Program-made: the position numbers and the translations under genes
Shown: positions 1 to 64,000 of the stretch, piece after piece
Position numbering within the stretch: position 1 is the first letter of the stretch
Layout of the letters: each line of letters starts with the position of its first letter
The notes under the pieces: generated by a model
Database searches by the model: none
Seen by the model: only the letters and a program-made list of their open reading frames with translations
What the model was told of the DNA's origin: nothing
Source: Amycolatopsis sp.
GTDB taxonomy: Bacteria > Actinomycetota > Actinomycetes > Mycobacteriales > Pseudonocardiaceae
Direction of reading: 5' to 3'
Assembly: GCA_035551175.1 (NCBI GenBank)
Contig: DASZNR010000154.1
Span: forward strand, 17,194 to 81,193
Length of the DNA stretch: 64,000 nt

Positions 1-757
1 GCGGATGATGACGCTGACGCAGGAGTTCTTCGGCACCGCGGACCCGGACGCGCAGCGCGAGGACGTCGAGCCGCTCACGCCCGAAGCGGCCGCGCAGCAG
101 TGGTCCGCCGCGATCAACGACTTCTACGCCTACTTCGACAAGCTGGTCGAGGACCGGCGCGCGGACCCGCGGGACGACCTGGCCACCATCATCGCCCGCG
201 CCCGCGACGAGAACGGCGAGTACTACCGCAAGGAGTTCGCCTACGGCTGGTTCATCGCGATCGCCACGGCCGGGCACGACACGACGTCGAGCACGATGGC
301 GGGCGCGATCGAAGCGCTGGCGATGTTCCCGGACCAGCTGGCCAAGGTGCAGCACCGTCCCGAGCTGATCCCGGACCTGGTCAACGAAGCCCTGCGCTGG
401 GTTTCGCCGGTCAAGCAGTTCACCCGGCGCGCGCAGGAGGACTACGTGCTGCGCGGGCAGCAGATCCGCAAGGGCGACCGGTTCATGCTGCTCTACCAGT
501 CGGCCAACCGGGACGCTGACGTGTTCGAGGAGCCGGACACCTTCCGCCTGGACCGCAAGCCCAACCGGCACATCGCCTTCGGCTACGGCCCGCACATGTG
601 CATCGGGCAGCACCTGGCGAAGCTGGAGCTGCGGATCATGTTCGAGGAACTGCTGCCGCGGATCGAGGGGGTCGAGGTGACCGGCCAGCGCAAGCCCGTG
701 GTCACCAACTTCGTCGGCGGGCTGCGGAAACTGCCGGTCCGGCTGGATCTGTCGTGA
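1..757 (+). CDS. cytochrome P450, C-terminal ~250 aa (5' end is upstream of the window); CYP108/P450terp-like by recollection
   Basis: The frame is open from the window edge to TGA 755-757. It has the ExxR motif (EALR) and the heme-thiolate loop [14 protein letters not shown]. The C-terminus [16 protein letters not shown] resembles the P450terp tail as I remember it. Confidence 0.9.
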
Positions 758-1962
758 CCGGGCGGGTGCTGGTCGTCGGCGCGGGCCACGCCGGCGCGAC
801 GGCGGCCGGCCTGCTGCGGCAGGCGGGCCACCCCGGGCCGGTGGAGCTGTTCGGCGACGAACTGGACCTGCCTTACCAGCGTCCGCCGCTGTCGAAGAAG
901 TTCGCCGAAGGACAGCTCGAACAATGGCTGCGGCCGGCGGAGTTCTACCGGGAGCAGGACATCACGGTCCGGCTCGGCGAACAGGTCACCGCGATCGACC
1001 GGGACCGCCGGTGCGTGCGGACCGACACGGGCCGGGCGCACGGCTACGAGCACCTGATTCTCGCGACCGGCGCGGCGCCGCGCCCGTTGCCGGTACCCGG
1101 TTCGGGTTTGCCCGGCGTCGTGTCGCTGCGGACGCTGGCCGACGCGCGGGTGCTGCGCAAATGCGTCGAGGAGCGGCGCGCGCTGGTCATCGTCGGCGGC
1201 GGGTACATCGGGCTGGAGGTCGCGGCGGTCGCGCGGGCGAACGGCGTGGCGGTGACGATCGTCGAACGGGAGGACCGGGTGCTCGCCCGGGTCGCCAGTC
1301 CCCGGCTGTCGGAGATCCTGGCCGCGCACCACCAGGGGCAGGGCACCCGGATCGTGACCGGCGCGGACGTCGTGCGGATCGACGGCGACGACCGGGTGCG
1401 GGCAGTCGTGCTCGGCGACGGCGGGGAAATCCCGTGCGAGGCGGTGCTGGTCGGAATCGGCGCCACGCCGCGCGACCGGCTGGCCGCGGAGGCCGGACTG
1501 GTGTGCGCGCAAGGGATCGTCGTCGATGCGCAGGCGCGTACGAGCGACCCGCACATCCTGGCGATCGGCGACGTGACACGACGTCCGCTGAGCACCGGTT
1601 CGCTGGTCCGGCTGGAAAGCATTCCGAGCGCGACCGAGCAGGCGAAGCAGGCGGTCGCCGCGATCACCGGCGCGCCGCCGGTCGCGCCCGAGGTGCCGTG
1701 GTTCTGGTCGGATCAGTTCGACCTCAAGCTCAAGATCGCCGGGCTGGTGCCGCCCGGCCCCGGCACGGTGCTGCGCGGCGATCCCGCGAGCGGCCGGTTC
1801 GCGCTGTTCCACCACCTCGGCGGCATCGTCGCCGCGGTCGAGTCCGCCAACTCCCCCGCCGAGTTCATGGCGGGCAAGAAGTTCATCGCGTCCGGCACCC
1901 GGATCGACCCGGCCCGGCTGGCCGACGCCACGGTCCCGGTGCGAGACGCGGTCATTCAGTGA
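754..1962 (+). CDS. ferredoxin--NAD(P)+ reductase (putidaredoxin/terpredoxin-reductase type flavoprotein)
   Basis: GTG 754 overlaps the P450 stop (GTGA). There are two Rossmann motifs, [10 protein letters not shown] and [11 protein letters not shown]. The ORF-track extension upstream of 754 is read-through of the P450 3' end in another frame. Confidence 0.9.
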
Positions 1963-1975
1963 ATACGGAGACATC

Positions 1976-2293
1976 ATGCCGAAAGTGAGCTACCAACTGC
2001 CCGACGGAACCACGCACGATCTCGAAGTCCCTTGTGGACAGAGCGTGATGGACGGCTCCGTGCGCAGCAACCTGCCCGGCATCGTCGCCGAATGCGGCGG
2101 CGGCTGCTCGTGCGCCACTTGCCACGTCTATCTCGAAGAAGGAGCGTCCTTTTTCGACGAACCGACGGACGAGGAGCGGGAACTGCTCGAGTTCGCCGAG
2201 GACGCGCGGCCCAACTCCCGGCTGTCGTGCCAGCTGATCCTCACCGAGTCCTGCTCGGGCGTGCGCGTCACGGTCCCCGATTCCAACGGCTAG
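1976..2293 (+). CDS. [2Fe-2S] ferredoxin (putidaredoxin/adrenodoxin type)
   Basis: 105 aa with the cluster motif CGGGCSCATCHV plus a downstream Cys in SRLSCQL. RBS-like GGAGA lies upstream of the ATG. It sits directly after the reductase. Confidence 0.9.
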   Translation: MPKVSYQLPDGTTHDLEVPCGQSVMDGSVRSNLPGIVAECGGGCSCATCHVYLEEGASFFDEPTDEERELLEFAEDARPNSRLSCQLILTESCSGVRVTVPDSNG

Positions 2294-2322
2294 CAATCCC
2301 CCACCGGACAAAGGAGTTCGAC

Positions 2323-3432
2323 ATGGACGTCACCGCCGCGGTGGCCACGGAGATCGGTGGCCCCTTCGCGATCAAGCAGCTCGCGCTCGCCGATCCGGCA
2401 CCCGGCGAGGTGCTCGTCGAGATCGCCGGGGTCGGCCTGTGCCACACCGACCTCGCTGCCAAGGACGGGCACTTGCCGTTCCCGCTGCCCGGGGTCTTCG
2501 GGCACGAAGGCAGTGGGGTCGTCACTGCTGTGGGCAGTGCGGTCACCAAGGTCGAACCTGGCGACAAAGTGGTGCTCAGCTTCGACAGCTGCGGCCACTG
2601 CACGCAGTGCGACGCCGGTGAACCTGCCTACTGCCAGGAGTTCATGGCCTACAACTTCGGCGGCGCACGCCAGGACGGCACCAGCCCGCTGAGTGACAGC
2701 GGCGAGCCTGTGGGCTCGGCGTTCTTCGGGCAATCGTCATTCGCAACCCACGCGCTCGCCCGCGAGCGCAACGTGGTCAAGGTGCCCGGCGACGCGCCGC
2801 TGGCAGTGCTCGGGCCGCTCGGCTGCGGCGTGCAGACCGGCGCTGGCGCGGTGCTCAACTCCCTGGACTGCCAGCCGGGCGGCACTCTGCTGGTGCTCGG
2901 CGGCGGTTCGGTGGGGCTGTCGGCCGTCCTCGCCGGGGTCGTACGGGAGCTGAGCCGGATCATCGTGGTGGAACCGCATGCCGCGCGGCGCGATCTCGCG
3001 CTTTCGCTGGGCGCGACCCATGTGGTCGACCCCGGTGCCGGCCCGCTGGCCGAGCAGGTGCGCGCGATCGCGGCCGAGGGCGCCGATTACGCCATCGACA
3101 CGACCGGAATCGCCGCCGTGCTGCAGGACGCGATGCAGGCGCTGGCGCATCGCGCCAAGGTCGGCATCATCGGCGTGCCCGCCGATCCCGAGGCGGCTCT
3201 GGCGCTCAACCTCATCCAGGCGCAGGTGCTCGGCGTCCGGGTGATGGGGATCGTCGAGGGCGACAGCGATCCCGACGTGTTCATCCCGGAGCTGCTGGAA
3301 CTGCACCGCACCGGCCGGTTCCCGTTCGACAAGCTCGTCACCACCATGCCGTTCACCGAGATCAACGAGGCCGTCGCCGCGCAGCACCGCGGGGACGCCG
3401 TGAAAATCGTGCTTGTGCACGGGGAGCTGTGA
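2323..3432 (+). CDS. zinc-dependent alcohol dehydrogenase (MDR family, aryl/terpenoid alcohol dehydrogenase-like)
   Basis: ATG 2323 is preceded by AAAGGAG. Motifs are GLCHTD, GHEGSG and a structural-zinc Cys cluster (CGHCTQCDAGEPAYC). The longer track ORF from 2032 is a frame artefact overlapping the ferredoxin gene. Confidence 0.9.
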   Translation: MDVTAAVATEIGGPFAIKQLALADPAPGEVLVEIAGVGLCHTDLAAKDGHLPFPLPGVFGHEGSGVVTAVGSAVTKVEPGDKVVLSFDSCGHCTQCDAGEPAYCQEFMAYNFGGARQDGTSPLSDSGEPVGSAFFGQSSFATHALARERNVVKVPGDAPLAVLGPLGCGVQTGAGAVLNSLDCQPGGTLLVLGGGSVGLSAVLAGVVRELSRIIVVEPHAARRDLALSLGATHVVDPGAGPLAEQVRAIAAEGADYAIDTTGIAAVLQDAMQALAHRAKVGIIGVPADPEAALALNLIQAQVLGVRVMGIVEGDSDPDVFIPELLELHRTGRFPFDKLVTTMPFTEINEAVAAQHRGDAVKIVLVHGEL

Positions 3433-4883
3433 TGACACTCGACTACGACCGGCTCTATCTCGCGGGCGACTGGGCCGAACCCGCTTCGGCGCAACGGATC
3501 CCAGTACGCTCGGCCACCACCGAAGAACCGATCGGCAGCGTGCCGGAGGCAGCCGAGGCGGACGTCGACACCGCTGTCGCGGCTGCGCGGCGGGCCTTCG
3601 ACGATCCCTCCGGCTGGTCCCGGAATCCACAGCTGCGCGCCGAAGCATTGGAACGCTTCGCGGCGGCGCTGGAAAGCCGGGCCGCCGAGACCTCGCGCCG
3701 CGTGACCATTCAGAACGGCATGCCGATCAGCCTGGCGCAGCAGTTCGAAGGCGGATTCCCGCCGGTGCTGCTGCGGTACTTCTCGGGCCTGGCGACGGGC
3801 TCGCCGCAGGAAGAGACTCGGCCGGGCATGCTCGGCGGCAGCTCGCGCGTGCTGCGGGAACCGATCGGCGTCGTGGCGGCGATCGTGCCGTGGAACGTGC
3901 CGCAAGCCATCACCTTCCTGAAACTGGCCCCCGCGCTGGCGGCCGGCTGCACGGTGGTGCTCAAACCGGCGCCGGAGACGGTGCTCGACGCGATGCTGAT
4001 GTGCGAGGCGGCCGCCGAGGCGGGACTGCCCGAAGGCGTGCTGAACGTCGTTCCCGGCGGTCGCGAGCTCGGCGCTTACCTGATCGCCCATCCCGGTGTG
4101 GACAAGGTCTCCTTCACCGGTTCCACCGCGGCGGGCCGCTCGATCGCGGAGACCTGCGGGCGGCTGCTGCGGCCGGTCACGCTGGAACTCGGCGGGAAAT
4201 CGGCGGCGATCGTGCTCGACGACGCCGACCTGGCGGCCACCATCGAAAGCTTCTTCGCCGCCACCTTGCTCAACAACGGCCAGATCTGCTGGCTCGGCAC
4301 GCGGGTGCTCGCGCCGCGCGCCCGCTACGCCGAGGTCGTGGACACTGTCACGGATCTCGCGCGTTCGCTGAACGTCGGCGACCCGCTGGAGGAGACCACC
4401 CAGCTGGGTCCGCTGGTCTCTGCCCGGCAGCGGGACCGGGTGGAGTCCTACATCGCCAAGGGCCTCGGCGACGGCGCCCGGCTGACCACCGGCGGCGCCC
4501 GGCCCGCCGACCGGGACCGGGGCTGGTTCGTGCAACCCACGGTGTTCGCCGACGTGGACAACAACCACACCATCGCGCAGGAGGAGATCTTCGGGCCGGT
4601 GCTGTCGGTGATCCCCTATGCCGACGAGGACGAGGCGGTCGCCATCGCCAACGCCAGCGAGTACGGCCTCGGCGGCACGGTGTGGACCGCCGACCCGGAC
4701 CGCGGCGAGGCGGTGGCCAGGCGGGTCGCTTCGGGAACGATCGGTATCAACGCCTACACCAACGATCCGGTCGCGCCGTTCGGCGGAATCAAGTCCAGCG
4801 GGATCGGCCGCGAGCTCGGCCCCGAGGGACTGCACTCCTACCAGGTGTTCAAGACCATCTACCTGGACCCCAGCAAGGGGTAG
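3429..4883 (+). CDS. NAD(P)+-dependent aldehyde dehydrogenase
   Basis: Start is GTG 3429 or ATG 3432, overlapping the ADH stop. Motifs are VPWNVP, FTGSTAAG, ELGGKS, NNGQIC (catalytic Cys) and EEIFGPV. Confidence 0.92.
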   Translation: MMTLDYDRLYLAGDWAEPASAQRIPVRSATTEEPIGSVPEAAEADVDTAVAAARRAFDDPSGWSRNPQLRAEALERFAAALESRAAETSRRVTIQNGMPISLAQQFEGGFPPVLLRYFSGLATGSPQEETRPGMLGGSSRVLREPIGVVAAIVPWNVPQAITFLKLAPALAAGCTVVLKPAPETVLDAMLMCEAAAEAGLPEGVLNVVPGGRELGAYLIAHPGVDKVSFTGSTAAGRSIAETCGRLLRPVTLELGGKSAAIVLDDADLAATIESFFAATLLNNGQICWLGTRVLAPRARYAEVVDTVTDLARSLNVGDPLEETTQLGPLVSARQRDRVESYIAKGLGDGARLTTGGARPADRDRGWFVQPTVFADVDNNHTIAQEEIFGPVLSVIPYADEDEAVAIANASEYGLGGTVWTADPDRGEAVARRVASGTIGINAYTNDPVAPFGGIKSSGIGRELGPEGLHSYQVFKTIYLDPSKG

Positions 4884-4945
4884 CCGAGCTATCCACAAAG
4901 GGGTAAATCCCTCCTCCTTCCGCACTCCGGGGCGGCGGCGCTCTT

Positions 4946-4963
4946 GATAACGCTCGTTCACAG
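4946..4963. promoter_or_regulatory. operator-like motif GATAACGCTCGTTCACAG (copy 1 of 3; core AACGnTCGTT)
   Basis: AT-rich island in the 152-nt gap upstream of the BadI-like gene. It is nearly identical to 35336-35352 and is the reverse complement of 5836-5849. It lies inside a 12-bp inverted repeat (4932-4943 / 4986-4997). Confidence 0.55.
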
Positions 4964-5035
4964 ACCTACGTTCGGTGAAGGGCGGGAGCGCCGCCGCTTC
5001 GACGTTCTTCCGACGGGGAAAGGATCGCGGTCTTC

Positions 5036-5830
5036 ATGGACGAGTTCACCGACATCAGCTACAAGGTCGAGGACGGCCTGGCCTGGATCACCATCAACCG
5101 GCCGGAGCGGTACAACTCGTTCCGCGCCCGCACGGTCGACGAGCTGGTGAAGGCGTTCAAGAAAGCCTGGGGCAGCGGCGAGGTCGGCGTCATCTGCCTG
5201 ACCGGCGCGGGCGACAAGGCGTTCTGCACCGGCGGCGACCAGAAACAGCGCGCCGAGACCGGCGACTACGGCCCCTCGGACTCCGGCCTGTTCGAGATCG
5301 ACGCTCTGCACCACGTCATCCGCGACGTGCCCAAGCCGGTGATCGCCGCGGTGAACGGCTTCGCCATCGGCGGCGGCCACGTGCTGCACGTGCTGTGCGA
5401 CCTCACGATCGCCGCGGACACCGCGAAGTTCGGCCAGAACGGGCCGCGCGTCGGATCCTTCGACGCCGGGTTCGGCACCGGCTACCTCGCCCGCATCCTC
5501 GGCGAGAAGCGCGCCCGCGAGGTGTGGTTCCTCTGCCGCCGCTACACCGCGGCCCAGATGGAGAACTGGGGCCTGGTCAACAGCGTCGTGCCGCAGGAGG
5601 ACCTGTACCAGGAGGTGCGCACCTGGGCGGACGAGATCCTCTCCCTGTCCCCCACCGCGCTCAAGGTGCTCAAGCAGTCGTTCAACACCGACACCGAGCA
5701 GTTCGCGAGCACCGGGCAGCTGGCGTACTCCTATCTGCACTCGTTCGGCGAGTCCGAGGAGGCGCAGGAGGGCATCAAGGCGTTCAACGAGAAGCGCAAG
5801 CCCGACTTCGCCCCGTACCGCGGCAACTGA
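5036..5830 (+). CDS. crotonase-superfamily MenB/BadI-family enzyme (candidate 2-ketocycloalkyl-carboxyl-CoA ring-opening hydrolase)
   Basis: 264 aa. Signature stretches [27 protein letters not shown] and [12 protein letters not shown] are typical of MenB/BadI. No men genes are nearby, and the context is catabolic. Confidence 0.85.
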   Translation: MDEFTDISYKVEDGLAWITINRPERYNSFRARTVDELVKAFKKAWGSGEVGVICLTGAGDKAFCTGGDQKQRAETGDYGPSDSGLFEIDALHHVIRDVPKPVIAAVNGFAIGGGHVLHVLCDLTIAADTAKFGQNGPRVGSFDAGFGTGYLARILGEKRAREVWFLCRRYTAAQMENWGLVNSVVPQEDLYQEVRTWADEILSLSPTALKVLKQSFNTDTEQFASTGQLAYSYLHSFGESEEAQEGIKAFNEKRKPDFAPYRGN

Positions 5831-5835
5831 GCGGA

Positions 5836-5849
5836 AACGAGCGTTATCA
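5836..5849. promoter_or_regulatory. operator-like motif AACGAGCGTTATCA (inverted copy of 4945-4958)
   Basis: Exact 14-nt reverse complement of 4945-4958. It occupies the 21-nt gap between the BadI-like stop and the ACAD start (ATG 5852). Confidence 0.5.
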
Positions 5850-5851
5850 CG

Positions 5852-6988
5852 ATGCGTTTCACGAAGGAACAGGAAAGCTTCGCCGCCGCGGTGCGCGCGT
5901 TCTGTGAAGCCGAGTGCGGCACGCTCGCCCAGCGGGACGCGCTCACCGACGGCGGGAAGCTCTCCAACAGCCCGGAGATCCTGCGCAAGCTCGCCGCACA
6001 AGGCTGGCTCGGGGTCTCGATCCCGGAGGCGTATGGCGGCGGCGGGGCCGGCATGGTCGAAGAGTGCCTCTTCCTGGAGGAGACCTCGCGCGGGCTGGCC
6101 CCGATCACCGGGTACTCCACCGGTCTGACCGCGGGCCAGACTTACCTGCGGTACGGCACCGAGGAACAGAAGAAGGACATCCTCGGCGGGCTGTGCGCCG
6201 GGGCACTGGAGGCGATCGCGCTGTCCGAGCCGGGTGCGGGCTCGGACCTCGGTTCGGTGCGGATCAAGGCCGTGCCGGACGGCGATCACTACGTCGTGGA
6301 CGGGCAGAAAACCTGGACGTCCGCGGCGCACGTCGCCAAGCACCTGCTGTTGCTGGCTCGCACCGACTCGAGCGGGCCGAAGCACCAGGGCCTGACGCTG
6401 CTGATCGTGCCGACCGACGTGCCGGGTCTGGAGATCCGGCCGATCGAGACGATGGAAGCGCACACGGTCAACGACCTGTTCTTCACCGGCGTGCGGATCC
6501 CGGCGGCGAACGTCGTCGGCGAGGTGGGCCAGGCTTGGAAGCACCTGATGCGCGGGCTGAGCGTTGAACGGCTCATCATCGCCGCGATGTCGCTCGGCGC
6601 GGCCGAGCGTTCGCTGGACGACCTGCTCGGCTACGTCAAGCAGCGCGAGCAGTTCGGCCGCACCATCGGCAGTTTCCAGGCGGTGCGGCACCGGATCGCC
6701 GATCTGGCCACCGAAATCGCCTACGCCAAGGCGTTCGTCTACGACGTGGCCGCCCGGATCGACGCGGGCGAGGAGGACCAGCTCGCCCGGGAAGGATCGA
6801 TGGCCAAGCTCAAGTGCACGGAGATCGCCAAGCACACCGCACTGGAGGCCATGCAGCTCATGGGCGGCTACGGCTATGCCCGCGAGTACGGCATGGAAGG
6901 CCAGGTCCGCAAGGCGCTGGCACCGCCGATTTACGGCGGTACGAACGAAATCCAGCGCGAGATCATCAGCAAGAGCTTCGGGCTCTGA
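5852..6988 (+). CDS. acyl-CoA dehydrogenase
   Basis: 378 aa. It has an ACAD fold signature (ALSEPGAGSD, QKTWTS) and a C-terminal IYGGTNEIQREIIS with the canonical catalytic-base region. Confidence 0.9.
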   Translation: MRFTKEQESFAAAVRAFCEAECGTLAQRDALTDGGKLSNSPEILRKLAAQGWLGVSIPEAYGGGGAGMVEECLFLEETSRGLAPITGYSTGLTAGQTYLRYGTEEQKKDILGGLCAGALEAIALSEPGAGSDLGSVRIKAVPDGDHYVVDGQKTWTSAAHVAKHLLLLARTDSSGPKHQGLTLLIVPTDVPGLEIRPIETMEAHTVNDLFFTGVRIPAANVVGEVGQAWKHLMRGLSVERLIIAAMSLGAAERSLDDLLGYVKQREQFGRTIGSFQAVRHRIADLATEIAYAKAFVYDVAARIDAGEEDQLAREGSMAKLKCTEIAKHTALEAMQLMGGYGYAREYGMEGQVRKALAPPIYGGTNEIQREIISKSFGL

Positions 6989-7004
6989 CACGAGGGACCA
7001 TCGC

Positions 7005-7901
7005 ATGGCAACGACGAAGTCCGTGTTCGCGCCCGATCTCCTGGCGGGGCACCGCATCCTGATCACCGGCGGCGGCACCGGCCTCGGCCGGGGCGTCGCC
7101 GGGCACCTCACCGCGCACGGCGCGCAGGTCCATCTGTGGGGCCGCCGCGAAACGGTGCTCGCCGAAGCCGCCGAGGAGGCGGGCGAGCCGGGCACGGTGC
7201 ACTACCAGACCGTCGACGTCCGCGACGCGGACCAGGTGGACGCCGCGATGGCGGAGATCTGGTCCGGGCACGGGCCGCTCACCGGAGTGATCAACAACGC
7301 CGCCGCGAATTTCATCGCACCCACGAAGTCGTTGAGCGCGCGCGGTTTCGAGGCGGTCAGCTCGACGGTGATGAACGGTTCGTTCAACACCACGCACGCC
7401 GCGGGCCGGCGCTGGATCGAACAGGGCCTGCCGGGAGTGGTGCTGTCGACGCTGACCACGTGGGTCTGGAGCGGCTCGGCTTTCGTGGTGCCCTCGGCCA
7501 TGGCGAAAGCGGCCGTCCACGCGATGACGATGTCGCTGGCGGTGGAGTGGGCGCGGTACGGGATCCGGCTCAACGCGCTGGCTCCCGGGCCGATCCCGAC
7601 CGACTACGCCTGGGAAATGCTCAACCCGACCGACAAGAGCGGCGTCGGCGCGACCCAGGCCGACCAGGTGCCGATGGGCCGGATGGGCACGGTGGAGGAA
7701 TTGGCGAACCTGACCGTCTTCCTGCTGTCCGACGCTTGCCCGTACCTGACCGGCGAGACGATCGCGATGGACGGCGGCCAGCGGCTGGCCGGGCCGGGCA
7801 CCTTCGCTGGCCTGACCGCACTGTCCGACGAGGACTGGACGGAAATCAGGGAACAGAGCAAGAAGGCCAGCGCGGCGGCGAAGGCACAGCGCAGCGTGTG
7901 A
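7005..7901 (+). CDS. 2,4-dienoyl-CoA reductase-type SDR (DECR-like)
   Basis: ATG 7005. Motifs are ITGGGTGLG, NNAAANFIAPT, GSAFVVPSAMAKAAV and GRMGTVEELANL, which closely recall eukaryotic DECR1/2 from memory. Confidence 0.85.
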   Translation: MATTKSVFAPDLLAGHRILITGGGTGLGRGVAGHLTAHGAQVHLWGRRETVLAEAAEEAGEPGTVHYQTVDVRDADQVDAAMAEIWSGHGPLTGVINNAAANFIAPTKSLSARGFEAVSSTVMNGSFNTTHAAGRRWIEQGLPGVVLSTLTTWVWSGSAFVVPSAMAKAAVHAMTMSLAVEWARYGIRLNALAPGPIPTDYAWEMLNPTDKSGVGATQADQVPMGRMGTVEELANLTVFLLSDACPYLTGETIAMDGGQRLAGPGTFAGLTALSDEDWTEIREQSKKASAAAKAQRSV

Positions 7902-7908
7902 ACGGGTC

Positions 7909-7940
7909 GGGCCGCTTGCCTCGGGCGAGGCAAGCGGCCC
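7909..7940. terminator. bidirectional hairpin between convergent genes
   Basis: Perfect 14-bp stem GGGCCGCTTGCCTC / GAGGCAAGCGGCCC with loop GGGC. It lies between the SDR stop (7901) and the amidase stop (7944). There is no clear T-tract. Confidence 0.6.
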
Positions 7941-7943
7941 AGC

Positions 7944-9485
7944 TCAGCGCCCGCAGTCGAAGCCGCCGCTCGGGTCGGCGTAGCGGGCCTCGGACACGTT
8001 CGCCAGCGACTCCCCCAATTCCACCAATCCCGTTGAAATAGCGGCTACCGCTTCGTCTTCGGCGCCCTGCGCCGTACGCATCGGGGCGGCCGCGACCGGA
8101 GTCGGTGGCTCGTCGAGGTGGAACGCCGTGCGCTGCTGCACCGCGTCGCCGGCCCGCACGACCAGCCCTTCTTCCCACCGCCGCCCGGCCAGCGACAACG
8201 CGAGCGGCAGTCCTAGCCCGGAGAGCCCCATCGGGAGCACGAGCACCGGATTGCCCAACGGATTCCAATACGCCGTGTGCAGCGAGGTCATCACGCTGGT
8301 CGGGTCCAGGCCGGTGACCTCCGCCAACGACGGTGCGCCGAGGTGTCCCATCGGTGTGGCGATCAGGTCGACGGTCTCCAGCAGCGCGTCCATTTTCGCC
8401 TGAGCGACACGTCGGACCCGCATCGCTTGCAGGTAGTGCGCCGCAGTGATCGCCCGCGCGCTGCTGAGCAACACCCGGGTCGCCTGTCCGTAGTCGGCGC
8501 CGCGGGCACGCAGATCTCCCTCGTGGTAGCTGAGCGCCTCGGCGAGCATCACCACCGAGTCGATCGCCTGCAGTTCGGGGTACATCGGCAGGTCCACCGG
8601 CACGAGTTCCGCGCCCGCGTCGGCCAGCACGCCAAGCGCCGCCGCGAAGCAGCGCCCCGTCTCCGGGTCAGCCCGCGGGGCAAAGCGGTCGAGGTCGTCG
8701 ACTCCGACCCGCACGCCCCGGAGGTCGCCGGTGAGGCCGCCCAGGTAGTCGCCGGGCTTCGTCTCCGCGGCGTATGGGTCGGCTGGATGGTGCCCGGCCA
8801 GCACCGACAGCAGCAGCGCGCAGTCCCGTGCGCTGCGCGCCAGCGGACCGACATGGTCGAGGGTGTAGCTCAGCGGCACCATCCCCGCCTTCGGAACGCG
8901 GCCGAAGGTCGGCTTGAGCCCGGTGACACCGTTGAATCCAGCGGGCATCCGGATGCTGCCCGCGGTGTCGGAGCCGAGCGCGCCCAGCACCATCCCGGAC
9001 GCGACGCCGCTGCCGCATCCGGAACTTGAGCCACCGGCGTAGTGGGCGGAGTTCCACGCGTTGCGGGGCACCGGAAACGGCTTGCCGGGGTCGGGCACGC
9101 CGAGGGCGAACTCCATGGTGGTGAGCTTCCCGAGCACGATTCCGCCTGCGCGCCGCAGCCGGGCGACGGCCGGGGCGTCACCGATCCCTTCCGCCCAGCC
9201 GCGATCCAGCACCAGGCTTTGCGCCGTCGTGGGGCCGCCCTCGGCAGCCAGGATGTCCTTGACCCCCAAGGGAATGCCGTCGAGCGGGCCGACGGGCTCG
9301 CCGCGCGCGAACCGGTCGTCGGCCGCGCGGGCCGCCTCCCGGGCGCCGGCGTCGTCACGATGCAGGAAGACCCCGAGCACCGGGTCGAACGCATCCGCCC
9401 GCGCTATCGCCTCCTCGACCAGTTCCGCCGCGCTCGCCCGGCCCGCGCGCAGATCCGCCGCGGCACCGGTGATCGTCCTGATCAC
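7944..9485 (-). CDS. amidase (amidase-signature family)
   Basis: GTG 9485 overlaps the upstream stop (GTGA). It has the AS motif GGSSSGCGSGVA and the Ser-cisSer-Lys context GVKD...GSDTAGSIR. The longer track ORF to 10433 is a frame artefact. Confidence 0.85.
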   Translation of the reverse strand: MIRTITGAAADLRAGRASAAELVEEAIARADAFDPVLGVFLHRDDAGAREAARAADDRFARGEPVGPLDGIPLGVKDILAAEGGPTTAQSLVLDRGWAEGIGDAPAVARLRRAGGIVLGKLTTMEFALGVPDPGKPFPVPRNAWNSAHYAGGSSSGCGSGVASGMVLGALGSDTAGSIRMPAGFNGVTGLKPTFGRVPKAGMVPLSYTLDHVGPLARSARDCALLLSVLAGHHPADPYAAETKPGDYLGGLTGDLRGVRVGVDDLDRFAPRADPETGRCFAAALGVLADAGAELVPVDLPMYPELQAIDSVVMLAEALSYHEGDLRARGADYGQATRVLLSSARAITAAHYLQAMRVRRVAQAKMDALLETVDLIATPMGHLGAPSLAEVTGLDPTSVMTSLHTAYWNPLGNPVLVLPMGLSGLGLPLALSLAGRRWEEGLVVRAGDAVQQRTAFHLDEPPTPVAAAPMRTAQGAEDEAVAAISTGLVELGESLANVSEARYADPSGGFDCGR

Positions 9486-10498
9486 GAGGCCGCTTGCTCG
9501 GCCGCTGCCAGGAACGACTTCACGAGTCCGGAGTCCGCGTAGTACTCGTCCCCCACACCTTGCACGGCCCGCCGTCGCCCGTATTCGTACAGGACAGCCA
9601 GCTTCCACAGCGCCAGCGCGGTGTACCAGCCCAGGCCGGACAGATCCCGTCCGGTCTGGTCCGCATACCGCTCGGCCAGCTCGGCCCGCGTGGGATAACC
9701 CTCCTCCAGCGCCGCGACCCCGAGGTCTTCGGTCGGCGTCCGCACCTGTCCGGCGACCGGCCAGGACGCCAGGAAGTAGCCGACGTCGAACAGCGGGTCC
9801 CCGAGCGTGGCCAGTTCCCAGTCGAGCACCGCGAGAACACGTCCTGGCGAATCCGGGGCGACGATCACGTTCCCCAGCCGGTAGTCGTTGTGCACGATGG
9901 TCGCCCCCGCCTCGGCGGGCACGTGCGCGGCGAGCCACGCGTCGATCGCGGCGAATTCCGCGGGCGGCTTGCCGTCGCCGTCGGCGATGAGACGACCCAT
10001 CCGGCGGAAGTGCCGGGCGTTGAACCCCTCCGGCCGGCCGAGATCTCCCAGCCCGCGCGCGACCCAGTCCACTGAGTGCAGGGTGGCCAGGGTGTCCGCA
10101 AGGGACTCGCCGATCCGCCGCCGGTCGGCCGGAGTGTCCAGCTCGGGAGGCGTGCGTTCGGTGATCACCGGCCCCTCGACGTAGCTCATCACGTAGAACG
10201 GCACGTCGAGCACTTCGCCCGGTTGTCCGGTGGCGAGCACCTCGGCCACCGGAACGCCGGTCCCCGCCAGCGCGCCGATCAGCTTCGCCTCCCGCAGCAT
10301 GTCGTGCGCCCCGGGCGGGGTCGGCGGCGGAGGCGGACGGCGCACGACGGCCTGCCGCTGTCCGTCGCTGACCAAGAACGTCAGGTTGGAGTGCCCGTCG
10401 CCGATCCGCCGCGTGCTGACCGGACCCGAGCAAATCCCTTTCCGGGCGAGGAAATCGGCCAGCAGGGCGCGCTGCTGCTCGCTCCAGTCCCAGCTCAT
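9482..10498 (-). CDS. phosphotransferase-family kinase (APH fold, ACAD10/11-N-terminal-like)
   Basis: ATG 10498 overlaps the upstream stop (ATGA). Motifs are GHSNLTF, HNDYRLGN (catalytic loop) and DWE. Confidence 0.85.
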   Translation of the reverse strand: MSWDWSEQQRALLADFLARKGICSGPVSTRRIGDGHSNLTFLVSDGQRQAVVRRPPPPPTPPGAHDMLREAKLIGALAGTGVPVAEVLATGQPGEVLDVPFYVMSYVEGPVITERTPPELDTPADRRRIGESLADTLATLHSVDWVARGLGDLGRPEGFNARHFRRMGRLIADGDGKPPAEFAAIDAWLAAHVPAEAGATIVHNDYRLGNVIVAPDSPGRVLAVLDWELATLGDPLFDVGYFLASWPVAGQVRTPTEDLGVAALEEGYPTRAELAERYADQTGRDLSGLGWYTALALWKLAVLYEYGRRRAVQGVGDEYYADSGLVKSFLAAAEQAAS

Positions 10499-11427
10499 CG
10501 ACCGCTCTCGATCAGGTGCTGCAGGTACTGGCCGGGCCAATGCGTCTCGAACTGCCCCGCACCTTCCTCGCCGTCGATGGTGACAGTGCAGGCGGCCTCG
10601 GTGATCACGGTGCCCATGGGGTCCTTGGTGGGCAGCTTGATCACGCCGTACGCGTCCATCACCAGCCGGGTGGTCTCGCCGGTGATGTCCACGACGTCCG
10701 CTTCAAGGTGCTTCTGCGTCATGTCGTCGTGGTACTCGGCGTGGTGCTTGATGTGCGAGACCGGCACCGTGACCCCGTCTTTGACCACGTACCCGGCGAA
10801 GCCCCATTCGCCGCGGGCGATCCAGATCCAGCCGTTGACGACCCGGCCGGATTCGGTGTAGGCGATGAACCACTTCCAGTGGTGCGGCACGCCCCAGTCG
10901 CGGGTGCCCCACGAATGGTCCCGGTGCCCCTTGCGGTCCAGGGAAATCCGCCGTCCGCCGGCCTCCAGGAACCCGGTCACGTGCCCGGTCTGCTCCAGCC
11001 GGTTGGCGGCGAACCACGACGGCAGCCCGTCGGGATTGCTCTTGTAGCTGAACGCGTCGTGCAGCGCGGTGAAGTCGAACTGCAGGTTCACTTCGTCGCT
11101 GACGTAGCTGACCTGCGCGGTGCGGCGCAGTTCCGGCTGCTTGACCGAGAGACCCTCGAACTCGAAGTTGTCCAAGTCCATCTCGTCGCCGACGGAGCCC
11201 TGCGCGAGCTTGAGCGCGACCGGTTCCTTGTCTGGGCCCCAAACCGAGACGTTGTAGCCGGTCTTGCCTCGGTTGGTCAGGTACAGGTAGACCTGCATGC
11301 CGAGGTGCTCGTCGGGCAGGATCATCTCCCAGAACAGCGAATCCCGCATCCGGCCGCCGGGCTCCGGCCAGTGCCGCAGGTCGTCGTGCGGACCGAAACC
11401 CGGGTCGATGTCGCCTAGGGTCACCAT
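10495..11427 (-). CDS. conserved hypothetical protein (possible AttH/CrtC-like beta-barrel; DHSWG motif)
   Basis: ATG 11427 gives 310 aa with strong G/C third positions and no TM segment. The motif HRDHSWGTRDWG is reminiscent of the DHxWG of AttH/CrtC-type hydratases. The family assignment is uncertain. Confidence 0.7.
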   Translation of the reverse strand: MVTLGDIDPGFGPHDDLRHWPEPGGRMRDSLFWEMILPDEHLGMQVYLYLTNRGKTGYNVSVWGPDKEPVALKLAQGSVGDEMDLDNFEFEGLSVKQPELRRTAQVSYVSDEVNLQFDFTALHDAFSYKSNPDGLPSWFAANRLEQTGHVTGFLEAGGRRISLDRKGHRDHSWGTRDWGVPHHWKWFIAYTESGRVVNGWIWIARGEWGFAGYVVKDGVTVPVSHIKHHAEYHDDMTQKHLEADVVDITGETTRLVMDAYGVIKLPTKDPMGTVITEAACTVTIDGEEGAGQFETHWPGQYLQHLIESGR

Positions 11428-11432
11428 CTTCG

Positions 11433-12248
11433 TCACCTTCCCGTGAACTGCGGCGCGCGCTTGTCCTTGAACGCCGCCAATGCCTCGGTCATGTCGTCGC
11501 AGCGGGTCAGCAGCGCCTGCCCGCGGTTCTCCAGCTCCAATGCCCCGGCGTAGCTCGCGACTTCTTGGTTGCGCTGCAGTGCCCGCTTGGACATCCGCAC
11601 GCCGCCGGGCGAGTTCCCGGCGATCTGCCGGGCTGTCTCCAGCGCCTCGTCCATCAGGTTCCCGCTCGGGACGACGCGGTTCGCCAAGCCGATCCGTGCC
11701 GCTTCCTCGGCGGCGACAACCCTTGCCGTGTAGGCGATCTCGGCCGCCCGGCCCGGACCGACGAGCCGGGTCAGCTGCCACGACGTGCCCAGCTCCCCCG
11801 CCGAAAGGCCGACCTTGACGAAGGCGGCGTTGAACTTCGCCGTCGGCGCGGCGAGCCGGATGTCCGCCGCCAGCGCGAGCGAAAGACCGCCGCCCGACGC
11901 GGCGCCGTGCACCGCCGCGATCACCGGGAACGGCAGCTCGCGGATGGCGGCCAGGCCACCGGTCGCGGTCTCCTGGAAGTGCAGGAACTCCCGCACGCCC
12001 ATCCGCGTGATCACGTCGATCTCGTCCAGGTCGAACCCCGCGCAGAACGCCCGCTCGCCGGCACCGGTCACGATCAGCGCGCGGGCCTTGCTGTCCCGCA
12101 TCGCCCTGGCCGCCGCGAGGAATTCGCCGAACATGCGCACCGTCATGGAATTCATCCGGTCCGGCCGGTTGATCCGCAGCACCAGCACGCCTTCCTCGGG
12201 CGATTCGAGCGTGAGGGTCCGCAGTTCCGGGACCTCGAAGTCGATCAT
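11433..12248 (-). CDS. enoyl-CoA hydratase/isomerase (crotonase)
   Basis: 271 aa with FCAGFDL and AAVHGAASGGGLSLALAADIR (oxyanion hole). Confidence 0.9.
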   Translation of the reverse strand: MIDFEVPELRTLTLESPEEGVLVLRINRPDRMNSMTVRMFGEFLAAARAMRDSKARALIVTGAGERAFCAGFDLDEIDVITRMGVREFLHFQETATGGLAAIRELPFPVIAAVHGAASGGGLSLALAADIRLAAPTAKFNAAFVKVGLSAGELGTSWQLTRLVGPGRAAEIAYTARVVAAEEAARIGLANRVVPSGNLMDEALETARQIAGNSPGGVRMSKRALQRNQEVASYAGALELENRGQALLTRCDDMTEALAAFKDKRAPQFTGR

Positions 12249-12259
12249 GGCGGGCTCCC

Positions 12260-13066
12260 TCAGCGTCCAGTGAACTTCGGCGCGCGCTTCTCCTTGAAGG
12301 CAGCCAGCGCTTCGGGCATGTCCTCGCTCCGGGTGAGCAGTGCCTGCCCGCGGTTCTCCAGTTCCAGCGCGGCGGCGTACGAGGTGATCTCCAGGTTCGC
12401 CTGCAGCGCCCGCTTGGACAGCTGCACGCCGCCGGGCGAGTTGGCGCGGATCAGCCGGGCCATCGCGATGGTCTCGTCCAGCAGCTTCTCTCCGGGCACC
12501 ACGCGGTTGACCAGCCCGATCCGCTCGGCCTCCTCGGCGAACACGAACCGTCCGGTGTAGGCGATTTCCGATGCGAGCGCGGGGCCGATCAGCCGCGGCA
12601 GCAGCCAGGACGAGCCGAGATCGCCCGCCGACAGTCCGATGCGGACGAAGGCGGCGTTGAACTTCGCCGACTCGGCGGCCAGGCGGATGTCCGCGGCCAG
12701 CGCGAGCGCCAGACCGCCGCCCGCGGCCGCCCCGTTGACCGCGGCGAGGACCGGGATGCGCAGCGACCGCAAGGCCGACAGCGCGCGGACCGCGTGTTCC
12801 TGCCGTTCCAGCATGCCCAGCGCGGTCAGCCCGGCCAGCTCGTCGGCGTCGTCGAGGTCGTATCCGGCGCAGAACGCCTTGCCGGCGCCGGTGACGATCA
12901 GCACCCGGGTGTCATCGTCGTCGCCGAGCGCGAAGGCCAGTTCCTCGAGCTCGGCGAACATGCGCACCGTCATCGAGTTCAGGGACTCCGGGCGGTTGAG
13001 CGTCGCCACCACGATGCCCTCTTCGGGCCGGGACAGCTCCAGCGTCTCCGGTTTCAGCTCCGCCAT
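12260..13066 (-). CDS. enoyl-CoA hydratase/isomerase (crotonase), paralog of 11433-12248
   Basis: ATG 13066 overlaps the upstream stop (ATGA). Motifs are FCAGYDL and AAVNGAAAGGGLALALAADIR. The two share the same C-terminal ...AFKEKRAPKFTGR. Confidence 0.9.
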   Translation of the reverse strand: MAELKPETLELSRPEEGIVVATLNRPESLNSMTVRMFAELEELAFALGDDDDTRVLIVTGAGKAFCAGYDLDDADELAGLTALGMLERQEHAVRALSALRSLRIPVLAAVNGAAAGGGLALALAADIRLAAESAKFNAAFVRIGLSAGDLGSSWLLPRLIGPALASEIAYTGRFVFAEEAERIGLVNRVVPGEKLLDETIAMARLIRANSPGGVQLSKRALQANLEITSYAAALELENRGQALLTRSEDMPEALAAFKEKRAPKFTGR

Positions 13067-14082
13067 CAGCGCATTCCCTCCACAATGGACTCTGTCGCGT
13101 CCTCGGCTTCTTCGGGCTTGAGCCCCCACGGCACGCTGACGAGGTTCAGATGGTCGTAGTCGCGCGCGTGCACCGCCACGCGTTCCTTGAGTTCGCCGGG
13201 ACGGCAGGCCACTCCGACGGCGTCGATCGCCTCGTCCGGCACCGCAGCGGCCATCGCCTCGGGATCCCGGTTCCGCGCCGCCTCCCGGATCCGGTCCTGA
13301 GCTTCGGTCCAGCCGTGTAGCGCGAAAAGCCGGTCGTACACGCGGGAAGCGGCGTACTGCGCGACGGCGAAGGCCAGGCGGCGGCGTGCCGCCTCTTCGT
13401 CGGAATCCACTGCGCACATGAGGATGCCCATCAGCTGCACGTCGCTCGCCGCGCGGCCGGAGTCCGTCAGCCCCTTGGCCAGGCCCGGCCGCACGACCTC
13501 CCGCACGTAGGCGGAGGTGAACATCGGATGCCCGACCAGCCCGTCCGAGACCCGGCCCGCCACGCGCAGCATCAGGGGGTTGACCCCGGCGGTCCAGATC
13601 GGCAGGTTCTCCTGGACCGGCGGCGGGGTGTCGGAGGTGGGCTTGAGCCGGACCCGGTAGAACCGACCCTCGTGCTCGACCGGCCCCTCGTGCAGGCGCC
13701 AGAGCTTGCGCAGCACGGTGACCAGCTCCTCCATCCGGGCGGCCGGGGCCTCGCCGCTGACGCCGTGCCAGTCCTCCATCATCCGCGGGGTTCCGTTGCC
13801 CAGCCCGAGGGTGAGCCTGCCGCCGGACAGCTCGTCGAGGTCGCGCGCCTCGGCGGCCCACACGAGCGGGGTGCGGCCGACCCCGTAGGCGATGTTGCTG
13901 CCCAGCCGGACCCGGCTGGTGGCGTTCGCCAGCACCGCGAGCGGCACGGTCACCGACCGGTTGTACAGCTCGTTGGCCCACACCGCGGAGAATCCGGCCT
14001 TCTCGGCCCTGGCCGCGAGGCCGGCGAGCCGCCGGTAGCGCTCGGGTCCGCTGCCCGCGCTGAACACGGTCAGTCCGTACAT
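13066..14082 (-). CDS. luciferase-like (LLM class) flavin/F420-dependent oxidoreductase
   Basis: 338 aa with an N-terminal pattern typical of LLM enzymes (AEKAGFSAVWANELY ... RLGSNIAYG ... RLTLGLGNG). Confidence 0.85.
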   Translation of the reverse strand: MYGLTVFSAGSGPERYRRLAGLAARAEKAGFSAVWANELYNRSVTVPLAVLANATSRVRLGSNIAYGVGRTPLVWAAEARDLDELSGGRLTLGLGNGTPRMMEDWHGVSGEAPAARMEELVTVLRKLWRLHEGPVEHEGRFYRVRLKPTSDTPPPVQENLPIWTAGVNPLMLRVAGRVSDGLVGHPMFTSAYVREVVRPGLAKGLTDSGRAASDVQLMGILMCAVDSDEEAARRRLAFAVAQYAASRVYDRLFALHGWTEAQDRIREAARNRDPEAMAAAVPDEAIDAVGVACRPGELKERVAVHARDYDHLNLVSVPWGLKPEEAEDATESIVEGMR

Positions 14083-14092
14083 TCCTGTCCTC

Positions 14093-15262
14093 CTAATCCG
14101 CGACCGCGATCGCGCCCGACCGCCGCCAGTCCCGCATCCGCTGCCCGCTCACGCCCCAGTCCCGCAGCGCTTGTTCCGTGTGCTCTCCCGGCGCGGGCGG
14201 CGGATGGCCGAGCGCGGCCGGGGTCCGGCTGAATTTCGGCGCCGGCGCGGGCTGCACCAGCCCGTCTTTGTCCACAAAGGACTTCCGCGCCACGTTGTGC
14301 GGATGTCGCGGTGCTTCGTCCACGTCGAGCATCGGTGCCACGCAGGGAGTTCGCCCCTCGGCGAGCCGCACCCACTCGTCCCGTGTGCGGGTGCGCACGG
14401 CGTCGGCGAACAGCTTCCGCAGCCGCGGCCAGCCGGTCTTGTCCTCGCGATCGGGCCGGTCGGCGGGCAGGCCGAGCAAGTCGGCGAGATCGTCGTAGAA
14501 CCGCTCTTCCAGCGCAGCCACGGAAAGCCAGCGCCCGTCCGCGGTCTCGTAGACGTCGTAGTACGGCGCGCCGCTGTCGACCAGGTTCGTGCCGCGCTCG
14601 GGATTCCACGCGCCGGTCTGCGCGAAGCCGAAGAACGCCGTGCCCAGCAGCGCGGCTCCCTCGACCATCGCCGCGTCGACCACCTGTCCTCGCCCGGACC
14701 GCTGCCGTTCCAGCAAGGCCGCGAGCATTCCGAGCGCCAGCAGGTATCCGCCGCCGCCGAAGTCGCCGACGAGGCTCAGCGGCGGAGTCGGCGGCTGTCC
14801 CTGGCGGCCGATCAGCGAAAGCACCCCGGACAGCGCGACGTAGTTCAGGTCGTGCCCGACCGCCTGCGCCAGCGGGCCGTCCTGGCCGAAACCGGTCATC
14901 CGCCCGTAGACGAGCGCCGGATTGCGCGCCAGGCACTCTTCGGGTCCGATGCCCAGCCGTTCGGCAACTCCGGGGCGGAACCCTTCCATCAGGGCGTCGG
15001 CCCGCTCCACGAGGTCGAGTACCACGGCAGCGCCGTCGGGGTGCTTGAGGTCGACCGCGACCGACCGGCGACCGCGATGCAGCAACTCGGTGCGAAAATC
15101 CGCGTTCGGCCCGACCAGCGCGGCACCCGCTGCGCGGTCGATCCGGAGCACGTCGGCGCCGAGATCGGCCAGCAGCATGGCGCAGAACGGTCCCGGGCCG
15201 ATCGAGCCGATCTCGATCACCCGGATGCCCGCGAGCGGTCCTGCCACGGCGTCGCTCCTCAC
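14093..15262 (-). CDS. mcr: alpha-methylacyl-CoA racemase (family III CoA-transferase fold)
   Basis: GTG 15262 overlaps the upstream stop. It shows long collinear similarity to M. tuberculosis MCR as I recall it (GIRVIEIGSIGPGPFCAMLLADLGADVLRIDR, GFRPGVAERLG, GHDLNY, LVGDFGGG, GQVVDAAMV). Confidence 0.85.
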   Translation of the reverse strand: MRSDAVAGPLAGIRVIEIGSIGPGPFCAMLLADLGADVLRIDRAAGAALVGPNADFRTELLHRGRRSVAVDLKHPDGAAVVLDLVERADALMEGFRPGVAERLGIGPEECLARNPALVYGRMTGFGQDGPLAQAVGHDLNYVALSGVLSLIGRQGQPPTPPLSLVGDFGGGGYLLALGMLAALLERQRSGRGQVVDAAMVEGAALLGTAFFGFAQTGAWNPERGTNLVDSGAPYYDVYETADGRWLSVAALEERFYDDLADLLGLPADRPDREDKTGWPRLRKLFADAVRTRTRDEWVRLAEGRTPCVAPMLDVDEAPRHPHNVARKSFVDKDGLVQPAPAPKFSRTPAALGHPPPAPGEHTEQALRDWGVSGQRMRDWRRSGAIAVAD

Positions 15263-16026
15263 GCGAAATTCGGCGGCCGCTTCGCCAGGAAGGCAGAGAG
15301 CCCTTCCTGCGCCTCACCGGACTCGAACAGCTCCTGTTCCTGCTCGACCTCGAACCGGAAACCCTGCTCCAGCGGCAGATCGAACGCGGCGTCCACGGTG
15401 CGGATCACCGCCTGCTGCGCGGGCAACGACAGCCCGGCCAGCTCTCCGGCGAGGTCGAGCGCGGCCTTCTCCGCCGTCCCGGCGGGCACCAGCCGGTCGA
15501 TCAGGCCCATCGCGTGGGCTTCCTCGGCGGGCACCTGGCGTCCGGTGAGCATGATGTCCAGCGCACGGCCCCGGCCGACCAGCCGCGGCAGCCGCTGGGT
15601 GCCGCCCGCACCGGGGATGAGGCCGAGTTTCACTTCCGGCAGCCCGAATTTCGCGGCGGCCGAGCCGACCCGCAGGGAGCAGGCCATCGCCAGTTCCAGC
15701 CCGCCGCCGAGGGCGAGGCCGTCCACCGCGGCGATCGTGATCCGGTCCGGCGAAGCCACCCGGTCGAGCAAGCCACGCAGCTTGTCGCCGTACTCGGTGA
15801 ACGACTTCGCGTCGATCGAGGACATGTGCTTGATGTCCGCGCCCGCGGCGAAGAAGCCCGGCACCTCGGACGAGATGACCACGACCTTCGCGTCCGCCGC
15901 CTCGTCGAGCGCGGCATGCAGCCCGTCGATGATGGGCAGTCCCAGCGCGTTGGCCGGCGGGCGCTTCAGCGTGCAGACCTCGACCCCCGCCCCGGCGGAG
16001 CGGCGCACGACCACGTTGTCGCTCAT
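15259..16026 (-). CDS. enoyl-CoA hydratase/isomerase (crotonase)
   Basis: ATG 16026 gives 255 aa with FFAAGADI and AAVDGLALGGGLELAMAC. Confidence 0.9.
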   Translation of the reverse strand: MSDNVVVRRSAGAGVEVCTLKRPPANALGLPIIDGLHAALDEAADAKVVVISSEVPGFFAAGADIKHMSSIDAKSFTEYGDKLRGLLDRVASPDRITIAAVDGLALGGGLELAMACSLRVGSAAAKFGLPEVKLGLIPGAGGTQRLPRLVGRGRALDIMLTGRQVPAEEAHAMGLIDRLVPAGTAEKAALDLAGELAGLSLPAQQAVIRTVDAAFDLPLEQGFRFEVEQEQELFESGEAQEGLSAFLAKRPPNFA

Positions 16027-16039
16027 GATGAACCTTTCG

Positions 16040-16864
16040 TCAGGGACGGCGCGGGAACCGGCCGAAGTCCGGCGTGCGCTTGTCCTGGTAGGCCTCGCGG
16101 CCCTCCTTGGCTTCCTCGGAGGCGTAGAAGAGCAGGTTGGCGTCGTGCGCCAGCTGCTGGATCCCGGCCAGCCCGTCCTCGGCGGCGTGGAAGCTCGCCT
16201 TGAGCATCCGCAGCGCGAACGGCGAAAGCGCGAGCATTTCCCGGCACCACCGCACGGTCTCGGCCTCCAGGTCCGCCAACGGCACGACGGTGTTGACCAA
16301 GCCCATCTCCAGTGCCTGCCGGGCGTCGTACTGGCGGCACAGAAACCAGATTTCCTTGGCCTTGCGAGCGCCCACCAGGTTCGACAGGAGTCCGGCGCCG
16401 AACCCGCCGTCGAACGAGCCCACCCGCGGCCCGGTCTGCCCGAACCGCGCGTTGTCGGCCGCGATCGCCAGGTCGCAGACCAGCTGGAGGACGTGCCCCC
16501 CGCCGATGGCGTATCCGGCGACCATCGCGACCACCGGTTTCGGCAGCCGCCGGATCTGCACATGCAGGTCGGTCACATGGAACCGGCCGGGCTTTCCCGG
16601 CTCGGACAGATACCCGGTGTCGCCGCGCACCCGCTGGTCGCCGCCGGAGCAGAACGCCAGATCTCCCTGCCCGGTAAGGACGATCACGCCGATTTCAGTG
16701 TCTTCGCGGGCCGCTTCGAGCGCGTCGGAGATTTCGACGAGCGTCTGCGGGCGGAACGCGTTGCGCACCTCCGGACGGCAGATGGTGATCTTGGCGATGC
16801 CGTCCCCGCTGTAGTCGAGGCGGATGTCGTCGTAGTCGCCGATCTTCTTCCAGTCCACGCTCAC
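16040..16864 (-). CDS. MenB/BadI-family crotonase (second paralog; candidate beta-ketoacyl-CoA ring hydrolase or DHNA-CoA-synthase-like)
   Basis: GTG 16864 overlaps the stop of the BadH-like SDR (GTGA). Motifs are [27 protein letters not shown] and [12 protein letters not shown]. Confidence 0.85.
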
Positions 16865-17619
16865 GCCATGGTCAATCCGCCGCTGACGGACAGGGTCTGG
16901 CCGGTGATGTACTCGGCGGCGTCGGAGGCGAAGAACGCCACCGCGGCGGCGACGTCGCTCGGTTTGGCCAGCCGCTTCATCGGCACGCTGCGCACCATGC
17001 CGCCCAGGACCTTGTCCGCGTCCTGGCCGGAGCTGTCGGCGAACTTGCGCAACGCCGGGGTGTCGGTCGGGCCGGGGCACACCGCGTTCGCCGTGATGCC
17101 CTTGGTGGCGACTTCGCGGGCGAGGGTCTTGGTAAAGGCGATGATGCCGCCTTTCGCGCCCGAGTAGACCGCTTCGAGCGACGAACCGACGCGGCCGGCG
17201 TCCGAGCCGATGTTGACCACCCGGCCGAAGCCGCGCTCGATCATGCCCGGCACGACGGCCTGGATGACCCTCAGCGCGCCCTTGAAGTTGATGTCCAGGA
17301 TGCGGTTCCAGAAATCCTCGTCGGTGTCGACGAACTTCATGAAGTCGTCCCAGCCGGCGTTGTTCACCACCACCTCGATCGGGCCGAGTTCGTCGGTCAC
17401 GGTCTTGACCGCGGCCCGGACCGACGAGGTGTCGGTGATGTCGGTCCGCACGGCGAGGGCGGTGCCGCCGGCCTCGGTGATGGCCTTGGCGGTCGACTGC
17501 GCTGCTTCGAGGTTCAGGTCGGCGATGGCCACCTTGAAGCGCTGTTCGCCCAGGGTCAGCGCGATGCCCTGCCCGATGCCCTGCGCACCGCCGGTGACGA
17601 GCGCGACGCGGTTGCTCAT
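16861..17619 (-). CDS. SDR, 2-hydroxycyclohexanecarboxyl-CoA dehydrogenase (BadH)-like
   Basis: 252 aa with [38 protein letters not shown] and [14 protein letters not shown]. This pattern matches my memory of R. palustris BadH closely. Confidence 0.85.
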
Positions 17620-17632
17620 GAGGTGTTTCCTC

Positions 17633-18550
17633 TCAGTTCCAGTTGACGGGTCCGGCGACGATGGAATGGCTGGTCAGCTTGCGGCCCAAGGTGTCCTGCG
17701 CGGCGCGCGCGGCGTCGATCAGGCCGGGCAGCGACAGGCCGGTCTCCACGCCCATTTCGTGGAACATGCTCACCAGGTCCTCGGTGGCGATGTTGCCGGT
17801 GGAGCCGGGCGGAACCGGGCAGCCGCCCAGCTCGCCGAAGCTGGACTCGAAGCTGGCGCAGCCCGCTTCCAGCGCGGCGAAGGCGTTGGCCAGGCCCTGT
17901 CCTCGGGTGTTGTGGAAATGCGCGGTCACCTCGACGCCGGGCAGCCGCTCCAGCGCCGCGGCGAAGAACTCCGCTACATAGGCCGGATTCGCCATGCCGG
18001 TGGTATCGCCGAAGCCGATCTCGGCGGCCCCGGCCTCAGCGAACCGCTCAGCGAGCCCGAGCACCCGCTCCAGCTCCACCTTGCCCTCGTACGGGCAGCC
18101 GAACGAGGTGGCGATCACCGCGGCGCAGTCCAGGCCCTCGGTGTTGATCCGGGCGGCCATCTTGTCGTTGTCGGCCATGGTTTCCGCGACTGTGCGGTTG
18201 ACGTTCTTCTTGTTGTGCGTCTCCGAAGCGGACACGAAGATCGCCGCCTCGTGGAACTTCTCGCGCACTTTCAGCGCGTTGTCCAAGCCCCTGCTGTTCG
18301 GGATCAGCACCATCAGCTTCACGTCGTCGGGCACGTCGATGCCGTGCAGCACCTCGATCCCGTCGGACAATTGCGGGATCACGTCCGGCCGGACGAAGCT
18401 GGCCACCTCGATGCGCTTCAGCCCGGCCTGGGCCAGCGCGTTGATCAGCCGGATCTTGTCCGCCGTCGGGATGTGCTCCGGTTCGTTCTGGAAACCGTCG
18501 CGCGGGCCGACTTCGCGGACGTGCACGCGGCTCGGTCGCCGGCTGGTCAT
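17633..18550 (-). CDS. hydroxymethylglutaryl-CoA lyase-like (HMGL family)
   Basis: ATG 18550 overlaps the upstream stop (ATGA). Motifs are EVGPRDGFQNE, HFHNTRG and GGCPVPPG..GN. Confidence 0.85.
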   Translation of the reverse strand: MTSRRPSRVHVREVGPRDGFQNEPEHIPTADKIRLINALAQAGLKRIEVASFVRPDVIPQLSDGIEVLHGIDVPDDVKLMVLIPNSRGLDNALKVREKFHEAAIFVSASETHNKKNVNRTVAETMADNDKMAARINTEGLDCAAVIATSFGCPYEGKVELERVLGLAERFAEAGAAEIGFGDTTGMANPAYVAEFFAAALERLPGVEVTAHFHNTRGQGLANAFAALEAGCASFESSFGELGGCPVPPGSTGNIATEDLVSMFHEMGVETGLSLPGLIDAARAAQDTLGRKLTSHSIVAGPVNWN

Positions 18551-19770
18551 GGCTGGACTCCTTTCGACAGGGCTTCCCGGTGCTCGGGCGCGGCGATCGC
18601 GACGAGCCGCCGTGCCCGTTCGGCCGGGTCGCAGCCGCGCAAGGCGGCCGCGCCGTACTCGGTCACCACATAGTCCACATCGGACCGCGAAGTCGTGACC
18701 ACGCCGCCGTGCAGCGCCGGGACAATCGTGGAATGCGCGCCGGCGCGAGCTCGCACGGTGATGATCGACCGCGCCCCGGTGAGCGCGGCGGCGCGGCTGA
18801 AGTCCGCCTGGCCGCCGACCGCGCCGAGGTAGGCGCCTCGGGCGATCTCGGCGCCGACCTGGCCGGTGAGATCGACCTCGATCGCGGAATTGATCGATGC
18901 CAACGAGCGCAGGCCGGCCAAAGTGGACGGTGCGTGGGTGTAGCTGGCGGGCCGGAATTCGACCGGCAGCTCCGGCAGGCGGTCGTAAAGGTCGGTGGTG
19001 CCCAGTGCTGCGCCGGTGACGATGACGCCGGGGTCGATTTCCTTGCGGGCACCGGTGAGCACGCCCTTGTCGACCAGCCGGAGGACTCCGTCGGAGATCA
19101 TCCCGGAGTGGAAGCCCAGGTCGGTGTGCCCGGTCAACGCGTCCAGCACCGCCGAGGGCAGCGAACCGACGCCCATCTGCAGGGTGTCGCCGTCCTCGAC
19201 CAGTTCGGCGACGTGCCGGGCGATGGCCAGTTCGACGTCGTCCGCGGCCTTGGCCGGGGCTTCGGCGAGCGGCCGGTCGGTTTCCACCGTGGCGGCGAAC
19301 CGCTGCAGGGGGATTTTGGGCGTGCCGGTGGTGACCGGCATCCGGTGGTTGATCTCGGCCAGCAGGACCGGAGTGTGCTCGACAGCGTCCGCGGCGTAGT
19401 CGGCGCCGACGCCGAGCGAGCACCGGCCGTCGGCGTCGGGCGGCGACACCTGGACCAGGCCGACGTCGCTGGGCAGCGAGCCTTCGGCGAACAGCCGGGG
19501 CAAGGCCGAATAGTGGCAGGGCACGACGGTCAGCCGTCCCGCCCGGCTGAGCTTGCGCAGTTCGCCGAGCGCCCCGTAGGACATCAGCTCCAGCTCGGAC
19601 GGCAGTTCGCGGGTGAGCCGCTGGTCCCAGGTGAGACCGCAGAACGCCCGGTGCGCGCCGAGGTCGCCGACCTGGTCGAGCAGGGCGTGCACGAGCGGCG
19701 TGGGCTCCGCGCTGGCCTGGCCCCACCAGATGCCGGCGCCCTCGGGAATGAAGAGCTTGAGGTCGATCAT
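18547..19770 (-). CDS. acetyl-CoA hydrolase/transferase-family CoA-transferase
   Basis: ATG 19770 overlaps the thiolase stop. 407 aa with motifs typical of 4-hydroxybutyrate/succinyl-CoA:acetate CoA-transferase C-domains (LQMGVGSLP, GGQADF). Confidence 0.8.
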   Translation of the reverse strand: MIDLKLFIPEGAGIWWGQASAEPTPLVHALLDQVGDLGAHRAFCGLTWDQRLTRELPSELELMSYGALGELRKLSRAGRLTVVPCHYSALPRLFAEGSLPSDVGLVQVSPPDADGRCSLGVGADYAADAVEHTPVLLAEINHRMPVTTGTPKIPLQRFAATVETDRPLAEAPAKAADDVELAIARHVAELVEDGDTLQMGVGSLPSAVLDALTGHTDLGFHSGMISDGVLRLVDKGVLTGARKEIDPGVIVTGAALGTTDLYDRLPELPVEFRPASYTHAPSTLAGLRSLASINSAIEVDLTGQVGAEIARGAYLGAVGGQADFSRAAALTGARSIITVRARAGAHSTIVPALHGGVVTTSRSDVDYVVTEYGAAALRGCDPAERARRLVAIAAPEHREALSKGVQP

Positions 19771-20957
19771 CCGTCGAGCCGCTGGATCAGGGTGGCGGTG
19801 CCCAGGCCGCCGCCGCAGCACATGGTCACCAGGCCGAGTTCGGCGTCCCGGCGTTCCAGCTCGGCCAGGATGGTGGCCGTCAGCCGGGAACCGGTCGCGC
19901 CGACCGGGTGGCCGAGCGCGATCGCGCCGCCGTTCACGTTCACCCGGTCCATGTCCGGCTTCAGCTCGCGCTCCCACGCCAGCACGACCGAACTGAACGC
20001 TTCGTTGACCTCGAACAGGTCGATGTCGTCGACGCTCAGCCCGTTGCGCTCCAGTATCTTCCGGGTCGCCGGAATGGGACCGGTGAGCATGATGACCGGA
20101 TCCACGCCGACGGTGGTCTGGTCGAGGATGCGAGCCCGTGCGCGCAAGCCGTGCTCGGCGGCCGCCTCCCGGGAGGCGAGCACCACGGCGGCCGCGCCAT
20201 CGGAGATCGGCGACGAACTGCCTGCGGTGATCCGACCGTTTTCCTTGCGGAAGGCGGGTTTCAGGCCCGCCAGCTTCTCCAGGTCGGTGCCGGGCCGGAT
20301 GCTCTGGTCGCCGTGCAGGTCGCCGAACGGCACGGTCTCCGCGTCGAACCGGCCTTCCGCCAGCGCCTCGGCGGCCAGCCGGTGCGAGCGGACCGCGAAC
20401 TCGTCCATCTCGGTGCGGCCGATGCCCCAGCGGTCGGCGATCAGTTCGGCGCTTTCTCCTTGGTGCACGAAGGAATACAGCTCGCGCAGTTCCTCGGGCC
20501 ACGGGTCGCCGTACAGTTCGGCGATCTTCCCTGGAGAGTCGATCGGCACGTGTCCCATGTGCTCGACTCCCCCGGCGATGACGAGGTCGTGCGTTCCCGA
20601 GCCGACCAGCCCGGCGCCCATCGCGATCGCGGTCTGCGCCGAACCGCAGCGCCGGTCGAGGGTCACTGCGGGCACTTCGGGCGGGTACCCGGCCTGCAGC
20701 CAGGCGTTGCGGCCGATGTTGCGGGACTGCTCGCCGAACGGCGCGGTGCAGCCGATCACGAGATCCTCGACCGCGCCCGGTTCGAGGCCGGTGCGCTTGA
20801 CGAGCTCGGTGTAGCAGGCGGCCAGCAGCGCGTTCGGGTGTGTGTCGCGGTACCAGCCGCGCTCCGGGTGCGACTTGCCGATCGGAGTGCGCACGGCCTC
20901 GGCGAGGAGCACCTCGCGGCCCGCCGCGAGCATCGGGCTCTTGGTGTGCTTGCTCAT
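19767..20957 (-). CDS. acetyl-CoA C-acyltransferase (thiolase)
   Basis: ATG 20957 overlaps the upstream stop. It has the active-site Cys context LDRRCGSAQ, NEAF, GGAIALGHPVGATG and the C-terminal CCGGGLG. Confidence 0.9.
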   Translation of the reverse strand: MSKHTKSPMLAAGREVLLAEAVRTPIGKSHPERGWYRDTHPNALLAACYTELVKRTGLEPGAVEDLVIGCTAPFGEQSRNIGRNAWLQAGYPPEVPAVTLDRRCGSAQTAIAMGAGLVGSGTHDLVIAGGVEHMGHVPIDSPGKIAELYGDPWPEELRELYSFVHQGESAELIADRWGIGRTEMDEFAVRSHRLAAEALAEGRFDAETVPFGDLHGDQSIRPGTDLEKLAGLKPAFRKENGRITAGSSSPISDGAAAVVLASREAAAEHGLRARARILDQTTVGVDPVIMLTGPIPATRKILERNGLSVDDIDLFEVNEAFSSVVLAWERELKPDMDRVNVNGGAIALGHPVGATGSRLTATILAELERRDAELGLVTMCCGGGLGTATLIQRLDG

Positions 20958-21697
20958 CACATCACCGTCCCGCCGTCGACCGGCAGTACCTGGCCGGTGA
21001 TGTACCCGGCCGCGCCGGACGCCATGAACACGAAGCTGCCCGCGATCTCGTCCGGATAGGCCCAGCGCCCCAGCGGAATCCGCGCGAGGGTCTTCGCTGC
21101 GAGCTTCTCGTTGCTGCGGATGTTTTCCGTCATCGGTGTGGCGGCCAGCGGCGCGAGCGCGTTCACAGTCACCTGCCGCCGGGCGAGTTCCTTGGCCAGC
21201 GACTTGGTGAGGCCGATGATGCCTGCCTTGGCGGCGCCGTAGTTCGCCTGGCCGATCGTCCCTTCCAGCCCGGCAGCGGAGGTGACGTTGATGATCCGGC
21301 CCGTGCCGTCGTCGGGCAGGTAGTCCAGCACGGCTTGGCTGCACACGAAGCTGCCGACGAGGTGGATGTCGACGATGCGCCGGAACGCTTCCTCGGTCAT
21401 CTTCGGGAACATCGCGGGCGCGATCGCCCCGGCGTTGTTGACCAGAATGTGCAGCGTGCCGTCTGTAAGAGCCGCGGCCTGCTTCGCCGCCTCTTGCGCA
21501 CCAGCGGCGTCGCGGACGTCGAGGGCGCGGTACTCGGCCTTCTCGCCAATGCTCTCGGCCGTGGCTTTCGCGGCCTGCTCGTCGATATCGGTGACCAGCA
21601 CGCGCGCCCCGGCGGCGGCGAAGGCACGGGCCACGGCGGCGCCGATCCCGCTGCCGGCCCCGGTGACGAGCGCGGATCGGTTGTCCAGTCCGAACAT
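20957..21697 (-). CDS. SDR (3-hydroxyacyl-CoA / 3-oxoacyl reductase-like)
   Basis: 246 aa with TGAGSGIG, NNAG, YGAAKAG and ITGQVLPVDGG. Confidence 0.9.
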   Translation of the reverse strand: MFGLDNRSALVTGAGSGIGAAVARAFAAAGARVLVTDIDEQAAKATAESIGEKAEYRALDVRDAAGAQEAAKQAAALTDGTLHILVNNAGAIAPAMFPKMTEEAFRRIVDIHLVGSFVCSQAVLDYLPDDGTGRIINVTSAAGLEGTIGQANYGAAKAGIIGLTKSLAKELARRQVTVNALAPLAATPMTENIRSNEKLAAKTLARIPLGRWAYPDEIAGSFVFMASGAAGYITGQVLPVDGGTVM

Positions 21698-22863
21698 CAG
21701 TAGCTCCTCGGCAGTCCGAGCACGTGCGAGCCGAGATAGTTGAGCACCATCTCCTGGCTCAGCGGTGCGATCTTGAGCAGGCGGGCCTCGCGGAAGTACC
21801 GGGCGACGTGGTACTCCTCGGAGTAGCCCATCCCGCCGTGTGTCTGCAGCGCGCGGTCCGCAGCCTGGAAACCTGCGTCAGCACAGAGATACTTGGCGGT
21901 GTTCGCCTCGCGGCCGCAGGGTTTTCCGTTGTCGTAGAGCCAGGTCGCCTTGCGCAGGGCCAGTTCCGCCGCGTCGAGCCGCGCCAGCGAGTCCGCGAGC
22001 GGGAACTGCAGCCCCTGGTTCATCCCGATCGGACGGCCGAACACCTCGCGTTCGTTGCCGTAGCGCACCGCGGCGCGCAACGCCGCCCGGCCGAGCCCGA
22101 GCGCTTCCGCGGCGACCAGCATCCGCTCCGGGTTGAGCCCGTCGAGGATGTACTTGAACCCCTTGCCCTCTTCGCCGACCCGGTCCTCGGCCGGGATCCG
22201 CAGATCGTCGATGAACAGCTCGTTGGAGGTGACTGCGTTGCGGCCCATCTTCTTGATCGGCCGGATGTCCACTTTGGACCGGTCGAGATCAGTCAGGAAC
22301 AGGGTGAGCCCGTCGGTCTTCTTCTCCGCGTCCTCGAACTTCGTGGTCCGGGTCAGCAGCAGGATCTTCTCCGACTCGACAGCCTTCGAGATCCATACCT
22401 TGCGCCCGTTGACCACGTACTCGTCGCCTTCGCGGCGAGCGAACGTGGTGATCTTCGTGGTGTCCAGGCCCGCGCCGGGCTCGGTGACACCGAAGCACAC
22501 GTGCAAGTCGCCGTTGACGATCCGCGGCAATGTGCGCCGTTTCAGCTCCTCGGACCCGTGCACGATCACCGGATGCATGCCGAAGATCGACAGGTGCATC
22601 GAGCTGGCCGCGTTCATCCCGCCGCCGGACGCGGAGACCTCTTCGAGCAGCAGCGCCGCCTCGGTGATGCCGAAACCGTGGCCGCCGTACTCCTCCGGCG
22701 TGGTGATGCCGAGCCAGCCGCCTTTGGCGAACGCGTCGTAGAACTCGGCGGGGAACTCGTGGGCAGCGTCCTTCTCGAGCCAGTACTGGTCGTCGAATTT
22801 CCCGGCCAGCTCCGCCACCGCCTTGCGGATGGTGGCCTGGTCCTCGGTCAGCTCAAAGTCCAC
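21697..22863 (-). CDS. acyl-CoA dehydrogenase
   Basis: I prefer GTG 22863 (VDFELTEDQ), which is preceded by GGGAGAA. The track start 22881 is also a GTG. ACAD motifs are GVTEPGAGLD and GRKVWIS. Confidence 0.9.
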   Translation of the reverse strand: MDFELTEDQATIRKAVAELAGKFDDQYWLEKDAAHEFPAEFYDAFAKGGWLGITTPEEYGGHGFGITEAALLLEEVSASGGGMNAASSMHLSIFGMHPVIVHGSEELKRRTLPRIVNGDLHVCFGVTEPGAGLDTTKITTFARREGDEYVVNGRKVWISKAVESEKILLLTRTTKFEDAEKKTDGLTLFLTDLDRSKVDIRPIKKMGRNAVTSNELFIDDLRIPAEDRVGEEGKGFKYILDGLNPERMLVAAEALGLGRAALRAAVRYGNEREVFGRPIGMNQGLQFPLADSLARLDAAELALRKATWLYDNGKPCGREANTAKYLCADAGFQAADRALQTHGGMGYSEEYHVARYFREARLLKIAPLSQEMVLNYLGSHVLGLPRSY

Positions 22864-22885
22864 AGCGGTTCTCCCAAGCACTTGA

Positions 22886-22918
22886 TTTGGGCTAACTATA
22901 TCAAAGGACTGACCAAAA
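22886..22918 (-). promoter_or_regulatory. promoter/operator module (class 1): minus-strand TTTTGGTCAGTCC-N-TATAGT-TAGCCC
   Basis: AT-rich island 23 nt upstream of GTG 22863. It is collinear with the module at 28023-28057. It contains the GntR/FadR-like half-palindrome GGTCAGTCC and a -10-like TATAGT. Confidence 0.5.
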
Positions 22919-22962
22919 CTGTAGGCGTCGGCCAGCGCGCGGCGGAACGGAATCAGGGTCGG

Positions 22963-24012
22963 TCAGGCCGCGGGCAACAGGGGCAGTTCGCGCGCCAGCC
23001 GCTCGTTCCACACCGCCGGGGCGCCGAACAGGCTGCCGTTGAGCTTGGCGCGCTTGTAGAACAACTGCAGGTCGTGTTCCCAGGTGTAGCCGATCGCGCC
23101 GTGCATGGTCAGCGCGCTGTCCGCGGCACGCACTGCTTCGGCGCACACCTGAGCCTTCGCCGCCGCCGCGTGCAGGACGTAGTCCTCGTGCTCCTGCTCG
23201 ACCGCCGCGGCGGCGTAGTAGACCAGCGACCGGGCCGACTCGACGGTGACCAGCATCGTCGCCGCGGCGTGCTTGACCGCCTGGAACGACCCGATCGGAA
23301 CGCCGAACTGCTTTCGCTGCTTGCTGTACTCCACCGCGAGTTCGAGCATCCGCTCCGCGGCGCCCAGACTGTCCGCGGCGACGAGAACCGCTGCCCGCAG
23401 CGCGATTCGCGACAGCTCAGCGACAGGCAAGGACAACTCGGTCCCGTGTGCGCCGTCGAGCACGACATCCGCCACCGAGCGGCTGCGGTCGAGCAACGCG
23501 CGCCGGGTGAGCGAAGCCTCCTCGGCGTCCACCAGGTAGAGCCGCCCGCCGGCGGGCACCACGAACCGGCGGGCCCGGTCCGCCGCGAGCACCAGGGGCA
23601 CAGTGCCGCGCAGGGTTCCACCCTCGGCGACCACCGTCGTCGCAGCGTCGACCGGCTTCCCCGCGCTGACCGCGAGCGCCACGAATTCCCCCTCGGTCAA
23701 GCAGGCTTCCGCCGTCTCGGCGGGCAGCACCGGTGCCGCCAGCACCGAAGCCAGCCACGCCGAAGAAGGCGCCGCCGCCCTGCCCAGCTGTTCCGCCGCC
23801 AAAGCCAGGTCCAGCAAACCGCCGCCCTGGCCGCCCAGCGATTCCGGCGATCCGACGGAAAACCAGCCTTCCTCGACGAACCGCCGCTCGAAGGGGGCGC
23901 TGTCGCCGCTGTCGAGCCAGCCGCGGACGTCTTCGGCGGCGGCGAAGCGTTCCAGCCAGCCCCGGAAGGCGTCCTGGAACAGCTCCTGATCTTCGGTCAA
24001 TGTCCACCGCAT
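22963..24012 (-). CDS. acyl-CoA dehydrogenase-family protein, probably a non-catalytic beta-type subunit
   Basis: 349 aa. The C-terminus HGAIGYTWEHDLQLFYKRAK lacks the YEGT catalytic region and resembles FadE27/29-type beta subunits of heteromeric ACADs (from memory). Confidence 0.85.
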   Translation of the reverse strand: MRWTLTEDQELFQDAFRGWLERFAAAEDVRGWLDSGDSAPFERRFVEEGWFSVGSPESLGGQGGGLLDLALAAEQLGRAAAPSSAWLASVLAAPVLPAETAEACLTEGEFVALAVSAGKPVDAATTVVAEGGTLRGTVPLVLAADRARRFVVPAGGRLYLVDAEEASLTRRALLDRSRSVADVVLDGAHGTELSLPVAELSRIALRAAVLVAADSLGAAERMLELAVEYSKQRKQFGVPIGSFQAVKHAAATMLVTVESARSLVYYAAAAVEQEHEDYVLHAAAAKAQVCAEAVRAADSALTMHGAIGYTWEHDLQLFYKRAKLNGSLFGAPAVWNERLARELPLLPAA

Positions 24013-24084
24013 TGCTCGTGCCTTTCGCCGTTGACGTCACGATTGCTGGTTCAATACGACCCGACCCGGGAAAAATGGTAACTT

Positions 24085-24095
24085 AGGTCAGACCT
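24085..24095. promoter_or_regulatory. perfect palindrome AGGTCAGACCT (FadR/GntR-type operator candidate)
   Basis: It lies in the 109-nt divergent gap between ACAD (start 24012, minus) and the GntR gene (start 24122, plus). The core TGGTCnGACC-like sequence fits the FadR box as I recall it. Confidence 0.6.
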
Positions 24096-24121
24096 TTAGG
24101 CCAAAGAGTGGGGAGACTGAC

Positions 24122-24901
24122 ATGGCGGGCACCCGCCCCCCGGCAACCAGCACCGGCCGCTCGGCGGTGCGCCTGGCGCCCATGGAGGTGCCCAAGGCTT
24201 CTGATGTGCTGGCCGACGACCTGCGGGAACGCATCCTCGAGGGCGAGTTCGAGGAAGGCACCGCGCTGCCGACCGAGCGCGACCTCGTCACCCAGACCCG
24301 GATGAGCCGCACCACCGTCCGCGAGGCACTGCGCATCCTGGAGGTCCAGGGCCTGGTCCGGATCAAGGCCGGCCGCGGCGGCGGCGCCTTCGTCCAGCGG
24401 CCGGGCAAGGAGTCCGTGGCCAGCTCGGTGAACCTGCTCATCCGCGGCCAGCGGGTCCGGCTCGCCGCCCTGCTGGAGACCCGCGAAGCGATCGAGCCGT
24501 TCTGCGCGAAGCTGGCGGCGCAGCACCGCACCGACGCCGACCTGGCCCGGCTCGACGCGGCCAACAAGGCGATCGCGGACGAAACCGGCAGCCTGGCCGA
24601 TTTCCTCCAGGCCAACGTCGACTGGCACGTCGCGGTCGCCACCGCCAGCCACAACGAGCTGCTGATGGGGCTGATGTCGGCGCTGTCCACGGCGATCTAC
24701 ACGGCCACCGAGAACGAGACGTTCGTCGACGACGAGGTCCGCCGCACCACGGTGCGCGCGCACAAGTCGATCACCACGGCCATCCGGGCCAAGGACCCGG
24801 ACGCCGCGGTCCGCCGGATGAACCGGCACGTGCACTCCTACGCCCAGGCGGTGCTCGAGGTGGACGAACGCACGGAGATCCCGGTCCCCGGCGAGAACTG
24901 A
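24122..24901 (+). CDS. GntR-family transcriptional regulator, FadR/FCD subfamily
   Basis: The N-terminal wHTH is LPTERDLVTQTRMSRTTVREALRILEVQGLV, followed by an all-helical C-terminal domain. An alternative start is at MEVPK (24182). Confidence 0.85.
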   Translation: MAGTRPPATSTGRSAVRLAPMEVPKASDVLADDLRERILEGEFEEGTALPTERDLVTQTRMSRTTVREALRILEVQGLVRIKAGRGGGAFVQRPGKESVASSVNLLIRGQRVRLAALLETREAIEPFCAKLAAQHRTDADLARLDAANKAIADETGSLADFLQANVDWHVAVATASHNELLMGLMSALSTAIYTATENETFVDDEVRRTTVRAHKSITTAIRAKDPDAAVRRMNRHVHSYAQAVLEVDERTEIPVPGEN

Positions 24902-24903
24902 GC

Positions 24904-26826
24904 TCACGGCCGCACGAGCGCGCGGATCTCCCCGACCGCCTCGGGGTTTTCCGCGCCGGACAGGTCGCCGGGGTCGGTGCCCAGCACGGCGGCCCGGACC
25001 GCGCGGCGCAGGATCTTCGCCGAGCGAGTCTTGGGCAGCTGCGCCACGCGGTACACCGCCGACGGAGCGAACGGCTTGCCGAGTTCCTCGGCGACCATTT
25101 CGCGCAGCTTCGCCGACACGTCCTCCCCCGCCCCCGGGCGGGGGACCCAGAACGCCCAGACCGCTTCGCCCTTCTTAGCGTCGGGCACCCCGACCGCGGC
25201 GGCTTCGGCGACCGCGGGATGCGCGGCGAGCACCGCTTCGACCTCGGCAGGGGCGAGCCGTTTGCCCGCCACGTTCATCACGTCGTCGGAGCGGCCGCGC
25301 AGGAACCACTGCCCGTCAGCGTCGACCAGCGCGTAATCGCCGTGCCGCCACATCCCGGGGAACGTCGACCAGTACGCCTCCAGGTAGCGCTCGTCGTCCT
25401 TCCACACCCCGCGGGTCATCGCGGGCCACGGCTGGCGGCAGACGAGTTCGCCGATCTCGCCGCGGACCGGTTTCCCGGCGTCGTCGACCACGTCCACGTC
25501 CATGCCCAGCGAAGGGCCGCCGAGCGAGCAGCTGCGGATTTCCTCCACCGGGTACGGCGCGAGGAACGAGCCGCCCACCTCCGTGCCGCCGGAGAAGTTG
25601 ATGATCGGCACCCGGCCGCCGAACACGTCGCGGGCCAGCCATTCGTAGGAGTCCGGGTCCCAGGGTTCGCCGGTCGAGCCGAGCACATGCACCGCGGACA
25701 GATCGAACCCGCTCAGATCGGCCTTCTCGCTCGTGCGCAGGGTGCGGATGAGCGTCGGCGACACGCCGAGCATGGTCACCCGGTGCCGCTGCGCCAGATC
25801 CCACAACCGGTTCAAGTCCGGCACGTCCGGCGAGCCCTCGTAGAGCAGCAGGGTCGCGCCGTTGGCGTGCGTGCCGACGATCGACAGCGGGCCCATGATC
25901 CAGCCCATGTCGGTGACCCAGCAGAACACGCCGCTCTCGCTGACGTCGAAGGAATAGGCCACCTCGCTGGCGGTCTTCACCAGGAACCCGGCGTGCGTGT
26001 GGACCGCGCCCTTGGGCTTGCCGGTGGTGCCGGACGTGTAGGCCAGCAGCAACGGATCGGCGGCGGACATCGCCTCGACCGGCCCCGGGTCGCCAGCGGG
26101 GAGCTGCGACCACAACACGTCCTTCGGGGTGCTGGGTTTCGGCTCCGCGGTCAGGTTTCCGACGAGCAGCACGTGCTCCACGGTCGGACACGACGCCAAA
26201 GCCTCGTCCAGCAACGGCTTCATCGCGACTTCCCGGCGCCGGCGCACGGTTCCGTCGGCGACGACGACCGCTTTGGCGTCGGCGTCCTGCAACCGCGACG
26301 CGATCGCCGTGGGCGCGAATCCGGAGAACAAGGGAACAAGCACTGCTCCGAGACGCGCCACGGCGTAGACGGCCACCACCGCTTCCGGGATCATCGGCAG
26401 GAACAGTCCCACCGCGTCGCCGCGGCCGATGCCCAGCGCGCGCAGTCCGGCGGCCACCCGCTCCACTTCGGACACCAACTCGCCGTAGGTCAGCTTCCGG
26501 ACCGTGCCGTCCTCCGCCTCGTGCACGACGGCGTCGCGCTCGGGCGGCTTCTCCGCCCAGCGCGTCAGGCAGGCGTCGACGATGTTCAGCTCGCCGCCGA
26601 CGAACCAGTCCGGCCACTCCGCACCGCGCGACAGGTCCACCACCTGCGAGTACGGCTTACGGAAGGGCAGGCCGAGGTCTCGCACGACGGCGTCCCAGTA
26701 CCAGCCGATGTCCTCGACCGACCGCGCGCGCAGTTCGGCCAGGGAGTCCGCGCCGTGCGTGCGGGCGAGCCGCGTGACGTTGGCGTTCTCGACGTAGTCG
26801 TCGGTGGGAACCCAGGTGTAGACCAC
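24904..26826 (-). CDS. AMP-forming acyl-CoA synthetase (Acs / acetoacetyl-CoA-synthetase-like, 640 aa)
   Basis: Motifs are YTSGTTGKPKG, GEPW, DVMNVAGKR and the C-terminal KTRSAKILRR. Confidence 0.9.
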   Translation of the reverse strand: MVYTWVPTDDYVENANVTRLARTHGADSLAELRARSVEDIGWYWDAVVRDLGLPFRKPYSQVVDLSRGAEWPDWFVGGELNIVDACLTRWAEKPPERDAVVHEAEDGTVRKLTYGELVSEVERVAAGLRALGIGRGDAVGLFLPMIPEAVVAVYAVARLGAVLVPLFSGFAPTAIASRLQDADAKAVVVADGTVRRRREVAMKPLLDEALASCPTVEHVLLVGNLTAEPKPSTPKDVLWSQLPAGDPGPVEAMSAADPLLLAYTSGTTGKPKGAVHTHAGFLVKTASEVAYSFDVSESGVFCWVTDMGWIMGPLSIVGTHANGATLLLYEGSPDVPDLNRLWDLAQRHRVTMLGVSPTLIRTLRTSEKADLSGFDLSAVHVLGSTGEPWDPDSYEWLARDVFGGRVPIINFSGGTEVGGSFLAPYPVEEIRSCSLGGPSLGMDVDVVDDAGKPVRGEIGELVCRQPWPAMTRGVWKDDERYLEAYWSTFPGMWRHGDYALVDADGQWFLRGRSDDVMNVAGKRLAPAEVEAVLAAHPAVAEAAAVGVPDAKKGEAVWAFWVPRPGAGEDVSAKLREMVAEELGKPFAPSAVYRVAQLPKTRSAKILRRAVRAAVLGTDPGDLSGAENPEAVGEIRALVRP

Positions 26827-26830
26827 GGTG

Positions 26831-28003
26831 TCAGCTCCTCGGCATGCCGAGCATCCGCTCGGCCAGGATGTTGCGCTGGATGAAGGTCGAACCGCCCGCG
26901 ATGGCGGTGCCGCGGGCCTGGTAGGCCAGCCGGAGCCACCGCGAGCCGGCTTGCTCGTCGTCGAGGCCGAACTGGTCGCCGAGCGGATCCAGCGACAGCC
27001 GGAAGTCGGCGAGATCCTCCACCAGCGGGCAGAAGTACAGCTTGCCGATCGAGGTGACCGGCCCGGGCGGGCCGCCCTCGGCGGCGAGCGTGACCACCCG
27101 CTGGCCGATCAGCCGGTGCGTCAACGCGCGGCCGTAGAGATCGGCGATCTTCTGCCGGACCACCGGGTCCGCGCCGAGCGGCTCGCCGTTTTCGCCGGTG
27201 CGGGCGGCGATGCCGGCGACGATGTCCTCCACCGCGCGGCGCGTGTTGACCCGGCCGGTCGCGATGGCGACCCGCTCGTAGCCCAGCGTCCCCATCGCGA
27301 CCCGCCAGCCGCCGTCGACTTCCCCGACGACGAGCTCATCAGGGATGAACACGCCGTCGAGGAAAACCTCGTTGAATTCGGCCTCGCCGAGCATGTGCTC
27401 CAGCGGCCGCACGGTGACCCCCGGGCTGTCCATCGGCAGCAGGAAGTACGTGATGCCCTTGTGCCGCGGGCCGCCGCCGGTGCGGGCGAGCAGGATCGCG
27501 TGCGCGGCCAGCTGCGCGCGGCTGGTCCAGATCTTCTGCCCGTCGATCCGCCAGCCGCCCTCGGTCCTGGTCGCCTTGGTGCGCAGCGAGGCCAGGTCGG
27601 AACCGGCCTCGGGCTCGGAGAACAGCTGGCACCAGATCTCTTCGCCGGTCAGGATCGGGCGCAGGAACCGTTCTTTCTGCGCGTCGGTGCCGAAGCCGGC
27701 GATCGTGGGCCCGGCGAAGTCCTCGCCGATGATGTTGAGCCGCTCCGGCGCGCCCGCGCGGTCGGTTTCGTCGGTGAACACCGCGCGCAGTTTCTCGTCG
27801 ACGCCACGGCCGCCGTATTCGGCAGGCCAGGACAGCCCGGCGTAGCCGGCGTCGAACAGCATCTGCTGCCACTGCCGCCAGAACGGCAGCTTTCCCTCCA
27901 GGTCCGGCGGTTCGGGCCAGGGCAGTTTCGGCAGCGCGCTGCCGAGCCAGTCCCTGATCTCCGCCCGGAACCGGGCCTCTTCGGGCGAGTCCGCGAGCTC
28001 CAT
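26831..28003 (-). CDS. acyl-CoA dehydrogenase (FadE26/28-like alpha-type)
   Basis: 390 aa with CQLFSEPEAGSD and GQKIWTS. The C-terminal AGGSTFIQRNI has Gly where the MCAD-type catalytic Glu sits, as in ACADs that use an alternative base. Confidence 0.9.
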   Translation of the reverse strand: MELADSPEEARFRAEIRDWLGSALPKLPWPEPPDLEGKLPFWRQWQQMLFDAGYAGLSWPAEYGGRGVDEKLRAVFTDETDRAGAPERLNIIGEDFAGPTIAGFGTDAQKERFLRPILTGEEIWCQLFSEPEAGSDLASLRTKATRTEGGWRIDGQKIWTSRAQLAAHAILLARTGGGPRHKGITYFLLPMDSPGVTVRPLEHMLGEAEFNEVFLDGVFIPDELVVGEVDGGWRVAMGTLGYERVAIATGRVNTRRAVEDIVAGIAARTGENGEPLGADPVVRQKIADLYGRALTHRLIGQRVVTLAAEGGPPGPVTSIGKLYFCPLVEDLADFRLSLDPLGDQFGLDDEQAGSRWLRLAYQARGTAIAGGSTFIQRNILAERMLGMPRS

Positions 28004-28022
28004 GGGTCAACCCTTCACGTCG

Positions 28023-28057
28023 TTTCGGGCTAATGATACTATAGGTCAGACCAAAAA
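28023..28057. promoter_or_regulatory. divergent promoter/operator module (class 1) with GGTCAGACC palindrome
   Basis: TTTCGGGCTAATGATACTATAGGTCAGACCAAAAA lies in the 64-nt gap between ACAD (28003, minus) and the MaoC gene (28068, plus). It has face-to-face -10-like TACTAT/TATAGT boxes and is collinear with 22886-22918. Confidence 0.55.
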
Positions 28058-28067
28058 GGGAGGTGCG

Positions 28068-28484
28068 ATGGACGTCCTCGACGAGGTCTCCTTCGACGTC
28101 GAACGCGGCAAGGTCCGGGAGTTCGCCCTGGCCACCCGCGCGGCCGACCCGGTGCACGTCGACCGCGCCGCCGCCGGTGCCGCGGGTTTTCCCGACGTGC
28201 CCGCCACGGCCACGCATGTGGTGGCGGCCGGGCATTTCCGCGATCAGCTGGCGTTCGTGGCCAAGCTGGGGCTGGCGTTCGAGCGGGTCGTCGTGGGTTC
28301 GGTGAAGTGGACTTACTTCCGGCCGTTGTGCGCCGGGGACTCGGTGCACGGCGTGCGCCTCGTCGCCGATGACACGCCGAAACGCGGCATGCGCTTCGTG
28401 ACCCTGGAAACCGACTACCTCGACGCGTCCGGGGAATGCGCCGTCCGCGTGCGGGAAGTCCTGATCGAGCGGAGTGCCCAGTGA
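28068..28484 (+). CDS. MaoC-like hot-dog protein, N-terminal-type subunit (ChsH1-like)
   Basis: ATG 28068 is preceded by GGGAGG. 138 aa with a hot-dog fold pattern and no hydratase motif. Confidence 0.8.
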   Translation: MDVLDEVSFDVERGKVREFALATRAADPVHVDRAAAGAAGFPDVPATATHVVAAGHFRDQLAFVAKLGLAFERVVVGSVKWTYFRPLCAGDSVHGVRLVADDTPKRGMRFVTLETDYLDASGECAVRVREVLIERSAQ

Positions 28485-28879
28485 GGAATCCCGTCACCGT
28501 GACTGCCGGCGAGGTCTTGCCCGACGGGGAAACCGGGCCGGTCACCCAGACCGACGTCGTGCGGTTCGCCGGTGCGGGCGGGGATTTCAACCCGCTGCAC
28601 CACGATCCGGAGTTCGCCGCGGCCGCCGGCTTCCCCGGAGTGCTGGCGATGGGCCAGTTCCAGGCCGGGCTGCTCGCCGCGTGGCTGACCGACTGGTGCG
28701 GCATCGAGCACCTGCGCGAGTACGAGGTCCGGTTCGTCGCGCCGGTCTTCCTCGGGAACCGGCTGCGGTTCTCCGGCGAAGTCACCGCGGTCGAGGCCGG
28801 GGTCGCCGACCTGACGCTGCGGGTGACGCGCGGCGACGAGGAGATCGTCCGCGCCGCCGCGCGGGTCGCCGTTGCCTGA
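28481..28879 (+). CDS. MaoC-like (R)-specific enoyl-CoA hydratase subunit (ChsH2-like)
   Basis: GTG 28481 overlaps the previous stop (GTGA). It has the hydratase motif GDFNPLHHDPEFA. Confidence 0.85.
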   Translation: MRNPVTVTAGEVLPDGETGPVTQTDVVRFAGAGGDFNPLHHDPEFAAAAGFPGVLAMGQFQAGLLAAWLTDWCGIEHLREYEVRFVAPVFLGNRLRFSGEVTAVEAGVADLTLRVTRGDEEIVRAAARVAVA

Positions 28880-28885
28880 GCGCGG

Positions 28886-30496
28886 TCAGGCAAACCGCTG
28901 CCGGAGCTTGTACTTGAGGATCTTGCCGCCGACCGTCTCGGGCATCTCCGCCACGAAGAAGATCCTTTTCGGACACTCGTACCCGGCCAGCTGTTCGCGC
29001 GCGTAGGCGATCAGCTCCGCATCGGTCACCTCGGCGGTCTTGATGACGACGGCGGCGACCAGCTCGCCCCACTTCTCGTCCGGAACGCCGATCACGGCGA
29101 CCCGGCCGACCGCGGGATGCCCGGCCAGCACCGTCTCCACCCGGAGGCTGGACACGTTCTCGCCGCCCGTCTTCACGATGTCCTTGAAGCGGTCCACCAT
29201 GATCTGCTGGCCGTCGTCGTCGAAGACGCAACTGTCGCCGGAGTGGAACCAGCCGTCCCGGAAGGCCGCGGCCGTCGCCTGCTCGTCCCGGTAGTACCCG
29301 GCAGTCAGCGCCGGAGACCGGTACACCGCCTCGCCCGGCTCCCCCGGTATCCCGCGCAGGCTCCGGCCCGTCTCGTCGACGATGTCCGCGGCCAGCACCG
29401 GATTCGGCGCGCCGACGTGATTCACGCCGTTGAGCGCCTGCTCCCGCTTCGCCGGGTAGCGATCCGGCCAGAACCGGTAGCAGGACATCGATTCGGTTTG
29501 CCCGAACACTTCCAGCAGCGCGACGTCCTCGCCGCACACCTCGCGCATCCGGTCGAAGAGGTCGGGTTTCATCGCGCCCCAGGAGAACATCGCGACGGTG
29601 AGGCTGCGCAGGTCCACCTCGCCGGGCCGTGCGAGCGCTTCGTCGACCAGCTTCTGCAGCCACAGCGGCGATCCCGCCCAGAGCGCCGTTACACGCTCGC
29701 GGGTGACGGTGTCCGCGAGCACCCCCGCGTCAGGCCTGCGGCTGAGGACCATCCGGCCGCCAGCGAAGAACGCGGGCAATAGCGCCGAGTTGTGGCCGCA
29801 GTGGTAGACGATCGGCAGGAATGTGCACAGCCGAAGATCTTCTTCGTAACGCAAGCCGCGGGTCAGCGACAGGGCGTAGCTGTAAGCGGTCAGGTACGAG
29901 TAGGTGTGCGTGGCCATCGAGGCTTTCGGCATCGCCGTGGTGCCGGACGTGAACACCAGGCTCCACACGTCGTCGCCGTGGATCTTGACCTCGGCCTCGT
30001 GGTCCGGACGGCCGCGGATCCACTCCGCGAACCCGTCGCCGATCACCACCGGTTCCGGCAGGTTCGCCCCGGCCAGCAGCGGGGCGGCTCGCTCGGCGAA
30101 CTCGGCGTCCATCACGGCGAAGGCGGCTTCGGTGTGGCCGAGCACCCAGGTCAGCACGTCCGGCGCGAGCAGCGGGTTCACCGGCACCGCGACCAGGCCC
30201 GCCTTGGCGATGCCGAACAGGGTCACGATCGCTTCGACCGAATTGTCGCAGTACAGCAGCACGCGATCGCCGCGCTTCAGCCCTTCGCCCAGGAGCGCGT
30301 GCGCCACGCGGTTTGCCGCCTCGTCGGCCTGTTTGTATGTCAACTCCCGGAATTCCGGGCTGCTGAAAGCCCCTGGCGCACCGATGATCGCGGGCTGATC
30401 GGGCCTGCTCCAGGTGAGCCGTTCGAGCACATCGCCGACGGCCGTCCGGTTCCAGCGGTCGTCGGCCCGGCGACCGTACAGAGTGGTGACGTCCAT
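28886..30496 (-). CDS. acyl-CoA synthetase (FadD-like AMP-binding enzyme)
   Basis: ATG 30496 gives 536 aa with FTSGTTAMPKA, GQTE, DRFKDIVKTGGENV and GKILKYKLR. The track ORF to 32077 is a frame artefact. Confidence 0.9.
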   Translation of the reverse strand: MDVTTLYGRRADDRWNRTAVGDVLERLTWSRPDQPAIIGAPGAFSSPEFRELTYKQADEAANRVAHALLGEGLKRGDRVLLYCDNSVEAIVTLFGIAKAGLVAVPVNPLLAPDVLTWVLGHTEAAFAVMDAEFAERAAPLLAGANLPEPVVIGDGFAEWIRGRPDHEAEVKIHGDDVWSLVFTSGTTAMPKASMATHTYSYLTAYSYALSLTRGLRYEEDLRLCTFLPIVYHCGHNSALLPAFFAGGRMVLSRRPDAGVLADTVTRERVTALWAGSPLWLQKLVDEALARPGEVDLRSLTVAMFSWGAMKPDLFDRMREVCGEDVALLEVFGQTESMSCYRFWPDRYPAKREQALNGVNHVGAPNPVLAADIVDETGRSLRGIPGEPGEAVYRSPALTAGYYRDEQATAAAFRDGWFHSGDSCVFDDDGQQIMVDRFKDIVKTGGENVSSLRVETVLAGHPAVGRVAVIGVPDEKWGELVAAVVIKTAEVTDAELIAYAREQLAGYECPKRIFFVAEMPETVGGKILKYKLRQRFA

Positions 30497-30501
30497 TCGG
30501 G

Positions 30502-32145
30502 TCACACCGTCGTCTCGGCGGCCTTCACCTTCTCCGCGATATCCGCTCGCAGCCGGTGTTTCTGGATCTTCCCGGTGGCCGTCATCGGCAACTCGGGCAC
30601 GACCTCCAGCCGTTCGGGCATCTTCTGGATCGCCAGCCCCTGCCCCAGCAGGAAGTCCTTGATCTCGTCGAGCGTCACGTTCTCGTGGCCGGGCCTCGGC
30701 ACCAGATACAGGCAGATGCGCTCGCCGAGCCGCCGGTCCGGCATCCCGACCACGGCCGCGGCGGCGATCGCCGAATGCCGGGTCAGCAGGTCCTCCACCT
30801 GGCGGACGCTGATGTTCATCCCGCCGCGGATCACGATGTCCTTCAGCCTGCCGGTGACCCGGAGGTAGCCGTCCGCGTCCATCACCCCGAGGTCGCCGGA
30901 ACGGGAGTAGCCATCGGGCGTGAACAGCGCTTCGGTCTCCGTGGGATTGCCGATGTATTCGAGCATGTGCATCGGGCCGCGGTAGGCGATGTCGCCCTCC
31001 TGCCCACGAGGCACCTCCTCGCCCAGTTCGTCGACGATCTTGACCGAACTGCCCGGAAGGACCCGCCCGTCGGAGGTCGACGACCGGGCCGGATCGTCCT
31101 CGACCGTGCACATGCTGGTGGTCACGTTCTCGGTGCGGCCGTAGAGGCTCAGCACCCGGCAGCCGGGCAGCAACCGAGCGGCCTGCTCGACGAACGCGGC
31201 CGGAATCGGCGCGCCCGCCGCGACCCACAACCGCAGGCTGCTCGCGTCGTGCCGGGCCGGGTCGTACACGTCCATCAGCATCTGCAGGAACGTCGTCGCG
31301 GTGACGGACACCGTGCACCCGAAGCGGCGGATGTGGTCCAGCCCGGCCTCCGGCTCCCACACCTCCATGACGTGCGACGCGGCGCCGTGCATGAGCGGGA
31401 GCAGAATGCTGGTGACGAGGCCCGTGGTGTGCGTGATCGGCGACGGCCCGAATTGGACGTCGGTGTCCTGGTAGCCGAATCCCTGGGCCAGCAACCGGGA
31501 TCCGCACGCCAGCGTGTTGAAAGTGTGGAGGCAGCCCTTCGGCCGCGAGGTGGTGCCCGAGCTGTACACGATCACGAAGTGGTCGTCGGCTCCGACTCCC
31601 GGGCCGAGATCGCGGTCGTCGTCGGCTTCCAGCGACGCGAGCGGGATCGTGCCTTCCGCTTCCCCGCGCACCAGCACGAGGGTTTCCAGACCGGCCACGT
31701 CCTGCTGGATGGTGCGATACATGGCGGCATAGTCGAATTTCTTGAAGCTCTGGCAAGTGATCGCCATCTTCGCGCCCGAGTTGCGCACGATGTAGCCGAC
31801 CTCGTCCAGGCGGTAGATCGGCATGATCGGCACCATGATCGCGCCGATCCTGGACAGCGCCACGGCGATCTGCGCGAACTCGACCCAGTTGGGCATCTGC
31901 ACGCACACCCGGTCTCCGACGCCGATCCCCTTGCCCCGGAGGCCTTTCGCCAGCCGGATCGCTCCGTCGCGCAGTTCGCGGAAGGTGAGCGACCGGGTGT
32001 CGTCGGTCAGGAACACCTTGTCCGGCCGCAGTTCCGCCTGCTGTTCGAGCAGCTCGAAGAACGTCTCCCGCCGCCACCGGCCGGTGGCGTGGAAGTGCTC
32101 GATCTCCTCGGCCGAGTAACGATCAGTGACTCGCGCGAACTCCAT
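30502..32145 (-). CDS. acyl-CoA synthetase, cyclohexanecarboxylate-CoA-ligase (AliA)-like
   Basis: ATG 32145 is preceded by AAGGAAG. 547 aa with YSSGTTSRPKG, VPIMPIYR, GRLKDIVIRGGMNIS and TATGKIQKH. It is a paralog of 39304-40929. Confidence 0.9.
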   Translation of the reverse strand: MEFARVTDRYSAEEIEHFHATGRWRRETFFELLEQQAELRPDKVFLTDDTRSLTFRELRDGAIRLAKGLRGKGIGVGDRVCVQMPNWVEFAQIAVALSRIGAIMVPIMPIYRLDEVGYIVRNSGAKMAITCQSFKKFDYAAMYRTIQQDVAGLETLVLVRGEAEGTIPLASLEADDDRDLGPGVGADDHFVIVYSSGTTSRPKGCLHTFNTLACGSRLLAQGFGYQDTDVQFGPSPITHTTGLVTSILLPLMHGAASHVMEVWEPEAGLDHIRRFGCTVSVTATTFLQMLMDVYDPARHDASSLRLWVAAGAPIPAAFVEQAARLLPGCRVLSLYGRTENVTTSMCTVEDDPARSSTSDGRVLPGSSVKIVDELGEEVPRGQEGDIAYRGPMHMLEYIGNPTETEALFTPDGYSRSGDLGVMDADGYLRVTGRLKDIVIRGGMNISVRQVEDLLTRHSAIAAAAVVGMPDRRLGERICLYLVPRPGHENVTLDEIKDFLLGQGLAIQKMPERLEVVPELPMTATGKIQKHRLRADIAEKVKAAETTV

Positions 32146-32195
32146 GGGCGATCTTCCTTGATCTGAAGAGGAATACGGTGCACGACCCGCTTGTC

Positions 32196-32220
32196 GGTCC
32201 AACGCTAATATTGTTGGACC
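32196..32220. promoter_or_regulatory. inverted repeat GGTCCAAC-N9-GTTGGACC (class 2 operator, GGTCC-N15-GGACC)
   Basis: Perfect 8-bp arms around the AT-rich GCTAATATT, about 50 nt upstream of the AliA-like start 32145. It has the same architecture as 39233-39261. Confidence 0.6.
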
Positions 32221-32242
32221 AAAAACGCAATGGTGCCAATGT

Positions 32243-32284
32243 GGCGAAACCTCAAGGAACGCAAGCCTGCCAGGAGGTTTCGCC
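32243..32284 (-). terminator. possible stem-loop downstream of the enoyl-CoA hydratase gene
   Basis: Perfect 11-bp stem GGCGAAACCTC / GAGGTTTCGCC with a large 20-nt loop. A minus-strand T-run follows only after about 12 nt, so this is a weak terminator call. Confidence 0.3.
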
Positions 32285-32353
32285 GCGACGCGGCATGCGA
32301 GAAGCAGCCGCAGGACGGCCAATGGCTATGTGCGGGACAGTGCGGAGCGCACT

Positions 32354-33139
32354 TCAGCGCCGCTGCCACTCCGGACGCCGTTTCTCCCGGAACGCCGCAA
32401 CGCCCTCCCCGAGATCCTCCGTCGTGAAGGCCAGCGCCAGCTGTGCCTGCAACACGTCCAGCGCCTCCGGCAGGCCGAGGTCGCGCGTGGAGTCGATCGC
32501 GTTCTTGCCGAGTTTCATCAGCAGCGGGGACTTTTCCGCCACCCGGTGCGCCCAGGACCGCACGGTCTCGTCGAACTCCGCGTCCGGGACGACCTTGTTC
32601 ACCACGCCGAGGTCCCGCGCCTCGGCGGCGGTGATCTTGTCGCCGAGCATCATCAGTTCGTTGGCCTTCATCCGGTCGACGTTGCGGTAGATCAGCGCGG
32701 AGATCATGAACGGGAACGCCCCGACGTTGATCTCCGGGCAGCCGAACCGCGCGGATTCCTTGGCCAGCACCAGATCGCACGCCAGCGCGAGACCGAAGGC
32801 CCCGGCGAGAACATCGCCGCCCGCCGCGCAGATCACCGGTTTGCCGAGCGCGCCGATGAGCTTGAACAAGCGCGGGAACCGATCGAGCCCGGCATATTTG
32901 ACGATCGGCGGGCGCTTGTCGGCGAAGGCTTTGAGATTGCCGCCGGACGAGAACACCCGGTCGTGCGAGGAGCCCAGCACCACAACCCGGACCTCGTCGT
33001 CCGCGCGGGCGGTTTCCAGTGCCCGCAACAGTTCGTCGAGGAGTTCGTCGCTGAGCGCGTTGCGGGTCGCCGGATCGTCGAGCGTGACGTAGGCCGCGCC
33101 GGCGGCGTCGACCTCGTATCGGACCAGAGCGTCAGTCAT
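32354..33139 (-). CDS. enoyl-CoA hydratase/isomerase (crotonase)
   Basis: 261 aa with FSSGGNL and AAGGDVLAGAFGLALACDL. Its start overlaps the upstream gene by 8 nt. Confidence 0.9.
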   Translation of the reverse strand: MTDALVRYEVDAAGAAYVTLDDPATRNALSDELLDELLRALETARADDEVRVVVLGSSHDRVFSSGGNLKAFADKRPPIVKYAGLDRFPRLFKLIGALGKPVICAAGGDVLAGAFGLALACDLVLAKESARFGCPEINVGAFPFMISALIYRNVDRMKANELMMLGDKITAAEARDLGVVNKVVPDAEFDETVRSWAHRVAEKSPLLMKLGKNAIDSTRDLGLPEALDVLQAQLALAFTTEDLGEGVAAFREKRRPEWQRR

Positions 33140-34112
33140 GCCGCAGAACCACCTTTCCGAAGCCGCCGCCCTGTTCCAGGTAGCGGTGCGCGGCCGCCGC
33201 CTCGTCGAGCGGGAAGACCCGGTCGACGACCGGCGGCGCGATCGACCGGCTGTCCAGCAGGGCGAGCAGCCCCGCGAAATCGCGCGGGCTGCCCATCGTG
33301 GTGCCCAGCAGGCTGTACTGCCCGAAATAGAACGGCCGCACGTCGAGTGGAGCCTTTTCCGCCGCGGAAGCGCCCAGCACCACGAGCCGACCGCCCGGAC
33401 GCAGCGCCTGCACCGACTCCGGCCAGCTGCCGACCGAGTCGAGCACGAGGTCGAAGCCCTTGCCGCCGGGCGAAAGCGCCTTCGCCTGCTGCGCCCAGTC
33501 GCTTTCGGTGTAAAGCACCCCGCCGTCGGCGCCCAGTTCGCGAGCCTGCGAGATCTTGCTCTCCGACGAGGACGTGACCACGACCGAAGCGCCTGCGCCG
33601 CAACCGAAAGCGACTGCCGTCGTCGCGATACCGCCGCCCGCGCCCAAGACGAGCAGCGACTCGCCTTCGCGCAGCCCGCCGCGGCTGAACAACGCCCGGT
33701 AGGTGGTCAACCCGACCAGCGGCAACGCGGCGGCCTGCTCCCAGCTGTATCCGGCCGGACGCGGGGCCACGCACTCCGCAGGCACCTGTACCACCTCAGC
33801 GTAAGTGCCGGGCCGGTGATCCCCGAGGATCTCCCAGCCCGGCGCGGGCGCGGATTCGTCGTCGCCCCACCACAAGGACGGGACGACGACCACCTCTTCG
33901 CCGGTGTCCGTCCGGACGCCAGCACCGTCGGCACCGGGCACATGCGGCAACGGCGATCCATACTGGCCACGCCGGACCAGCACGTCATGCCAGTTCAGCG
34001 CACTCGCCTTGAGCCGGACGGCGACGCAGCCCGGCTCCGGTTCCGGATCGGGCACTTCCTCCGGACGCAGCACGTCGGCAGTCCCGAACTCCCGCAGCAC
34101 GATCGCCCGCAC
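33132..34112 (-). CDS. NADPH:quinone-oxidoreductase-like MDR (zinc-free alcohol dehydrogenase family)
   Basis: GTG 34112 is preceded by GGAGGTGG. It has the GAGGGIAT nucleotide-binding loop and the typical C-terminal GKVVL. Confidence 0.85.
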   Translation of the reverse strand: MRAIVLREFGTADVLRPEEVPDPEPEPGCVAVRLKASALNWHDVLVRRGQYGSPLPHVPGADGAGVRTDTGEEVVVVPSLWWGDDESAPAPGWEILGDHRPGTYAEVVQVPAECVAPRPAGYSWEQAAALPLVGLTTYRALFSRGGLREGESLLVLGAGGGIATTAVAFGCGAGASVVVTSSSESKISQARELGADGGVLYTESDWAQQAKALSPGGKGFDLVLDSVGSWPESVQALRPGGRLVVLGASAAEKAPLDVRPFYFGQYSLLGTTMGSPRDFAGLLALLDSRSIAPPVVDRVFPLDEAAAAHRYLEQGGGFGKVVLRHD

Positions 34113-34126
34113 CCGCCACCTCCGCC

Positions 34127-34150
34127 TTAGGTTTAACTATTGGACCATAA
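34127..34150 (-). promoter_or_regulatory. promoter/operator-like AT-rich element (minus strand TTATGGTCCAATAGTTAAACCTAA)
   Basis: It lies 15-38 nt upstream of GTG 34112. It shares the TGGTCC plus TAGT-type -10-like box with the other modules, but the second half-site is degenerate. Confidence 0.35.
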
Positions 34151-34188
34151 TTCGCGGACGGCTCGCGTTCAAGGCCCCGCCCGGGTTT

Positions 34189-35289
34189 TCAGAGACCCCG
34201 GTCGCCCATGGTCAGCCGGAGATACCGCGAAATGGCCTCCGCCCGGTTCTCCACGCACAGCTTCCGCAAGATGCGCTTGACGTGCGACTTCACCGTGCCG
34301 TCCGCGATCACCAGCTCGTCGGCGATCCGGCTGTTCGTCGCGCCGGTGGCCATCAGCGCCAGCACCTCGAGCTCACGCCCGGTGAGCAGTGCTTCGAGCG
34401 TGGCCGAGGAGCGGGCCGGGGCTGGCGCGGGGCGCAGTGAGTGAAGCGGCCGGGCGGCGAGTTCGATCTCCGCGGACGCGAGGTCCTCGAGCACGGCCTC
34501 CACCGTCCGCATCGCTTCCCGCACCTGCTCCCGTTGTTCCCGCAGGCGACGCAGCAGAACCGCGCGTTCGAAGAGGCGGCCGAAGGCGTCCGCGAACGCG
34601 CCGAGGATGTCCCGGTCCAGTTCGGCGACCGGGCGAGACTCGCAGTCCGCGTGCAGGAAACCGATCACCCGGCCGGTCGGCATCAACGGAGCCGCGACAT
34701 AGGAATTGAGCCCGGAAGCACGCAGCAGCGGCTGGTATACGCGCGGGTCCCCGCGCGGGTCGGTCACCAATGCTGCTTCCCTGCGCCGGACCATCTCGGT
34801 CTCCAGCACCAGGTTGTCCAGCCGGATCTCCGGCACGGTGCGCATCCATTCGCGAAACGCTCGTTCCGGATCGGCGTCGGTCACGGCGAAACTCTTCCAC
34901 GGCCGCCACAGCGAACCCTCGACCTTGGACAGCATCACGCGGTCGAACCCGCACGACCGGACCACCGCCTCGCAGGCACGCGCCAGCAGGCTGTCCGGAT
35001 CGGACACCTTCCGCAACTGGGAGAGCCCATCGTCCAGCGCGTCCAGTCTGCGCGCCCGCTGACCGTCGAGCCATTCTCTGATCTCGTACCGCAAATCCTG
35101 CGTATCAGCGAGGAGGACTGCCAACTGCGGCGCTTCCGGCAACTGCTCGCGCAGCGCAGCGGCGAGGGCGGTGAGCGGCCCGTCGAAACCGGCCAGGCCG
35201 ATCGGTTCGGGCAGCGCCACGCCGGCCCTCGCCGCCGCTTCCCGCAGCAGCGCGCGGCCCCGCTCGGCCAGTTCGGCTTCCGTGCGCAC
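34189..35289 (-). CDS. LuxR-family transcriptional regulator with N-terminal GAF-like sensor domain
   Basis: GTG 35289. The C-terminal HTH is LTGRELEVLALMATGATNSRIADELVIADGTVKSHVKRILRKL. Confidence 0.85.
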   Translation of the reverse strand: MRTEAELAERGRALLREAAARAGVALPEPIGLAGFDGPLTALAAALREQLPEAPQLAVLLADTQDLRYEIREWLDGQRARRLDALDDGLSQLRKVSDPDSLLARACEAVVRSCGFDRVMLSKVEGSLWRPWKSFAVTDADPERAFREWMRTVPEIRLDNLVLETEMVRRREAALVTDPRGDPRVYQPLLRASGLNSYVAAPLMPTGRVIGFLHADCESRPVAELDRDILGAFADAFGRLFERAVLLRRLREQREQVREAMRTVEAVLEDLASAEIELAARPLHSLRPAPAPARSSATLEALLTGRELEVLALMATGATNSRIADELVIADGTVKSHVKRILRKLCVENRAEAISRYLRLTMGDRGL

Positions 35290-35335
35290 CTCGCCGTGCC
35301 CTTCCGCTCGTCCCCGCCTGCCGAGTCTAACCGCA

Positions 35336-35352
35336 ATAACGATCGTTCACAG
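35336..35352. promoter_or_regulatory. operator-like ATAACGATCGTTCACAG (perfect palindrome AACGATCGTT), copy 3
   Basis: It lies in the 81-nt divergent gap between the LuxR (35289) and TetR (35371) starts. It matches 4947-4963 at 16 of 17 positions. Confidence 0.6.
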
Positions 35353-35370
35353 TCGTGCTAGATTCGGCCG

Positions 35371-35922
35371 GTGGACAGGGACCGCAAAATCCTGGACACC
35401 GCCGCCGCGGTCTTCTACGAGAAGGGCTTCCACGGCGTCGGTGTCGACGAGCTCGGCAAGCGCGCCGGCCTGTCCGGGCCCGCGCTGTACCGCCATTTCT
35501 CCGGCAAGGACGAAATCCTCGCCGCGCTCTTCAACGAGGCGCTGGACGAGCTGCTCAGCGCCACCGCGCCGGTGCACGAGGACCCGGCGAAGGATTTGGA
35601 GCGGCTGATCCGCCACCACGTCGGGTTCGCGGTCGGGCACCGGCATCTGGTCAACATCTACCAGCGCGAGGACCGCTCGCTGGCGGAACCGTGGAAACGC
35701 CAATTCGACCGGCGGCGGCGCCAGTACGTGGACCGCTGGGAGACCGCGGTCGCCCGGTGTTACCCCGATGCCGCCGCTGACGCGATCTCCGCGGGCACCC
35801 AGGCGTGCCTCGGGGTCATCTTCTCCATCGCGTACTGGCCGGCGAAGCTGGCGCAGACCCCGGCGCTCAGCGATCTGATCGCTGGCTTCGCCGGCAACGG
35901 CCTGGCCACGCTCCGCCGCTGA
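35371..35922 (+). CDS. TetR-family transcriptional regulator
   Basis: GTG 35371 gives 183 aa. The N-terminal HTH is FYEKGFHGVGVDELGKRAGLSGPALYRHF. Confidence 0.9.
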   Translation: MDRDRKILDTAAAVFYEKGFHGVGVDELGKRAGLSGPALYRHFSGKDEILAALFNEALDELLSATAPVHEDPAKDLERLIRHHVGFAVGHRHLVNIYQREDRSLAEPWKRQFDRRRRQYVDRWETAVARCYPDAAADAISAGTQACLGVIFSIAYWPAKLAQTPALSDLIAGFAGNGLATLRR

Positions 35923-35924
35923 GG

Positions 35925-37163
35925 TCAGCTCTTCCGGAAGCCGAACAGCGAACCGGCGATCCGGCGCAGCTGCAGTTCGTCGGAGCCTTCGGTGATGCGG
36001 TAGCGGCGGTGGTGCCGGTAGATGTGTTCGAAGGGCAGATGCCGGGTGTAACCGGTGCCGCCGTGGATCTGCATCGCCCGGTCCGCGGCGCGGCAGGCCA
36101 GCTGGTTGCCGCGGATGTTGACCATGGAGACCTTGTCCGTGACGCCGGTGCGGCCGTGCGTGTCCATCAGCCAGGCGGTCTTGTACAAGGTGTTGCGCAC
36201 CAGTTCGGCGTCGGTCTGCAGTTCGACGAGTTGCCACTGGATGCCCTGCTGCTCGTGCAGCGCTTTGCCGAACACCGTCCGCTCCCCCGCGTAGCGCACG
36301 CTGCGGTCGATGCAGAACTGCGCGGCACCGAGTGACGAAGCAGCCTGCCGGATCCGGTTCTCGTGCACGAAGAGCTGCGCGCAGTCGAGGCCGCGGCCCT
36401 CCTCGCCGAGAATCGCCGACGAGGGCACCCGGACCTCGTTCAGCCGGACCTCCGCGTGATCGCTCGGCATGTTCAATGTCCAGTGGTAGTACGGAATCTC
36501 GAAGCCCGGCGCGTTCGTCGGCACGAGGAACGCGGTGATCCCGGCCGCCTTGCCCGGCTCGCCGGAGGTCCGGGCGAACACCAGATCGACTTCGGCCACG
36601 TCCACCACGCTGTTGAACCGCTTGGCGCCCTCGATCACCCAGTCGTCCCCGTCGCGGCGCGCAGTGGTCTCCAGGTAGGTCGCGTCGCTGCCGTGGCCGG
36701 GTTCGGTGAGTCCGAAGGCCATCTCCAGCTCGCCTGAGACGAGCCGCTCCAGGTACGCCTCCTTCTGCGCGGGCGTGCCGTACTCGTGCAGCACCAGGGC
36801 GAGCGGAAGATTCGCCACCACGGACGCCTCGTGGCTCAGCTCCGCGTGGAGCCCGGGTCCGAGCCCGGCGAGGTGCTCGCGGATGACGGCCATCGCCAGG
36901 TTGGTCCCGTCCTTGCCGCCGAGGGCGGACGGCAGCGGGTACCGGTAGAACCCGGCGGCGTCGGCCCGGCGGCGAGCTTCGCGCATCAGTTCGCGCCAGC
37001 GGCGGGTGGGGATGCCGTCGCGGTCCACGTCGGTGCGGGTGAACTCGCGGCGGTGGTCAAACAGGTCCGGATTGTCCGCTTCCAGCGGCTTGATTTCGGC
37101 CTCGATGAACCGGTCGAGGTCCTGGACGAACTGTTCGACGTCGGCGGGGATGGACCACTCCAT
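35925..37163 (-). CDS. acyl-CoA dehydrogenase, FadE2 / ACAD10-11 C-domain type
   Basis: ATG 37163 is preceded by GGAGGAA. 412 aa with FIEAEIKPLE, MAFGLTEPGHGSDAT, HENRIRQAASSLGAAQ and FEHIYRHHRRYRITEGSDE, typical of the FadE2 clade as I recall it. Confidence 0.9.
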   Translation of the reverse strand: MEWSIPADVEQFVQDLDRFIEAEIKPLEADNPDLFDHRREFTRTDVDRDGIPTRRWRELMREARRRADAAGFYRYPLPSALGGKDGTNLAMAVIREHLAGLGPGLHAELSHEASVVANLPLALVLHEYGTPAQKEAYLERLVSGELEMAFGLTEPGHGSDATYLETTARRDGDDWVIEGAKRFNSVVDVAEVDLVFARTSGEPGKAAGITAFLVPTNAPGFEIPYYHWTLNMPSDHAEVRLNEVRVPSSAILGEEGRGLDCAQLFVHENRIRQAASSLGAAQFCIDRSVRYAGERTVFGKALHEQQGIQWQLVELQTDAELVRNTLYKTAWLMDTHGRTGVTDKVSMVNIRGNQLACRAADRAMQIHGGTGYTRHLPFEHIYRHHRRYRITEGSDELQLRRIAGSLFGFRKS

Positions 37164-37180
37164 GTGGATTCCTCCAGTGG

Positions 37181-38215
37181 CTAGGTTGACTGGGCGAGGA
37201 TGTCCCGGCCCCGTTCGATCACTCCGGGCAGGCTCTCGGCCGCGGTGACGAGGCGGGCCTCGGGAGCGGCGCTGCGCCGGTTCCGCTTCACGAACACCGA
37301 CAGCGTCGCCGCCGCTTTGTAGTGGCAGTAGGCGAGAAACCACGGCAGGCCGGGGAGATCGTCGCCGCGGACCTCCTGGTAGGCGTCCAGCAAGGCGGCC
37401 CGCGACGGCATTCCGCGGCCCGCCCGAACGTTCGCCTCGTCGCGGTATTCGTGGAAGCGGTGCGGCGGATCGGTGTGCATCAGCAGCCAGGCGAGATCCG
37501 CCCGGGGATCGCCGACCGACCAGATCTCCCAGTCGATCACCGCGGCGAGCCGTTCCCCGGTGAACAGCATGTTGGCCAGCCGGTAGTCCCCGTGCGACAA
37601 GCACGGCGCGACCGGAGCCGGAACACGGGCGGCAAGCTCGCGGTAAAGCTGCTCGTGCCGGGGCGCGATTCCCGGGTCGACCGTGTCGAGCAGTCGCGCC
37701 CAGCGATCCAGTTCGTCGCGGACGGGTATCGCCCGCTCCCTCGGCGGCGGCACCTTCTGCAGCCGCGCGAGGGCCCGGGCCGCCGCGAGCACGCGGGCCG
37801 TGACCACGCTCGGCGACGGAGGTTGCGCAGTGACGTCCAGCAACGGTTCGTAGGACTGGCCCGGCACCAGGGTCATCGCGAACAGCGGCGGGCTGTCGTC
37901 GTCCTCGGCCAGCACCTCGGGTACCGGCACGCTGCCGTCCGCACCCAGCAGTCTCAGGATTCTGGCCTGGCGCAACACATCCCGGTTGCGCACCGGAGCA
38001 AGACCGGGCGGGGCCACCTTGAGCACCACACGGGTGTCGGGTCGCTCCGGCCGACGCAGAACCGAGGCGAAGGTCAGGCTGGAAACGCCGCCGGGCAGCC
38101 GGTGCAAGCCAGTCAGTTCGCTGCCGGGCCAGTGCCGCACCACCCGGCGGCGCAGTTGATCGTGATCGAGTTCCGGCACCGCCTCACTGTGTCCAGCGGG
38201 CCACCAAGCACGCAA
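37181..38215 (-). CDS. phosphotransferase-family kinase (APH fold, ACAD10/11-N-like)
   Basis: It has the catalytic loop SHGDYRLANML and DWE. The start is uncertain (TTG 38215 in the track; GTG 38179 is possible). It lies 18 nt upstream of the FadE2-type ACAD. Confidence 0.8.
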   Translation of the reverse strand: MRAWWPAGHSEAVPELDHDQLRRRVVRHWPGSELTGLHRLPGGVSSLTFASVLRRPERPDTRVVLKVAPPGLAPVRNRDVLRQARILRLLGADGSVPVPEVLAEDDDSPPLFAMTLVPGQSYEPLLDVTAQPPSPSVVTARVLAAARALARLQKVPPPRERAIPVRDELDRWARLLDTVDPGIAPRHEQLYRELAARVPAPVAPCLSHGDYRLANMLFTGERLAAVIDWEIWSVGDPRADLAWLLMHTDPPHRFHEYRDEANVRAGRGMPSRAALLDAYQEVRGDDLPGLPWFLAYCHYKAAATLSVFVKRNRRSAAPEARLVTAAESLPGVIERGRDILAQST

Positions 38216-38303
38216 CAGCCCGGCGACGCGGCACTGGAGATCTCGACAGTCGCCGCTTTGCGCGAACGCGAGACGTCCGGGCCAGGCGTGTTAGAAGCGG
38301 AGG

Positions 38304-39050
38304 ATGAACCGATTTCGTCTCGACGGCAAAGTCGCCATCGTGACCGGGGCGTCCTCCGGACTCGGTGTCGCGTTCGCCCTCGCTCTCGCCGAGGCAGGCG
38401 CTTCGGTCGCGCTCGGCGCCCGCCGCGAAGAGCAGCTCCGGGAAACCGCGCGGGCTGCCGGGAAGAACGCACTGGCAGTGCGCACCGACGTCACCGACAT
38501 CGACGACTGCAACGCACTCGTGGCCGCAGCGAAGCAGAAGTTCGGCAGGGTCGACATCCTGATCAACAATGCCGGCACGGGCGGGGAATACCACCCGGCG
38601 ACCGAAGACCCGCCGGAACAGTTCCGGTCGGTGGTGGAACTGAACCTCTTCGCGGCCTACTGGATGGCGCAGGCCTGCGGCCAGGTGATGGGGCCGGGTT
38701 CGTCGGTGGTCAACATTTCCAGCGTGATGGCGCTGACCACGGCGAAGATGCCCGCCGCCGGATACAGCGCGAGCAAAGCCGGGGTGCTGGGCCTCACCCG
38801 GGACCTCGCCGCGCAGTGGGGCCCGCGCGGGATCCGGGTGAACGCGCTGCTGCCCGGCGTCTTCCCCAGCGAGGCGACCGCGCACTACAGCGAGAACTAC
38901 CAGCGCAAGATCATCGACGCGAAGATCCCGCTCGGCCGGATCGGCGACCCGGCCGACGTCGCCGCGGCCGCCGTCTTCCTGGCCTCGGACGCGAGCGCCT
39001 ACATCACCGGGGTCAGCCTTCCGGTGGACGGCGGCGTGCTGATCAACTGA
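38304..39050 (+). CDS. SDR oxidoreductase
   Basis: 248 aa with TGASSGLG, NNAG, YSASKAG and ITGVSLPVDGG. Confidence 0.9.
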   Translation: MNRFRLDGKVAIVTGASSGLGVAFALALAEAGASVALGARREEQLRETARAAGKNALAVRTDVTDIDDCNALVAAAKQKFGRVDILINNAGTGGEYHPATEDPPEQFRSVVELNLFAAYWMAQACGQVMGPGSSVVNISSVMALTTAKMPAAGYSASKAGVLGLTRDLAAQWGPRGIRVNALLPGVFPSEATAHYSENYQRKIIDAKIPLGRIGDPADVAAAAVFLASDASAYITGVSLPVDGGVLIN

Positions 39051-39214
39051 CCCTCCGCCTTGCGCGGCGCGGTCACCGCCCGGAAACAGAACGCACACGC
39101 GGGCACCCGTGCTCCGGTTCGCGGGGCGAGCGGCACCGTCAGGCCGGGCATGGCGTTCACGCTGCAGATGCTGGGGTCGTGGCCGAGCGGGCGGCACAGG
39201 CACTGACATTCCAT
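38999..39214 (-). CDS. hypothetical small Cys-rich protein (71 aa), speculative
   Basis: ATG 39214. In the non-overlapping part about 85% of third positions are G/C by my count (47/55), which is coding-like. It has six Cys (CxCxC, C17, CxxC). Its last 17 codons overlap the convergent SDR 3' end, which argues against it. Confidence 0.25.
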   Translation of the reverse strand: MECQCLCRPLGHDPSICSVNAMPGLTVPLAPRTGARVPACAFCFRAVTAPRKAEGQLISTPPSTGRLTPVM

Positions 39215-39232
39215 CCGGCCATGCTTGCATCT

Positions 39233-39261
39233 TTGGTCCGATCATTATAAGTTTGGACCAA
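39233..39261. promoter_or_regulatory. inverted repeat TTGGTCC-N15-GGACCAA (class 2 operator)
   Basis: 7-bp perfect arms flank the AT-rich GATCATTATAAGTTT (-10-like TATAAG), 43 nt upstream of ATG 39304. It has the same GGTCC-N15-GGACC geometry as 32196-32220. Confidence 0.6.
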
Positions 39262-39303
39262 CTTGAGTGACGCACACCACTCGCTCATGGGAAGGGCACA
39301 CGC

Positions 39304-40929
39304 ATGTCAACGCCGACCGTGCGGGACCGCTATCGCGAGGACGAGATCCAGGCCTTCTACGAGGCCGGTTACTGGCACCGGGACGGATTGGCCGAACTCC
39401 TGGAAACCCGGAGCCGGACCCACGGCGCCAAAGTCTTCGTCTCCGACGGAACGACCAGCCGCAGTTACTCCGCGGTGCGTTCGCAGAGCCTGCGGCTGGC
39501 CGGCGGGCTGCGCGAACTGGGCATCGGGCGGGGCGACCGGGTCGCCGTCCAACTGCCCAACTGGACCGAGTTCGCCGTCATCGCCGCCGCCGTCAGCAGG
39601 CTCGGCGCGGTGCTGGTCCCGATCATGCCGATCTACCGGGCGACCGAGGTGGGCTACGTGCTCGGGCACTCCGGCGCCAAGGTCGCGATCACCTGCGAAG
39701 AGTTCAAGGGTTTCGGGCATCTGGAGATGTTCTCCGCGCTGCGCAAGGAAAATCCGGCGTTCGAATCGCTGGTCGTCGCACGCGGCCAGCACGGGTCCGC
39801 CGCCTCGCTCGACGACCTGATGGCCGGGCCGGAGCCGGACCTGGCCCCGCCGCCCTCGGCGGACGACGGGTTCCTCATCGTCTACACCTCCGGCACCACC
39901 TCGCGCCCCAAGGGCTGTTTCCACACCTTCAACACGCTGCGCGCCAGCGCCGAGGCCATCGCGAAATCCGTGCAGTACGCCGAGGATGACGTCCAGTTCG
40001 GCCCGTCTCCGGTCACCCACAGCACCGGGCTCGTGACCAGCGTGGTGCTGCCGCTCCTCGCGGGCGCGTCCTCGCACTTCATGGAGGCGTGGGAGCCGGA
40101 GGAAGGGCTGCAGCGCATCGCCAAGCACGGCTGCACTGCCGCGGTCACCGCGACGCCGTTCCTGCAGATGCTCACCGCCGCCCACGATTCCGATCGGCAC
40201 GACGCGAGCAGCCTGCGGCTGTGGGTGTGCGCGGGCTCGCCCATCCCCGGCTCGATCGTGCGCCGCGCGGCCGAGAAGTTCGCCGGCTGCCGGGTGCTGA
40301 GCCTGTACGGGCGCTCGGAGAACTTCCTGACCACCATGTGCACGCTGGACGATCCGCCGGACCGCTCGGCGACCTCCGACGGCAGCGCGGTCGCCGGAGC
40401 CGCGGTGAAGATCGTCGATGAGACCGGCGCCGAAGTGCCGCGCGGCACCGAGGGCGACATCGCCTACCACGGGCCCAGCCACATGCTGGAGTACTACCGC
40501 GACCCGGAACAGACTTCAGCATTGTTCACGGCTGAGGGGTATTCCCGCTCCGGCGATCTCGGTTTCATGGACGAGGACGGGTACGTGCGGGTCACCGGGC
40601 GGCTCAAGGACATCGTGATCCGCGGCGGCCTCAACATCAGCGCACGCGAGCTGGAGGATCTGCTGCTCGAACATCCCGCCGTCGGGGCGGTGGCCGTGGT
40701 CGGCATGCCGGACGAGCGGCTCGGCGAACGCGTCTGCGCCTACGTCGTGCCCGCGGGCGACGCGGCTCCGGCGCTCGCGGACCTGACCTCCTACCTCCGG
40801 GAGCGCGACGTCGCCACGCCGAAGCTCCCGGAACGGCTGGAGGTGGTCGCCGAACTGCCGATGACCGCCACCGGGAAAGTGCAGAAACACGTGCTGCGCG
40901 CCGAAATCAAAACCAAACTCGCCCAGTGA
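39304..40929 (+). CDS. acyl-CoA synthetase, AliA-like (paralog of 30502-32145)
   Basis: 541 aa with YTSGTTSRPKG, VPIMPIYR, GRLKDIVIRGGLNIS and TATGKVQKH. By eye it is about 60-70% identical to the paralog. Confidence 0.9.
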   Translation: MSTPTVRDRYREDEIQAFYEAGYWHRDGLAELLETRSRTHGAKVFVSDGTTSRSYSAVRSQSLRLAGGLRELGIGRGDRVAVQLPNWTEFAVIAAAVSRLGAVLVPIMPIYRATEVGYVLGHSGAKVAITCEEFKGFGHLEMFSALRKENPAFESLVVARGQHGSAASLDDLMAGPEPDLAPPPSADDGFLIVYTSGTTSRPKGCFHTFNTLRASAEAIAKSVQYAEDDVQFGPSPVTHSTGLVTSVVLPLLAGASSHFMEAWEPEEGLQRIAKHGCTAAVTATPFLQMLTAAHDSDRHDASSLRLWVCAGSPIPGSIVRRAAEKFAGCRVLSLYGRSENFLTTMCTLDDPPDRSATSDGSAVAGAAVKIVDETGAEVPRGTEGDIAYHGPSHMLEYYRDPEQTSALFTAEGYSRSGDLGFMDEDGYVRVTGRLKDIVIRGGLNISARELEDLLLEHPAVGAVAVVGMPDERLGERVCAYVVPAGDAAPALADLTSYLRERDVATPKLPERLEVVAELPMTATGKVQKHVLRAEIKTKLAQ

Positions 40930-42395
40930 CCGCGGAAACGTGGCGGGCGCTGCTGGACCAGGCGCCGGTGGTCGCCGGGTTCGGGAGCGCACACCTGCGC
41001 TGCCCCGGCGAAGTCAGCACCGGGATCAGCCACGACGCCGCGGGAACCGTCGTTTCCGTGCCGGTGGGCACGGCCGCGGTGCTCACCCTCACCGACCCCG
41101 CGTACATCACGGTCGACGACCAGGTGCTCGAACGCCTCACCGCGCTCGCCGCGCTGGCGTCCGCCGCGCTTGCCGAATCCGGTCGGCTCGCCGCGGAGAC
41201 GGCCGCCGAACGACGCTTGAGCGAACTCGTCGTCGGCCCCGGCGGCCTCGCCGCGCTAGTCGCCGCATGCGCCGAACTCACCGGCAAGGTCACCGCGCTC
41301 TTCGACGTCCAAGACCGGCTGATCGCGACGGAAAGCCCGCCCGGTGCAAGCCCGATCCGCCTGCGCTCCCTCGCCGAAATCGGGGAACGGGACGGCCTCG
41401 TGCCCGCGAGCCGGCACGGGCTCACCCGGCGGCATCTCGTCGTTCCCGCCGTCCATCGCGGCGAAACCTTCGGCTGGCTCGTGCTGGTCGAGCATCCTTC
41501 CGTGCTCCGTCCCGAGGACCGCCTCGTCGCGGAACGCACCGCTGTGCACGCGGGTACCGAGTTCGCGGTGCAACGCCGGGTCGCCGCGGCGGCGTGGAAC
41601 GCCCGTTCGTCGCTGGCGCGCCAGCTGATCCGGGGTTCCTCCACCATGGACGACCTGCGGGCGAGCGGCGAGTACCTCGGCGTCGACACCAAGGCCCGGC
41701 GGGTGCTCGCGTACGTCATCGGTTGCGCGAACGCCGAGCGGCTCGCGCACGCCGTCGAGGAACGGCTCGGTGCCGAGGTGCTGGCCACCCGGGGCTCGGA
41801 GGGCGTGTTGCTGCTGATCGAGGCGACCGAAACCGGCATGGCCGCGCGCACGAAGGCGGCTCTGCGCGCGGTCGCCGCCGAACTGCCGGGCTGCGCCGGC
41901 CTCGTCGCCGGAGTGTCGCCCGTGAGCGAACCGGCCAAACTCGGGCGCGCGTATCGGGAGGCGCAGGAGGCGGCGCGGTGTGTGAACCGGTTCGTCGGTC
42001 CGTCGTCGCCGCGAGTGCTGGCCGCCGACGATCTCGGCCCGGCCCGGCTGTTCGTCGCGAACAGTGCGGTCGCGGCCGTTCGCGAGTACCTGCACGACAT
42101 TCTCGGCCCGCTGCTGACCGGCGAGACCGCCGAAGCGGATCTGCTGTCGACCTTGCAACAGTTCTTCGACAGCGGCCGCAGCGTACGCGTGTCGGCCGCG
42201 CGGCTGGGCGTGCACGAGAACACCGTCCGGCTGCGGCTGGCGCGGGTGCGCCACGCCACCGGGCTCGACGTCGCAGCCGATGCGAACGATCAGCTCAGCG
42301 TGCAGACGGCCTTGCTCGTGCTGCGGTTGCAGGGACATCCGGCGCTGCCGTCGTTCGACGAGGGCCTATCCGACCACGGAAGGAAAACAGCGTGA
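40926..42395 (+). CDS. PucR/CdaR-family transcriptional regulator
   Basis: GTG 40926 overlaps the ligase stop (GTGA). The C-terminal PucR-type HTH is SVRVSAARLGVHENTVRLRLARV. Confidence 0.8.
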   Translation: MTAETWRALLDQAPVVAGFGSAHLRCPGEVSTGISHDAAGTVVSVPVGTAAVLTLTDPAYITVDDQVLERLTALAALASAALAESGRLAAETAAERRLSELVVGPGGLAALVAACAELTGKVTALFDVQDRLIATESPPGASPIRLRSLAEIGERDGLVPASRHGLTRRHLVVPAVHRGETFGWLVLVEHPSVLRPEDRLVAERTAVHAGTEFAVQRRVAAAAWNARSSLARQLIRGSSTMDDLRASGEYLGVDTKARRVLAYVIGCANAERLAHAVEERLGAEVLATRGSEGVLLLIEATETGMAARTKAALRAVAAELPGCAGLVAGVSPVSEPAKLGRAYREAQEAARCVNRFVGPSSPRVLAADDLGPARLFVANSAVAAVREYLHDILGPLLTGETAEADLLSTLQQFFDSGRSVRVSAARLGVHENTVRLRLARVRHATGLDVAADANDQLSVQTALLVLRLQGHPALPSFDEGLSDHGRKTA

Positions 42396-43090
42396 AGCTC
42401 AAGGCACTGGTCACCGGGGCGGCCCGCGAGGGCGGGATCGGGCAGGCGATCGCGGCGCGGCTGGCGGCCGACGGCGTCGTGGTCGAGACGCTGGACCGCG
42501 AGCCGGGCTGCACCTACCAGGCCGACATCGCCGCCGGCGAGCTTCCCGCGCTGGACGACATCGACGTCTACGTCGGCAACGCCGCACTCACCACGATGTT
42601 CGGTTCCGCGCACCGGTTTTCCCTGGAGCGTTGGGAGAAGGACCTGGCAGTCAACCTGACCGGCACGTTCCGGGTGCTTCAGGCCTGCCTGCGCGGGATG
42701 CGAGAGCGCGGGTTCGGCCGCGTAGTGCTGGTCTCCAGCACCGCCGGCACGCAGGGCCTGCCCGGTCAGGTCTCGTACAGCACCAGCAAAGCCGGGCTGC
42801 TGGGGATGATGAAGACAGTCGCGGCGGAGAACGTCACCGCCGGGATCACGGCCAACGCCGTCCTGCCGGGCATGACCGCCAGCTCCGGCGTGCTGTCGAT
42901 GCCGCCGGACATCGTCGACGCCTGGCGGGAAAGCATGCCGGGCGGCCTGGTGCGGCCCGAGGACATCGCCGAAGCGGTCGCCTTCTTCGCCTCGCCCGCC
43001 GCGTCGCGGGTGACCGGCCAGGTGCTCACCGTCGACGGCGGCGACAGCCTCAACATCCGATCGGTCACGTCGCCGAAGGTGCGGAGCTGA
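42392..43090 (+). CDS. SDR oxidoreductase
   Basis: GTG 42392 overlaps the regulator stop and is preceded by GGAAGGAAAA. Motifs are VTGAAREGGIG, YSTSKAG and VTGQVLTVDGG. Confidence 0.85.
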   Translation: MKLKALVTGAAREGGIGQAIAARLAADGVVVETLDREPGCTYQADIAAGELPALDDIDVYVGNAALTTMFGSAHRFSLERWEKDLAVNLTGTFRVLQACLRGMRERGFGRVVLVSSTAGTQGLPGQVSYSTSKAGLLGMMKTVAAENVTAGITANAVLPGMTASSGVLSMPPDIVDAWRESMPGGLVRPEDIAEAVAFFASPAASRVTGQVLTVDGGDSLNIRSVTSPKVRS

Positions 43091-43092
43091 TC

Positions 43093-44070
43093 ATGCGGGG
43101 CTTTCTTGTCACCGAACTGACCGGCCCCTCCGGCGGCTCCGTCGCCGAGGTGCCCGAGCCCGACGGCGCGCATCCCTGGGCGGACGGGCGGCTGCTGATC
43201 GAGGTGCACGCGGCCGGAGTGTCCTTTCCGGACCTCCTGCAGACCCGAGGCCAGTACCAGCACGGCGCGCCGCCGCCGTACGTCGCGGGCGGCGAAGTGG
43301 CCGGGGTCGTAAGGGAGGCCCCTGCGGGCTCCGGCTTGCGACCGGGAGACCGGGTGGCGAGCCTGTCGGTCTGGGGCGCGCTCGCCGAGCGCGCGCTTGC
43401 GATCCCGCACTACACGGTGAAACTGCCAGACGATTTCGACTTCACCGCGGGCGCAGCGCTGTACCTCAACTACGCGACCGCGTGGTTCTCCTTGCACCGC
43501 GTCGGATTCCAACGGGGTGAGCAGGTGCTGGTGCACGGTGCGTCCGGCGGTGTCGGCACCGCGACCCTCCAACTGGTGCGCGCGCTGGGCGGGCATCCGA
43601 TAGCCGTTGTCTCCACAGTGGACAAAGAACGCGTCGCGAGGGAGGCCGGTGCCGAGGAGGTGCTGCGCACCGGCGACGACTGGCCGGAGAAGGTCCGGCA
43701 GCTGACCGGCGGCGGCGCGCAGATCGTCGTCGATCCCGTCGGCGGCGACCGGTTCACCGATTCCCTCCGCTGCCTCGACGTCGGCGGACGGCTGGCCGTG
43801 GTCGGCTTCGCCGCCGGGACGATCCCGACGGTGAAGGTGAACCGGCTGCTGCTGCGGGACCTGAGCGTAGTCGGCGTGGCGCTGGACCCCTACGTGGCGA
43901 GATTCCCCTCCGTGGTCCGGAATTTGGCGCGCGAGCTGGAGAACCTGGCGGCCTCGGGCGCGATCCGGCCGCTCGTCGGGCACGTCCTCGACCTAGCCGA
44001 AGCGCGCCGGGCCCTGGAACTGCTCGACACCCGGCGGGCCACCGGCAAGGTGGTCGTGCGGATCCGCTGA
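43093..44070 (+). CDS. NADPH:quinone-oxidoreductase-like MDR (paralog class of 33132-34112)
   Basis: ATG 43093 gives 325 aa with VHGASGGVGT and the C-terminal GKVVV. Confidence 0.85.
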   Translation: MRGFLVTELTGPSGGSVAEVPEPDGAHPWADGRLLIEVHAAGVSFPDLLQTRGQYQHGAPPPYVAGGEVAGVVREAPAGSGLRPGDRVASLSVWGALAERALAIPHYTVKLPDDFDFTAGAALYLNYATAWFSLHRVGFQRGEQVLVHGASGGVGTATLQLVRALGGHPIAVVSTVDKERVAREAGAEEVLRTGDDWPEKVRQLTGGGAQIVVDPVGGDRFTDSLRCLDVGGRLAVVGFAAGTIPTVKVNRLLLRDLSVVGVALDPYVARFPSVVRNLARELENLAASGAIRPLVGHVLDLAEARRALELLDTRRATGKVVVRIR

Positions 44071-44096
44071 CCGGCACGACCACCGTGCGCGGGGCG

Positions 44097-45068
44097 TCAG
44101 CCGCGTTTGACCAGCGGCAGCTCGGGCCGCCGATCCGAGACCCCGGCCTTGTCCGCGAGTTCGCCGGACACCGTGCCGGACGAGAAGAACTCGTGGAAGA
44201 CCGGGTTGAACAAGTCCGGCCGGTCGGTCTGGCCCTGGTGCCCGCAGTCGTCGGGGTAGAAGAACTGGACGTTCGGCAGGTGGTCCTCCTGCGTGTAGCC
44301 CCATTCGACCGGCGTCAGGATGTCCTGGCGGCCGTAGAGGTAGATGCCGGGGATGTCGAGCCGGTCGAGACGGCCCTTGGTGACCAGCCGCGCGGCGCGG
44401 TTCTGGTCCGTCCACGGCGCGAGGTGGCGGTACTGCAGCAGCGTCGGCCAGAACTGCCGGTGCGCCTCCATCCGGTCGCGGGCCGACCGGAACCGCATCT
44501 CCACGAGGTCGTCGCTGACCGCCTCGGTGCGGTGGATGATCGACTCCATCATCGAGCGCATGCCCTCGCGCGTGCCGTCGTAGGCGGTCATGTGGAACTG
44601 GCCGCGCGGCGGCGGGACGTCCTCGGGCACGACGTCGCCGATGTCGCCGGCGATCAACGCGAAGCTGGCCACCCGGTCCGGATGCGCCACCGTGTAGTTC
44701 ACCGTGTTCATGCAGCCCATCGAGTTGCCCGCGAGGTGGAACCGGTCCAGGCACAGCGCGTTCGCGAACTCGTGGACGAAATCGACGAAGTCCTCCATCC
44801 CGCGCGGCCAGTGTTCCGGGCGCGGGTCGGAGAGGCCGAACGCCGGCATGTCCGGGCAGTACACGCGGAAGCCGCGCTCGCCGAGATACGGGGCCATGAA
44901 CCGCCAGCCCGCCAGCCCGGAGGACCCGGGAAGCCCGCCGTGCAACAGGATCACGGCCGGGCCGGCGTCCCCGGCGGTCATGTAGTGCGCCCGCGCGCCG
45001 CTGGCCAGGCGGACCCACCGGCTCGCCAGTCCCGGCACCTCGACCAGGTCTTCGCTCGTCAACGTCAT
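44097..45068 (-). CDS. alpha/beta-fold hydrolase (C-C bond / meta-cleavage-product hydrolase-like)
   Basis: ATG 45068 overlaps the upstream stop (ATGA). It has the HGGLPG oxyanion region, the nucleophile elbow GNSMGC and a C-terminal His (DDCGHQGQ). Confidence 0.85.
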   Translation of the reverse strand: MTLTSEDLVEVPGLASRWVRLASGARAHYMTAGDAGPAVILLHGGLPGSSGLAGWRFMAPYLGERGFRVYCPDMPAFGLSDPRPEHWPRGMEDFVDFVHEFANALCLDRFHLAGNSMGCMNTVNYTVAHPDRVASFALIAGDIGDVVPEDVPPPRGQFHMTAYDGTREGMRSMMESIIHRTEAVSDDLVEMRFRSARDRMEAHRQFWPTLLQYRHLAPWTDQNRAARLVTKGRLDRLDIPGIYLYGRQDILTPVEWGYTQEDHLPNVQFFYPDDCGHQGQTDRPDLFNPVFHEFFSSGTVSGELADKAGVSDRRPELPLVKRG

Positions 45069-46075
45069 CGCTGTGCTCCTTCGTTCGCGTTCGGTGCCGG
45101 CAGGCCCAGGAATTCGAAAGCGTTCGCCGCCAGGAATTCGTGGCCGGCGCGCCGGGGAAGGGCCTCGCTTCGCAGCCCTGATTGGATCGATGCCATCGAT
45201 TTCGCCATCTGGTCCGGGAAGAACGGGGCGTCGCTGCCCAGCAGCAGCCGCTCCGCGCCGAAGCGGTGGACCAGCAACCGCAGGTGCTCGTCGTCGAAAA
45301 CCAAGGTGTCGGCGTACAAGCGGCGCGCCTCGCGGTCCCAGTCCTCGGCGGTGTCCCCTCGGGACAGAGCGGCGGCGACGCGGAGACGGGGATAGGCCCA
45401 CGGGAACACGCCACAGCCGTGCGCCAGCGCGACCCGCAGCCCGCGGTACCGCCCGAGAACACCGCCGAACACCAACGCCGACGCGGCGATCGCGGTGTCG
45501 GTCAACATGCCGAGTCCGAGGTCGTACGGTGCGCCCGCACGCCGCACGACGCCCTTCCCGCCCTCCACCGGATGCACGAAGACCGCTGCCCCGAGGTCGT
45601 CGCACGCCGCCCAGAAGGAGTCGAGTTCGGAAGCGTCGAGATCGAGTTCGCCGACTCTCGTCCCGATCTCGACTCCGCGCAAGCCGATCCGGCGGCACCG
45701 CTCGAGCTCTGTTCTCGCGGATTCGCCGTCGGCCAGCGGGAGGCAGCCCAATCCGAACAGGCGGCCACCGGCGGCCTCGCATGCCGACGCGATCGAATCG
45801 TTCGTCGCGGCGGCGTAGGCGGGCTGCTCGGCGGCGTACTCCATGGCGACCGGCACCGGGGAGATCACCTGATGGGAAATCCCGGCCCGGTCCATCTCCG
45901 CGAGCCGCCGGGGCACGTCCCAGAGCACCGGCGACACCACCCGGAAAGTGTTCTCCCCGCGCATGATCCGCCCGCTGTCCCCGTCGAGCACGAGCCGGGG
46001 CGCGTCGCCCGCGGGCAGCGGCAGGTCCGTCCCGAAGTGGTGCGCGTGCGCGTCGACGGCGGTGCGAGCGGTCAT
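45065..46075 (-). CDS. amidohydrolase-2 family metal-dependent hydrolase/decarboxylase (ACMSD-like)
   Basis: 336 aa with an N-terminal DAHAHH metal motif and a late GSDAPF motif. Confidence 0.85.
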   Translation of the reverse strand: MTARTAVDAHAHHFGTDLPLPAGDAPRLVLDGDSGRIMRGENTFRVVSPVLWDVPRRLAEMDRAGISHQVISPVPVAMEYAAEQPAYAAATNDSIASACEAAGGRLFGLGCLPLADGESARTELERCRRIGLRGVEIGTRVGELDLDASELDSFWAACDDLGAAVFVHPVEGGKGVVRRAGAPYDLGLGMLTDTAIAASALVFGGVLGRYRGLRVALAHGCGVFPWAYPRLRVAAALSRGDTAEDWDREARRLYADTLVFDDEHLRLLVHRFGAERLLLGSDAPFFPDQMAKSMASIQSGLRSEALPRRAGHEFLAANAFEFLGLPAPNANEGAQR

Positions 46076-46187
46076 GCGACGGACGTTAACCGCGGCGACG
46101 CGCCTCGGGCGCGCACGGTTTCAGTGGCCGGAACTCGGTCCCCGGGCGGCATTCCCACCGAGGTCTCCCCTGGTCGCTGTGGACGGG

Positions 46188-46235
46188 CAAAACGAAAGAC
46201 CGCGGCACCGGGTTCGCACACCCGGCGCCGCGGTC
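46188..46235 (-). terminator. intrinsic terminator after the aldehyde dehydrogenase gene (end of the mce-MMPL string)
   Basis: 16-bp stem GACCGCGGCACCGGGT / ACCCGGCGCCGCGGTC (1 mismatch) with a 6-nt loop, followed on the minus strand by CTTTCGTTTTG. Confidence 0.65.
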
Positions 46236-46246
46236 CGCGGTTTCCG

Positions 46247-47692
46247 CTACCGCCGGTCCAGATAGACCGACTGGAGCTGCTGATAAGCCGCCAGCCCTTC
46301 CGGCCCGAGCTCGCGGCCCATCCCGCTCGCCTTGACCCCGCCGAACGGCGCGGTCGGATCGGGCAGATAAGCGTTGACCCCGATGGTGCCCGTATTGACC
46401 CGCTTGGCGACCTCCGCCCCGCGTCCGGGATCCGCCGTCCACACCGAGCCGCCGAGGCCGTAGTCGGAATCGTTGGCGATGCGCACCGCGTCGTCGACCC
46501 CGTCGTAAGGGATGACCGACAGCACCGGGCCGAAGATCTCCTCCTGCGCGATCGTGAAGGCGTTGTCGACGTCGGCGAACACCGTCGGCTGTACGTACCA
46601 CCCCTTGTCCAGCTTCTCGGGCCGTCCGCCGCCCGCGGTGAGCCGGGCACCTTCAGCCTTGCCCTTGGCGATGTAGGACTCGACCCGGTCGCGGTGCCGG
46701 GCGCTGGCCATCGGGCCGATCTGGGTCGCGTGGTCCAGCGGGTCGCCCACCGCGAGGCCGCCGGCCAAGCCGGAGAACAGGTCCACGACCTGGTCGTAGA
46801 TGCCGCGCGGGGCCAGGATCCGGCTGCCCAGGTAGCAGGTCTGGCCGTTGTTGATGAACGACGTGGCGAAGAGCTGCTCGACGCTCCCGGAGAGGTCCGC
46901 GTCGTCCAGCACGATCACCGCGGACTTGCCGCCCAGTTCCAGCGTCACCGGGCGGAGCAGCCTGCCGCACGCCTCGCCGATCGCCCGGCCGGCCGCGGTC
47001 GACCCGGTGAACGCGACCTTGTCCACACCGGGGTGCGAAACCAGGTAGGCGCCGACCTCCCGTCCGGCGGGCACGAAGCTCAGCACCCCCGGCGGAACAC
47101 CGGCCTCCTCCGCCGCTTCCGCGAGCAGGAACGTGTCCAGCACCGTCTCCGGCGAAGGCTTGACGACGACAGTGCACCCGGCCGCCATGGCCGGTGCGAC
47201 CTTGAAAAAGGTAAGTGCCTGCGGGAAGTTCCACGGCACGATCGCCCCGACCACGCCGATCGGCTTCTTCCGGACCAGGGTCGTCCCGCCGAGCAGCCCC
47301 GGCCGTTCCTCCTCGGCGGCGCTCTCGCGAGCCAGATTCGCGTAGTAGCGCAACAGCATGCTGGGGAACGCGCCCTCCAGCTGCTCCGCGACGACGATCG
47401 GCATCCCGTTCTGCGCGCTGATCCGGCGCACCATCTCGTCCTTGCGCACGTCGAGCGCGTCGGCGAGGCGCTCCATCACCTCGGCCCGGCGAGCCGGTTC
47501 CCAGGAAGACCAGCCCGACGGGTCGTCGAACGCCCGGCGCGCGGCCGCGACCGCGTCGTCGATGTCCGCCTCGACGCCCAGCGGCACCGAGCCCAGCGGC
47601 TCTTCGGTCGACGCCGACACGACCTCGATGACGTCGCGGCCGTGCGGGTTCGTCCACTCCCCGCCGAGGTAGAGCTTGTCGTACTGCACCAT
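46247..47692 (-). CDS. NAD(P)+-dependent aldehyde dehydrogenase (paralog of 3429-4883)
   Basis: ATG 47692 gives 481 aa with VPWNFP, FTGSTAAG, ELGGKS, NNGQTC and EEIFGPV. By eye it is about two-thirds identical to the first ALDH. The track ORF to 48913 is an artefact. Confidence 0.92.
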   Translation of the reverse strand: MVQYDKLYLGGEWTNPHGRDVIEVVSASTEEPLGSVPLGVEADIDDAVAAARRAFDDPSGWSSWEPARRAEVMERLADALDVRKDEMVRRISAQNGMPIVVAEQLEGAFPSMLLRYYANLARESAAEEERPGLLGGTTLVRKKPIGVVGAIVPWNFPQALTFFKVAPAMAAGCTVVVKPSPETVLDTFLLAEAAEEAGVPPGVLSFVPAGREVGAYLVSHPGVDKVAFTGSTAAGRAIGEACGRLLRPVTLELGGKSAVIVLDDADLSGSVEQLFATSFINNGQTCYLGSRILAPRGIYDQVVDLFSGLAGGLAVGDPLDHATQIGPMASARHRDRVESYIAKGKAEGARLTAGGGRPEKLDKGWYVQPTVFADVDNAFTIAQEEIFGPVLSVIPYDGVDDAVRIANDSDYGLGGSVWTADPGRGAEVAKRVNTGTIGVNAYLPDPTAPFGGVKASGMGRELGPEGLAAYQQLQSVYLDRR

Positions 47693-47733
47693 CGATGTTT
47701 CCTTTCCCGTGAACTTCGGATCGCCCGGAACTG

Positions 47734-47934
47734 TCAGGCGAGATTGGCGACAACGGCGATCGCGAACAACGCCGCGACCGCCTCGCAGCCCAGCGCTCCC
47801 CGCCGCAGCACCGCCTCCCGGTGCTCCCGGCCCGGGCCCGCTCCGGACAGGACCCGGGCGTTGCGCCGGCCCCATTCCCCGACGAGCCCCAATGCGCCCG
47901 CCAGCGCGAGCTGCAGGACGGCCAGCATCCACAT
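47734..47934 (-). CDS. hypothetical small membrane protein (66 aa, two hydrophobic segments)
   Basis: ATG 47934 lies 9 nt after the PPIase stop. Third positions are high in G/C. The protein has hydrophobic N- and C-terminal segments separated by an Arg-rich loop. The RBS is weak. Confidence 0.35.
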   Translation of the reverse strand: MWMLAVLQLALAGALGLVGEWGRRNARVLSGAGPGREHREAVLRRGALGCEAVAALFAIAVVANLA

Positions 47935-47943
47935 AGGACAGAC

Positions 47944-49179
47944 CTACTTGCCCGCCGGAGCCGGGACCGGTGCCGCGGGCTGCCCGTCCAGGCCGGTCGG
48001 CGGCGGCGCGTCCGGGTCCGCCGGCCGGTAGTCGTCGGCGTACTGCACGGCAGCCGACCGGATCTGCTGGGTCAGCCAGTCCTGCCAGCGGCTCATCAGC
48101 TGTTCGTTGGTCAGCTGCAGCTTCAGCTTGTCCTTCACCGCGTCGAATTGCGCCGGCACTGCGGGCACCACCGACACGACCTTGCCCACATTCCACCCGT
48201 GCGAGGTCTGCACCGGACCGAACACTGCGCCCGACGGCGTGGCGAAGGCGGCTTTGGCGTATGCCGGGTCGAGCTGATCCGCGGTCAGCGCGCCGAGATC
48301 CCCGCCGGAGGCGCGAGTCTGGTCGTCCAGGCTGGATTTCTTCGCGAGGCCCTCGAAAACCGCCCCCGAAGAGACCTGGCCGAGGAGTTGCTTGGCCTCG
48401 TCCTGGGTGCGTACGACGATGTTGCGGATCTCCCGCTTCTCCGGGGTGCCAAGCGAGGCCTGCCGCTTCGGGAAGGCGTCGCGGACCTGCTGGTCGCTGA
48501 CCGCGACTCCGTGCGTCTGCTGGCCGAAAAGCTGGTTGACCGCCAGCATGTGCTTGATCTCGTCGAGGACCGCCTGCTCCGAGGTGCCCGCCGCGCCGAG
48601 GCCTTGCACGAAGTTCGCTTTGGCGTCGGCGCCGTCGCCGGACTGCTGCGAGACGTACCGGGTCAGCACGTCCTGCGCGGTTTTGTCGGCGACGACGATC
48701 CCGTGCTGCCGGGCTTGGCCGTCGAGAATGATCCGCACCGCGTCGGCTTTCGCGACCGCGCGGCGGAATCCGTCGAGTTTGGCCGGGTCGGTCGGGACCT
48801 GGAGCCCGTACAGCGCGCGCAGCCGGTCCGCCTCGGCGTTGAGCTGATCGACCGTGACGACCGTGCCGCCGACCCGGAACGCCGCTCCGGCGGGCAACCG
48901 CCCGGCGTCCCACCAGAAGTAACCGCCGGTTCCGCCGCCGACGAGCACCGCCAGCACGAGCACCGCGACAATCCGGCCCTTCCGGGTGCGCGGCAGCCGC
49001 ACCGCGCGGCGCACCCGGGAAAGCACCGAACGGATCCAGGACTGCCGAGACGGCTCCGCGTCCTCGCCGCCGCGGGGAAGGCCGGATTCCTCTTCCACGG
49101 CCTCGACGTCGTCGTCCTCGGCCACGACCGTGGCGACCCCGCTGCGGGCGGTCTCCTCGGTTTCGTCGTCGGCTGGCAT
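47944..49179 (-). CDS. membrane-anchored parvulin-type peptidyl-prolyl isomerase (PrsA/SurA-like foldase)
   Basis: ATG 49179 is preceded by GGAGGTG. It has an acidic N-terminus, one TM (IVAVLVLAVLVGGG), a SurA-N-like helical part, and a rotamase domain (REIRNIVV...GGDLG...SHGWNVGKV). Confidence 0.8.
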   Translation of the reverse strand: MPADDETEETARSGVATVVAEDDDVEAVEEESGLPRGGEDAEPSRQSWIRSVLSRVRRAVRLPRTRKGRIVAVLVLAVLVGGGTGGYFWWDAGRLPAGAAFRVGGTVVTVDQLNAEADRLRALYGLQVPTDPAKLDGFRRAVAKADAVRIILDGQARQHGIVVADKTAQDVLTRYVSQQSGDGADAKANFVQGLGAAGTSEQAVLDEIKHMLAVNQLFGQQTHGVAVSDQQVRDAFPKRQASLGTPEKREIRNIVVRTQDEAKQLLGQVSSGAVFEGLAKKSSLDDQTRASGGDLGALTADQLDPAYAKAAFATPSGAVFGPVQTSHGWNVGKVVSVVPAVPAQFDAVKDKLKLQLTNEQLMSRWQDWLTQQIRSAAVQYADDYRPADPDAPPPTGLDGQPAAPVPAPAGK

Positions 49180-49181
49180 GG

Positions 49182-51494
49182 TCAACGCACCTCCTCGAGT
49201 GTCTTCAGCGCGGGTTTCCTTGCGGTGGGTGTTTCTCTCTTTCGCGGCGGCCCGGGCACCGACACCGCGACCACGCAGGCCGCGGACAGCAGAGCCAGCA
49301 CGACGGAACCGGCGAGCAGAAGCCCGAACTGCTGGATGACCGCCAGCTTCGACACGACCAGCGCCGCATAGCCGGCCGCGGACGTGATAGCAGCGAGGAC
49401 GACCGAGCGGCGCAACGCCGGGTTGCCCGTCCGGACCGCCGCCGCGAGCACGACGGTGAACTCCGCGCCCACCGCGGCGGTCAGCGAGCCGAGCGCGACA
49501 GTGATCGGGCTCAGCGGGATTCCGCCCGCCCACAGCGCGAAAAGCCCGAGCCCGGTCGCGGCCGTCGCGGCGGCGACCGCTCGCAGCGCGTCGCTCCGCC
49601 TCCGCAGGCCGACGGCGAGCACCAGTCCCGAAGCGACGATGCCGAGCACGTTGGACCAGACCCGATCGCCGGAAATCAATTCGGAACCGCGCACGGCGGC
49701 CATCGGCAACCCCGTCAGGTCCGCCCGATACCCGGCGGGCGGGTTCGGCAGCCGCCGCAGCACGTCGTCTCTCAACTGCCGCAACGCGCCCAGGTCATTG
49801 GTCCGCGCACCGAACACGAGCACGGAGCTGGTGCGGTTCTCGCTTGCCACCGCGGAGCTGAGATACGGCGGCAGCAATCGCATCCCGGCACTGACCTGCT
49901 CGGCTGTCGCGTCGCCGCCCAGGAACGTGAGAAGCGACGGGAGCGAAATAGCGGGGCGAAGCTGGTCGCCGTGCTCGGTGACCACGGAATCCTGCGCTTG
50001 CCGCATCCACCGCAGCGCGGCCGGGGACGTCACGTCCGGCCCGCGCAGGACGAGGTCGACCTCGCCGGACGATCCCAGTGCCCGCTCGACTTCGGCCGCG
50101 TCGGCCAAGGACGGCAGCCCGGTCGCGAAAGCCTCCACATTCGCCTGCAACGGCAAGGAAGGCAGCGAATACCAGCCTGCCGCCGCGAGCGCGGCGGCGA
50201 GCACCGCCATCGCGACACCGCGTTTCCGGTGCACCGCCTTGACCGGGGCAACGGGGACGGGCTCCGCGGACGCGAATCGCCGCAGCAGCAACGCGCCCGT
50301 CACCGCCGAAAGGACCACGCCTACCGAAAGCGTCATCCCGAGATCTCGGACGAACGGCAGCGGGGACACCATCAGCATCGCGAAGCTCGCAGCACTCGCC
50401 GCCGCGACCACCAGCACGGTGCGACGCTTGGCGCGCTGGACGAAGTAAGCCGGGTAGTAGCAGCCGACGCCGAGAAGCACCGACAGAAACGCCACCACGC
50501 CAAGGGAAAGCGTCTTGCCGGACCACCCGAAGAGACCGAGTGTGAGCAGGATCGAGATCAGAGTCACCAGCAGCGGCGGCAGCCGGTGCCGGCGGCGCGT
50601 CCACGGCACCAGCCACAGTGCGAGGGCAACGGAGGCCAGCGCGACCGCCCCGATCACCGGAAGCTCCCTGGCGATTTGCTCCGCGATGGACGACGCCACT
50701 GCGGGCACGCCGGAAACGGTCACCCGGTCCGCACCGGCGGGAGCCTGCCCGACCGCCGCGCGCACTCCGGCCGCCAGCCGGGCAGTCGCGTCCTGGTCCA
50801 TGCCCTCTCGCGGGCGGACCAGCACCGCCACCGAATTCTGCGACGGAACCACGAAATGCCATTGCGCGCGGACCCCGCCGTCGCCGGAATACATGACCGA
50901 ATCCACGAAACGCTGATTGCTCAAGGTCGGCAGCCCGGCAGGCATACCCTGGACCAGAAGCGAGCCGTAACGGCGATCGAACTCGTCCTGTGCGCGCTGC
51001 CCCGCGGCTTGGGCCTTCTCCGGTGCCGCGCCCTTCGCTGCAGCCTCCTGGACCGCTTGCTGACGCACAGCGTCCCGGCGGCCGGTCAGCTCGGCCAGCA
51101 AGTCCTGCGCGCGCCCGGCGAGCTGATTCAGCACAGTCCCGGGCCCGTAGACGCTCGCCACGTCGGGCAGTCCGGCCAGCTTCCCTTCGAGACCGACCAG
51201 CTGATCGAGGTTCCGGCCGCTCAGCATCGCTTTGGGCGCCCGGGATTCGAGCAGCACCACGATCGGATCCCCGCCGAACGACCGCGCCTTTTCGTCGAGC
51301 TGTGTCACGCTCGGGTCGCCGGAGGGCAGAAACGACTCGACCGTCGTCTCCACGCGAAGTCTCGCCAAGCCGCCCGCGCCGAGACCGGCGACGCAGACCA
51401 CTGCGAGCACAAGGCACCACCCGCGCACGGTCCAAGTGCGCGGCGCCCACCGGCGCGCGAGAGCCGCCCGCGTGGCGATCCGCTGGCCGCTCAT
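49182..51494 (-). CDS. MMPL/RND-superfamily membrane transporter (770 aa, ~12 TM, two extracytoplasmic domains)
   Basis: ATG 51494 overlaps the mceF stop (ATGA). The topology read from the sequence is TM1, ~250-aa soluble domain, 5 TM, TM7, ~170-aa soluble domain, 5 TM. Confidence 0.85.
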   Translation of the reverse strand: MSGQRIATRAALARRWAPRTWTVRGWCLVLAVVCVAGLGAGGLARLRVETTVESFLPSGDPSVTQLDEKARSFGGDPIVVLLESRAPKAMLSGRNLDQLVGLEGKLAGLPDVASVYGPGTVLNQLAGRAQDLLAELTGRRDAVRQQAVQEAAAKGAAPEKAQAAGQRAQDEFDRRYGSLLVQGMPAGLPTLSNQRFVDSVMYSGDGGVRAQWHFVVPSQNSVAVLVRPREGMDQDATARLAAGVRAAVGQAPAGADRVTVSGVPAVASSIAEQIARELPVIGAVALASVALALWLVPWTRRRHRLPPLLVTLISILLTLGLFGWSGKTLSLGVVAFLSVLLGVGCYYPAYFVQRAKRRTVLVVAAASAASFAMLMVSPLPFVRDLGMTLSVGVVLSAVTGALLLRRFASAEPVPVAPVKAVHRKRGVAMAVLAAALAAAGWYSLPSLPLQANVEAFATGLPSLADAAEVERALGSSGEVDLVLRGPDVTSPAALRWMRQAQDSVVTEHGDQLRPAISLPSLLTFLGGDATAEQVSAGMRLLPPYLSSAVASENRTSSVLVFGARTNDLGALRQLRDDVLRRLPNPPAGYRADLTGLPMAAVRGSELISGDRVWSNVLGIVASGLVLAVGLRRRSDALRAVAAATAATGLGLFALWAGGIPLSPITVALGSLTAAVGAEFTVVLAAAVRTGNPALRRSVVLAAITSAAGYAALVVSKLAVIQQFGLLLAGSVVLALLSAACVVAVSVPGPPRKRETPTARKPALKTLEEVR

Positions 51495-52798
51495 CGCGGG
51501 GCCGGGAGCGGGTTCACGTGCGGGTACTGACCGCTGAACGGAACCGGCTGCACCGCGCCGGGCGCGGGGTACGGATTCCGTTCGTTCAGCGGACCCACGT
51601 TCGTGTTGAGCGGAACGCCGGTGACGGCTTGCCGGTTCAGCACCGGCAGCAACCGCAGTGCCTTCCCGTCCTTGTTGCCGGTCATCAGCGAGGCTCCCCA
51701 GTTCACGAACAGGTGCGCGATGTCCTGGCCGTAGGGCTCCAGGTAGGTCAGCATCGGGTTCAGCTGCAGCAGATCGTTCTGCAGCGACGGGATCAGGGCA
51801 TCCAGGTCGGCGGCGGCCGGCTGGATCCGCTGCACGGTCGCCGGGGCCTTGCCGAGCACCTGGTCGAGCGCCGGGAGAATGCCGCGCAGGCCGCTCGCCG
51901 CCCTCGGCAGCTGCTCGAGGGCCGTGGTGAGGTCGGGTGCGGCCGTGCGCAGGTCCCGCGCCACCGGCGCCAGCGCGCCCGAGAGCTTCGACAGGCTCGC
52001 GGTGGCCCCGTTGGCCGAGTCGAGGACCCCGGGCAGCTTCCGCACCACCTCCTGCAAGCTCTGGCCGTTGTCCGCGGTCGCCGCCGCGAGCCGGTTGGCG
52101 TTGTCGACCAGGTCCGCGATCTCGCCCTGCCTGGTGTCCAGCGCGGCGAGGAGGGTCGCCGTGCCGCCGGTCAGCTGCTTCAGGTCGGCGGACTGCGCGG
52201 CGAGTGCGTCGAGCGCGGTCTTCCCGTTCCGGCCCAGCTGGCCCAGCCCGCTCAGCGCCCGGTCGATGTCCTGCCTGCGGTCCTGCGTGGCCATGCCGAG
52301 GGACCGCAGGCTCTCGCCCAGCGCCTGCCGGGTGCCGCCGTCGAGGCTGACCAGCACGTCGTTCAGCTCGACCGCCGGTTTGGCCGAGCCGTCCGGCAGG
52401 CTCGCCCCGTTCGCCAGCGCCGCGCCCTTGCCGTCGGCGACCTCCAGGAACGTCTCGTCGACCAGCGTCTTCTGCCGGACCTGAACAGTGGCGCCGCCGT
52501 GCAGCGGCGCGTTGCTGTCCAGCTGAAGCGTCGCTCGCGCACCGTTGCCGACGACCTCCAGCGAAGCGACCTTGCCGACGGTCACGCCGGCGATCGTCAC
52601 GTCCGAGTTCTCGACCAGGTTCGACGCCTTCGGGAGGTTCAGGCTCACCCGGTAGCCGGTCTTGCTGACCAGCGGCAGCCTGCCGCCGGCGTTGACCCAC
52701 AGGTAGCCGAAGATGACGACGCAGACGAGGGCGAACACGCCGAGCACGATCAGCCGGATCTTCGGCAACGCGGCATGGGGAATGTTCATCGGGACCAC
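51491..52798 (-). CDS. mceF: MCE-family substrate-binding protein (sixth of six)
   Basis: It has an N-terminal TM (IRLIVLGVFALVCVVIFGYL) followed by an MlaD/MCE domain (VTIAGVTVGKV). The start is GTG 52798 or ATG 52789. The symbol is positional only. Confidence 0.85.
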   Translation of the reverse strand: MVPMNIPHAALPKIRLIVLGVFALVCVVIFGYLWVNAGGRLPLVSKTGYRVSLNLPKASNLVENSDVTIAGVTVGKVASLEVVGNGARATLQLDSNAPLHGGATVQVRQKTLVDETFLEVADGKGAALANGASLPDGSAKPAVELNDVLVSLDGGTRQALGESLRSLGMATQDRRQDIDRALSGLGQLGRNGKTALDALAAQSADLKQLTGGTATLLAALDTRQGEIADLVDNANRLAAATADNGQSLQEVVRKLPGVLDSANGATASLSKLSGALAPVARDLRTAAPDLTTALEQLPRAASGLRGILPALDQVLGKAPATVQRIQPAAADLDALIPSLQNDLLQLNPMLTYLEPYGQDIAHLFVNWGASLMTGNKDGKALRLLPVLNRQAVTGVPLNTNVGPLNERNPYPAPGAVQPVPFSGQYPHVNPLPAPR

Positions 52799-54079
52799 CT
52801 AGCGCGGGGAGTGCGGGAACCGGTACGGAGCGGCCGGCGTGGACAGCGGCAGCAGCGCGTTCGTGCCGAGCGTCTGCGGGGTCAGCACGAGGAAACCGCG
52901 CAGGATGCCGCCGTTTCCGTCTTTCATGCTGGTCAGCGATCGGGTGTTGACGAAGAACGCGCCGAGATCGGACAGGCTCGACACCGCCGCGCTCGTGACT
53001 CCGTTCAGCCTGCTGGTCGACGCTCGCAGGTCCGGGAGCGTCGCCTGCAAATCCGACGCCACCGGGCGGAGGTCCTGCACCACCGGCCGCGCCTTCTGCA
53101 CGACCGGCATGCCCTTGTCGACGGTGCTGCCGAGATTGCCGACGGTGTTGCTCAGCTTGTTCAACGCTCCGGGAAGGGTGCCCGCGGCGTTCTTGAGGTT
53201 GTCCAGCGTCGGGTCCAGCTGGCCGCTGAGCGACTGCACCGCGTCAGTGGCCTGCTTGAGCTGCCGGGTGAAGTCCGGCAGCTGGCCGAGCACCGATTTG
53301 AGGTCGCCGTTGTGCGCGCCGACGGCCGCCAGCGTGGTGTTCAGATCTCCGGCGAGGCGGCCGAGCCGGTCGCCGTCGCCGCCGACCGCCTGCGAGATCT
53401 GCGACAACGCCGTCACCAGCCGCTGCAACGCGTCCCGGCGGGACTGCAGCGATTCGACGACCGGCTGCAGCTTCTTGGCCACCTCATCCGTCATCCGGAC
53501 ACCGCCGGGCAGGTTCTGCGGCGCGGCGGCCAAGGCGACGTCGGACTCCTGGAGAAGGGTGGCCAGCGCCTGCCGGGTGTTGTCGTCGAGGTGACCCAGG
53601 ACCTCGTCGATCTGAACCGGGCGCTGTGACTGCGAAACGGGCAGCACGCCGTCGGCGTCCAGCTTCGGCGCGGGCGGGCCGCCGGGACTCAGCTCGACGT
53701 ACATCTCGTTCAGCGGGCTCTTCGGCCGCAGGACGACGGTCGCGTTCTGGTACACGGGATAGCGGGAATCGATCGACAGCTCCAGCCGGGGCCGTCCGCT
53801 GTCGTCCAGGCCGGCCGCCTCGATCTCCCCCACCTGCACCCCGGCGATGCGCACTTCCTGGCCGTGGCCCGGGCTGACGCCCGGCGTGTCCTCGAACGTC
53901 GCGGAGAAGGTGAACCGGTCGTTCCACGGCCAGGAGAACCGCTGGTTGGCCAGGATGATGCCGCCGACCAGTGCCGCCAGCACGATCAACGCCGCCAGCA
54001 CCGCGACGTTGCGGAACAGCCCTGGTTCGGTGCGGACCCGCTGCCAGCCCCGTCCGATCTTGCCGAGCCGCGCGTTCAT
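52799..54079 (-). CDS. mceE: MCE-family substrate-binding protein (fifth)
   Basis: ATG 54079 overlaps the mceD stop. It has a TM segment followed by an MCE domain (VRIAGVQVGEI). Confidence 0.85.
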   Translation of the reverse strand: MNARLGKIGRGWQRVRTEPGLFRNVAVLAALIVLAALVGGIILANQRFSWPWNDRFTFSATFEDTPGVSPGHGQEVRIAGVQVGEIEAAGLDDSGRPRLELSIDSRYPVYQNATVVLRPKSPLNEMYVELSPGGPPAPKLDADGVLPVSQSQRPVQIDEVLGHLDDNTRQALATLLQESDVALAAAPQNLPGGVRMTDEVAKKLQPVVESLQSRRDALQRLVTALSQISQAVGGDGDRLGRLAGDLNTTLAAVGAHNGDLKSVLGQLPDFTRQLKQATDAVQSLSGQLDPTLDNLKNAAGTLPGALNKLSNTVGNLGSTVDKGMPVVQKARPVVQDLRPVASDLQATLPDLRASTSRLNGVTSAAVSSLSDLGAFFVNTRSLTSMKDGNGGILRGFLVLTPQTLGTNALLPLSTPAAPYRFPHSPR

Positions 54080-55431
54080 CGGCCCCCCTGCTGGTTGAGG
54101 TGGATCTGCTGCTGAAGCTGGTCGAGGAAGTGCTGGAGGTTCACCGGCAGCCCGCCCGCGGTGCCCAGCCCGAACCCGACCTGGATCGCGATCGCGTGCC
54201 CGTTCGGGTCGAACAGCGACGAGGTCTTGTCCAGATTCGTCACCGCGCCGCCGATCTCCTGGTACATCGGAACGTCCGAAGTGGACTGGGCGTACTCGCC
54301 GGCGCCGTGGTACTTGCTGTACAGGAAGTCCTTGACCGGACCGTTCAGCCGGTCCAGCACCGGCCCGCGCACGTCGGAGAGAACCCCGGTCGCGTCGCGG
54401 CTGACCGGGACGAGCTGATTCACCAGCGGTCCCGCGTCGGCGAGAAGAGCATTGGTCTGCCGGACGAACGGCTCTGTCTTCGCGAGGACCGGGTCAAGGC
54501 GCGTGAGCGCGGCGGACAACTGCTTGACGGTCGGCCGCGCGACGTCCGAAGTGTCACGCAGCTTGCCGAGGCTGGTGTCGAGCCGGTTCAGTCCCGCGTC
54601 GGCGGAGCGCAGCGTCGCGGGCAGATCCCGGACTGTCGCGGCGATTTCACTGCTCTCCTCGCCCAGGGTGGAGCTGACCTTCGCCAGGTTCGAGACTGTC
54701 GAATCGAGCTGTCCCTGATGCTCGGACAACCTCGCGGACGCGGATTCCAGACCGGTGACCAAGTTCGGCAAGTCAGTGCCGGGGTGCTGGCCGCGCGCCG
54801 CGTCGAGCACGTTCCCCGCCGGTTCGAGAACGTCCGGGGCGTCCGCCAGGAGCTGGTCGATCGCCTGCCGCCCGCCGCCGCGCAACGTCTCGTCCGTCTT
54901 GCCGACCGTGTGCTGCAGCCCGGCCAAAGCGTCCGGCTGCACCGTGTTGGCCACCTGGTCGAGTTCCACCGGAAGCTGCGTCCGCTCCACCGGGATGCCG
55001 GAATCGGCCAGCTCGCCCGGAGCACCGCCCGGCTGGAGATCGACGAAGTAGTTGCCGCCCAGCAGAGTGGTCGGGCGGATCGCCGCGCTCGGCTTGGACC
55101 GCAGTTTCGCCAGCGTTCCCTTGTCCAGCTTGAGCGAAACCACCGCGCTGCCGTCGGTCTGCTCGTCCACCCCGGTGACCGTGCCGACCGGCGCGAACCC
55201 GACCTTGACCTGGGATTGGTAAGGCTGCAACCGATAGTTCCGGGCGAAGTGCGCGGTGATCGTGTCGCCGGGCGACAGCGTCGTGACGATCTGGGATTTC
55301 GCGAACAGGCCGATGCCGACCAGCAGAATCAGCACCACGAAGAGGCTGCCCAGCTTGACCGGGGAGATCCGCCGGCGAACGCCGTCCGGGCGGGCGCCGC
55401 CGAACAGCCTGCGAAGCGTCGACTCGGTCAT
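54076..55431 (-). CDS. mceD: MCE-family substrate-binding protein (fourth)
   Basis: ATG 55431 overlaps the mceC stop. It has a TM (LGSLFVVLILLVGIGLF), an MCE domain and a helical repeat region. Confidence 0.85.
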   Translation of the reverse strand: MTESTLRRLFGGARPDGVRRRISPVKLGSLFVVLILLVGIGLFAKSQIVTTLSPGDTITAHFARNYRLQPYQSQVKVGFAPVGTVTGVDEQTDGSAVVSLKLDKGTLAKLRSKPSAAIRPTTLLGGNYFVDLQPGGAPGELADSGIPVERTQLPVELDQVANTVQPDALAGLQHTVGKTDETLRGGGRQAIDQLLADAPDVLEPAGNVLDAARGQHPGTDLPNLVTGLESASARLSEHQGQLDSTVSNLAKVSSTLGEESSEIAATVRDLPATLRSADAGLNRLDTSLGKLRDTSDVARPTVKQLSAALTRLDPVLAKTEPFVRQTNALLADAGPLVNQLVPVSRDATGVLSDVRGPVLDRLNGPVKDFLYSKYHGAGEYAQSTSDVPMYQEIGGAVTNLDKTSSLFDPNGHAIAIQVGFGLGTAGGLPVNLQHFLDQLQQQIHLNQQGGR

Positions 55432-56726
55432 TGGCCCGCTCCTGTCGTCCCGGCCGCCGAACCGCGACGCTGCCCGCCAGCCGTCCCTGGCGGGGCATAG
55501 GGGTCACGAGCTGCGGTCGGATCCTTGAGCCCGACCAGACCGGTCACCGATTCGGTGTCGATCGGGGTGTAGATCCGGAGGAAATGCCCTGCCGCGTCGC
55601 CGTATTTCATGGCGTCGGCGAAATCGGAGAAGAACTCGGAGATCTCCGGCGAATAGGGGGCGATCTGCTCCAGCGGCTTCCGTGCCGTGGTGACCGCGGA
55701 CGTCAGCAGCGGGGCCAGCGGCCGCGCGTCGGCCAGCGTGCCGGTCAAGGCGCCGACCGCCGGTTGCGCCTGATCCGCCACGCCGGGAACCCGTTGCAAC
55801 GGCGGAATGCTCTCGCGCAGCACGCCGCGGACGTCCGGAGTCGCCTTGCCGAGCGCGTTCGCACCCGGCCGCAACGCGGTCACCGCCGCCTCCGTGTCGG
55901 ACAACGGACCGTGCAGGTCCCGCAACGCGCCACGGACCTTCTCCAGCGTGCCCGGCGCCCGATCCATCGTGTCGCTCAGCGGCTTTCCGTTGTCCGCGTC
56001 CAGTGCGCGCAAGGTGGTGTCCAGCCGTCCGGCCAGTTCGCCGAGTTGCTGCTGCCTTCCGGAGAAGCCCCCGGCGAAATGGTTGGCGACCTGCAGCAGG
56101 CGAGTCAGGTCCTGTCCGGACCCCGCGCTCAGCGCCCGCGAAACCGTGCCGAGGTCGGGCACGATCGCGGGCAGCGCACCCGCCGCGTCGGAAAAGTCCT
56201 TCACGTGTCCGGCCGCGCCGCCGCCGACCTCGCGGACGGTCGAGCCGAGCGCCTGCCGGGTGGGTGCGTCAAGCACCGCCAGCACGTCCGAAAGCTCTTG
56301 TGCCCCGACTGTTTTGGTCGCCGGAATCACCGCGGCCGAGTCGAGTTTGCCCGCTTTCGGATCCCCGGGATTCAGGTCGACGTACTTCTGGCCCAGCGCG
56401 GACCTCGCCCCGACGGACGCGGTCACCGCCGACGCGTCCCGGAAGACCTGCCGATCGTCGTCGAGCCGCATGGTGACCCGCGGCTTCCCGTCGACCAGAT
56501 CGATCGCGCTCACCTGGCCCACCCGCACGTTCGCGATCCGGACGTCGTCGCCCGCCCGCAGCGCGCCGACGTCGTCGAACGTGGCGCGCACTACCGTCCC
56601 GGAGGCGCCGGGCAGTCCCGAACTCGCGGTGAGCGCGAGGTAGAGCGCGCCGCCGAACACGACGGCGATCGCCCCGCCCAGCAGCATGGCCCGCCGCCGC
56701 GCCCACTTCCCGCTTCCAGTGGCCAT
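55428..56726 (-). CDS. mceC: MCE-family substrate-binding protein (third)
   Basis: ATG 56726. It has a TM followed by an MCE domain (VRIANVRVGQV). Confidence 0.85.
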   Translation of the reverse strand: MATGSGKWARRRAMLLGGAIAVVFGGALYLALTASSGLPGASGTVVRATFDDVGALRAGDDVRIANVRVGQVSAIDLVDGKPRVTMRLDDDRQVFRDASAVTASVGARSALGQKYVDLNPGDPKAGKLDSAAVIPATKTVGAQELSDVLAVLDAPTRQALGSTVREVGGGAAGHVKDFSDAAGALPAIVPDLGTVSRALSAGSGQDLTRLLQVANHFAGGFSGRQQQLGELAGRLDTTLRALDADNGKPLSDTMDRAPGTLEKVRGALRDLHGPLSDTEAAVTALRPGANALGKATPDVRGVLRESIPPLQRVPGVADQAQPAVGALTGTLADARPLAPLLTSAVTTARKPLEQIAPYSPEISEFFSDFADAMKYGDAAGHFLRIYTPIDTESVTGLVGLKDPTAARDPYAPPGTAGGQRRGSAAGTTGAGQ

Positions 56727-56729
56727 CAG

Positions 56730-58103
56730 TCAGTTCCCTCCGAGCAGGAATTGCAGTGCACCGTTTTCCTGGCCCTGCGACATTCCGGTGACGCTCCCGT
56801 CTGGGCCGGTCTTCGGAGCCAGCAGCCCGCCGAGCGGCGCGGGGGCCGCAGCCGGAGGCTTGCCCGCGGCCGGTGCCTGCCCGGTGGGCGCGGGGGCGGC
56901 AGTTTGCGGCTGCCCCGCCAGCGACGGCAGGAGGCCGGTCGCGATTCGCGGGTCGACGACGAACAGCGCCCGGAAGTAGTGGGAAAGGCCGTCGCTGCCG
57001 TTGGTGCTCAACGCCCAGCCGCGGACGAAGTTCATGACGTCGCCGATGTTGTTCGCCAGCTCGGCCGTGACCGGCTTGAGCGCGGCCGCGTCCGCCCGCA
57101 GCGGAGGGCTTGCCTTCAGCAGTTCCTGGGTGACCGGCCTCGCCGCGTCGAGCAGCGCCTGTGCCTTGTCGAGCACCGGCTGCGCATGCGTCAGCGCCGG
57201 GTCGGCGCTTTCGGTGAACCGGGTGATCTCGTCGCTGATCGCCTGGAGGTTCCCGGTGACCGGCCGGATGTCGGCGAGCACCGGGGTCGCGGCGCCGGCC
57301 GTCCCGGCGAGCTGCGACAACGTCGAGCGCGCTTGGGCCAGAGTCGCGGGCAGCTGGGCGAGCGTCTGCTGCACCTGCTGTTGCTTGCCCGCTGTCGTGG
57401 CGAGAAGGTTGTGAGTCGACTCGACCAAGGAGTCCAGCGTCTGGCCGTTGTCCCGCGCGAGCGACTGCGCGACCGGCTCGACGTTGTCCACCAATTGGTT
57501 CAGCGTCGTGTTCTGCTCGTTGAGCACCTTGGCGAGCCCGCTCGCGTCGGTCATCGCCGGTGCCAACGCCTTGATCGTGTCCGCGACGTGGGTGCCATTG
57601 CCTTGCATGCCCTGGCCCAGCATGGTGACCAGAGCCGCGAGCGCATCGCCGGTGTTCTGGTCGAACACGTTGAGCACCTGGTCGAGGTCGGTGTTCTGAG
57701 TCGTGTGCGCGAGGGGGATCACTCCGCCCGGGCGCAGCACCGGAGCCGCGGGCGTGCCGCGGCCGAGGTCGAGAAAGCGCTCGCCGAGAAGGCTTACCGG
57801 GCGGACCGCCGCGGTGGCGTCGACGTGCAGCGGCAGGGCTCGTTCGTCCACCGTGAACGTGACGGCCGCGTGACCGTCCACAACGGACATCGCGGTCACC
57901 GTTCCGACGGCCACCCCGTCCACTTTGACGTCGTTGCCCACCAGCAGCGGACTGGCGTCGGCGAACTGCGCGACGACAGTCTGCGGCTCGTGATGCCCCG
58001 CGGCCTCCGCGCCCAGCACCGACCAGCCGAGGCCCACCGCTGCGACCACGACGACGCTGAGCAGCCGCAACCGGCGTGCCGCCCAAGACCCGATCCGCTT
58101 CAT
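56730..58103 (-). CDS. mceB: MCE-family substrate-binding protein (second), with Pro/Ala-rich C-terminal tail
   Basis: ATG 58103 overlaps the mceA stop (ATGA). It has a TM followed by an MCE domain (VKVDGVAVGTV). The track ORF to 59369 is an artefact. Confidence 0.85.
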   Translation of the reverse strand: MKRIGSWAARRLRLLSVVVVAAVGLGWSVLGAEAAGHHEPQTVVAQFADASPLLVGNDVKVDGVAVGTVTAMSVVDGHAAVTFTVDERALPLHVDATAAVRPVSLLGERFLDLGRGTPAAPVLRPGGVIPLAHTTQNTDLDQVLNVFDQNTGDALAALVTMLGQGMQGNGTHVADTIKALAPAMTDASGLAKVLNEQNTTLNQLVDNVEPVAQSLARDNGQTLDSLVESTHNLLATTAGKQQQVQQTLAQLPATLAQARSTLSQLAGTAGAATPVLADIRPVTGNLQAISDEITRFTESADPALTHAQPVLDKAQALLDAARPVTQELLKASPPLRADAAALKPVTAELANNIGDVMNFVRGWALSTNGSDGLSHYFRALFVVDPRIATGLLPSLAGQPQTAAPAPTGQAPAAGKPPAAAPAPLGGLLAPKTGPDGSVTGMSQGQENGALQFLLGGN

Positions 58104-59332
58104 CGCACTCCACTCCCCCACGCGTCTTTCCACGGCTGGTTGGCGTTCGCGCCGGGCAGCGGATACGGCTCGTTCTGGGTTCCCGGCGGCAGCACCCCCG
58201 GGTTGTCCGCGAACGTCGTGGCGCCCTCTTGCAGATAGAACCGGACGAAGTGGCCGTTCGCGTCGTAGTTGCCGCCGTTGGACGACCATTCCGAAACCCA
58301 GCCGGCGAGTTCCGGGGTGAACGGCCGCAGGTAATTCAGCACCGGGCCGAGGTAGCTGGCCGTGCCCGCGACCCCGGGCACCGTCTGGTGCGCGACGTCG
58401 AGCAAGCCCGGCGTGGCGTCGAGCAACTGGTTCGCTCCGGCCAAGGTCGGGGCCAGTTTGTCCAGCAGTGGCGGGATCTGCTGCAGCACCGGCGAAAGCT
58501 TCCTCGCCACCGACGGCAGCTGTTGCGTCGCCGGTTGGAGGTCTTGCAGCAGCGGAACCGCCTTGTCCGCGGTCGCCGGCACAGTGCCGAGCACCCGGTT
58601 GGCAGTGTCCAAAGTCCCCGGAAGCTGTTTGAGCGTGCTCGCCAGCTGCTGCCGCTGTTGAACCGTCAGCGCCGTCGTCTTCGACAGCGAGTCGATGATC
58701 GCGCGCACGTCTCCGTCGTGTTTGGACAGTGTCCCGACCATCGAGTTGACCTGGGTGACGAGATCGCGCACAGCGGGGCCGTCCCGCCCGATCCCGCTCA
58801 GCACCTGTCCGAGGGACGACAGCGCGGGACCGGCGGCACGCAAGGTGTCGCTGGCGTTCCGCTCGTTCCCGTGCACGGTCTGGTCGAGCTGGTTCACCAA
58901 CGACGAGAGGTGCTCGCGCGTCGGCTTGTCCAGCGCGGCCAGCACGTCGTCGAGGTTCGTCGGAGCGATTTGCGAGCCGGGGAGCATCCCGCCGTCCGGG
59001 ATCGCCGCGTTGGCGGGCGCGCCGTCCTTGATTTCGACCCACCGCTCCCCCAGCAGGGCTTTCCACTCCACGGTCACCTTCGCGCCGTCGTGCAGCGGGG
59101 CGCTCTTTTCGTCGAGCGCGAGCCGCAGCATCGCTTTCCCGTCCTGGACCGAGATCGACTCGACCTTCCCGGCCGGAAAGCCGTTCATGGTGACCTCGCC
59201 GCCCTCGTGCAGGTTCGTCGCCGAAGCCAGCACGACGCCCACTCGGTAGACCCGGCTGTCCACGGCCCAGACGAGGCCCGCGGCCACCAGGACGGCGACC
59301 GCGATCACTCCAGCAAGCACTCCTCTGCGCAC
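58100..59332 (-). CDS. mceA: MCE-family substrate-binding protein (first)
   Basis: GTG 59332. It has a TM (VLAGVIAVAVLVAAGLV) followed by an MCE domain (VTMNGFPAGKV). Confidence 0.85.
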   Translation of the reverse strand: MRRGVLAGVIAVAVLVAAGLVWAVDSRVYRVGVVLASATNLHEGGEVTMNGFPAGKVESISVQDGKAMLRLALDEKSAPLHDGAKVTVEWKALLGERWVEIKDGAPANAAIPDGGMLPGSQIAPTNLDDVLAALDKPTREHLSSLVNQLDQTVHGNERNASDTLRAAGPALSSLGQVLSGIGRDGPAVRDLVTQVNSMVGTLSKHDGDVRAIIDSLSKTTALTVQQRQQLASTLKQLPGTLDTANRVLGTVPATADKAVPLLQDLQPATQQLPSVARKLSPVLQQIPPLLDKLAPTLAGANQLLDATPGLLDVAHQTVPGVAGTASYLGPVLNYLRPFTPELAGWVSEWSSNGGNYDANGHFVRFYLQEGATTFADNPGVLPPGTQNEPYPLPGANANQPWKDAWGSGVR

Positions 59333-59337
59333 CGGAA

Positions 59338-60189
59338 TCAGTCCATTCCCAGCGGCCCCGCGGAATCACCCGCGAGGAACTGCCGGACGAACGGGTCCTG
59401 CGACGCGAACGCCTCCTCGGCCTCGCCGTAGTGCACCACTTTGCCCTTCCAGATCAAGCCCACGTAGTCGCTGACTTTGCGCGCGCTGCGAATGTCGTGG
59501 GTCACCACGAGATAGGTGCCCTTGTGCCGCTCGTGCATCTGCAGGATGAGATCGCACAACAGGCTGGTGCGCACCGGATCCAGCCCGGAATCCGGCTCGT
59601 CGAACAACACGATCTCCGGGTTCATCACCAGCGCCCGCGCGAAGCCGGCGCGCTTGCGCATCCCGCCGGAGATCTCGCTCGGGTGTTTGGTCAGCGCTGC
59701 TTCGAGGCCCACCTCGATCAGCCGCTCCATGACGATGTTCTCGATCTCGGCCTCGGGCAGATCGGTGTGCTTGCGCAACGGGAACGCGACATTGTCGTAA
59801 ATGTTCATCGAGCCGAACAGCGCGCCGTCCTGGAACAGCACCCCGAACCGCTTCCGCAGTTCGTAGCGCTCGTGCTCGCTTATCCGCCAGATGTCCTTGC
59901 CGAAGATCAGCACCTCGCCGTCGTCCGGTTCGAGCAGTCCGACCAGATGCTTGATGAGCACGCTCTTGCCGGTGCCCGAAGGGCCGAGGACAGTCGTGAT
60001 CGCGTCGTTGGCGAACTCCAGATTGAGCCCGTTGAGCACGTGGAAATCGCCGAACGCCTTGTGCACGTCGCGCACCTGCATCGTGTGCGCGGGCCTTCCG
60101 ACCGCCGGGGCGACGCTCCCGAACGGAACCGTCGGGTCCGGATCGGACACCGCCCGCGCGGCGGGGATCTTCGCGCTTCCGGAATTCAC
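59338..60189 (-). CDS. mceG: ABC-transporter ATPase (MceG/Mkl/MlaF-like)
   Basis: GTG 60189 is preceded by GAGGAGG (alternative ATG 60081). It has Walker A GPSGTGKS, signature ISGGMRKR and Walker B VLFDEPDSGLD. Confidence 0.88.
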   Translation of the reverse strand: MNSGSAKIPAARAVSDPDPTVPFGSVAPAVGRPAHTMQVRDVHKAFGDFHVLNGLNLEFANDAITTVLGPSGTGKSVLIKHLVGLLEPDDGEVLIFGKDIWRISEHERYELRKRFGVLFQDGALFGSMNIYDNVAFPLRKHTDLPEAEIENIVMERLIEVGLEAALTKHPSEISGGMRKRAGFARALVMNPEIVLFDEPDSGLDPVRTSLLCDLILQMHERHKGTYLVVTHDIRSARKVSDYVGLIWKGKVVHYGEAEEAFASQDPFVRQFLAGDSAGPLGMD

Positions 60190-60236
60190 CGGACCTCCTC
60201 TTCGTCGGCACAGCTGGGGGTTTCGGGGACGGGCGG

Positions 60237-61100
60237 CTAATTCGCGATCGGCGCGTTCGGGCTGAGCCCCCAGAACAACTGGGTGCCGAGCAATCCGACG
60301 ACGTGGATCAGCACCATGGACAGCATCATGGATTTCGCGGTGTTCTTGCCGACGCCGACCGGCCCGCCGCCCGCGGTGTAGCCGTAATAGCAGCCGACGA
60401 ACACCACGACGGTGCCCATCGCCAGCGCCTTCGCCAAGGAGTACAAGAAGTCCAGCGGATTCTGGAACAGCCAGAAGGTGTACAGATAGCCGCCGGAGGA
60501 GACCCCGCTCAGCTGGACGACCGTGACCAGGTACATCGACAGGTACATCAGGCCGAGCCCGACCGTGAACAGCAACGGCATGGCGATCCAGGTGGCCACG
60601 ATCCGGGTGCCCACGAGGTAGCTGCGCGACCGGATCCCCATCACCTCCATCGCGTCGATCTCCTCCGCGATGCGCATCGACCCGATCTCCGCGACCAGGC
60701 CACAGCCGACCTTCGCCGCGAAGATGTAGCCCCACATGTACGGAGCCATTTCCCGGGTTCCGCAATAGGTGTTGAAGATCCCGCTGTAGATCGGCGCGCC
60801 GATCTGCTTGAGCGTGTAGCTCGCTTCCAGCCCGCACACCGAGCCCATCACGAACTGCATCATCCAGATGATCAGGCCGCTGGACAGGATGAGAATGCCC
60901 GCCTGGTGGAAGATTTCCGAGAAATAGCGGCGAACCTGCGGCAGCGCGCGGGCGGTCTGCCCGGAGAACCGGGCGATCTCTCCGCCGGTGGCGAGCGCCT
61001 CGCGCATTTTCGCGCCGATGTTCGCCGCAGAAATGTGGACGTCAGGCGGTTTCGGCGCGCGCGACACGCGTGCCGGAGGGAGGTCTTCGTCGATCGACAT
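60237..61100 (-). CDS. yrbEB: MlaE/YrbE-family permease
   Basis: 287 aa, polytopic, with the conserved EEIDAMEVMG motif. Confidence 0.88.
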   Translation of the reverse strand: MSIDEDLPPARVSRAPKPPDVHISAANIGAKMREALATGGEIARFSGQTARALPQVRRYFSEIFHQAGILILSSGLIIWMMQFVMGSVCGLEASYTLKQIGAPIYSGIFNTYCGTREMAPYMWGYIFAAKVGCGLVAEIGSMRIAEEIDAMEVMGIRSRSYLVGTRIVATWIAMPLLFTVGLGLMYLSMYLVTVVQLSGVSSGGYLYTFWLFQNPLDFLYSLAKALAMGTVVVFVGCYYGYTAGGGPVGVGKNTAKSMMLSMVLIHVVGLLGTQLFWGLSPNAPIAN

Positions 61101-61109
61101 GCGCCGGCC

Positions 61110-61946
61110 TTACTTGTAGACCTGCATCTGCGGGTTGAGCCCGAGCAGGATGGTCGTGAAGACGTAATCGATGATCCAGATGGCGGCGAACGCGCTCACC
61201 ACCGCCTGGTTGACCGCGCGGCCGACCCCGATCGGGCCGCCCTTCACATGGATGCCCTTGTAGCAGCACACGACGCCGATGATGAAACCGAACACGGTCG
61301 TCTTGGCCACGCTGCCCCAGATGTCGATGGTCGTCGCGTTGTCGAAGAAGCTGGCGAAGAAGCTCGCCTGGTTCGCCCCGAAGACCACCACCCCGGCGAG
61401 ATAGCCGCCGACGACGCCGAAGACCAGCGCCACCAGGTCCATCAGCCCGGTCATGAAGGTGACCGCCAAGACCCGGGGCAGCACCAGATCCCGGATCGGG
61501 TCGACGCCGAGCACTTCCATCGCGTCGATCTCTTCCCGGATCCGCCGGGCCCCGAGGTCCGCGGTCATGGCGGTGCCGACCACCCCGGCCACCACCATCG
61601 CGTTGATCCACGGCGCGAACTCGCGCACGCTCGCCATGATGAAGAACGAGCCCAGCCGCTCCGGAATGCCGAACAGCAGGAAGATGTTGCCGCCCTGCAA
61701 GCCCGGCGCGCCCAGGCCGAACGCCGTCGTGGACACGGCCATCGGAAGCCAGCACAGCCGGAGGATGCCGAACATCTGGTCGCGCACCGAACCCCAATAG
61801 CCGACCGGATGCCGCACCGCCGACCGCACCACCTCGCCCGCGAGCTGCACCATCTCGCCGGCTTCCGCCAGCGGGGAACCAGTCTTGGCGAGGAACCCGC
61901 CGCCGAGCGGCTTCCGTTTCGGCTTCGCAGCCGCTGGCGCGGTCAT
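61110..61946 (-). CDS. yrbEA: MlaE/YrbE-family permease
   Basis: ATG 61946 overlaps the upstream stop (ATGA). 278 aa with the EEIDAMEVLG motif. Confidence 0.88.
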   Translation of the reverse strand: MTAPAAAKPKRKPLGGGFLAKTGSPLAEAGEMVQLAGEVVRSAVRHPVGYWGSVRDQMFGILRLCWLPMAVSTTAFGLGAPGLQGGNIFLLFGIPERLGSFFIMASVREFAPWINAMVVAGVVGTAMTADLGARRIREEIDAMEVLGVDPIRDLVLPRVLAVTFMTGLMDLVALVFGVVGGYLAGVVVFGANQASFFASFFDNATTIDIWGSVAKTTVFGFIIGVVCCYKGIHVKGGPIGVGRAVNQAVVSAFAAIWIIDYVFTTILLGLNPQMQVYK

Positions 61947-62341
61947 GTCCGCTCCCTTCGCCGGGCTCCGGCGAAGCCCGCCGCCGCGCCCACCGCGAGC
62001 GCGACCGCGGCGGTCAGCCCGATCCAGCCGAGCCCGGCGGCTCCGCCTCCGCCCGCGAGGACCAGGGGCAGAACGAGGAGATACGAACTGACCGCAGCCA
62101 CTATGCCTTGCACCACCGGGTGTTCGCTGCCGCCGACCCGCACGCCCCCGACGGCGAATGCCGCCACCGCCACCGCCGACAGCCAGCAAGGCCCGATGAC
62201 GGGGAGCCGTCCGGCCAGCGGCGCCAGCAAACCGCCGAGCACCAGCACCGTGAATCCCCGGGAGCAGCCGCGAATCAGCGCCTCGGCGTCGATCCCGCCC
62301 CAGAGCGCGAGACCGGTCCGGTCGCGGTGAGCTGAACTCAT
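61943..62341 (-). CDS. hypothetical polytopic membrane protein (132 aa, ~4 TM)
   Basis: ATG 62341 is preceded by AAAGGAAAC. The protein is Gly/Ala/Leu/Val-rich with hydrophobic segments. I see no zf-HC2 (HxxxCxxC) anti-sigma motif. Its stop overlaps the yrbEA start. Confidence 0.6.
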   Translation of the reverse strand: MSSAHRDRTGLALWGGIDAEALIRGCSRGFTVLVLGGLLAPLAGRLPVIGPCWLSAVAVAAFAVGGVRVGGSEHPVVQGIVAAVSSYLLVLPLVLAGGGGAAGLGWIGLTAAVALAVGAAAGFAGARRRERT

Positions 62342-62358
62342 CGTCCGTTTCCTTTCTG

Positions 62359-62985
62359 TCACGCCGAGACCTCCTCCGGCGCGAGCAGTTCGGCGAGATT
62401 GCGCGTCGCGCGCAACTGCAGCTGCCGCAACGCGGTCCGGCTGCGGCCCAGTGCGAGTGCTGTCTCCGCAACCGAACGACCCTCGAGAAATCGCAGGTAC
62501 AGACACTCCCGCTGGGCCGGGGCGAGTTGTGCCAGCCTGGTCCAGACCACGTCCCGGGCCAGCCGCCGCAGCACCAGATCTTCCGCGCTCGGTTCGGCCG
62601 GGCCGGTGTCGTCGGGCGCGCTCACCGGTGTCACCGAGCGCTGGTACCGGGACTTCGCGTGGTCGAAGACCATATTCCGGCCGATCGTGAACAGCCAGGC
62701 GCGGAACTTTCCTTTCTGGAACCGCACCCCGTCCAGCGATCGAAGCATCCGCACGAACACTTCGCTGGTCAGGTCGTCCGCGAGGTCAGGACTCGCCACC
62801 TTCGACCGGATGAAGCGCCGCACCGCGCCGACGTGCGCGCGGTAAAGCGCCGCCACCGACTCGATATCGCCGCGCCGCGCCGATTCGAGCAGCGCCCAGG
62901 ACTCCTCGTCGGGGAAGAAGTCCCGCTCCCGCAGCGGATCAGAATCGGATGACGCCGCGGATGTTGCGGCCGGCGAGGAGATCAT
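62359..62985 (-). CDS. ECF-type sigma-70 family RNA polymerase sigma factor
   Basis: Region 2 is ARRGDIESVAALYRAHVGAVRRFI...DDLTSEVFVRM. Region 4 HTH is SVAETALALGRSRTALRQLQLRA. ATG 62985 is the only plausible start and lies 47 nt inside the upstream ADH gene. Confidence 0.85.
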   Translation of the reverse strand: MISSPAATSAASSDSDPLRERDFFPDEESWALLESARRGDIESVAALYRAHVGAVRRFIRSKVASPDLADDLTSEVFVRMLRSLDGVRFQKGKFRAWLFTIGRNMVFDHAKSRYQRSVTPVSAPDDTGPAEPSAEDLVLRRLARDVVWTRLAQLAPAQRECLYLRFLEGRSVAETALALGRSRTALRQLQLRATRNLAELLAPEEVSA

Positions 62986-64000
62986 CGTAGCCCTCGTTCA
63001 GGTCCTCGAGCCGGTATTCGGTGGTCACCAGCTCGTCCAGTTTGAGCAGGCCCGCGTTGTACATCTCCAGGTATCGCGGGATGTCGAACCGCGGATTCGA
63101 CGACCCGAAAAGCGCGCCGCGGATGGACTTCTCGTACAGCGTCAGCTCGAACAGCGAAGCCGCCACCGAGGTTTCGGCGGGATGGCCGAGCGCCGTGACG
63201 ACAACCCGGCCTTGCTTGCCGACGAGGCTCAGCGCTTCCCCGACCTGGTAGCCCTCGGCGTTGTCCGTGGTGATGATGCAGGCGTCCGCCAGCCTTCCGC
63301 GCGTGAGCTCGGTGATCGCCGGCAGCGCGTCGGCAACTGATCCGAACGTGTGCGTCGCACCGAATTCCTTGGCCTTGTCCCGCTTGAACTCTTGGGGATC
63401 GATGGCGACGACGTAGCTGGCGCCCGCGTTCTTCGCGCCTTGAACGGCATTGACCCCGATGCCGCCCGCGCCCATGACCACCGCGCAGTCGCCGTGGCGA
63501 ATCTCGCCCTTGTTCACCGCGCTCCCATAGCCCGTCGGCACGCCGCAGCCGACGAGGACCGCCTTGTCGAGCGCGGTGCCGGGATCGACCTTGACGACCG
63601 ACGCTTGGGGCACGACGGTGTACTCGGAAAACGTGCCCAGCAAACACATCTGGCCGACGCCCTGGCCGCGGCTGTGGAACCGGTGCGTGCCGTCCAGCTG
63701 CGGACCGAGGATCACCGACGCGCCCAGATCGCAGAGATTGGTCATTCCCTGTGCGCAGTAGCCGCATTGCCCGCAGGCGGGCAGGAAGCTCAGCACCACG
63801 GAATCGCCCTCTTCGACACCGGTGACCCCCGGCCCGACTCCGGCCACGACGCCGGCGCCCTCGTGCCCGCCGACCACCGGATAAGGCATCGGCATGTCGC
63901 CGGTCACCAGGTGGTAGTCCGAGTGGCACAGCCCGCTCGCGGTCAGCTTGACCAGTACTTCGCCGTCCCGGGGCGGATCGAGTTCGATCTCCTCGATCTG
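62939..64000 (-). CDS. zinc-dependent alcohol dehydrogenase, class III / NDMA-dependent-like (5' end beyond window)
   Basis: The frame stays open to the window edge (…LTASGLCHSDYHLVTGDMPMPYPVVGGHEGAG). It has a structural-zinc Cys cluster CGQCGYCAQGMTNLC and the GAGGIG nucleotide loop. Confidence 0.88.
   Translation of the reverse strand, partial: QIEEIELDPPRDGEVLVKLTASGLCHSDYHLVTGDMPMPYPVVGGHEGAGVVAGVGPGVTGVEEGDSVVLSFLPACGQCGYCAQGMTNLCDLGASVILGPQLDGTHRFHSRGQGVGQMCLLGTFSEYTVVPQASVVKVDPGTALDKAVLVGCGVPTGYGSAVNKGEIRHGDCAVVMGAGGIGVNAVQGAKNAGASYVVAIDPQEFKRDKAKEFGATHTFGSVADALPAITELTRGRLADACIITTDNAEGYQVGEALSLVGKQGRVVVTALGHPAETSVAASLFELTLYEKSIRGALFGSSNPRFDIPRYLEMYNAGLLKLDELVTTEYRLEDLNEGYDDLLAGRNIRGVIRF

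Follow-up and report, generated by a model that had tools for sequence, protein, structure and literature searches.

The analysed window, a 64,000-nucleotide stretch of DNA from the soil actinomycete Amycolatopsis, contains what we infer to be a catabolic island, spanning positions 5 to about 34100 (Table 1). On balance, the sequences favour a role of the whole island in the degradation of a ring-methylated, branched alicyclic compound by P450 oxidation, CoA-ester ring opening and beta-oxidation. The most likely substrate would be a p-menthene-type monoterpenoid, e.g. limonene or alpha-terpineol, with perillate or oleuropeate as an intermediate of its degradation. A sequence-only reading of this DNA had suggested that a substituted cyclohexane or cyclohexene carboxylate of the perillate or monoterpene type undergoes CoA-dependent hydrolytic ring cleavage in an aerobic actinomycete; as a whole, that reading is partly supported. 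This suggestion is strengthened by the CYP108 operon upstream, the co-conservation in Protofrankia, the parallel with the mrc cluster, and the racemase and lyase, with the substrate and activities being predicted.

Table 1. Features of the candidate catabolic island
Feature	Position	Strand	Family or evidence
CYP108-family cytochrome P450, C-terminal 250 aa	5..757	+	gene runs off window start
Ferredoxin-NAD(+) reductase, P450 redox partner	754..1962	+	NCBIfam HcaD-type reductase, 311 bits
[2Fe-2S] ferredoxin	1976..2293	+	Pfam Fer2
Zn-dependent alcohol dehydrogenase (ADH)	2323..3432	+	NCBIfam class III/NDMA-type ADH, 228 bits
Aldehyde dehydrogenase (ALDH), 484 aa, GTG start	3429..4883	+	NCBIfam ALDH families, about 390 bits
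MenB/BadI-family crotonase, third clade	5036..5830	+	under both MenB and BadI equivalog cut-offs
Acyl-CoA dehydrogenase (ACAD), AliB/MrcB-like position	5852..6988	+	NCBIfam ACAD families
SDR-type 2,4-dienoyl-CoA reductase-like enzyme	7005..7901	+	best family NF005811, 225.7 bits (cut-off 318)
Amidase, last gene of minus-strand operon	7944..9485	-	NCBIfam amidase, 260 bits
APH-family phosphotransferase (9482-10498) and DUF7064/7065 protein (10495-11436)	9482..11436	-	Pfam
Two enoyl-CoA hydratases (11433-12248, 12260-13066)	11433..13066	-	NCBIfam ECH families
F420-dependent luciferase-like oxidoreductase	13066..14082	-	TIGR03617, 193 bits
Alpha-methylacyl-CoA racemase	14093..15262	-	370 bits to M. 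tuberculosis MCR 1x74
Enoyl-CoA hydratase	15259..16026	-	NCBIfam ECH
MenB-clade crotonase, type I (Gly156)	16040..16864	-	passes MenB equivalogs
BadH/MrcD-type SDR, 252 aa	16861..17619	-	best NCBIfam family TIGR03206
HMG-CoA lyase family enzyme	17633..18550	-	NF004283, 329.2 bits > cut-off 246
Acetyl-CoA hydrolase/transferase-family CoA-transferase	18547..19770	-	TIGR03948, 183 bits; Pfam AcetylCoA_hyd_C
Thiolase (19767-20960) and FabG-like 3-hydroxyacyl-CoA dehydrogenase (20957-21697)	19767..21697	-	TIGR01930, 426 bits > cut-off 240; SDR families
Heteromeric ACAD: large subunit (21697-22863) and small middle-domain-less subunit (22963-24012)	21697..24012	-	NCBIfam ACAD; small subunit IpdE2/PimD-like
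FadR/GntR-family regulator, divergent from minus-strand operon	24122..24901	+	NCBIfam
ACS/acetoacetyl-CoA-synthetase-like ligase	24904..26826	-	
PimC-like ACAD	26831..28003	-	
MaoC/HadAB-like hydratase pair	28068..28879	+	
Acyl-CoA ligase	28886..30505	-	
AliA-like acyl-CoA ligase	30502..32145	-	TIGR03208, 410 bits (cut-off 792)
Enoyl-CoA hydratase	32354..33139	-	
Zn-dependent dehydrogenase	33132..34112	-	

Structure and conservation of the island

Gene calling by third-position GC reproduced all ORFs named in the earlier reading, and their family-level matches have E-values of 1e-60 to 1e-130, beyond chance. Of the 15 junctions between genes of the minus-strand operon, 10 are overlaps of 1 or 4 nt; the amidase gene and its upstream gene share 4 nt.

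The gene set is widespread and sometimes plasmid-borne: versions of the island in Nocardia, Gordonia, Protofrankia, Frondihabitans, Intrasporangium and Citricoccus, as well as on plasmids of Rhodococcus and Mycobacterium (R. ruber pmega_1 and one M. paragordonae plasmid), show 60-90% identity. The order of genes in the minus-strand operon is unchanged in Nocardia, Gordonia, Intrasporangium, Citricoccus and Pseudonocardia, and the position of the FadR/GntR regulator is identical in all island versions. Gordonia and the R. ruber plasmid both retain the 5036-7901 trio and the 24904-28879 block, and the 28886-34112 block is kept in two compared loci (L087 and L088). In Protofrankia, orthologs of the P450 (76%), reductase, ferredoxin, ADH and ALDH flank the 5036-5830 ortholog (81%), the dienoyl-CoA reductase-like SDR and the BadH-like operon, and the P450 gene adjoins the 5036-5830 paralog. 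In Frondihabitans, the 5036-5830 ortholog lies within the BadH-like operon itself, downstream of the BadH-like SDR. No P450 was found within the 77 kb inspected for the R. ruber plasmid island.

The upper operon

The five genes immediately 5' of 5036-5830, for the P450, reductase, ferredoxin, ADH and ALDH, share its strand and resemble the P450terp operon. The reductase gene has 4 nt in common with the end of the P450 gene, and so has the ALDH gene with the end of the ADH gene; the ferredoxin start at 1976 comes from the ORF list. Sequence identity of the P450 fragment is 69.9% with P450tol of Rhodococcus coprophilus (7v40, 403 bits) and 49% with P450terp/CYP108A1 (260 bits). Substrates of CYP108 enzymes, which hydroxylate ring methyl groups, include limonene, alpha-terpineol, p-cymene and toluene (PMC11279926, PMC13627977, PMC11219674). 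The nearest characterised relative, P450tol, acts on toluene, an aromatic, and this counts against the terpene reading. The ferredoxin is 73% identical to its Protofrankia ortholog, where Fer2 is present too. The ADH is kept together with the P450 in two compared loci (L097 and L088), and the ALDH has 74-79% identity in the same loci.

Two crotonases of the MenB/BadI family

The crotonases 5036-5830 and 16040-16864 had both been called BadI-like members of the MenB/BadI family. The family holds for both, but the two proteins, 50% identical to each other, differ in kind.

For 16040-16864, the BadI-like label is not supported. This protein exceeds the cut-offs of two MenB equivalogs (NF005637, 453.7 against 380 bits; the second, 390.2 against 342.7), scores 264.6 bits with the BadI profile (cut-off 467.6), and is nested in the MenB clade in 60/60 bootstraps. 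Its identity with MenB from menE-menB-menA-menC-menD operons is 77-87% (81% for that of Solirubrobacter), and it retains all MenB catalytic residues; no BadI-clade signature residue, no cluster-specific residue and no adaptation away from MenB were found in it. Judged by sequence, it is indistinguishable from the enzyme of vitamin K2 biosynthesis. As the earlier reading stated, there are no men genes in the window: when MenA, MenC, MenD and MenE of a genuine men operon were used as tblastn queries, the only matches were between MenE and generic acyl-CoA ligases (27-31%). The gene has the same island position in eight genera and on the R. ruber plasmid, and is absent from several island versions. 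It is translationally coupled to the BadH-like SDR, the TGA stop of the latter overlapping its GTG start by 4 nt (minus strand ...ATGGCGTGAGCGTGG), which agrees with the coupling noted earlier.

The crotonase 5036-5830 stays below the cut-offs of both MenB (342.5 against 380 bits) and BadI (329.3 against 467.6). It belongs to a clade of its own (59/60 bootstraps), sister to BadI and MrcE-like proteins (43/60). Tight clustering with bona fide MenB, named earlier, if seen for both paralogs, as an argument against ring cleavage, is found for 16040-16864, the other being in a separate clade. At the active-site residues suggested for inspection, 16040-16864 has the full MenB set and 5036-5830 has Gly instead of Tyr258. 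The latter gene was found in every examined island version having enough flanking sequence; it is the constant partner of the island and is proposed to encode the core ring-opening 2-oxo-cyclohexanecarboxyl-CoA hydrolase.

This gene does head the trio described earlier. Its ACAD matches the cyclohexane-1-carbonyl-CoA dehydrogenase family (NCBIfam, 176 bits), and the reductase is indeed eukaryote-like, its best solved relative being human mitochondrial DECR (1w6u, 202 bits). The reductase is 77-81% conserved beside the 5036-5830 paralog; Azoarcus SDRs near Mrc-like genes do not match it.

The BadH-like dehydrogenase and its operon

The SDR 16861-17619 is proposed to be a 2-hydroxy-cyclohexanecarboxyl-CoA dehydrogenase. 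The BadH motifs quoted earlier are present, and the BadH score (310.6 bits), although below the equivalog cut-off of 431.2, exceeds that of the next family, FabG (229.4), by 81 bits. The expected grouping with BadH is also borne out, with 45-51% identity to SDRs adjoining PGAP-called BadI or MrcE-like genes against 36% to the FabG-like SDR of the same operon. In all cases without the MenB-type gene, the hydratase 15259-16026 comes immediately after the BadH-like SDR; it is a candidate ring enoyl-CoA hydratase in the BadK/MrcF role.

The other neighbours listed earlier, namely the racemase, HMG-CoA lyase, AliA-like ligase and several hydratases (11433-12248, 12260-13066, 15259-16026 and 32354-33139), were recovered. 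The best CoA-transferase match of the racemase is 139 bits, against 370 for MCR; the lyase is 79-86% conserved in all island versions. Together these two enzymes are signs of a branched carbon skeleton. They are equally compatible with other branched or cyclic acids. The large ACAD subunit is 80-90% conserved, and the Frondihabitans ortholog of the heteromeric enzyme has an agreeing Pfam pattern. The hydratases 11433-12248 and 12260-13066 form a single fused protein in Protofrankia. The APH-DUF7064/7065 pair is kept in five compared loci (L023, L030, L091, L087 and L098), and in Gordonia and Pseudonocardia the MenB-type gene has the F420 oxidoreductase as its neighbour.

Candidate pathway

The CYP108 P450 with its reductase and ferredoxin would hydroxylate the ring methyl group, and the ADH and ALDH would then produce cyclohex-1-ene-1-carboxylate, to be converted to the CoA ester by the AliA-like ligase. 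The ACAD 5852-6988 and the SDR 7005-7901 may convert saturated or dienoyl rings into the 1-ene. The ring would be hydrated by a crotonase, the 2-hydroxyl oxidized by the BadH-type SDR, and the 2-oxo-acyl-CoA hydrolysed by a MenB/BadI-family enzyme in a retro-Dieckmann reaction to 3-substituted pimeloyl-CoA. Of the two crotonases of this family, 5036-5830 is the constant candidate for the cleavage, and the MenB-type 16040-16864 may be a second, lineage-specific hydrolase. One round of beta-oxidation by the heteromeric ACAD, a hydratase, the SDR 20957-21697 and the thiolase would give 3-substituted glutaryl-CoA, the racemase possibly working at branched centres. Dehydrogenation and hydration would then form an HMG-CoA analogue, from which the lyase would release acetyl-CoA, leaving a beta-keto acid to be re-activated by the CoA-transferase or the ACS-like ligase before thiolase cleavage. 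The conserved APH kinase, DUF7064 protein, F420 oxidoreductase and amidase have no step in this scheme.

Comparison with known systems

The gene content of the island parallels the monoterpene ring-cleavage cluster mrc of Castellaniella defragrans. That cluster contains a BadK/H/I-like trio, an ACAD, a MaoC pair, an adjacent lyase and ACAD, and a 295-aa dienoyl reductase essential for growth on limonene; its homologue in Azoarcus KH32C has an acetoacetate-CoA-ligase-like gene in addition (PMC4109377). The earlier view of the route as mainly proteobacterial overstated the novelty, since bad/ali-type clusters, with badI annotated as 'naphthoate synthase' beside badH, are known in aerobic Rhodococcus and Corynebacterium (PMC5906575, PMC9795900). 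The chemistry is that of a known pathway type; what is new is the present actinomycete version.

Gene organization of the window

Since the window is GC-rich (about 70%), genes were called by third-position GC. The minus-strand operon contains 16 genes between 24012 and 7944, and 10 of its 15 junctions overlap by 1 or 4 nt. All elements listed in the sequence-only reading are present. The CaiB-family protein, suggested there to be an alpha-methylacyl-CoA racemase, is a true racemase (370 bits to MCR of M. tuberculosis); NCBIfam listed transferases only, but comparison with PDB ruled out a CoA-transferase. The HMG-CoA lyase passes its family cut-off. The best solved relative of the SDR at 7005-7901 is human mitochondrial 2,4-dienoyl-CoA reductase. 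Menaquinone genes had been said to be absent, and indeed menA, menC and menD have no match in the window, while MenE yields only weak matches (27-31%) to generic ligases.

The ACAD/APH pair at 35925-38179 has an adjacent TetR regulator. We take it to be reminiscent of LvaA/LvaC and ACAD10/11, where phosphorylation of 4-hydroxyacyl-CoA is followed by elimination of the phosphate. The genes at 44097-47692 look like a decarboxylase module or one of lower meta-cleavage, although their surroundings showed no ring-cleaving dioxygenase.

Features of the window. Genes of the minus-strand operon are numbered from 24012 downwards.
Feature	Position	Strand	Remarks
P450		+	cut by window start
Ferredoxin reductase		+	follows P450
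[2Fe-2S] ferredoxin		+	
Zn-ADH		+	
ALDH		+	
Crotonase, third clade	5036-5830	+	follows ALDH
ACAD	5852-6988	+	
SDR, DECR-like	7005-7901	+	
Operon gene 1, small ACAD subunit		-	
Operon gene 2, large ACAD subunit		-	
Operon gene 3, FabG-like SDR		-	
Operon gene 4, thiolase		-	
Operon gene 5, CoA-transferase		-	acetyl-CoA hydrolase/transferase family
Operon gene 6, HMG-CoA lyase	17633-18550	-	329 bits, cut-off 246
Operon gene 7, SDR, BadH-type	16861-17619	-	
Operon gene 8, crotonase, MenB clade	16040-16864	-	
Operon gene 9, hydratase		-	
Operon gene 10, racemase	14093-15262	-	CaiB family
Operon gene 11, F420-dependent oxidoreductase	13066-14082	-	luciferase-like
Operon genes 12-13, two hydratases		-	
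Operon genes 14-15, DUF7064 protein, APH-family kinase	9482-11436	-	DUF7064/DUF7065; start and stop codons overlap
Operon gene 16, amidase		-	
FadR/GntR regulator			divergent from minus-strand operon
ACS-like ligase			past regulator
PimC-like ACAD			past regulator
MaoC pair			past regulator
Two ligases			past regulator; one AliA-like
Hydratase			past regulator
Zn-dehydrogenase			past regulator
ACAD	35925-37163	-	directly downstream of APH-family phosphotransferase
APH-family phosphotransferase	37181-38179	-	
Alpha/beta-hydrolase, Amidohydro_2-family protein, aldehyde dehydrogenase	44097-47692	-	in series
Mce-type lipid uptake operon, complete	49182-61946	-	two MlaE permeases, ABC ATPase, six MlaD-domain proteins with Mce4_CUP1 tails, 770-aa MMPL-like protein, then SurA/PPIase-like protein
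ECF sigma factor	62359-62985		upstream of Mce operon

The crotonase at 16040-16864 belongs to the MenB clade

The two crotonases were compared with MenB of E. coli and Geobacillus (from PDB alignments), one Solirubrobacter MenB from a menE-menB-menA-menC...menD locus, three BadI proteins called by PGAP, and the MrcE-like protein of Azoarcus sp. KH32C. The latter was picked by gene order as the protein reported to be 88% identical to MrcE of C. defragrans. The neighbor-joining tree (60 bootstraps) consists of three clades: MenB (60/60), BadI together with the MrcE-like protein (60/60), and a third clade containing 5036-5830 (59/60). The protein encoded at 16040-16864 is placed inside the MenB clade, outside BadI and MrcE-like. 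It exceeds both MenB equivalog cut-offs (453.7 vs 380 bits for NF005637; 390.2 vs 342.7 for TIGR01929) and is below that of BadI TIGR03210 (264.6 vs 467.6 bits). It is 81% identical to MenB from the Solirubrobacter men operon and retains all MenB catalytic residues (Gly86 and Gly133 of the oxyanion site, the Tyr97 equivalent, Ser161, Asp163, Tyr258) as well as Gly156, the residue of type I MenB. The BadI-clade signature His91, Asn135, Val162, Pro164 is replaced by Arg91, His135, Phe162, Gly164; this signature, in E. coli MenB numbering, was derived here from four reference sequences and is not a published one. Thus the sequence contradicts the earlier label "BadI-like" for this gene.

The enzyme resembles type I, bicarbonate-dependent MenB of E. 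coli (3T88/4ELS) and Geobacillus (2IEX) in residues, scores and identity (64-65%). However, it has no men neighbours and is translationally coupled within an operon of the beta-oxidation type, which is found on plasmids as well. The GTGA overlap noticed in the sequence-only reading is present: the start of the gene and the stop codon of the BadH-type SDR overlap by 4 nt, and the next gene encodes a hydratase.

Among the closest 80 genomic relatives, 59 adjoin men genes (menE, menA, menC or menD at the locus; 77-87% identity), 12 are standalone genes of Actinomycetes with housekeeping neighbours, and nine are in or beside the island. Signs of adaptation were not seen in the MenB-type enzyme. 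At a threshold of 75% vs 15%, the island-embedded copies cannot be told from the men-operon and standalone ones by any alignment column, and the hypothesis of a visibly neofunctionalised MenB was therefore dropped. A single origin of the embedded copies was not supported either: in the neighbor-joining tree of 84 sequences, poorly resolved at about 80% identity, they are not monophyletic and are mixed with standalone actinomycete MenB genes.

The BadH-type SDR

The SDR at 16861-17619 had been likened to BadH, and this likeness is upheld. Four motifs are present, and the best-scoring family is BadH TIGR03206, 81 bits over FabG, with a score below the equivalog cut-off (310.6 vs 431.2 bits). Four SDRs whose genes adjoin either a BadI called by PGAP or the MrcE-like gene share 45-51% identity with the protein, whereas its identity to the FabG-like SDR of its own operon is 36%; it is thus nearer to the SDR partners of BadI/MrcE-type hydrolases than to the FabG type. 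The four partner SDRs are 52-55% identical to each other across classes.

The crotonase at 5036-5830 represents a third clade

The clade of 5036-5830 is sister to BadI and MrcE-like (43/60 bootstraps). The protein is below the cut-offs of BadI TIGR03210 (329.3 vs 467.6 bits) and of both MenB models (342.5 vs 380 for NF005637; 317.4 vs 342.7 for TIGR01929). It is 50% identical to its paralog at 16040-16864 and 52-55% identical to MenB and BadI alike. Tyr258 of MenB is replaced by Gly, and Thr155 by Asn. The BadI-clade signature is missing here as well (Arg91, His135, Phe162, Ala164).

The closest relative outside actinomycetes (60% identity) is encoded within 522330-547106 of the proteobacterial plasmid pAZKH of Azoarcus sp. 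KH32C, in a cluster with genes for a BadH-like SDR, a large CoA-transferase, an SDR, an ACAD, ETF and an ABC transporter. This cluster is separate from the Mrc-like one on the same plasmid. In public databases, relatives of the two crotonases with at least 80% identity are named, depending on the source, naphthoate synthase, 1,4-dihydroxy-2-naphthoyl-CoA synthase, 2-ketocyclohexanecarboxyl-CoA hydrolase, or enoyl-CoA hydratase-related protein.

Distribution of the island and of the two paralogs

Proteins of the window share 99% identity with those of Amycolatopsis echigonensis JCM 21831. Syntenic minus-strand operons with 60-90% protein identity were found in Nocardia, three Gordonia genomes, Intrasporangium, Citricoccus, Pseudonocardia and a Streptosporangiaceae MAG; synteny of the operon was also observed in Protofrankia and Frondihabitans. 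Many island proteins are 75-90% identical across Pseudonocardiales, Mycobacteriales, Frankiales and Micrococcales. Rhodococcus ruber MSA14 carries a copy of the island on its linear megaplasmid pmega_1, and Mycobacterium paragordonae carries one on a plasmid. Soil metagenomes contain numerous relatives of both crotonases at identity of at least 80%; in the 5036 family, 947 members fall into one cluster at 90% identity.

In the JCM 21831 contig (about 17400-18650), the APH gene and the DECR-like gene are about 1.27 kb apart, and no full-length match was found in this contig to the amidase, whose gene is 1.54 kb long in the window and in a metagenome contig (L001). The amidase may be truncated or absent in JCM 21831. 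Beside the island copy on pmega_1, an acyl-CoA dehydratase activase and two members of the 2-hydroxyacyl-CoA dehydratase family are encoded (NZ_CP145320, 226220-229725; 28264-31769 in our locus L087), followed by an SDR and a CoA ligase. This is the enzyme family of ATP-dependent benzoyl-CoA reductases, here in an aerobic actinomycete; it has no counterpart in the window.

The 5036 type was found in every version of the island with enough flanking sequence. In Protofrankia, it lies between the P450 operon and the BadH-type operon; in Frondihabitans, it shares one operon with the BadH-type SDR and is three genes downstream. The genomic partners expected of BadI are a BadH-type SDR and a hydratase of the ring enoyl-CoA; 16040-16864 has an SDR and a hydratase of this kind as neighbours in the window, and the 5036 ortholog has the SDR in its operon in Frondihabitans. 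The MenB-type gene keeps its slot between the SDR and the hydratase in Amycolatopsis, Nocardia, Gordonia, Intrasporangium, Citricoccus and Pseudonocardia, and accompanies the island on the Rhodococcus megaplasmid. It is missing from the islands of Protofrankia, Frondihabitans, M. paragordonae and Streptosporangiaceae, where the SDR directly precedes the hydratase. Thus 5036-5830 is the constant partner of the island, whereas 16040-16864 is an insertion present in a subset of its versions.

This insertion is probably not a stray housekeeping gene, since the slot and the translational coupling are the same across orders, the gene is carried by a plasmid, and only about seven 90%-identity clusters among its best 120 relatives are named Amycolatopsis. 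Such sparse occurrence in the genus would fit an accessory gene better than a genus-wide MenB.

One possibility is that 16040-16864 encodes a working MenB for menaquinone synthesis, either a chance neighbour or captured by the operon, and that 5036-5830 alone opens the ring. This would agree with the scores of both MenB models, with the similarity to MenB of the 59 men-linked loci, with the complete set of MenB residues, with the lack of residues distinguishing the embedded copies, and with the four islands devoid of the gene. However, the overlap with the SDR, the constant slot in six genera, the transfer with the island on the megaplasmid, the lack of any other men gene in the window and the mere handful of Amycolatopsis species among thousands of relatives argue against it. 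Besides, the MenB reaction is the exact reverse of the BadI reaction, and thus unchanged catalytic residues are compatible with hydrolase activity. We consider a menaquinone role rather doubtful.

The other possibility, to which we give somewhat less than even odds, is that an unaltered MenB active site works in catabolism. The enzyme would then be a retro-Dieckmann ring hydrolase, coupled to the BadH-type dehydrogenase and spread with a terpene-type island across actinomycete orders and to plasmids. Its substrate could be the alicyclic 2-oxo-acyl-CoA of the 5036 paralog or a second intermediate, with fused rings or otherwise similar to the MenB substrate. Reverse action of MenB on DHNA and catabolism of naphthoquinones were rejected by reasoning, as they are thermodynamically unlikely and there are no supporting genes.

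The P450 upper operon

The P450 is represented by its C-terminal 250 aa, the N-terminal part being outside the window. Over 245-249 C-terminal residues, its identity is 69.9% to P450tol and 49% to P450terp (CYP108A1). In the P450 nomenclature, amino acid identity above 40% corresponds to membership in one family; the C-terminal part thus falls in CYP108. P450tol itself is probably a CYP108 member, given its similarity to P450terp. The series of P450, reductase, ferredoxin, ADH and ALDH is a candidate source of the ring carboxylate. The P450terp operon described by Peterson et al. in 1992 reportedly has the same composition.

P450terp from Pseudomonas sp., CYP108N12/N14 from Rhodococcus globerulus and, probably, P450tol belong to a family whose members hydroxylate C7 of alpha-terpineol, limonene and p-cymene; the closest characterised enzyme, P450tol, acts on toluene. 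The position attacked is the ring methyl group, and the product from limonene is perillyl alcohol (PMC11279926, PMC13627977, PMC11219674). Unlike those systems, the operon in the window runs on into ring-cleavage genes. Its position beside the BadH-type operon and the 5036 paralog is conserved across orders. No P450 was seen in the 77 kb inspected around the R. ruber island.

Proposed pathway

The 4-substituted 2-oxocyclohexane-1-carboxyl-CoA would be hydrolyzed to 3-substituted pimeloyl-CoA, and one round of beta-oxidation would convert the latter to 3-substituted glutaryl-CoA. Dehydrogenation and hydration would then produce an analogue of HMG-CoA. Formation of this analogue would explain the HMG-CoA lyase, the CoA-transferase or ACS-like ligase, and the thiolase: the beta-keto acid would be re-activated by the CoA-transferase or ligase. 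The 2,4-dienoyl-CoA reductase would suit dienoyl rings or an isopropenyl-glutaconyl intermediate, and the racemase would suit branched centres. The sequence-only reading is supported in part: as a pathway, its CoA-dependent hydrolytic ring opening is strengthened by the CYP108 operon and the parallel with mrc, while its label "BadI-like" for 16040-16864 is contradicted.

The APH kinase, the DUF7064 protein, the F420 oxidoreductase and the amidase are conserved but remain outside the scheme. Although the proposed scheme has no kinase step, the APH/DUF7064 pair is kept inside the islands of Mycobacterium, Rhodococcus, Gordonia, Streptosporangiaceae and Frondihabitans. The F420-dependent oxidoreductase is directly beside the MenB-type gene in Gordonia and Pseudonocardia and was not seen in the islands of M. 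paragordonae, Protofrankia and the Streptosporangiaceae MAG, which lack that gene.

Comparison with known systems

This type of pathway has been established by genetics for bad/ali in Rhodopseudomonas palustris and Aromatoleum (PMC9795900), and is supported by transposon mutants and proteomics for mrc in Castellaniella defragrans 65Phen (PMC4109377). Encoded by the mrc cluster are a trio similar to BadK/H/I, a MaoC pair, an ACAD and a dienoyl reductase of about 295 aa essential for growth on limonene, while a lyase and another ACAD are encoded beside it (PMC4109377). The genes after the upper operon of the island match this functional list, and the acetoacetate-CoA-ligase-like gene has its parallel in the homologous cluster on Azoarcus pAZKH. 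The island would follow the chemical logic of mrc, from ring-methyl oxidation through ADH/ALDH, CoA ligase, hydratase and BadH-type SDR to a BadI-type hydrolase, and both have the ACAD, a dienoyl reductase of that size, the MaoC pair and a lyase. The island thus contains every functional type of mrc, and these types are conserved as a set. Identity to Mrc proteins is 44-53% for the hydrolases and the SDR; in particular, the SDR at 16861-17619 is 51% identical to the MrcD-like protein of Azoarcus, and 5036-5830 is 53% identical to the MrcE-like one. The likeness to MrcB, MrcC and MrcF is by functional type. The SDR at 7005-7901 has no match among SDRs near the Azoarcus Mrc-like genes, so its parallel with MrcC is one of size and annotation.

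On the other hand, the island host belongs to a different phylum, and a P450 takes the place of the oxygen-independent limonene dehydrogenase CtmAB. The lyase is of the HMG-CoA-lyase family rather than CitE-like, the hydrolase comes from a separate clade, and the MenB-clade enzyme, racemase, APH kinase and F420 oxidoreductase are additional.

With bad/ali of R. palustris and Aromatoleum sp. CIB and chcpca of R. aetherivorans BCP1, the island shares the BadH-type SDR beside a MenB/BadI-family enzyme, the AliA-like ligase, the AliB-like ACAD and the hydratase; this is oxygen-independent chemistry used by aerobes. However, both paralogs score below the BadI equivalog cut-off, the gene order and regulator are unlike those of chcpca, compared by description, and the much larger island includes the P450 upper operon and a lower pathway based on a lyase.

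In the island, genes for hydratases, a CoA-transferase and a thiolase accompany that of the HMG-CoA-lyase-family enzyme, which recalls the Liu/Atu lower pathway of leucine and acyclic terpenes with its methylglutaconyl-CoA hydratase and HMG-CoA lyase. By analogy, the lyase may allow a beta-branch to be bypassed. However, the window showed no biotin carboxylase, and the second carboxyl would come from ring hydrolysis rather than carboxylation.

Alternative substrates

The main alternative to a terpenoid substrate is that the island degrades unbranched cyclohexanecarboxylate or naphthenic acids to pimeloyl-CoA by a route of the bad/ali or chcpca type. The BadH-type SDR, the MenB/BadI-family enzymes, the AliA-like ligase and the PimC/PimD-like ACADs would suit it. 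In R. aetherivorans BCP1, a badH that adjoins a badI annotated as naphthoate synthase is induced by cyclohexane- and cyclopentane-carboxylate (PMC5906575); moreover, bad-ali clusters are widespread in aerobic actinomycetes (PMC9795900). However, the gene order is unlike that of chcpca, whose regulator is of the TetR rather than FadR/GntR family, and unsubstituted rings need neither an HMG-CoA lyase, nor a racemase, a DECR-like reductase and a CYP108/ADH/ALDH operon. For alkyl-substituted naphthenic acids, this explanation overlaps with the terpenoid one. As a whole it seems unlikely.

Less probable still is a bi- or polycyclic substrate, which could be a steroid-like ring fragment, a sesqui- or diterpenoid, or a naphthenic acid of the decalin type. 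Two MenB/BadI-family enzymes would then open successive rings, and the HMG-CoA-lyase-type enzyme would remove an acetyl unit from a tertiary alcohol in between. Many island versions do have two paralogous hydrolases, catabolism of steroid side chains and rings involves enzymes similar to the MaoC pair and the heteromeric ACAD, a Mce lipid-uptake operon is in the window, and an unchanged MenB pocket would suit a fused-ring analogue of DHNA-CoA. Yet there are islands with a single hydrolase, the CYP108 relatives use monocyclic C7-C10 substrates, and no IpdAB, EchA20 or KstD/KshA-type steroid-ring genes were found among the families scanned. Cleavage of ring B of oestrogens or other steroids, considered because BadI occurs in edc/aed clusters, was rejected, as no extradiol dioxygenase or steroid-ring genes are beside the operon. 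Mce genes are beside the island copy on the M. paragordonae plasmid too.

Finally, it is very improbable that the upper operon feeds an aromatic route from toluene or p-cymene to benzoate or p-cumate, with the CoA genes being unrelated lipid beta-oxidation, since, although the nearest characterised P450 is a toluene hydroxylase and p-cymene degradation begins with CYP108N12, neither ring-hydroxylating or ring-cleaving dioxygenases nor box-type benzoyl-CoA genes were found among the families scanned across the window, and the P450 operon stays with the ring-cleavage genes across orders.

Implications

The sequence-only reading assumed that this chemistry had been characterised mainly in proteobacteria. 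However, clusters similar to bad/ali, including the induced badH beside badI in BCP1, have already been reported in aerobic actinomycetes (PMC5906575, PMC9795900), and thus the present one is not the first. On the other hand, no actinomycete cluster for perillate or limonene ring cleavage was found in our literature search. Nor did we find there a description of an island combining a CYP108 upper operon, a distinct hydrolase clade and an HMG-CoA-lyase lower pathway, or of a MenB-clade enzyme inserted in the island of many lineages.

CoA-dependent ring beta-oxidation of perillate-type acids is drawn in pathway maps, with genetic support essentially from one betaproteobacterium, and in the literature searched no genes for it were described in aerobic Gram-positive bacteria. 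The island supplies candidates for every step after the known CYP108 hydroxylases. Given its high conservation, carriage by plasmids and abundance in soil metagenomes, it may be a major route by which soil bacteria turn over alkyl-naphthenic acids or monoterpenes from plants.

The crotonases also point to a systematic annotation problem, as both are automatically named naphthoate synthase, BadI or enoyl-CoA hydratase. If the MenB-type enzyme is indeed catabolic, "menB" annotations in many actinomycete genomes would mark catabolic genes, and a genuine MenB would be natively competent for the reverse, ring-opening reaction. The island is also a natural test of how little MenB must change in order to run in reverse.

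Follow-up and report, generated by a model that had tools for sequence, protein, structure and literature searches.

The window, a 64,000-nt stretch of Amycolatopsis sp. DNA, carries a focal acyl-CoA dehydrogenase (ACAD) gene at 35925..37163 (minus strand; 412 aa) and an APH-fold kinase gene on the same strand at 37181..38179. Divergent from the kinase lies a classical SDR (SDR1; 38304..39050, plus strand), and beyond it an AMP-forming acyl-CoA ligase of the AMP-binding type (LIG; 39304..40929, plus strand). We found by Pfam that all four genes are present, as a sequence-only reading of this DNA had proposed; the ACAD has its N, M and C domains (PF02771/PF02770/PF00441), all three above cut-offs, and the kinase matches PF01636 (2e-33). 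That reading had placed the kinase at 37181-38215, and the gene stands, but its most likely start is the GTG at 38179 (332 aa) rather than the TTG at 38215 to which the ORF extends, which agrees with database protein P0001 and with where homologues begin. The two genes are as close as had been claimed, although the gap measures 17 nt and not 18, and a GGAGGA ribosome-binding site precedes the ACAD start. The kinase is 94% identical to its A. echigonensis counterpart.

The module extends beyond the four genes first proposed. The ligase heads a plus-strand series that continues with a PucR-type regulator (GGDEF_2 + HTH_30; 40926..42395), a short FabG-like SDR of 232 aa (SDR2; 42392..43090) and an MDR-family oxidoreductase (MDR2; 43093..44070), and since the junctions are 4-nt overlaps or 2-nt spacing, these genes form one operon. 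On the other side, a TetR regulator (TetR_C_24; 35371..35922, plus strand) is convergent with the ACAD and is followed by a minus-strand accessory block (30502..35289) consisting of a second ligase, LIG2 (30502-32145), a crotonase (32354-33139), an MDR (33132-34112) and a GAF-LuxR regulator (34189-35289). Farther away on the minus strand we confirm a second APH kinase at 9482..10498 (kin2; Pfam 9e-48), as had been reported, and a BadH-like SDR in the kin2 operon (16861..17619). Within the minus-strand block 11433..15262 lie two crotonases (11433-12248 and 12260-13066), an F420-type LLM oxidoreductase (13066-14082) and a family III CoA-transferase (14093-15262). Overall, the window holds at least five ACADs, seven crotonases, four ligases and six SDRs, so that finding such genes together would by itself say little.

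We therefore rely on the gene neighbourhood across the 80 best species-level loci encoding the focal kinase. An ACAD orthologue (≥66% identical) lies within 6 kb of the kinase in 66/80 loci, which range from Actinomycetes to Thermoleophilia. SDR2 is the most conserved partner (64/80) and had gone unlisted in the sequence-only reading; among the partners that it did list, SDR1 is well represented (39/80), whereas the ligase is weakly conserved (17/80). Orthologues of the PucR-type and TetR regulators occur in 40/80 and 28/80 loci, each member of the accessory block is kept beside the module in 11-17/80, and the presence of MDR2 varies. In Solirubrobacterales, SDR2 sits directly upstream of the kinase, and there we observe a minimal stand-alone kit of two SDRs, kinase and ACAD with unrelated genes on both sides. 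A homologue of the BadH-like SDR is found directly upstream of SDR2-kinase in 33/80 loci, Saccharopolyspora, Frankiales and Solirubrobacterales have the genes of block 11433..15262 fused to the focal module, and in other genomes kin2 shares one gene run with the focal kinase and ACAD. Across the loci, the kinase (44-94% identity) evolves much faster than the ACAD (66-98%). Furthermore, a focal-type ACAD, 55-60% identical and with all motifs kept, adjoins divergent APH kinases (about 30% identity) in the haloarchaeon Halomarina and in Sulfitobacter, where the genes run from ligase through kinase, small DUF6285 protein, ACAD and two crotonases to thiolase. A small protein is also encoded in the Halomarina version. 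In the loci compared, the module has no conserved phosphatase or phospholipid gene beside it. The pairing of kinase and ACAD is thus genuine and widely conserved, with two reductases as partners, and their functional coupling, together with the SDRs, is supported.

Next, we investigated the focal ACAD by Pfam, PDB search, motif alignment to mouse ACAD11, conservation across 64 orthologues, tree and an AF2 model. In ACAD10/11/LvaC-type ACADs a catalytic Asp (D753 in mouse ACAD11) replaces the canonical Glu (PMC12440821, PMC11342911), and their hallmarks include an HCMR motif (H634, R637) and an upstream R626 on the active-site helix (PMC12440821). The sequence-only reading had called the focal ACAD FadE2/ACAD10-11-type, but all of these features are absent. 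In an ungapped C-terminal alignment (ITEGSDELQ versus LADGPDEVH), the canonical catalytic Glu392, invariant across the 64 orthologues, occupies the D753 position. R626 is replaced by F265, H634 by Q273, the C and M of the motif by A274 and A275, and R637 by S276, all invariant or nearly so among the orthologues, so that the focal ACAD reads LFVHENRIRQAASS where ACAD10/11-type enzymes have RLGPGRIHHCMR; true FadE2-type members from Streptomyces, Sulfitobacter and Pseudoalteromonas all carry the latter. Against the ACAD11 C-terminus the focal ACAD scores 57 bits, compared with 58 for the ordinary ACAD 4u83 and 152 for the true FadE2-type 4hr3, and in an NJ tree it falls in its own clade, apart from the FadE2-type. 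Judged by sequence, the focal ACAD is not of the ACAD10/11 or LvaC type and belongs to a different ACAD lineage, on which we found nothing in the literature and for which database names are generic.

The AF2 model (pLDDT 82) has an ordinary ACAD fold, with TM 0.77-0.85 to ACAD structures and the highest query-normalised TM-scores for 4hr3 (0.85) and ACAD11 (0.82), while the best PDB matches are short-chain ACADs. Family-invariant segments are FDHRRE (35-40), H106, LFVHENRIRQAAS (264-276) and YRHHRRYRITEG (382-393). The invariant polar or basic residues H106, H267, E268, N269, R272, Q273, H384, H385 and R386, at positions occupied by Gly, Ile or Ala in ordinary ACADs, lie on active-site helices and would line the pocket. 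In the alignment, H106 takes the place of the GYRS-segment Arg of glutaryl-CoA dehydrogenase, a residue that binds the substrate carboxylate. Glutaryl-CoA dehydrogenase (Arg94) and 3-sulfinopropionyl-CoA desulfinase, ACAD-fold enzymes whose pockets bind anions, resemble the focal ACAD in a polar or basic helix-E residue, Arg in the former and His here. The focal substrate pocket would otherwise be unusually polar, NCBIfam scores for these two families are far under the cut-offs (176 vs 470 and 166 vs 600), and neither enzyme has a kinase partner, unlike the focal ACAD.

Upon examining the kinase by Pfam, PDB search, family HMM and tree, we find that its nearest characterised relatives are ACAD10/11-N-like and not antibiotic kinases (family HMM 74-105 bits versus 23 for NPTII). 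The beta3 Lys, HGDYRLAN and DWE..GDP (IDWEIWSVGDP) motifs are kept, the latter two being invariant in 20 homologues, and the beta3 Lys, the HGD Asp, the Asn and the DWE Asp are all invariant. The tree places this family as sister to, and outside, the ACAD10/11-N-like clade (ACAD11, 3dxp, 9o56 and FadE2-adjacent kinases), from which it differs in its beta3 Lys (Arg in that clade) and its alphaC Gln (Glu in that clade), the Gln being family-wide; additionally, Glu occupies the position of the CoA-contacting R176 of ACAD11. The two kinases of the window had been assigned to one family, yet they belong to different subfamilies, and only kin2 (HNDYRLGN, LDWELATLGDP) falls inside the ACAD10/11-N-like clade. 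With phmmer, the focal kinase matches the kinases of that clade at 1e-12 to 2e-9, compared with 2e-50 (9o56 and 3dxp) to 3e-31 (ACAD11) for kin2, which these matches mark as a genuine ACAD10/11-N-like kinase. In the PDB, both kinases match 9o56 best (kin2 2e-50; focal kinase 1e-12), which by its HYDYK motif is the Caldalkalibacillus thermarum ACAD10-kinase homologue. That protein is a 1-O-alkylglycerol kinase, reported to act on an ether-lipid alcohol and not a CoA ester, and ACAD10-type kinases including prokaryotic ones phosphorylate this non-CoA lipid (PMC13596139); resemblance to the family therefore does not establish the kinase substrate. The C. thermarum kinase has the DWE motif in common with the focal kinase, the relationship is distant, and the window shows no ether-lipid genes.

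The LvaABCDE system of Pseudomonas putida (Rand et al. 2017, as summarised in PMC6692424, PMC11342911 and PMC12440821) has the same enzyme families, namely APH-type kinase, ACAD-family protein, SDR and acyl-CoA ligase, and the same proposed logic of reduction, phosphorylation and elimination. LvaC reportedly has its catalytic Asp and its active-site residues in common with ACAD10/11 (PMC12440821), whereas the focal ACAD has Glu392 and lacks those residues, and the focal kinase lies outside the LvaA/ACAD10-N clade. An LvaB-like gene is absent from the window, with no plausible small ORF in the 17-nt kinase-ACAD gap or the 253-nt SDR1-LIG gap; some Pseudomonas lva clusters also lack LvaB (PMC6692424). 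Mammalian ACAD10/11 and their bacterial split orthologues have the kinase-ACAD adjacency and the kinase HGDxRxxN/DWE motifs in common with the focal pair, and the ACAD of the split orthologues is likewise about 410 aa long and extended at the N-terminus. ACADs of this type form a distinct subgroup, with bacterial members closer to ACAD10/11 than to the remaining ACADs of bacteria, and convert 4-phosphoacyl-CoA to 2-enoyl-CoA with no external electron acceptor; kinases of the LvaA type phosphorylate 4-hydroxyacyl-CoA. Pseudoalteromonas also has a canonical FadE2-type cluster made up of ACAD, kinase and two SDRs. In comparison, SDRs from a canonical cluster show only 21-29% identity.

We describe the module as a conserved catabolic kit that pairs a dedicated FAD acyl-CoA dehydrogenase with an APH-type kinase and adds one or two SDRs, here with TetR/PucR control and acyl-CoA ligase supply. 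It is probably a parallel, uncharacterised version of the ACAD10/11/Lva pathway, an analogue of LvaD/LvaA/LvaC and ACAD10/11 and not a split orthologue, and its substrate is probably a hydroxyacyl-CoA that the canonical system leaves. Of the split ACAD10/11/Lva-like module proposed earlier, the coupled kinase and ACAD with SDR partners and the enzyme logic hold, and the ACAD homology does not. Among simple hydroxyacyl-CoAs, only the 4-hydroxy position requires activation ahead of beta-oxidation. In the proposed sequence, the ligase would make the CoA thioester, the SDRs would convert an oxo or hydroxy group into a hydroxyl of the right configuration, the kinase would phosphorylate that hydroxyl with ATP, Glu392 of the ACAD would take the alpha-proton as phosphate is expelled, and the resulting enoyl-CoA could enter beta-oxidation via neighbouring crotonases. 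We tentatively favour such an analogous, non-orthologous phosphorylate-then-eliminate system, at somewhat less than even confidence, because of the synteny with ACAD and SDR2, the four-gene stand-alone form and the Halomarina and Sulfitobacter pairs, the intact kinase catalytic residues with ACAD10/11-type closest characterised relatives, the like composition of the Pseudoalteromonas cluster, the invariant polar and basic residues including H106, and the activation that 4-hydroxyacyl-CoA chemistry needs. This reading is weakened by the absence of the catalytic Asp and of R626, H634 and R637, shown or argued to handle phosphate in ACAD11, by the Glu at R176 and the alphaC Gln in the kinase, and by the action of ACAD10-type kinases on 1-O-alkylglycerol.

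Several of these observations would fit a single pathway without a common phospho-intermediate, in which the ACAD is an FAD/ETF-dependent dehydrogenase for a polar-substituted acyl-CoA and the kinase acts on another hydroxylated intermediate, possibly non-CoA. The canonical Glu base, both ACAD signature regions, the ordinary fold and the short-chain matches agree with this, as do the missing phosphate-handling residues, the non-conserved R176 and the alkylglycerol kinase activity, and we regard it as a serious possibility, only a little less likely than the favoured reading. A shared intermediate more easily explains the strict pairing of this ACAD lineage with APH kinases, even ones diverged to about 30% identity, in bacteria and archaea, and no conserved phosphatase or phospholipid gene accompanies the module. 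It is very unlikely that the kinase is regulatory or a pseudo-enzyme, phosphorylating the ACAD or another protein or serving as a structural partner: the alphaC Gln and its fast evolution would suit such a role, but its catalytic residues are invariant, its fold family comprises small-molecule kinases, and the SDR partners point to a hydroxyl-bearing metabolite. Chance adjacency inside a beta-oxidation-rich island, which the crowding of the window might suggest, is rejected as next to negligible, since 66/80 loci across classes retain the neighbouring pair, which persists in the four-gene form and recurs in archaea and alphaproteobacteria.

The sequence-only reading had the pair as the unfused form of ACAD10/11 or LvaA-LvaC, acting on 4-hydroxyacyl-CoAs such as 4-hydroxyvaleryl-CoA. 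The gene content agrees with this, and the kinase has the ACAD10/11 kinase domain among its relatives, but the ACAD fails every defining sequence feature (Glu392, no HCMR/R626, 57 bits, separate clade) and no LvaB-like ORF is present; orthology of the ACAD is therefore rejected, and this account is highly improbable. Plasmid-borne true FadE2-type ACADs are 51-63% identical to mouse ACAD11, whereas the focal ACAD is only 31% identical to a true member. Rhodococcus and Sulfitobacter also have FadE2-type ACADs, in some cases next to one of the focal type, and one Sulfitobacter plasmid carries both, which indicates paralogous functions. The true unfused form is found elsewhere in actinomycetes, with FadE2-type ACAD and kinase pairs in Streptomyces; examples of split orthologues are those of the Streptomyces sp. 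NBC_00388 plasmid, Pseudoalteromonas pPBSW1 and M. abscessus (4hr3).

Pfam searches confirmed every gene that the sequence-only reading had named: an acyl-CoA dehydrogenase (ACAD) with three Pfam domains (35925-37163, minus strand), an APH-fold kinase whose open reading frame had been listed as 37181-38215 (minus strand), a classical SDR (SDR1, 38304-39050, plus strand), an AMP-binding ligase (39304-40929, plus strand) and a second APH kinase, kin2 (9482-10498, minus strand). For the focal kinase, which shares 94% identity with its Amycolatopsis echigonensis counterpart, the most likely start is a GTG at 38179, predicting a protein of 332 aa, because a database protein of identical sequence and the N-termini of homologues agree on it. 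The kinase does lie close upstream of the ACAD, as had been described, across a spacer of 17 rather than 18 bases that includes a GGAGGA ribosome-binding site. On the plus strand, the ligase, a PucR-type regulator (40926-42395), a further SDR (SDR2, 42392-43090) and an MDR oxidoreductase (43093-44070) are separated by 4-nt overlaps or 2-nt spacing and therefore form one operon. Neither an Rfam match nor a convincing small ORF was present in the 253-nt non-coding gap between SDR1 and the ligase (39051-39303), which is probably the promoter region of this operon. In the window, whose G+C content is about 70%, the promoter and terminator scan stayed at background level and the Rfam and tRNA scans gave no matches, while the search for TetR-operator palindromes in the two divergent intergenic regions returned a single weak 15-nt palindrome only. 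At the focal module we found no small ORF resembling LvaB of the Pseudomonas putida levulinate (Lva) operon.

Genes of beta-oxidation are dense in the window, with at least five ACADs, seven crotonases, four ligases and six SDRs, so that co-occurrence within it alone proves little. We therefore sought the window proteins in 80 species-level loci carrying a relative of the focal kinase, out of 497 found. In 66 of the 80, an ACAD orthologue of 66-98% identity stands no more than 6 kb from the kinase, and several of the loci without one are truncated contigs. SDR2, which the sequence-only reading had not listed, has an orthologue in 64 loci, the PucR-type regulator in 40, SDR1 in 39 and the TetR regulator in 28. 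The ligase is kept in only 17 loci. In Solirubrobacterales, where SDR2 directly precedes the kinase in the same orientation, the kit is cut down to the kinase with two SDRs and a convergently transcribed ACAD, with unrelated genes on either side; together with the synteny counts, this minimal form defines the core as one or more SDRs, the kinase and the ACAD. Across these loci the ACAD is much better conserved than the kinase. In one Solirubrobacteraceae locus, the four-gene module is closely preceded, on the other strand, by a methylmalonyl-CoA-mutase-family gene (L083, 6527-8188).

Next, we investigated the affiliation of the ACAD, which had been read as FadE2/ACAD10-11-type. FadE2-type enzymes are a distinct subgroup whose bacterial members are nearer to mammalian ACAD10/11 than to other bacterial ACADs; a catalytic aspartate replaces the usual glutamate, and the active-site helix carries an HCMR motif (H634, R637) and an upstream arginine, R626 (PMC12440821; PMC11342911). 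The features of LvaC, LvaD and LvaE were taken from descriptions in the same papers. Upon ungapped alignment of the mouse ACAD11 C-terminal sequence, obtained from PDB alignment output, D753 corresponds to E392 of the focal ACAD, R626 to F265, H634 to Q273 and R637 to S276, and across 64 orthologues these four focal positions vary little or not at all. With 4hr3, a genuine FadE2-like protein of M. abscessus, the ACAD11 C-terminus reaches 152 bits; with the focal ACAD it reaches 57, much as with an ordinary Brucella ACAD (58). In the PDB, the focal ACAD as a whole matches butyryl-CoA dehydrogenases best, with ACAD11 ranked 25th, and no particular affinity for FadE2 is seen in its N-terminal 161 residues. 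None of the motifs HCMR, ADGPDE and GPGRI turned up in the six reading frames of the window. True FadE2-type ACADs carry the RLGPGRIHHCMR and LADGPDEVH motifs, share 51-63% identity with mouse ACAD11 and occur commonly on plasmids, among them those of Rhodococcus, Streptomyces and Sulfitobacter; in a simple neighbour-joining tree of few sequences they group with ACAD11, and the focal proteins form a separate clade. The AF2 model of the focal ACAD (pLDDT 82) has an ordinary ACAD fold with short-chain ACADs as best Foldseek E-values, and the query-normalised TM-scores of 4hr3 (0.85) and ACAD11 (0.82) are only slightly above the others, so the fold is confirmed and the subfamilies are not separated. 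On residues, bit scores and tree we reject FadE2-type membership, and the earlier assignment is not supported.

In a PDB search, kin2 matched the ACAD10-type kinases of C. thermarum and Cupriavidus at 2e-50 and ACAD11 at 3e-31, whereas the focal kinase matched these proteins only at 1e-12 to 2e-9. The profile of the focal kinase family scores kin2 at 105 bits, 9o56 at 93, 3dxp at 82 and the ACAD11 kinase domain at 74, against 23 for the aminoglycoside kinase NPTII, which served as outgroup only. The family is therefore related to ACAD10-type kinases, and placement with antibiotic kinases, which would have undermined the sequence-only reading, is ruled out. In a kinase tree, likewise a simple neighbour-joining one of few sequences, the focal family is sister to the ACAD10/11-N clade, which holds kin2 and a Streptomyces kinase partnering a FadE2-type ACAD; the two kinases of the window, which had been assigned to one family, do not belong to one subfamily. 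The focal kinase retains the catalytic HGDYRLAN and DWE motifs. Its family has a beta3 Lys, where ACAD10-type kinases pair a beta3 Arg with the alphaC Glu, and replaces that Glu by Gln throughout (LRQ, invariant); a Glu stands where ACAD11 has the CoA-contacting R176. Prokaryotic ACAD10-type kinases have been reported to phosphorylate 1-O-alkylglycerols (2026 preprint, PMC13596139), so family resemblance alone leaves the kinase substrate unfixed.

A tblastn search of plasmids detected focal-type ACADs, 55-60% identical and with all signature motifs, in haloarchaea and Sulfitobacter. An APH-family kinase sharing only about 30% identity with the focal one lies beside them, with a small protein encoded in between, whose position recalls LvaB. 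The order in Sulfitobacter is ligase, kinase, DUF6285, ACAD, crotonase, crotonase, thiolase, and the neighbours in Halomarina include a TIGR03617-type F420 oxidoreductase (L086, 9886-10878) as well as a ligase and a crotonase. The small protein is a DUF6285 protein of 131 aa in Sulfitobacter (L087, 6559-6954) and has 159 aa and no Pfam match in Halomarina (L086, 6403-6882). The lineage is also abundant in soil metagenomes, where 7999 of 8000 scored candidates reached E <= 1e-60. Database names of the focal kinase and ACAD are all generic, and a literature search on bacterial 4-hydroxyacyl-CoA kinases, DUF6285 and Rhodococcus lactone catabolism found no paper on this lineage.

We tentatively favour the focal kit as an analogue of the phosphorylate-then-eliminate route of Lva and ACAD10/11, each step of which we infer. 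The ligase would turn an acid into its activated form, the SDRs would set the hydroxyl, the focal kinase would phosphorylate it, and Glu392 of the ACAD would take the alpha-proton with elimination of phosphate, giving an enoyl-CoA for the nearby crotonases. This is suggested by the strict coupling of kinase and ACAD across domains of life, by the SDR partners, which recur in focal and canonical clusters alike, by the intact catalytic residues of the kinase, and by the unusually polar and basic invariant residues on the ACAD substrate helices. In glutaryl-CoA dehydrogenase, the Arg of the GYRS segment binds the substrate carboxylate; by alignment rather than coordinates, focal H106 takes the place of this Arg, and H267, E268, N269, R272 and Q273 stand in for the usual D/E-G-G-R-I-G-I. 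The SDRs of the two cluster types share only a generic 21-40% identity. Canonical examples include a Streptomyces plasmid with a FadE2-type ACAD directly downstream of a kinase and a Pseudoalteromonas cluster of ACAD, SDR, kinase, phosphatase and SDR. Orthology with Lva, by which the module would be the unfused form of ACAD10/11, is improbable, the focal ACAD falling outside the FadE2-type group by residues, scores and tree. A regulatory role for the kinase is equally improbable, and adjacency by chance, in a window so rich in such genes, is more remote again, chance co-occurrence being ruled out by the synteny counts.

On the main rival reading, a possibility we hold with some reserve, the ACAD would catalyse true dehydrogenation of a polar acyl-CoA, and the kinase would have a different intermediate as its substrate. 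A more doubtful proposal extends the analogue route: two ACAD lineages were independently recruited to APH-type kinases, the focal one eliminating phosphate from hydroxyacyl-CoAs that ACAD10/11/LvaC do not take, for example ones differing in stereochemistry or position, or with a branched or alicyclic skeleton, and in some genomes the focal kinase and kin2 would both feed one ACAD. The focal signatures (Glu base, FDHRRE, HENRIRQ, YRHHRRYR) are conserved from haloarchaea to actinomycetes, and one Sulfitobacter plasmid has both ACAD types. Assignment of this route for 4-hydroxy acids to ACAD10/11 and LvaA/LvaC is only recent, and it has so far been tied to a single ACAD subgroup with an Asp base and HCMR motif. 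The focal lineage is locked to kinases in both bacteria and archaea and is found alongside the canonical type; the chemistry may not require the ACAD10/11 active-site solution, or the lineage may reveal a different kinase-dependent acyl-CoA reaction. Gene content alone is insufficient to label kinase and ACAD neighbours 'Lva-like' or 'ACAD10/11-like'.

Homologues of kin2-operon genes, among them crotonases, the CoA-transferase, the F420 oxidoreductase and kin2 itself, form one run with the focal kinase and ACAD in Saccharopolyspora, Frankiales and Solirubrobacterales, and the two parts of the window probably serve one pathway. The long minus-strand operon (11433-24036) encodes four crotonases, a family III CoA-transferase, a BadH-like SDR, two ACADs, an HMG-CoA lyase (324 bits, over its cut-off), an acetyl-CoA hydrolase/transferase, a thiolase and an SDR; no carboxylase was found in it. 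Its LLM oxidoreductase (13066-14082, minus strand) best matches the F420-dependent TIGR03617 (193 bits, under the cut-off of 278), the same family type as the Halomarina oxidoreductase, and Bac_luciferase genes flank the kinase in Rhodococcus and Streptomyces loci. A DUF7064/DUF7065 protein (10495-11436), kin2 and an amidase (7944-9485), all on the minus strand, overlap by 4 nt each and therefore appear translationally coupled. The DUF7064/DUF7065 protein is without a relative in the PDB; in Rhodococcus, a DUF7064 gene (L001, 11329-12345) is found close to the focal module.

A P450 truncated by the left edge of the window to its C-terminal part shares the region 5-7901 (plus strand) with a ferredoxin reductase, a zinc ADH, an aldehyde dehydrogenase, a crotonase, an ACAD and an SDR; this set looks like a hydroxylate-and-oxidise-to-acid front end. 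Downstream of the focal module (44097-47692, minus strand) lie an alpha/beta hydrolase, an Amidohydro_2 protein and an aldehyde dehydrogenase, the first two kept beside the module only in close Amycolatopsis relatives. Finally, an Mce/Mla-type lipid uptake cluster (51491-63715, minus strand) comprises several MlaD/Mce4_CUP1 proteins, an ABC ATPase and an MlaE permease.

Follow-up and report, generated by a model that had tools for sequence, protein, structure and literature searches.

Among the known systems closest to the operon analyzed here are the mycobacterial Mce1 and Mce4 systems, which import lipids (PMC13492129) and combine YrbEAB and MceA–F with the ATPase MceG and the Mam, LucA and LucB proteins (8FEE). 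In the Mycobacterium smegmatis Mce1 complex, LucB (MSMEG_3032/Rv2536), a protein with no earlier link to MCE transporters, binds the transmembrane (TM) helix of Mce1C (PMC9882608). A different arrangement, mkl-yrbEAB-mceA-F-mas, is found in the so-called mce6-type operons of Streptomyces and Nocardia (Casali & Riley 2007, PMC1810536). We analyzed a 64,000-nucleotide stretch of DNA from Amycolatopsis sp. (hereafter, the window) that carries a further version of this machinery. We consider it probable that this locus specifies a complete ABC lipid transporter of the Mce family, belonging to a separate and conserved subtype with RND, chaperone and small-protein partners; its likely role is the import of a hydrophobic substrate that the cell then degrades. 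This version is real and widespread in Actinomycetota, and is apparently undescribed: as the sequence-only reading had supposed for its part list, no account of the architecture was found in the searchable open-access literature.

Organization of the locus

An ORF check of the window recovered all the expected genes, every one of them on the minus strand, and the chosen start codons are backed by a GC3 frame-plot. The gene order is ECF sigma factor, 4-TM protein, YrbEA, YrbEB, MlaF/Mkl-type ATPase, MceA–F and a 770-aa RND protein, followed by a membrane-anchored parvulin-type protein, a 66-aa 2-TM protein, an aldehyde dehydrogenase (ALDH) and a strong terminator. For the RND protein, the parvulin-type protein (PPIase, 411 aa) and the 66-aa gene, independent gene callers made the same calls on the window's own short contigs. 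Profile searches of the products with Pfam and NCBIfam matched MlaD, MlaE, ABC_tran, MMPL, Rotamase and Sigma70_r2/r4, and upheld the gene string and product calls of the sequence-only reading.

The two permeases, YrbEA (61110–61946) and YrbEB (60237–61100), belong to the MlaE family (E = 3.8e-59 and 8.3e-58, respectively) and share an EEIDA loop motif. The ATPase gene (59338–60189) lies between yrbEB and mceA. Its 283-aa product matches ABC_tran, with MlaF as the best NCBIfam model (215 bits, under the 441-bit cutoff of that model), and contains Walker A, Walker B and H-loop motifs; its LSGGQ signature reads ISGGM. The protein shares 50% identity with the canonical Mkl-type ATPases, which are about 350 aa long. 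The six Mce proteins (51491–59332) contain an MlaD domain, sub-threshold Mce4_CUP1 matches and one N-terminal TM segment apiece. MceA (58100–59332; TM residues 1–29) matches a chain of the cryo-EM structure of M. smegmatis Mce1 (8fed/8fee, E = 2.5e-8), and is followed by MceB (56730–58103; MlaD E = 2e-14, TIGR00996 131 bits), MceC (55428–56726; MlaD E = 5e-16), MceD (54076–55431; MlaD E = 6.7e-8), MceE (52799–54079; MlaD E = 1e-11, TIGR00996 158.7 bits, over the cutoff) and MceF (51491–52798; MlaD E = 1.3e-13).

The genes are tightly packed: neighbors overlap by up to 4 nt or stand up to 47 nt apart. ATGA overlaps mark the junctions 4TM/yrbEA, mceA/B, mceC/D, mceD/E and mceF/RND, so that the mceF stop overlaps the RND start; the couplings at the first and last of these junctions had been proposed previously and were confirmed in the sequence. 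The RND and PPIase genes are separated by 2 nt with an ATG start, and overlap only if an alternative TTG start is used. The string closes as anticipated, with an intrinsic terminator-like hairpin and T-tract directly 3' of the ALDH stop (46197–46236, minus strand; a 17-bp stem with 13 GC pairs, then TTCGTTTTGC).

At the opposite end, a Zn alcohol dehydrogenase of the NDMA-dependent type (ADH, 62939–64000; TIGR03989, 482 bits, over the cutoff) overlaps the sigma factor start by 47 nt, in a frame that stays open to base 64000. The transcription unit may, therefore, begin outside the window. The gene beyond the terminator encodes an Amidohydro_2 protein and not an ADH.

No Mas/Mam gene interrupts or follows this array. 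We trained an HMM on 10 positional Mas proteins. It detected both positive controls, two independent Mas genes of Streptomyces (E = 1e-35 and 3e-31), but gave no match among the 697 six-frame ORFs of the window, even at E ≤ 10. This agrees with the absence noted in the initial reading. Across 74 related loci, the same HMM returned a single match, located 4.7 kb away.

A conserved operon type and its variable surroundings

The sequence-only reading had presented the locus as unusual. A survey of other genomes indicates the opposite, since the yrbEA-yrbEB-ATPase-mceA-F-RND core occurs in 74 species-level genomes that represent at least 14 genera and four orders, with strict colinearity in Pseudonocardiales, Streptomyces, Frankia/Protofrankia and Nocardioidaceae. 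The ATPase gene occupies the position between yrbEB and mceA in 61/61 loci, as had been described for the window. Synteny mining further shows that the RND gene adjoins mceF in all 70 loci with sufficient flanking sequence, and that the PPIase gene comes after the RND gene in 68 of 69. The gap between mceF and the RND gene is 19 nt or less in 68/69 loci, and a 4-nt overlap is possible in 46/69. Among the 74 loci, this clade of RND proteins has no other context than mce operons. The operon type is thus common and tightly conserved in Actinomycetota without a mycolate outer membrane, and the Amycolatopsis locus is no one-off.

The genes at the two ends of the string behave differently, and the earlier proposal that they form part of the system was not sustained. 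The ECF-type sigma-70 factor (62359–62985; Sigma70_r2, Sigma70_r4, Sigma70_ECF) adjoins the 4-TM gene only in the window and three other loci (4 of 26 copies of that gene), and lies about 7 kb downstream in five more. The ALDH (46247–47692; Aldedh E = 9e-154), the last gene before the terminator, is adjacent to the operon only in three loci, those of the closest relatives. Sigma factor and ALDH are lineage-specific additions, a regulator and a metabolic passenger, respectively, that lie outside the conserved system.

The flanking ADH is likewise lineage-specific, and homologues of it recur near the operon elsewhere. Recurrent neighbors include a Zn-ADH (16 loci), an acyl-CoA synthetase (14 loci), an SCP2-like protein (8 loci) and ALDH, and many loci have ALDH/ADH pairs within 10 kb. 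The SCP2-like protein shares 42% identity with its SCP2 counterpart next to a canonical Rhodococcus mce operon, and the canonical, Mas-type Rhodococcus operon has beside it the same trio from among the ADH, ALDH, acyl-CoA synthetase and SCP2 neighbors. In the P. bannensis locus the neighbors are hut genes, and a helicase gene is the neighbor in the P0038 lineage. The window itself lies inside a 60-kb catabolic island, made up of a P450/ADH/ALDH set plus generic β-oxidation genes. The earlier readings of the island as terpenoid-like and of the substrate as non-sterol were not supported.

RND, chaperone and small-protein genes

The RND gene (49182–51494) encodes a 12-TM protein that scores 25.3 bits against Pfam MMPL (cutoff 20.5) and 130 bits against NCBIfam HAE3, and falls under the NCBIfam MMPL, HAE3 and HpnN cutoffs. 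Its AF2 model (pLDDT 84.7) retrieves MmpL4/5, HpnN and MmpL3 as the top Foldseek matches, with TM-scores of 0.6–0.68 at about 15% identity. The protein first assigned as MMPL constitutes a distinct clade of the MmpL/HpnN structural class that is dedicated to Mce operons. It shares with MmpL4/5, MmpL3 and HpnN the 12-TM fold, two extracytoplasmic domains and conserved polar residues in TM4 and TM10, and differs by a 65-residue helical hairpin in the first extracytoplasmic domain and by being always encoded directly after mceF. The invariant residues are Y347/Y350 (TM4) and E678/T680 (TM10), which suggests that the protein is probably powered by the proton-motive force. The Tyr pair plus Glu presumably stand in for the Asp-Tyr pairs of MmpL3.

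The protein encoded next (47944–49179; SurA_N_3, Rotamase, Rotamase_2) has a PpiD/PrsA-like architecture with one TM segment at residues 68–89. It has in common with PpiD, PrsA and SurA the N-terminal membrane anchor, the SurA_N_3 chaperone domain and the parvulin domain, but is tied to the Mce operon rather than to general secretion, and carries Asn at both dual-His positions in 70/70 homologues. What had been designated a foldase therefore probably acts as a chaperone rather than as an isomerase. Its gene is missing in Thermocrispum and in the P0038 lineage, which implies that it is not strictly essential.

The two small membrane proteins have no family match in Pfam or NCBIfam, and had been regarded as incidental ORFs. 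Both proved to be conserved components. For the 66-aa micro-protein (47734–47934), with the conserved motifs G-W-G-x-R-N-A and RRG, an HMM places the gene immediately behind the PPIase gene and in the same orientation in 55 of the 74 genome loci; among the 69 loci whose sequence extends 1.8 kb or more past the RND gene, the count is 54. The 132-aa 4-TM protein (61943–62341) belongs to a family of 182 clusters whose gene invariably lies near the operon, in upstream, downstream or divergent arrangement, and mostly without an adjoining sigma factor. Its AF2 model consists of four helices, and the first-ranked of 350,542 PDB chains in Foldseek is 8fed_K, the LucB chain of the Mce1–LucB complex, as a weak match (E = 0.6, TM-score 0.42). 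No sequence similarity between the two proteins is detectable, even with a 111-sequence profile. The 4-TM protein is thus a possible LucB analogue, as each is a small polytopic membrane protein that goes with a heterohexameric Mce system. The 4-TM gene is operon-linked, whereas lucB, as we read its locus tags, lies away from the mce1 locus.

Proposed function and comparison with described systems

The most likely function of the system is the uptake of a hydrophobic substrate that would be degraded by the neighboring ADH, ALDH, acyl-CoA synthetase and β-oxidation genes, a reading favored by the recurrence of ADH, ALDH, acyl-CoA synthetase and SCP2 genes beside the operon. The core machine would be formed by a YrbEA/YrbEB permease heterodimer, the operon-encoded ATPase and six different Mce proteins that, judging from the solved structure of M. 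smegmatis Mce1, may assemble into a heterohexameric ring with a helical needle across the cell wall. Four dedicated partners would replace the Mas/Mam proteins that stabilize mycobacterial systems: the RND protein, translationally coupled to mceF; the chaperone, which probably aids the folding and assembly of the exported Mce subunits with their proline-rich tails; the 2-TM micro-protein; and the 4-TM protein, which may hold an Mce TM helix in the manner of LucB. In this window, the transcription unit has also gained an ECF sigma factor and an ALDH.

Export is the function of RND proteins of the MmpL/HpnN class, which makes for an awkward fit of the RND protein with an import role. A machine for the export or maintenance of envelope lipids is an alternative, albeit one that we regard as improbable. 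The RND protein would pull lipid from the membrane and the Mce tunnel would carry it outward through the wall, with the chaperone and the ECF sigma factor as parts of an envelope-biogenesis or envelope-stress module. The nearest folds of the RND protein all belong to lipid or siderophore exporters, PpiD/PrsA-type chaperones and ECF sigma factors typically belong to the extracytoplasmic side, and in the case of Mla the direction of transport by MCE systems is under debate. Furthermore, the conserved core contains no catabolic gene, and the flanking genes differ between lineages. Against this stand the catabolic neighbors in many loci, also beside the Mas-type Rhodococcus operon, the location of the window inside a catabolic island, the clustering of Mkl-type ATPases with importers (Casali & Riley 2007, PMC1810536) and the import of lipids by the characterized Mce1 and Mce4 systems.

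A Mce4-like sterol uptake system in another guise is a far weaker candidate. The Mce4_CUP1 matches on all six Mce proteins, the ChsH1/2-like MaoC hydratase pair, ACAD/APH pairs and P450 within the window, and the SCP2-like neighbors at other loci would suit it; however, no KshA, KstD or Hsa-type ring-degradation gene was found among the genes called and scanned across the window, the Mce proteins lack a clear one-to-one orthology with the canonical ones, and the window lacks the Mas/Mam proteins that Mce4 requires. It is equally hard to credit that an ordinary Mce transporter and an unrelated RND/chaperone/micro-protein module merely lie side by side. In favor of this reading, the latter genes form a contiguous sub-module from which the PPIase can be lost while the mce genes stay. 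Against it, the RND gene directly follows mceF in all 70 loci with sufficient flanking sequence, across four orders, with a conserved stop/start overlap and in no other context among the 74 loci.

The uptake transporter that we favor has in common with Mce1 and Mce4 two MlaE-type permeases with an EExDA motif, six distinct MCE-domain proteins with an N-terminal TM segment and a long helical C-terminal region, an Mkl/MlaF-type ATPase and a tight operon organization. It differs in several respects: the ATPase gene is part of the operon, and its product is some 65 aa shorter; the Mce proteins are only 21–29% identical to the canonical ones; the place of Mas/Mam genes is taken by those for an RND protein, a parvulin-type chaperone and two small TM proteins; and the hosts are actinobacteria without a mycolate outer membrane. 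The mce6-type operons, which are present in non-mycobacterial actinomycetes such as Amycolatopsis and Streptomyces, likewise encode their own ATPase. Their mkl gene precedes yrbEA, and their mceF is followed by mas genes (PMC1810536, and a control locus in our set), whereas in the window the ATPase gene comes after yrbEB, and the genes for the RND protein, the chaperone and the micro-protein come after mceF.

Gene organization and distribution of the Mce–RND operon

The G+C content of the window is approximately 70%, and raw lists of open reading frames (ORFs) are therefore noisy. Selection of ORFs by GC3 frame-plot resolved one clean string on the minus strand, from 62985 down to 46247, whose products were assigned with Pfam and NCBIfam. 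An ECF sigma factor (62359–62985) heads the string, followed by a 132-aa protein with four hydrophobic helices (the 4-TM protein; 61943–62341), two MlaE permeases, YrbEA (61110–61946; E = 4e-59) and YrbEB (60237–61100; E = 8e-58), an MlaF-like ABC ATPase (59338–60189), six MlaD/Mce4_CUP1 proteins with one N-terminal TM helix each (51491–59332), a 770-aa RND protein (49182–51494), a one-TM protein with SurA_N_3 and parvulin domains (PPIase; 47944–49179), a 66-aa two-TM micro-protein (47734–47934) and an aldehyde dehydrogenase (ALDH; 46247–47692). The 4-TM protein and the micro-protein have no Pfam or NCBIfam family match. Junctions range from 4-nt overlaps up to one 47-nt gap, and a 17-bp hairpin with a T-tract is located after the ALDH stop at 46236–46197. 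In independent short assemblies from this organism, gene callers likewise find the RND, PPIase and 66-aa genes. The gene string and parts list of the sequence-only reading are accurate on all these grounds.

An ADH gene upstream overlaps the sigma factor start and runs off the window, so the transcription unit may begin farther upstream; its frame is open to base 64000, and it is not a truncated pseudogene. Past the terminator, the next gene encodes an amidohydrolase and not an ADH. A sigma-70 promoter scan of 45–64 kb of the window gave no match, as expected for high-GC actinomycete DNA.

More than 700 homologues of the RND protein are present in databases; among the named ones, that of Amycolatopsis acidiphila is closest (85% identity). 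A survey of one genome per species, with the RND alignment as query, yielded 74 loci that share the gene order, and the locus is thus not the singular case it had been taken for. Among the Pseudonocardiales, it is found in Amycolatopsis, Pseudonocardia, Saccharopolyspora, Prauserella, Sciscionella, Haloechinothrix, Actinophytocola, Actinomycetospora and Thermocrispum; outside this order, it occurs in Streptomyces, in Frankia and Protofrankia, and in the Nocardioidaceae (Nocardioides, Aeromicrobium). Mapping of the window proteins onto the 74 loci shows that yrbEA-yrbEB-ATPase-mceABCDEF-RND-PPIase is colinear everywhere. Counting only loci with enough flanking sequence, the RND gene is directly preceded by mceF in 70 of 70, with a gap of at most 19 nt in 68 of 69 and a start codon that permits the same 4-nt overlap in 46 of 69. 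The position of the ATPase gene between the permeases and mceA, as previously described, is found in 61 of 61 loci, and the PPIase gene lies downstream of the RND gene in 68 of 69. Only Thermocrispum (L063) and the separate P0038 lineage, in which the RND gene is followed by a helicase gene, lack the PPIase.

Two variants were encountered alongside these loci. In L083 (1044–11178), an RND-type yrbEA-yrbEB-ATPase set is directly followed by a second, divergent yrbEA'-yrbEB'-mceA-D set (44–47% and 34–39% identity), which looks like a tandem or hybrid operon. Five metagenome loci (L089, L096, L104, L108 and L122; e.g., L096 10001–11614) contain yrbEA/yrbEB pairs approximately 70% identical to those of the window, and tblastn shows no ATPase or mce gene after them despite several kb of downstream sequence. 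Pfam gave no match on the ORFs downstream of yrbEAB in L096, which were probably wrongly picked. These loci may have a different YrbEAB partner set or very divergent Mce proteins.

Accessory membrane proteins

The RND protein had been described as a 12-TM MMPL/RND protein. It matches Pfam PF03176 (MMPL) with 25.3 bits against a cutoff of 20.5, across 143 residues only, and remains under the cutoffs of the NCBIfam models TIGR00833 (MMPL; 26.9, cutoff 874.7), TIGR00921 (HAE3; 129.8 bits, cutoff 351.9) and HpnN. A search of PDB sequences with the family profile retrieved HpnN only, and weakly (E = 2.6e-4). The AlphaFold model, obtained from 42 homologues, is confident (pLDDT 84.7, pTM 0.78) and consists of 12 TM helices and two extracytoplasmic domains, with a 65-residue helical hairpin (residues 118–182). 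Foldseek places MmpL4/MmpL5, HpnN and MmpL3 first (E = 1e-18 to 1e-15, TM-scores 0.6–0.68, approximately 15% identity), followed by NPC1/Patched. The 12-TM RND fold is thus upheld by the model and by Foldseek, while assignment to the MMPL family is marginal, and the protein represents a distinct clade of lipid-type RND proteins dedicated to Mce operons. The residues invariant in the family include Tyr347 and Tyr350 in TM4 and Glu678 and Thr680 in TM10. Because these two helices carry the proton relay of RND pumps, an active role coupled to the proton-motive force (PMF) is plausible.

The PPIase adopts a PpiD/PrsA-like architecture with an anchor, a SurA_N_3 domain and a parvulin domain (Rotamase, 59 bits; Rotamase_2, 61 bits). 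In each of the 70 homologues, asparagine replaces both histidines of the dual-His motif of the parvulin domain (IR-N-IVV and GW-N-VGK), and the 'GWN' of the window-type protein aligns with the 'GWH' of SurA P2. Anchor and parvulin domain are as expected for the membrane-anchored parvulin foldase proposed earlier, and the catalytic motif is not. Given the substitution of both positions throughout, 'chaperone' is a safer label than 'isomerase'. The Asn/Asn proteins constitute a distinct parvulin-like clade tied to Mce operons.

The 66-aa family was traced with iterated HMMs on six-frame ORFs. In 55 of the 74 genome loci (54/69 where the sequence extends at least 1.8 kb beyond the RND gene), its gene comes directly after that of the PPIase and has the same orientation. 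The family displays the conserved motifs G-W-G-x-R-N-A and RRG on either side of a cytoplasmic loop. The 4-TM family comprises 182 clusters at 50% identity, none of them annotated. Its gene is always linked to the operon in a mobile position: it precedes yrbEA in the window and in eight metagenome loci, comes after the PPIase or micro-protein gene in 17 genomes, and in Pseudonocardia bannensis lies immediately upstream of yrbEA in divergent orientation. Both proteins are real components of the operon.

A sigma factor gene adjoins the 4-TM gene in only 4 of 26 cases, the window counted, which indicates that the sigma factor is a lineage-specific addition and the 4-TM protein not its anti-sigma factor. 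The latter role is also at odds with the occurrence of the 4-TM gene without a sigma gene in 21 of the 25 other loci and in three different positions, and no anti-sigma domain was detected in the protein with Pfam or NCBIfam. Inclusion of the sigma factor and the ALDH in the design of the operon is consequently not sustained, the ALDH being adjacent in the closest relatives only. Likeness of the 4-TM protein to LucB, the small membrane subunit of the M. smegmatis Mce1 complex, was set as a question before a structure was modeled from database homologues (pLDDT 75). The first of 350,542 PDB chains in Foldseek is 8fed_K, from the Mce1–LucB complex, at weak scores (E = 0.61, TM 0.42), and two profile searches of PDB sequences, with 19 and 111 sequences, were empty. 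A LucB-like 4-TM protein is, on this model, a lead and not a result.

An extra ABC ATPase of approximately 325 aa with a C-terminal TM helix is encoded in L023, L030, L033, L040, L044, L049, L060 and L061, which are Actinomycetospora and some Pseudonocardia loci. It is located between the micro-protein and 4-TM genes, mostly on the opposite strand and about 0.3–1.3 kb after the micro-protein gene, with a second copy on the plus strand in some loci.

Neighboring genes and transport function

Several genes recur downstream of the operon in other genomes, namely a Zn-dependent ADH (16 loci), an acyl-CoA synthetase (14 loci), ALDH, and a 155-aa protein (8 loci) that is 42% identical to an SCP2 protein beside a canonical mce operon on a Rhodococcus plasmid, which itself has ALDH and fatty-acid CoA ligase genes upstream. 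The window constitutes one large catabolic island. A cluster at 5–4883, with a P450 cut at the window start, a ferredoxin reductase, a Zn-ADH and an ALDH, looks like a terminal-hydroxylation/oxidation route for a hydrophobic substrate. Genes of β-oxidation type encode four enoyl-CoA hydratases, at least five acyl-CoA dehydrogenases, a thiolase and a MaoC hydratase pair; they are accompanied by two APH-type kinases, a CoA-transferase III, a luciferase-like monooxygenase, three SDRs, three further acyl-CoA synthetases, and TetR, GntR, PucR and GAF-LuxR regulators. The overlapping MaoC/FAS1-DH-type hydratase genes (28002–28879) adjoin acyl-CoA dehydrogenase and acyl-CoA synthetase genes, and are reminiscent of ChsH1/ChsH2, the heteromeric hydratase that acts in the degradation of sterol side chains.

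In 19 loci (L003, L010, L011, L014, L017, L020 and others), the gene directly after the operon, on the opposite strand, encodes a GAF-LuxR regulator. With a wider distribution than the ECF sigma factor, this protein is a candidate regulator of the operon. A protein of the same architecture is encoded in the window at 34189–35289, 12 kb away. The window also encodes, at 42766–43983 on the minus strand, a 405-aa protein that has a hydrophobic segment at its C-terminal end and matches no Pfam or NCBIfam family; in L013 and L019, weak homologues (29–34% identity) are encoded shortly after the operon.

The recurrent neighbors and the catabolic island support, at the level of gene content, a function of the operon in taking up a hydrophobic compound for oxidation. 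This agrees with the hydrophobic part of the earlier proposal. Its non-sterol part is less secure, since the absence of steroid ring-cleavage genes among the window genes that were scanned argues only weakly against a sterol, and nothing in the island is diagnostic of the terpenoids to which it had been likened. Alternatively, the operon may be an export or envelope-maintenance machine: the structural relatives of the RND protein are exporters, the conserved core has no catabolic gene, and the flanking genes vary by lineage.

Comparison with canonical Mce systems

Mce transporters have a central role in the lipid uptake and virulence of mycobacteria. Their assembly, stabilization and energetic coupling are incompletely understood, and the accessory proteins Mam, LucA, LucB and Mce1N least of all. 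Absence of Mas/Mam genes was examined with an HMM. It was built from the products of ten genes located immediately after mceF in canonical operons on plasmids of Mycobacterium, Rhodococcus and Pseudonocardia. These products form one family, with a single TM helix and an α/β domain of approximately 130 aa ending in GRWL[VI]S, in agreement with the published description of Mas (PMC1810536). Controls scored 1e-31 to 1e-73, and two Mas genes on a Streptomyces plasmid kept out of the training set were recovered (E = 1e-35 and 3e-31). The 697 six-frame ORFs of the window gave no match at E ≤ 10 with speed filters off, which dismisses a Mas/Mam protein hidden among the RND, PPIase or small ORFs. Mas is genuinely absent, as first reported, and the accessory set is genuinely non-canonical. 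Across the 74 loci, the sole match is a Mas-like gene of Aeromicrobium sp. Root495 (L053, 16876–17646; E = 1e-27), 4.7 kb downstream of the RND gene.

The conserved module of approximately 13 genes, [4TM]-yrbEA-yrbEB-ATPase-mceA-F-RND-chaperone-microprotein-[4TM], is apparently an undescribed Mce subtype. No paper on an mce-RND-parvulin type was found in open-access full text; the mce clusters in transcriptome papers on Saccharopolyspora hirsuta and Nocardioides simplex could not be linked to the RND type, and S. hirsuta has an MMPL gene unrelated to mce. The arrangement may thus be new to this literature, and it is common in nature. The obligate Mce–RND linkage and the Asn/Asn parvulin would be most surprising to a specialist.

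We regard it as possible, if rather doubtful, that the Mce ABC machine and its dedicated RND protein would form one physically coupled trans-envelope lipid transporter driven by ATP and PMF, with the Asn/Asn parvulin and the two small TM proteins as assembly and clamping factors. Such a transporter would be a new way to move hydrophobic molecules across the thick wall of actinobacteria without an outer membrane, and an evolutionary replacement of the mycobacterial Mam/LucA system. 

The operon type shows that the accessory problem has found another solution in a large group of soil actinobacteria, in which an RND protein is obligately linked to the mce genes and the parvulin chaperone is degenerate. 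It offers a natural experiment on the real accessory functions, makes Amycolatopsis, Streptomyces and Saccharopolyspora tractable, non-pathogenic systems for Mce assembly, and gives a first indication that Mce tunnels of the ABC type may cooperate with RND lipid pumps. Four unannotated or mis-annotated families are thereby defined: the Mce-linked RND clade, the Asn/Asn parvulin, the 2-TM micro-protein and the 4-TM protein.

The remaining parts correspond to Mce1–4-type operons in having a YrbE pair, six MCE proteins and an Mkl/MceG-type ATPase, and differ in lacking Mas/Mam downstream of mceF. The EExDA loop motif reads EEIDA in YrbEA as well as in YrbEB, and MceA matches the Mce1 structure (8fed/8fee). 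The best-scoring NCBIfam model for the ATPase is MlaF, under cutoff; Walker A, Walker B and the H-loop are present, with ISGGM instead of LSGGQ, and the protein shares 50% identity with the Mkl-type ATPases encoded in canonical operons but is approximately 65 aa shorter. Casali & Riley (2007) report operons of actinomycetes in which mkl precedes yrbEA and mas genes lie downstream, and mention neither RND nor isomerase genes (PMC1810536). In canonical Rhodococcus and Pseudonocardia plasmid operons, an Mkl-type ATPase follows the mas genes (L131 15806–16858 and L132 7924–8973). Three ATPase positions are known here: upstream of yrbEA, between yrbEB and mceA, and after the mas genes. The Mce proteins of the window are 21–29% identical to those of a canonical Mycobacterium operon, in contrast to 35–82% within the RND-type group, which sets the RND type apart as a deep, separate branch.
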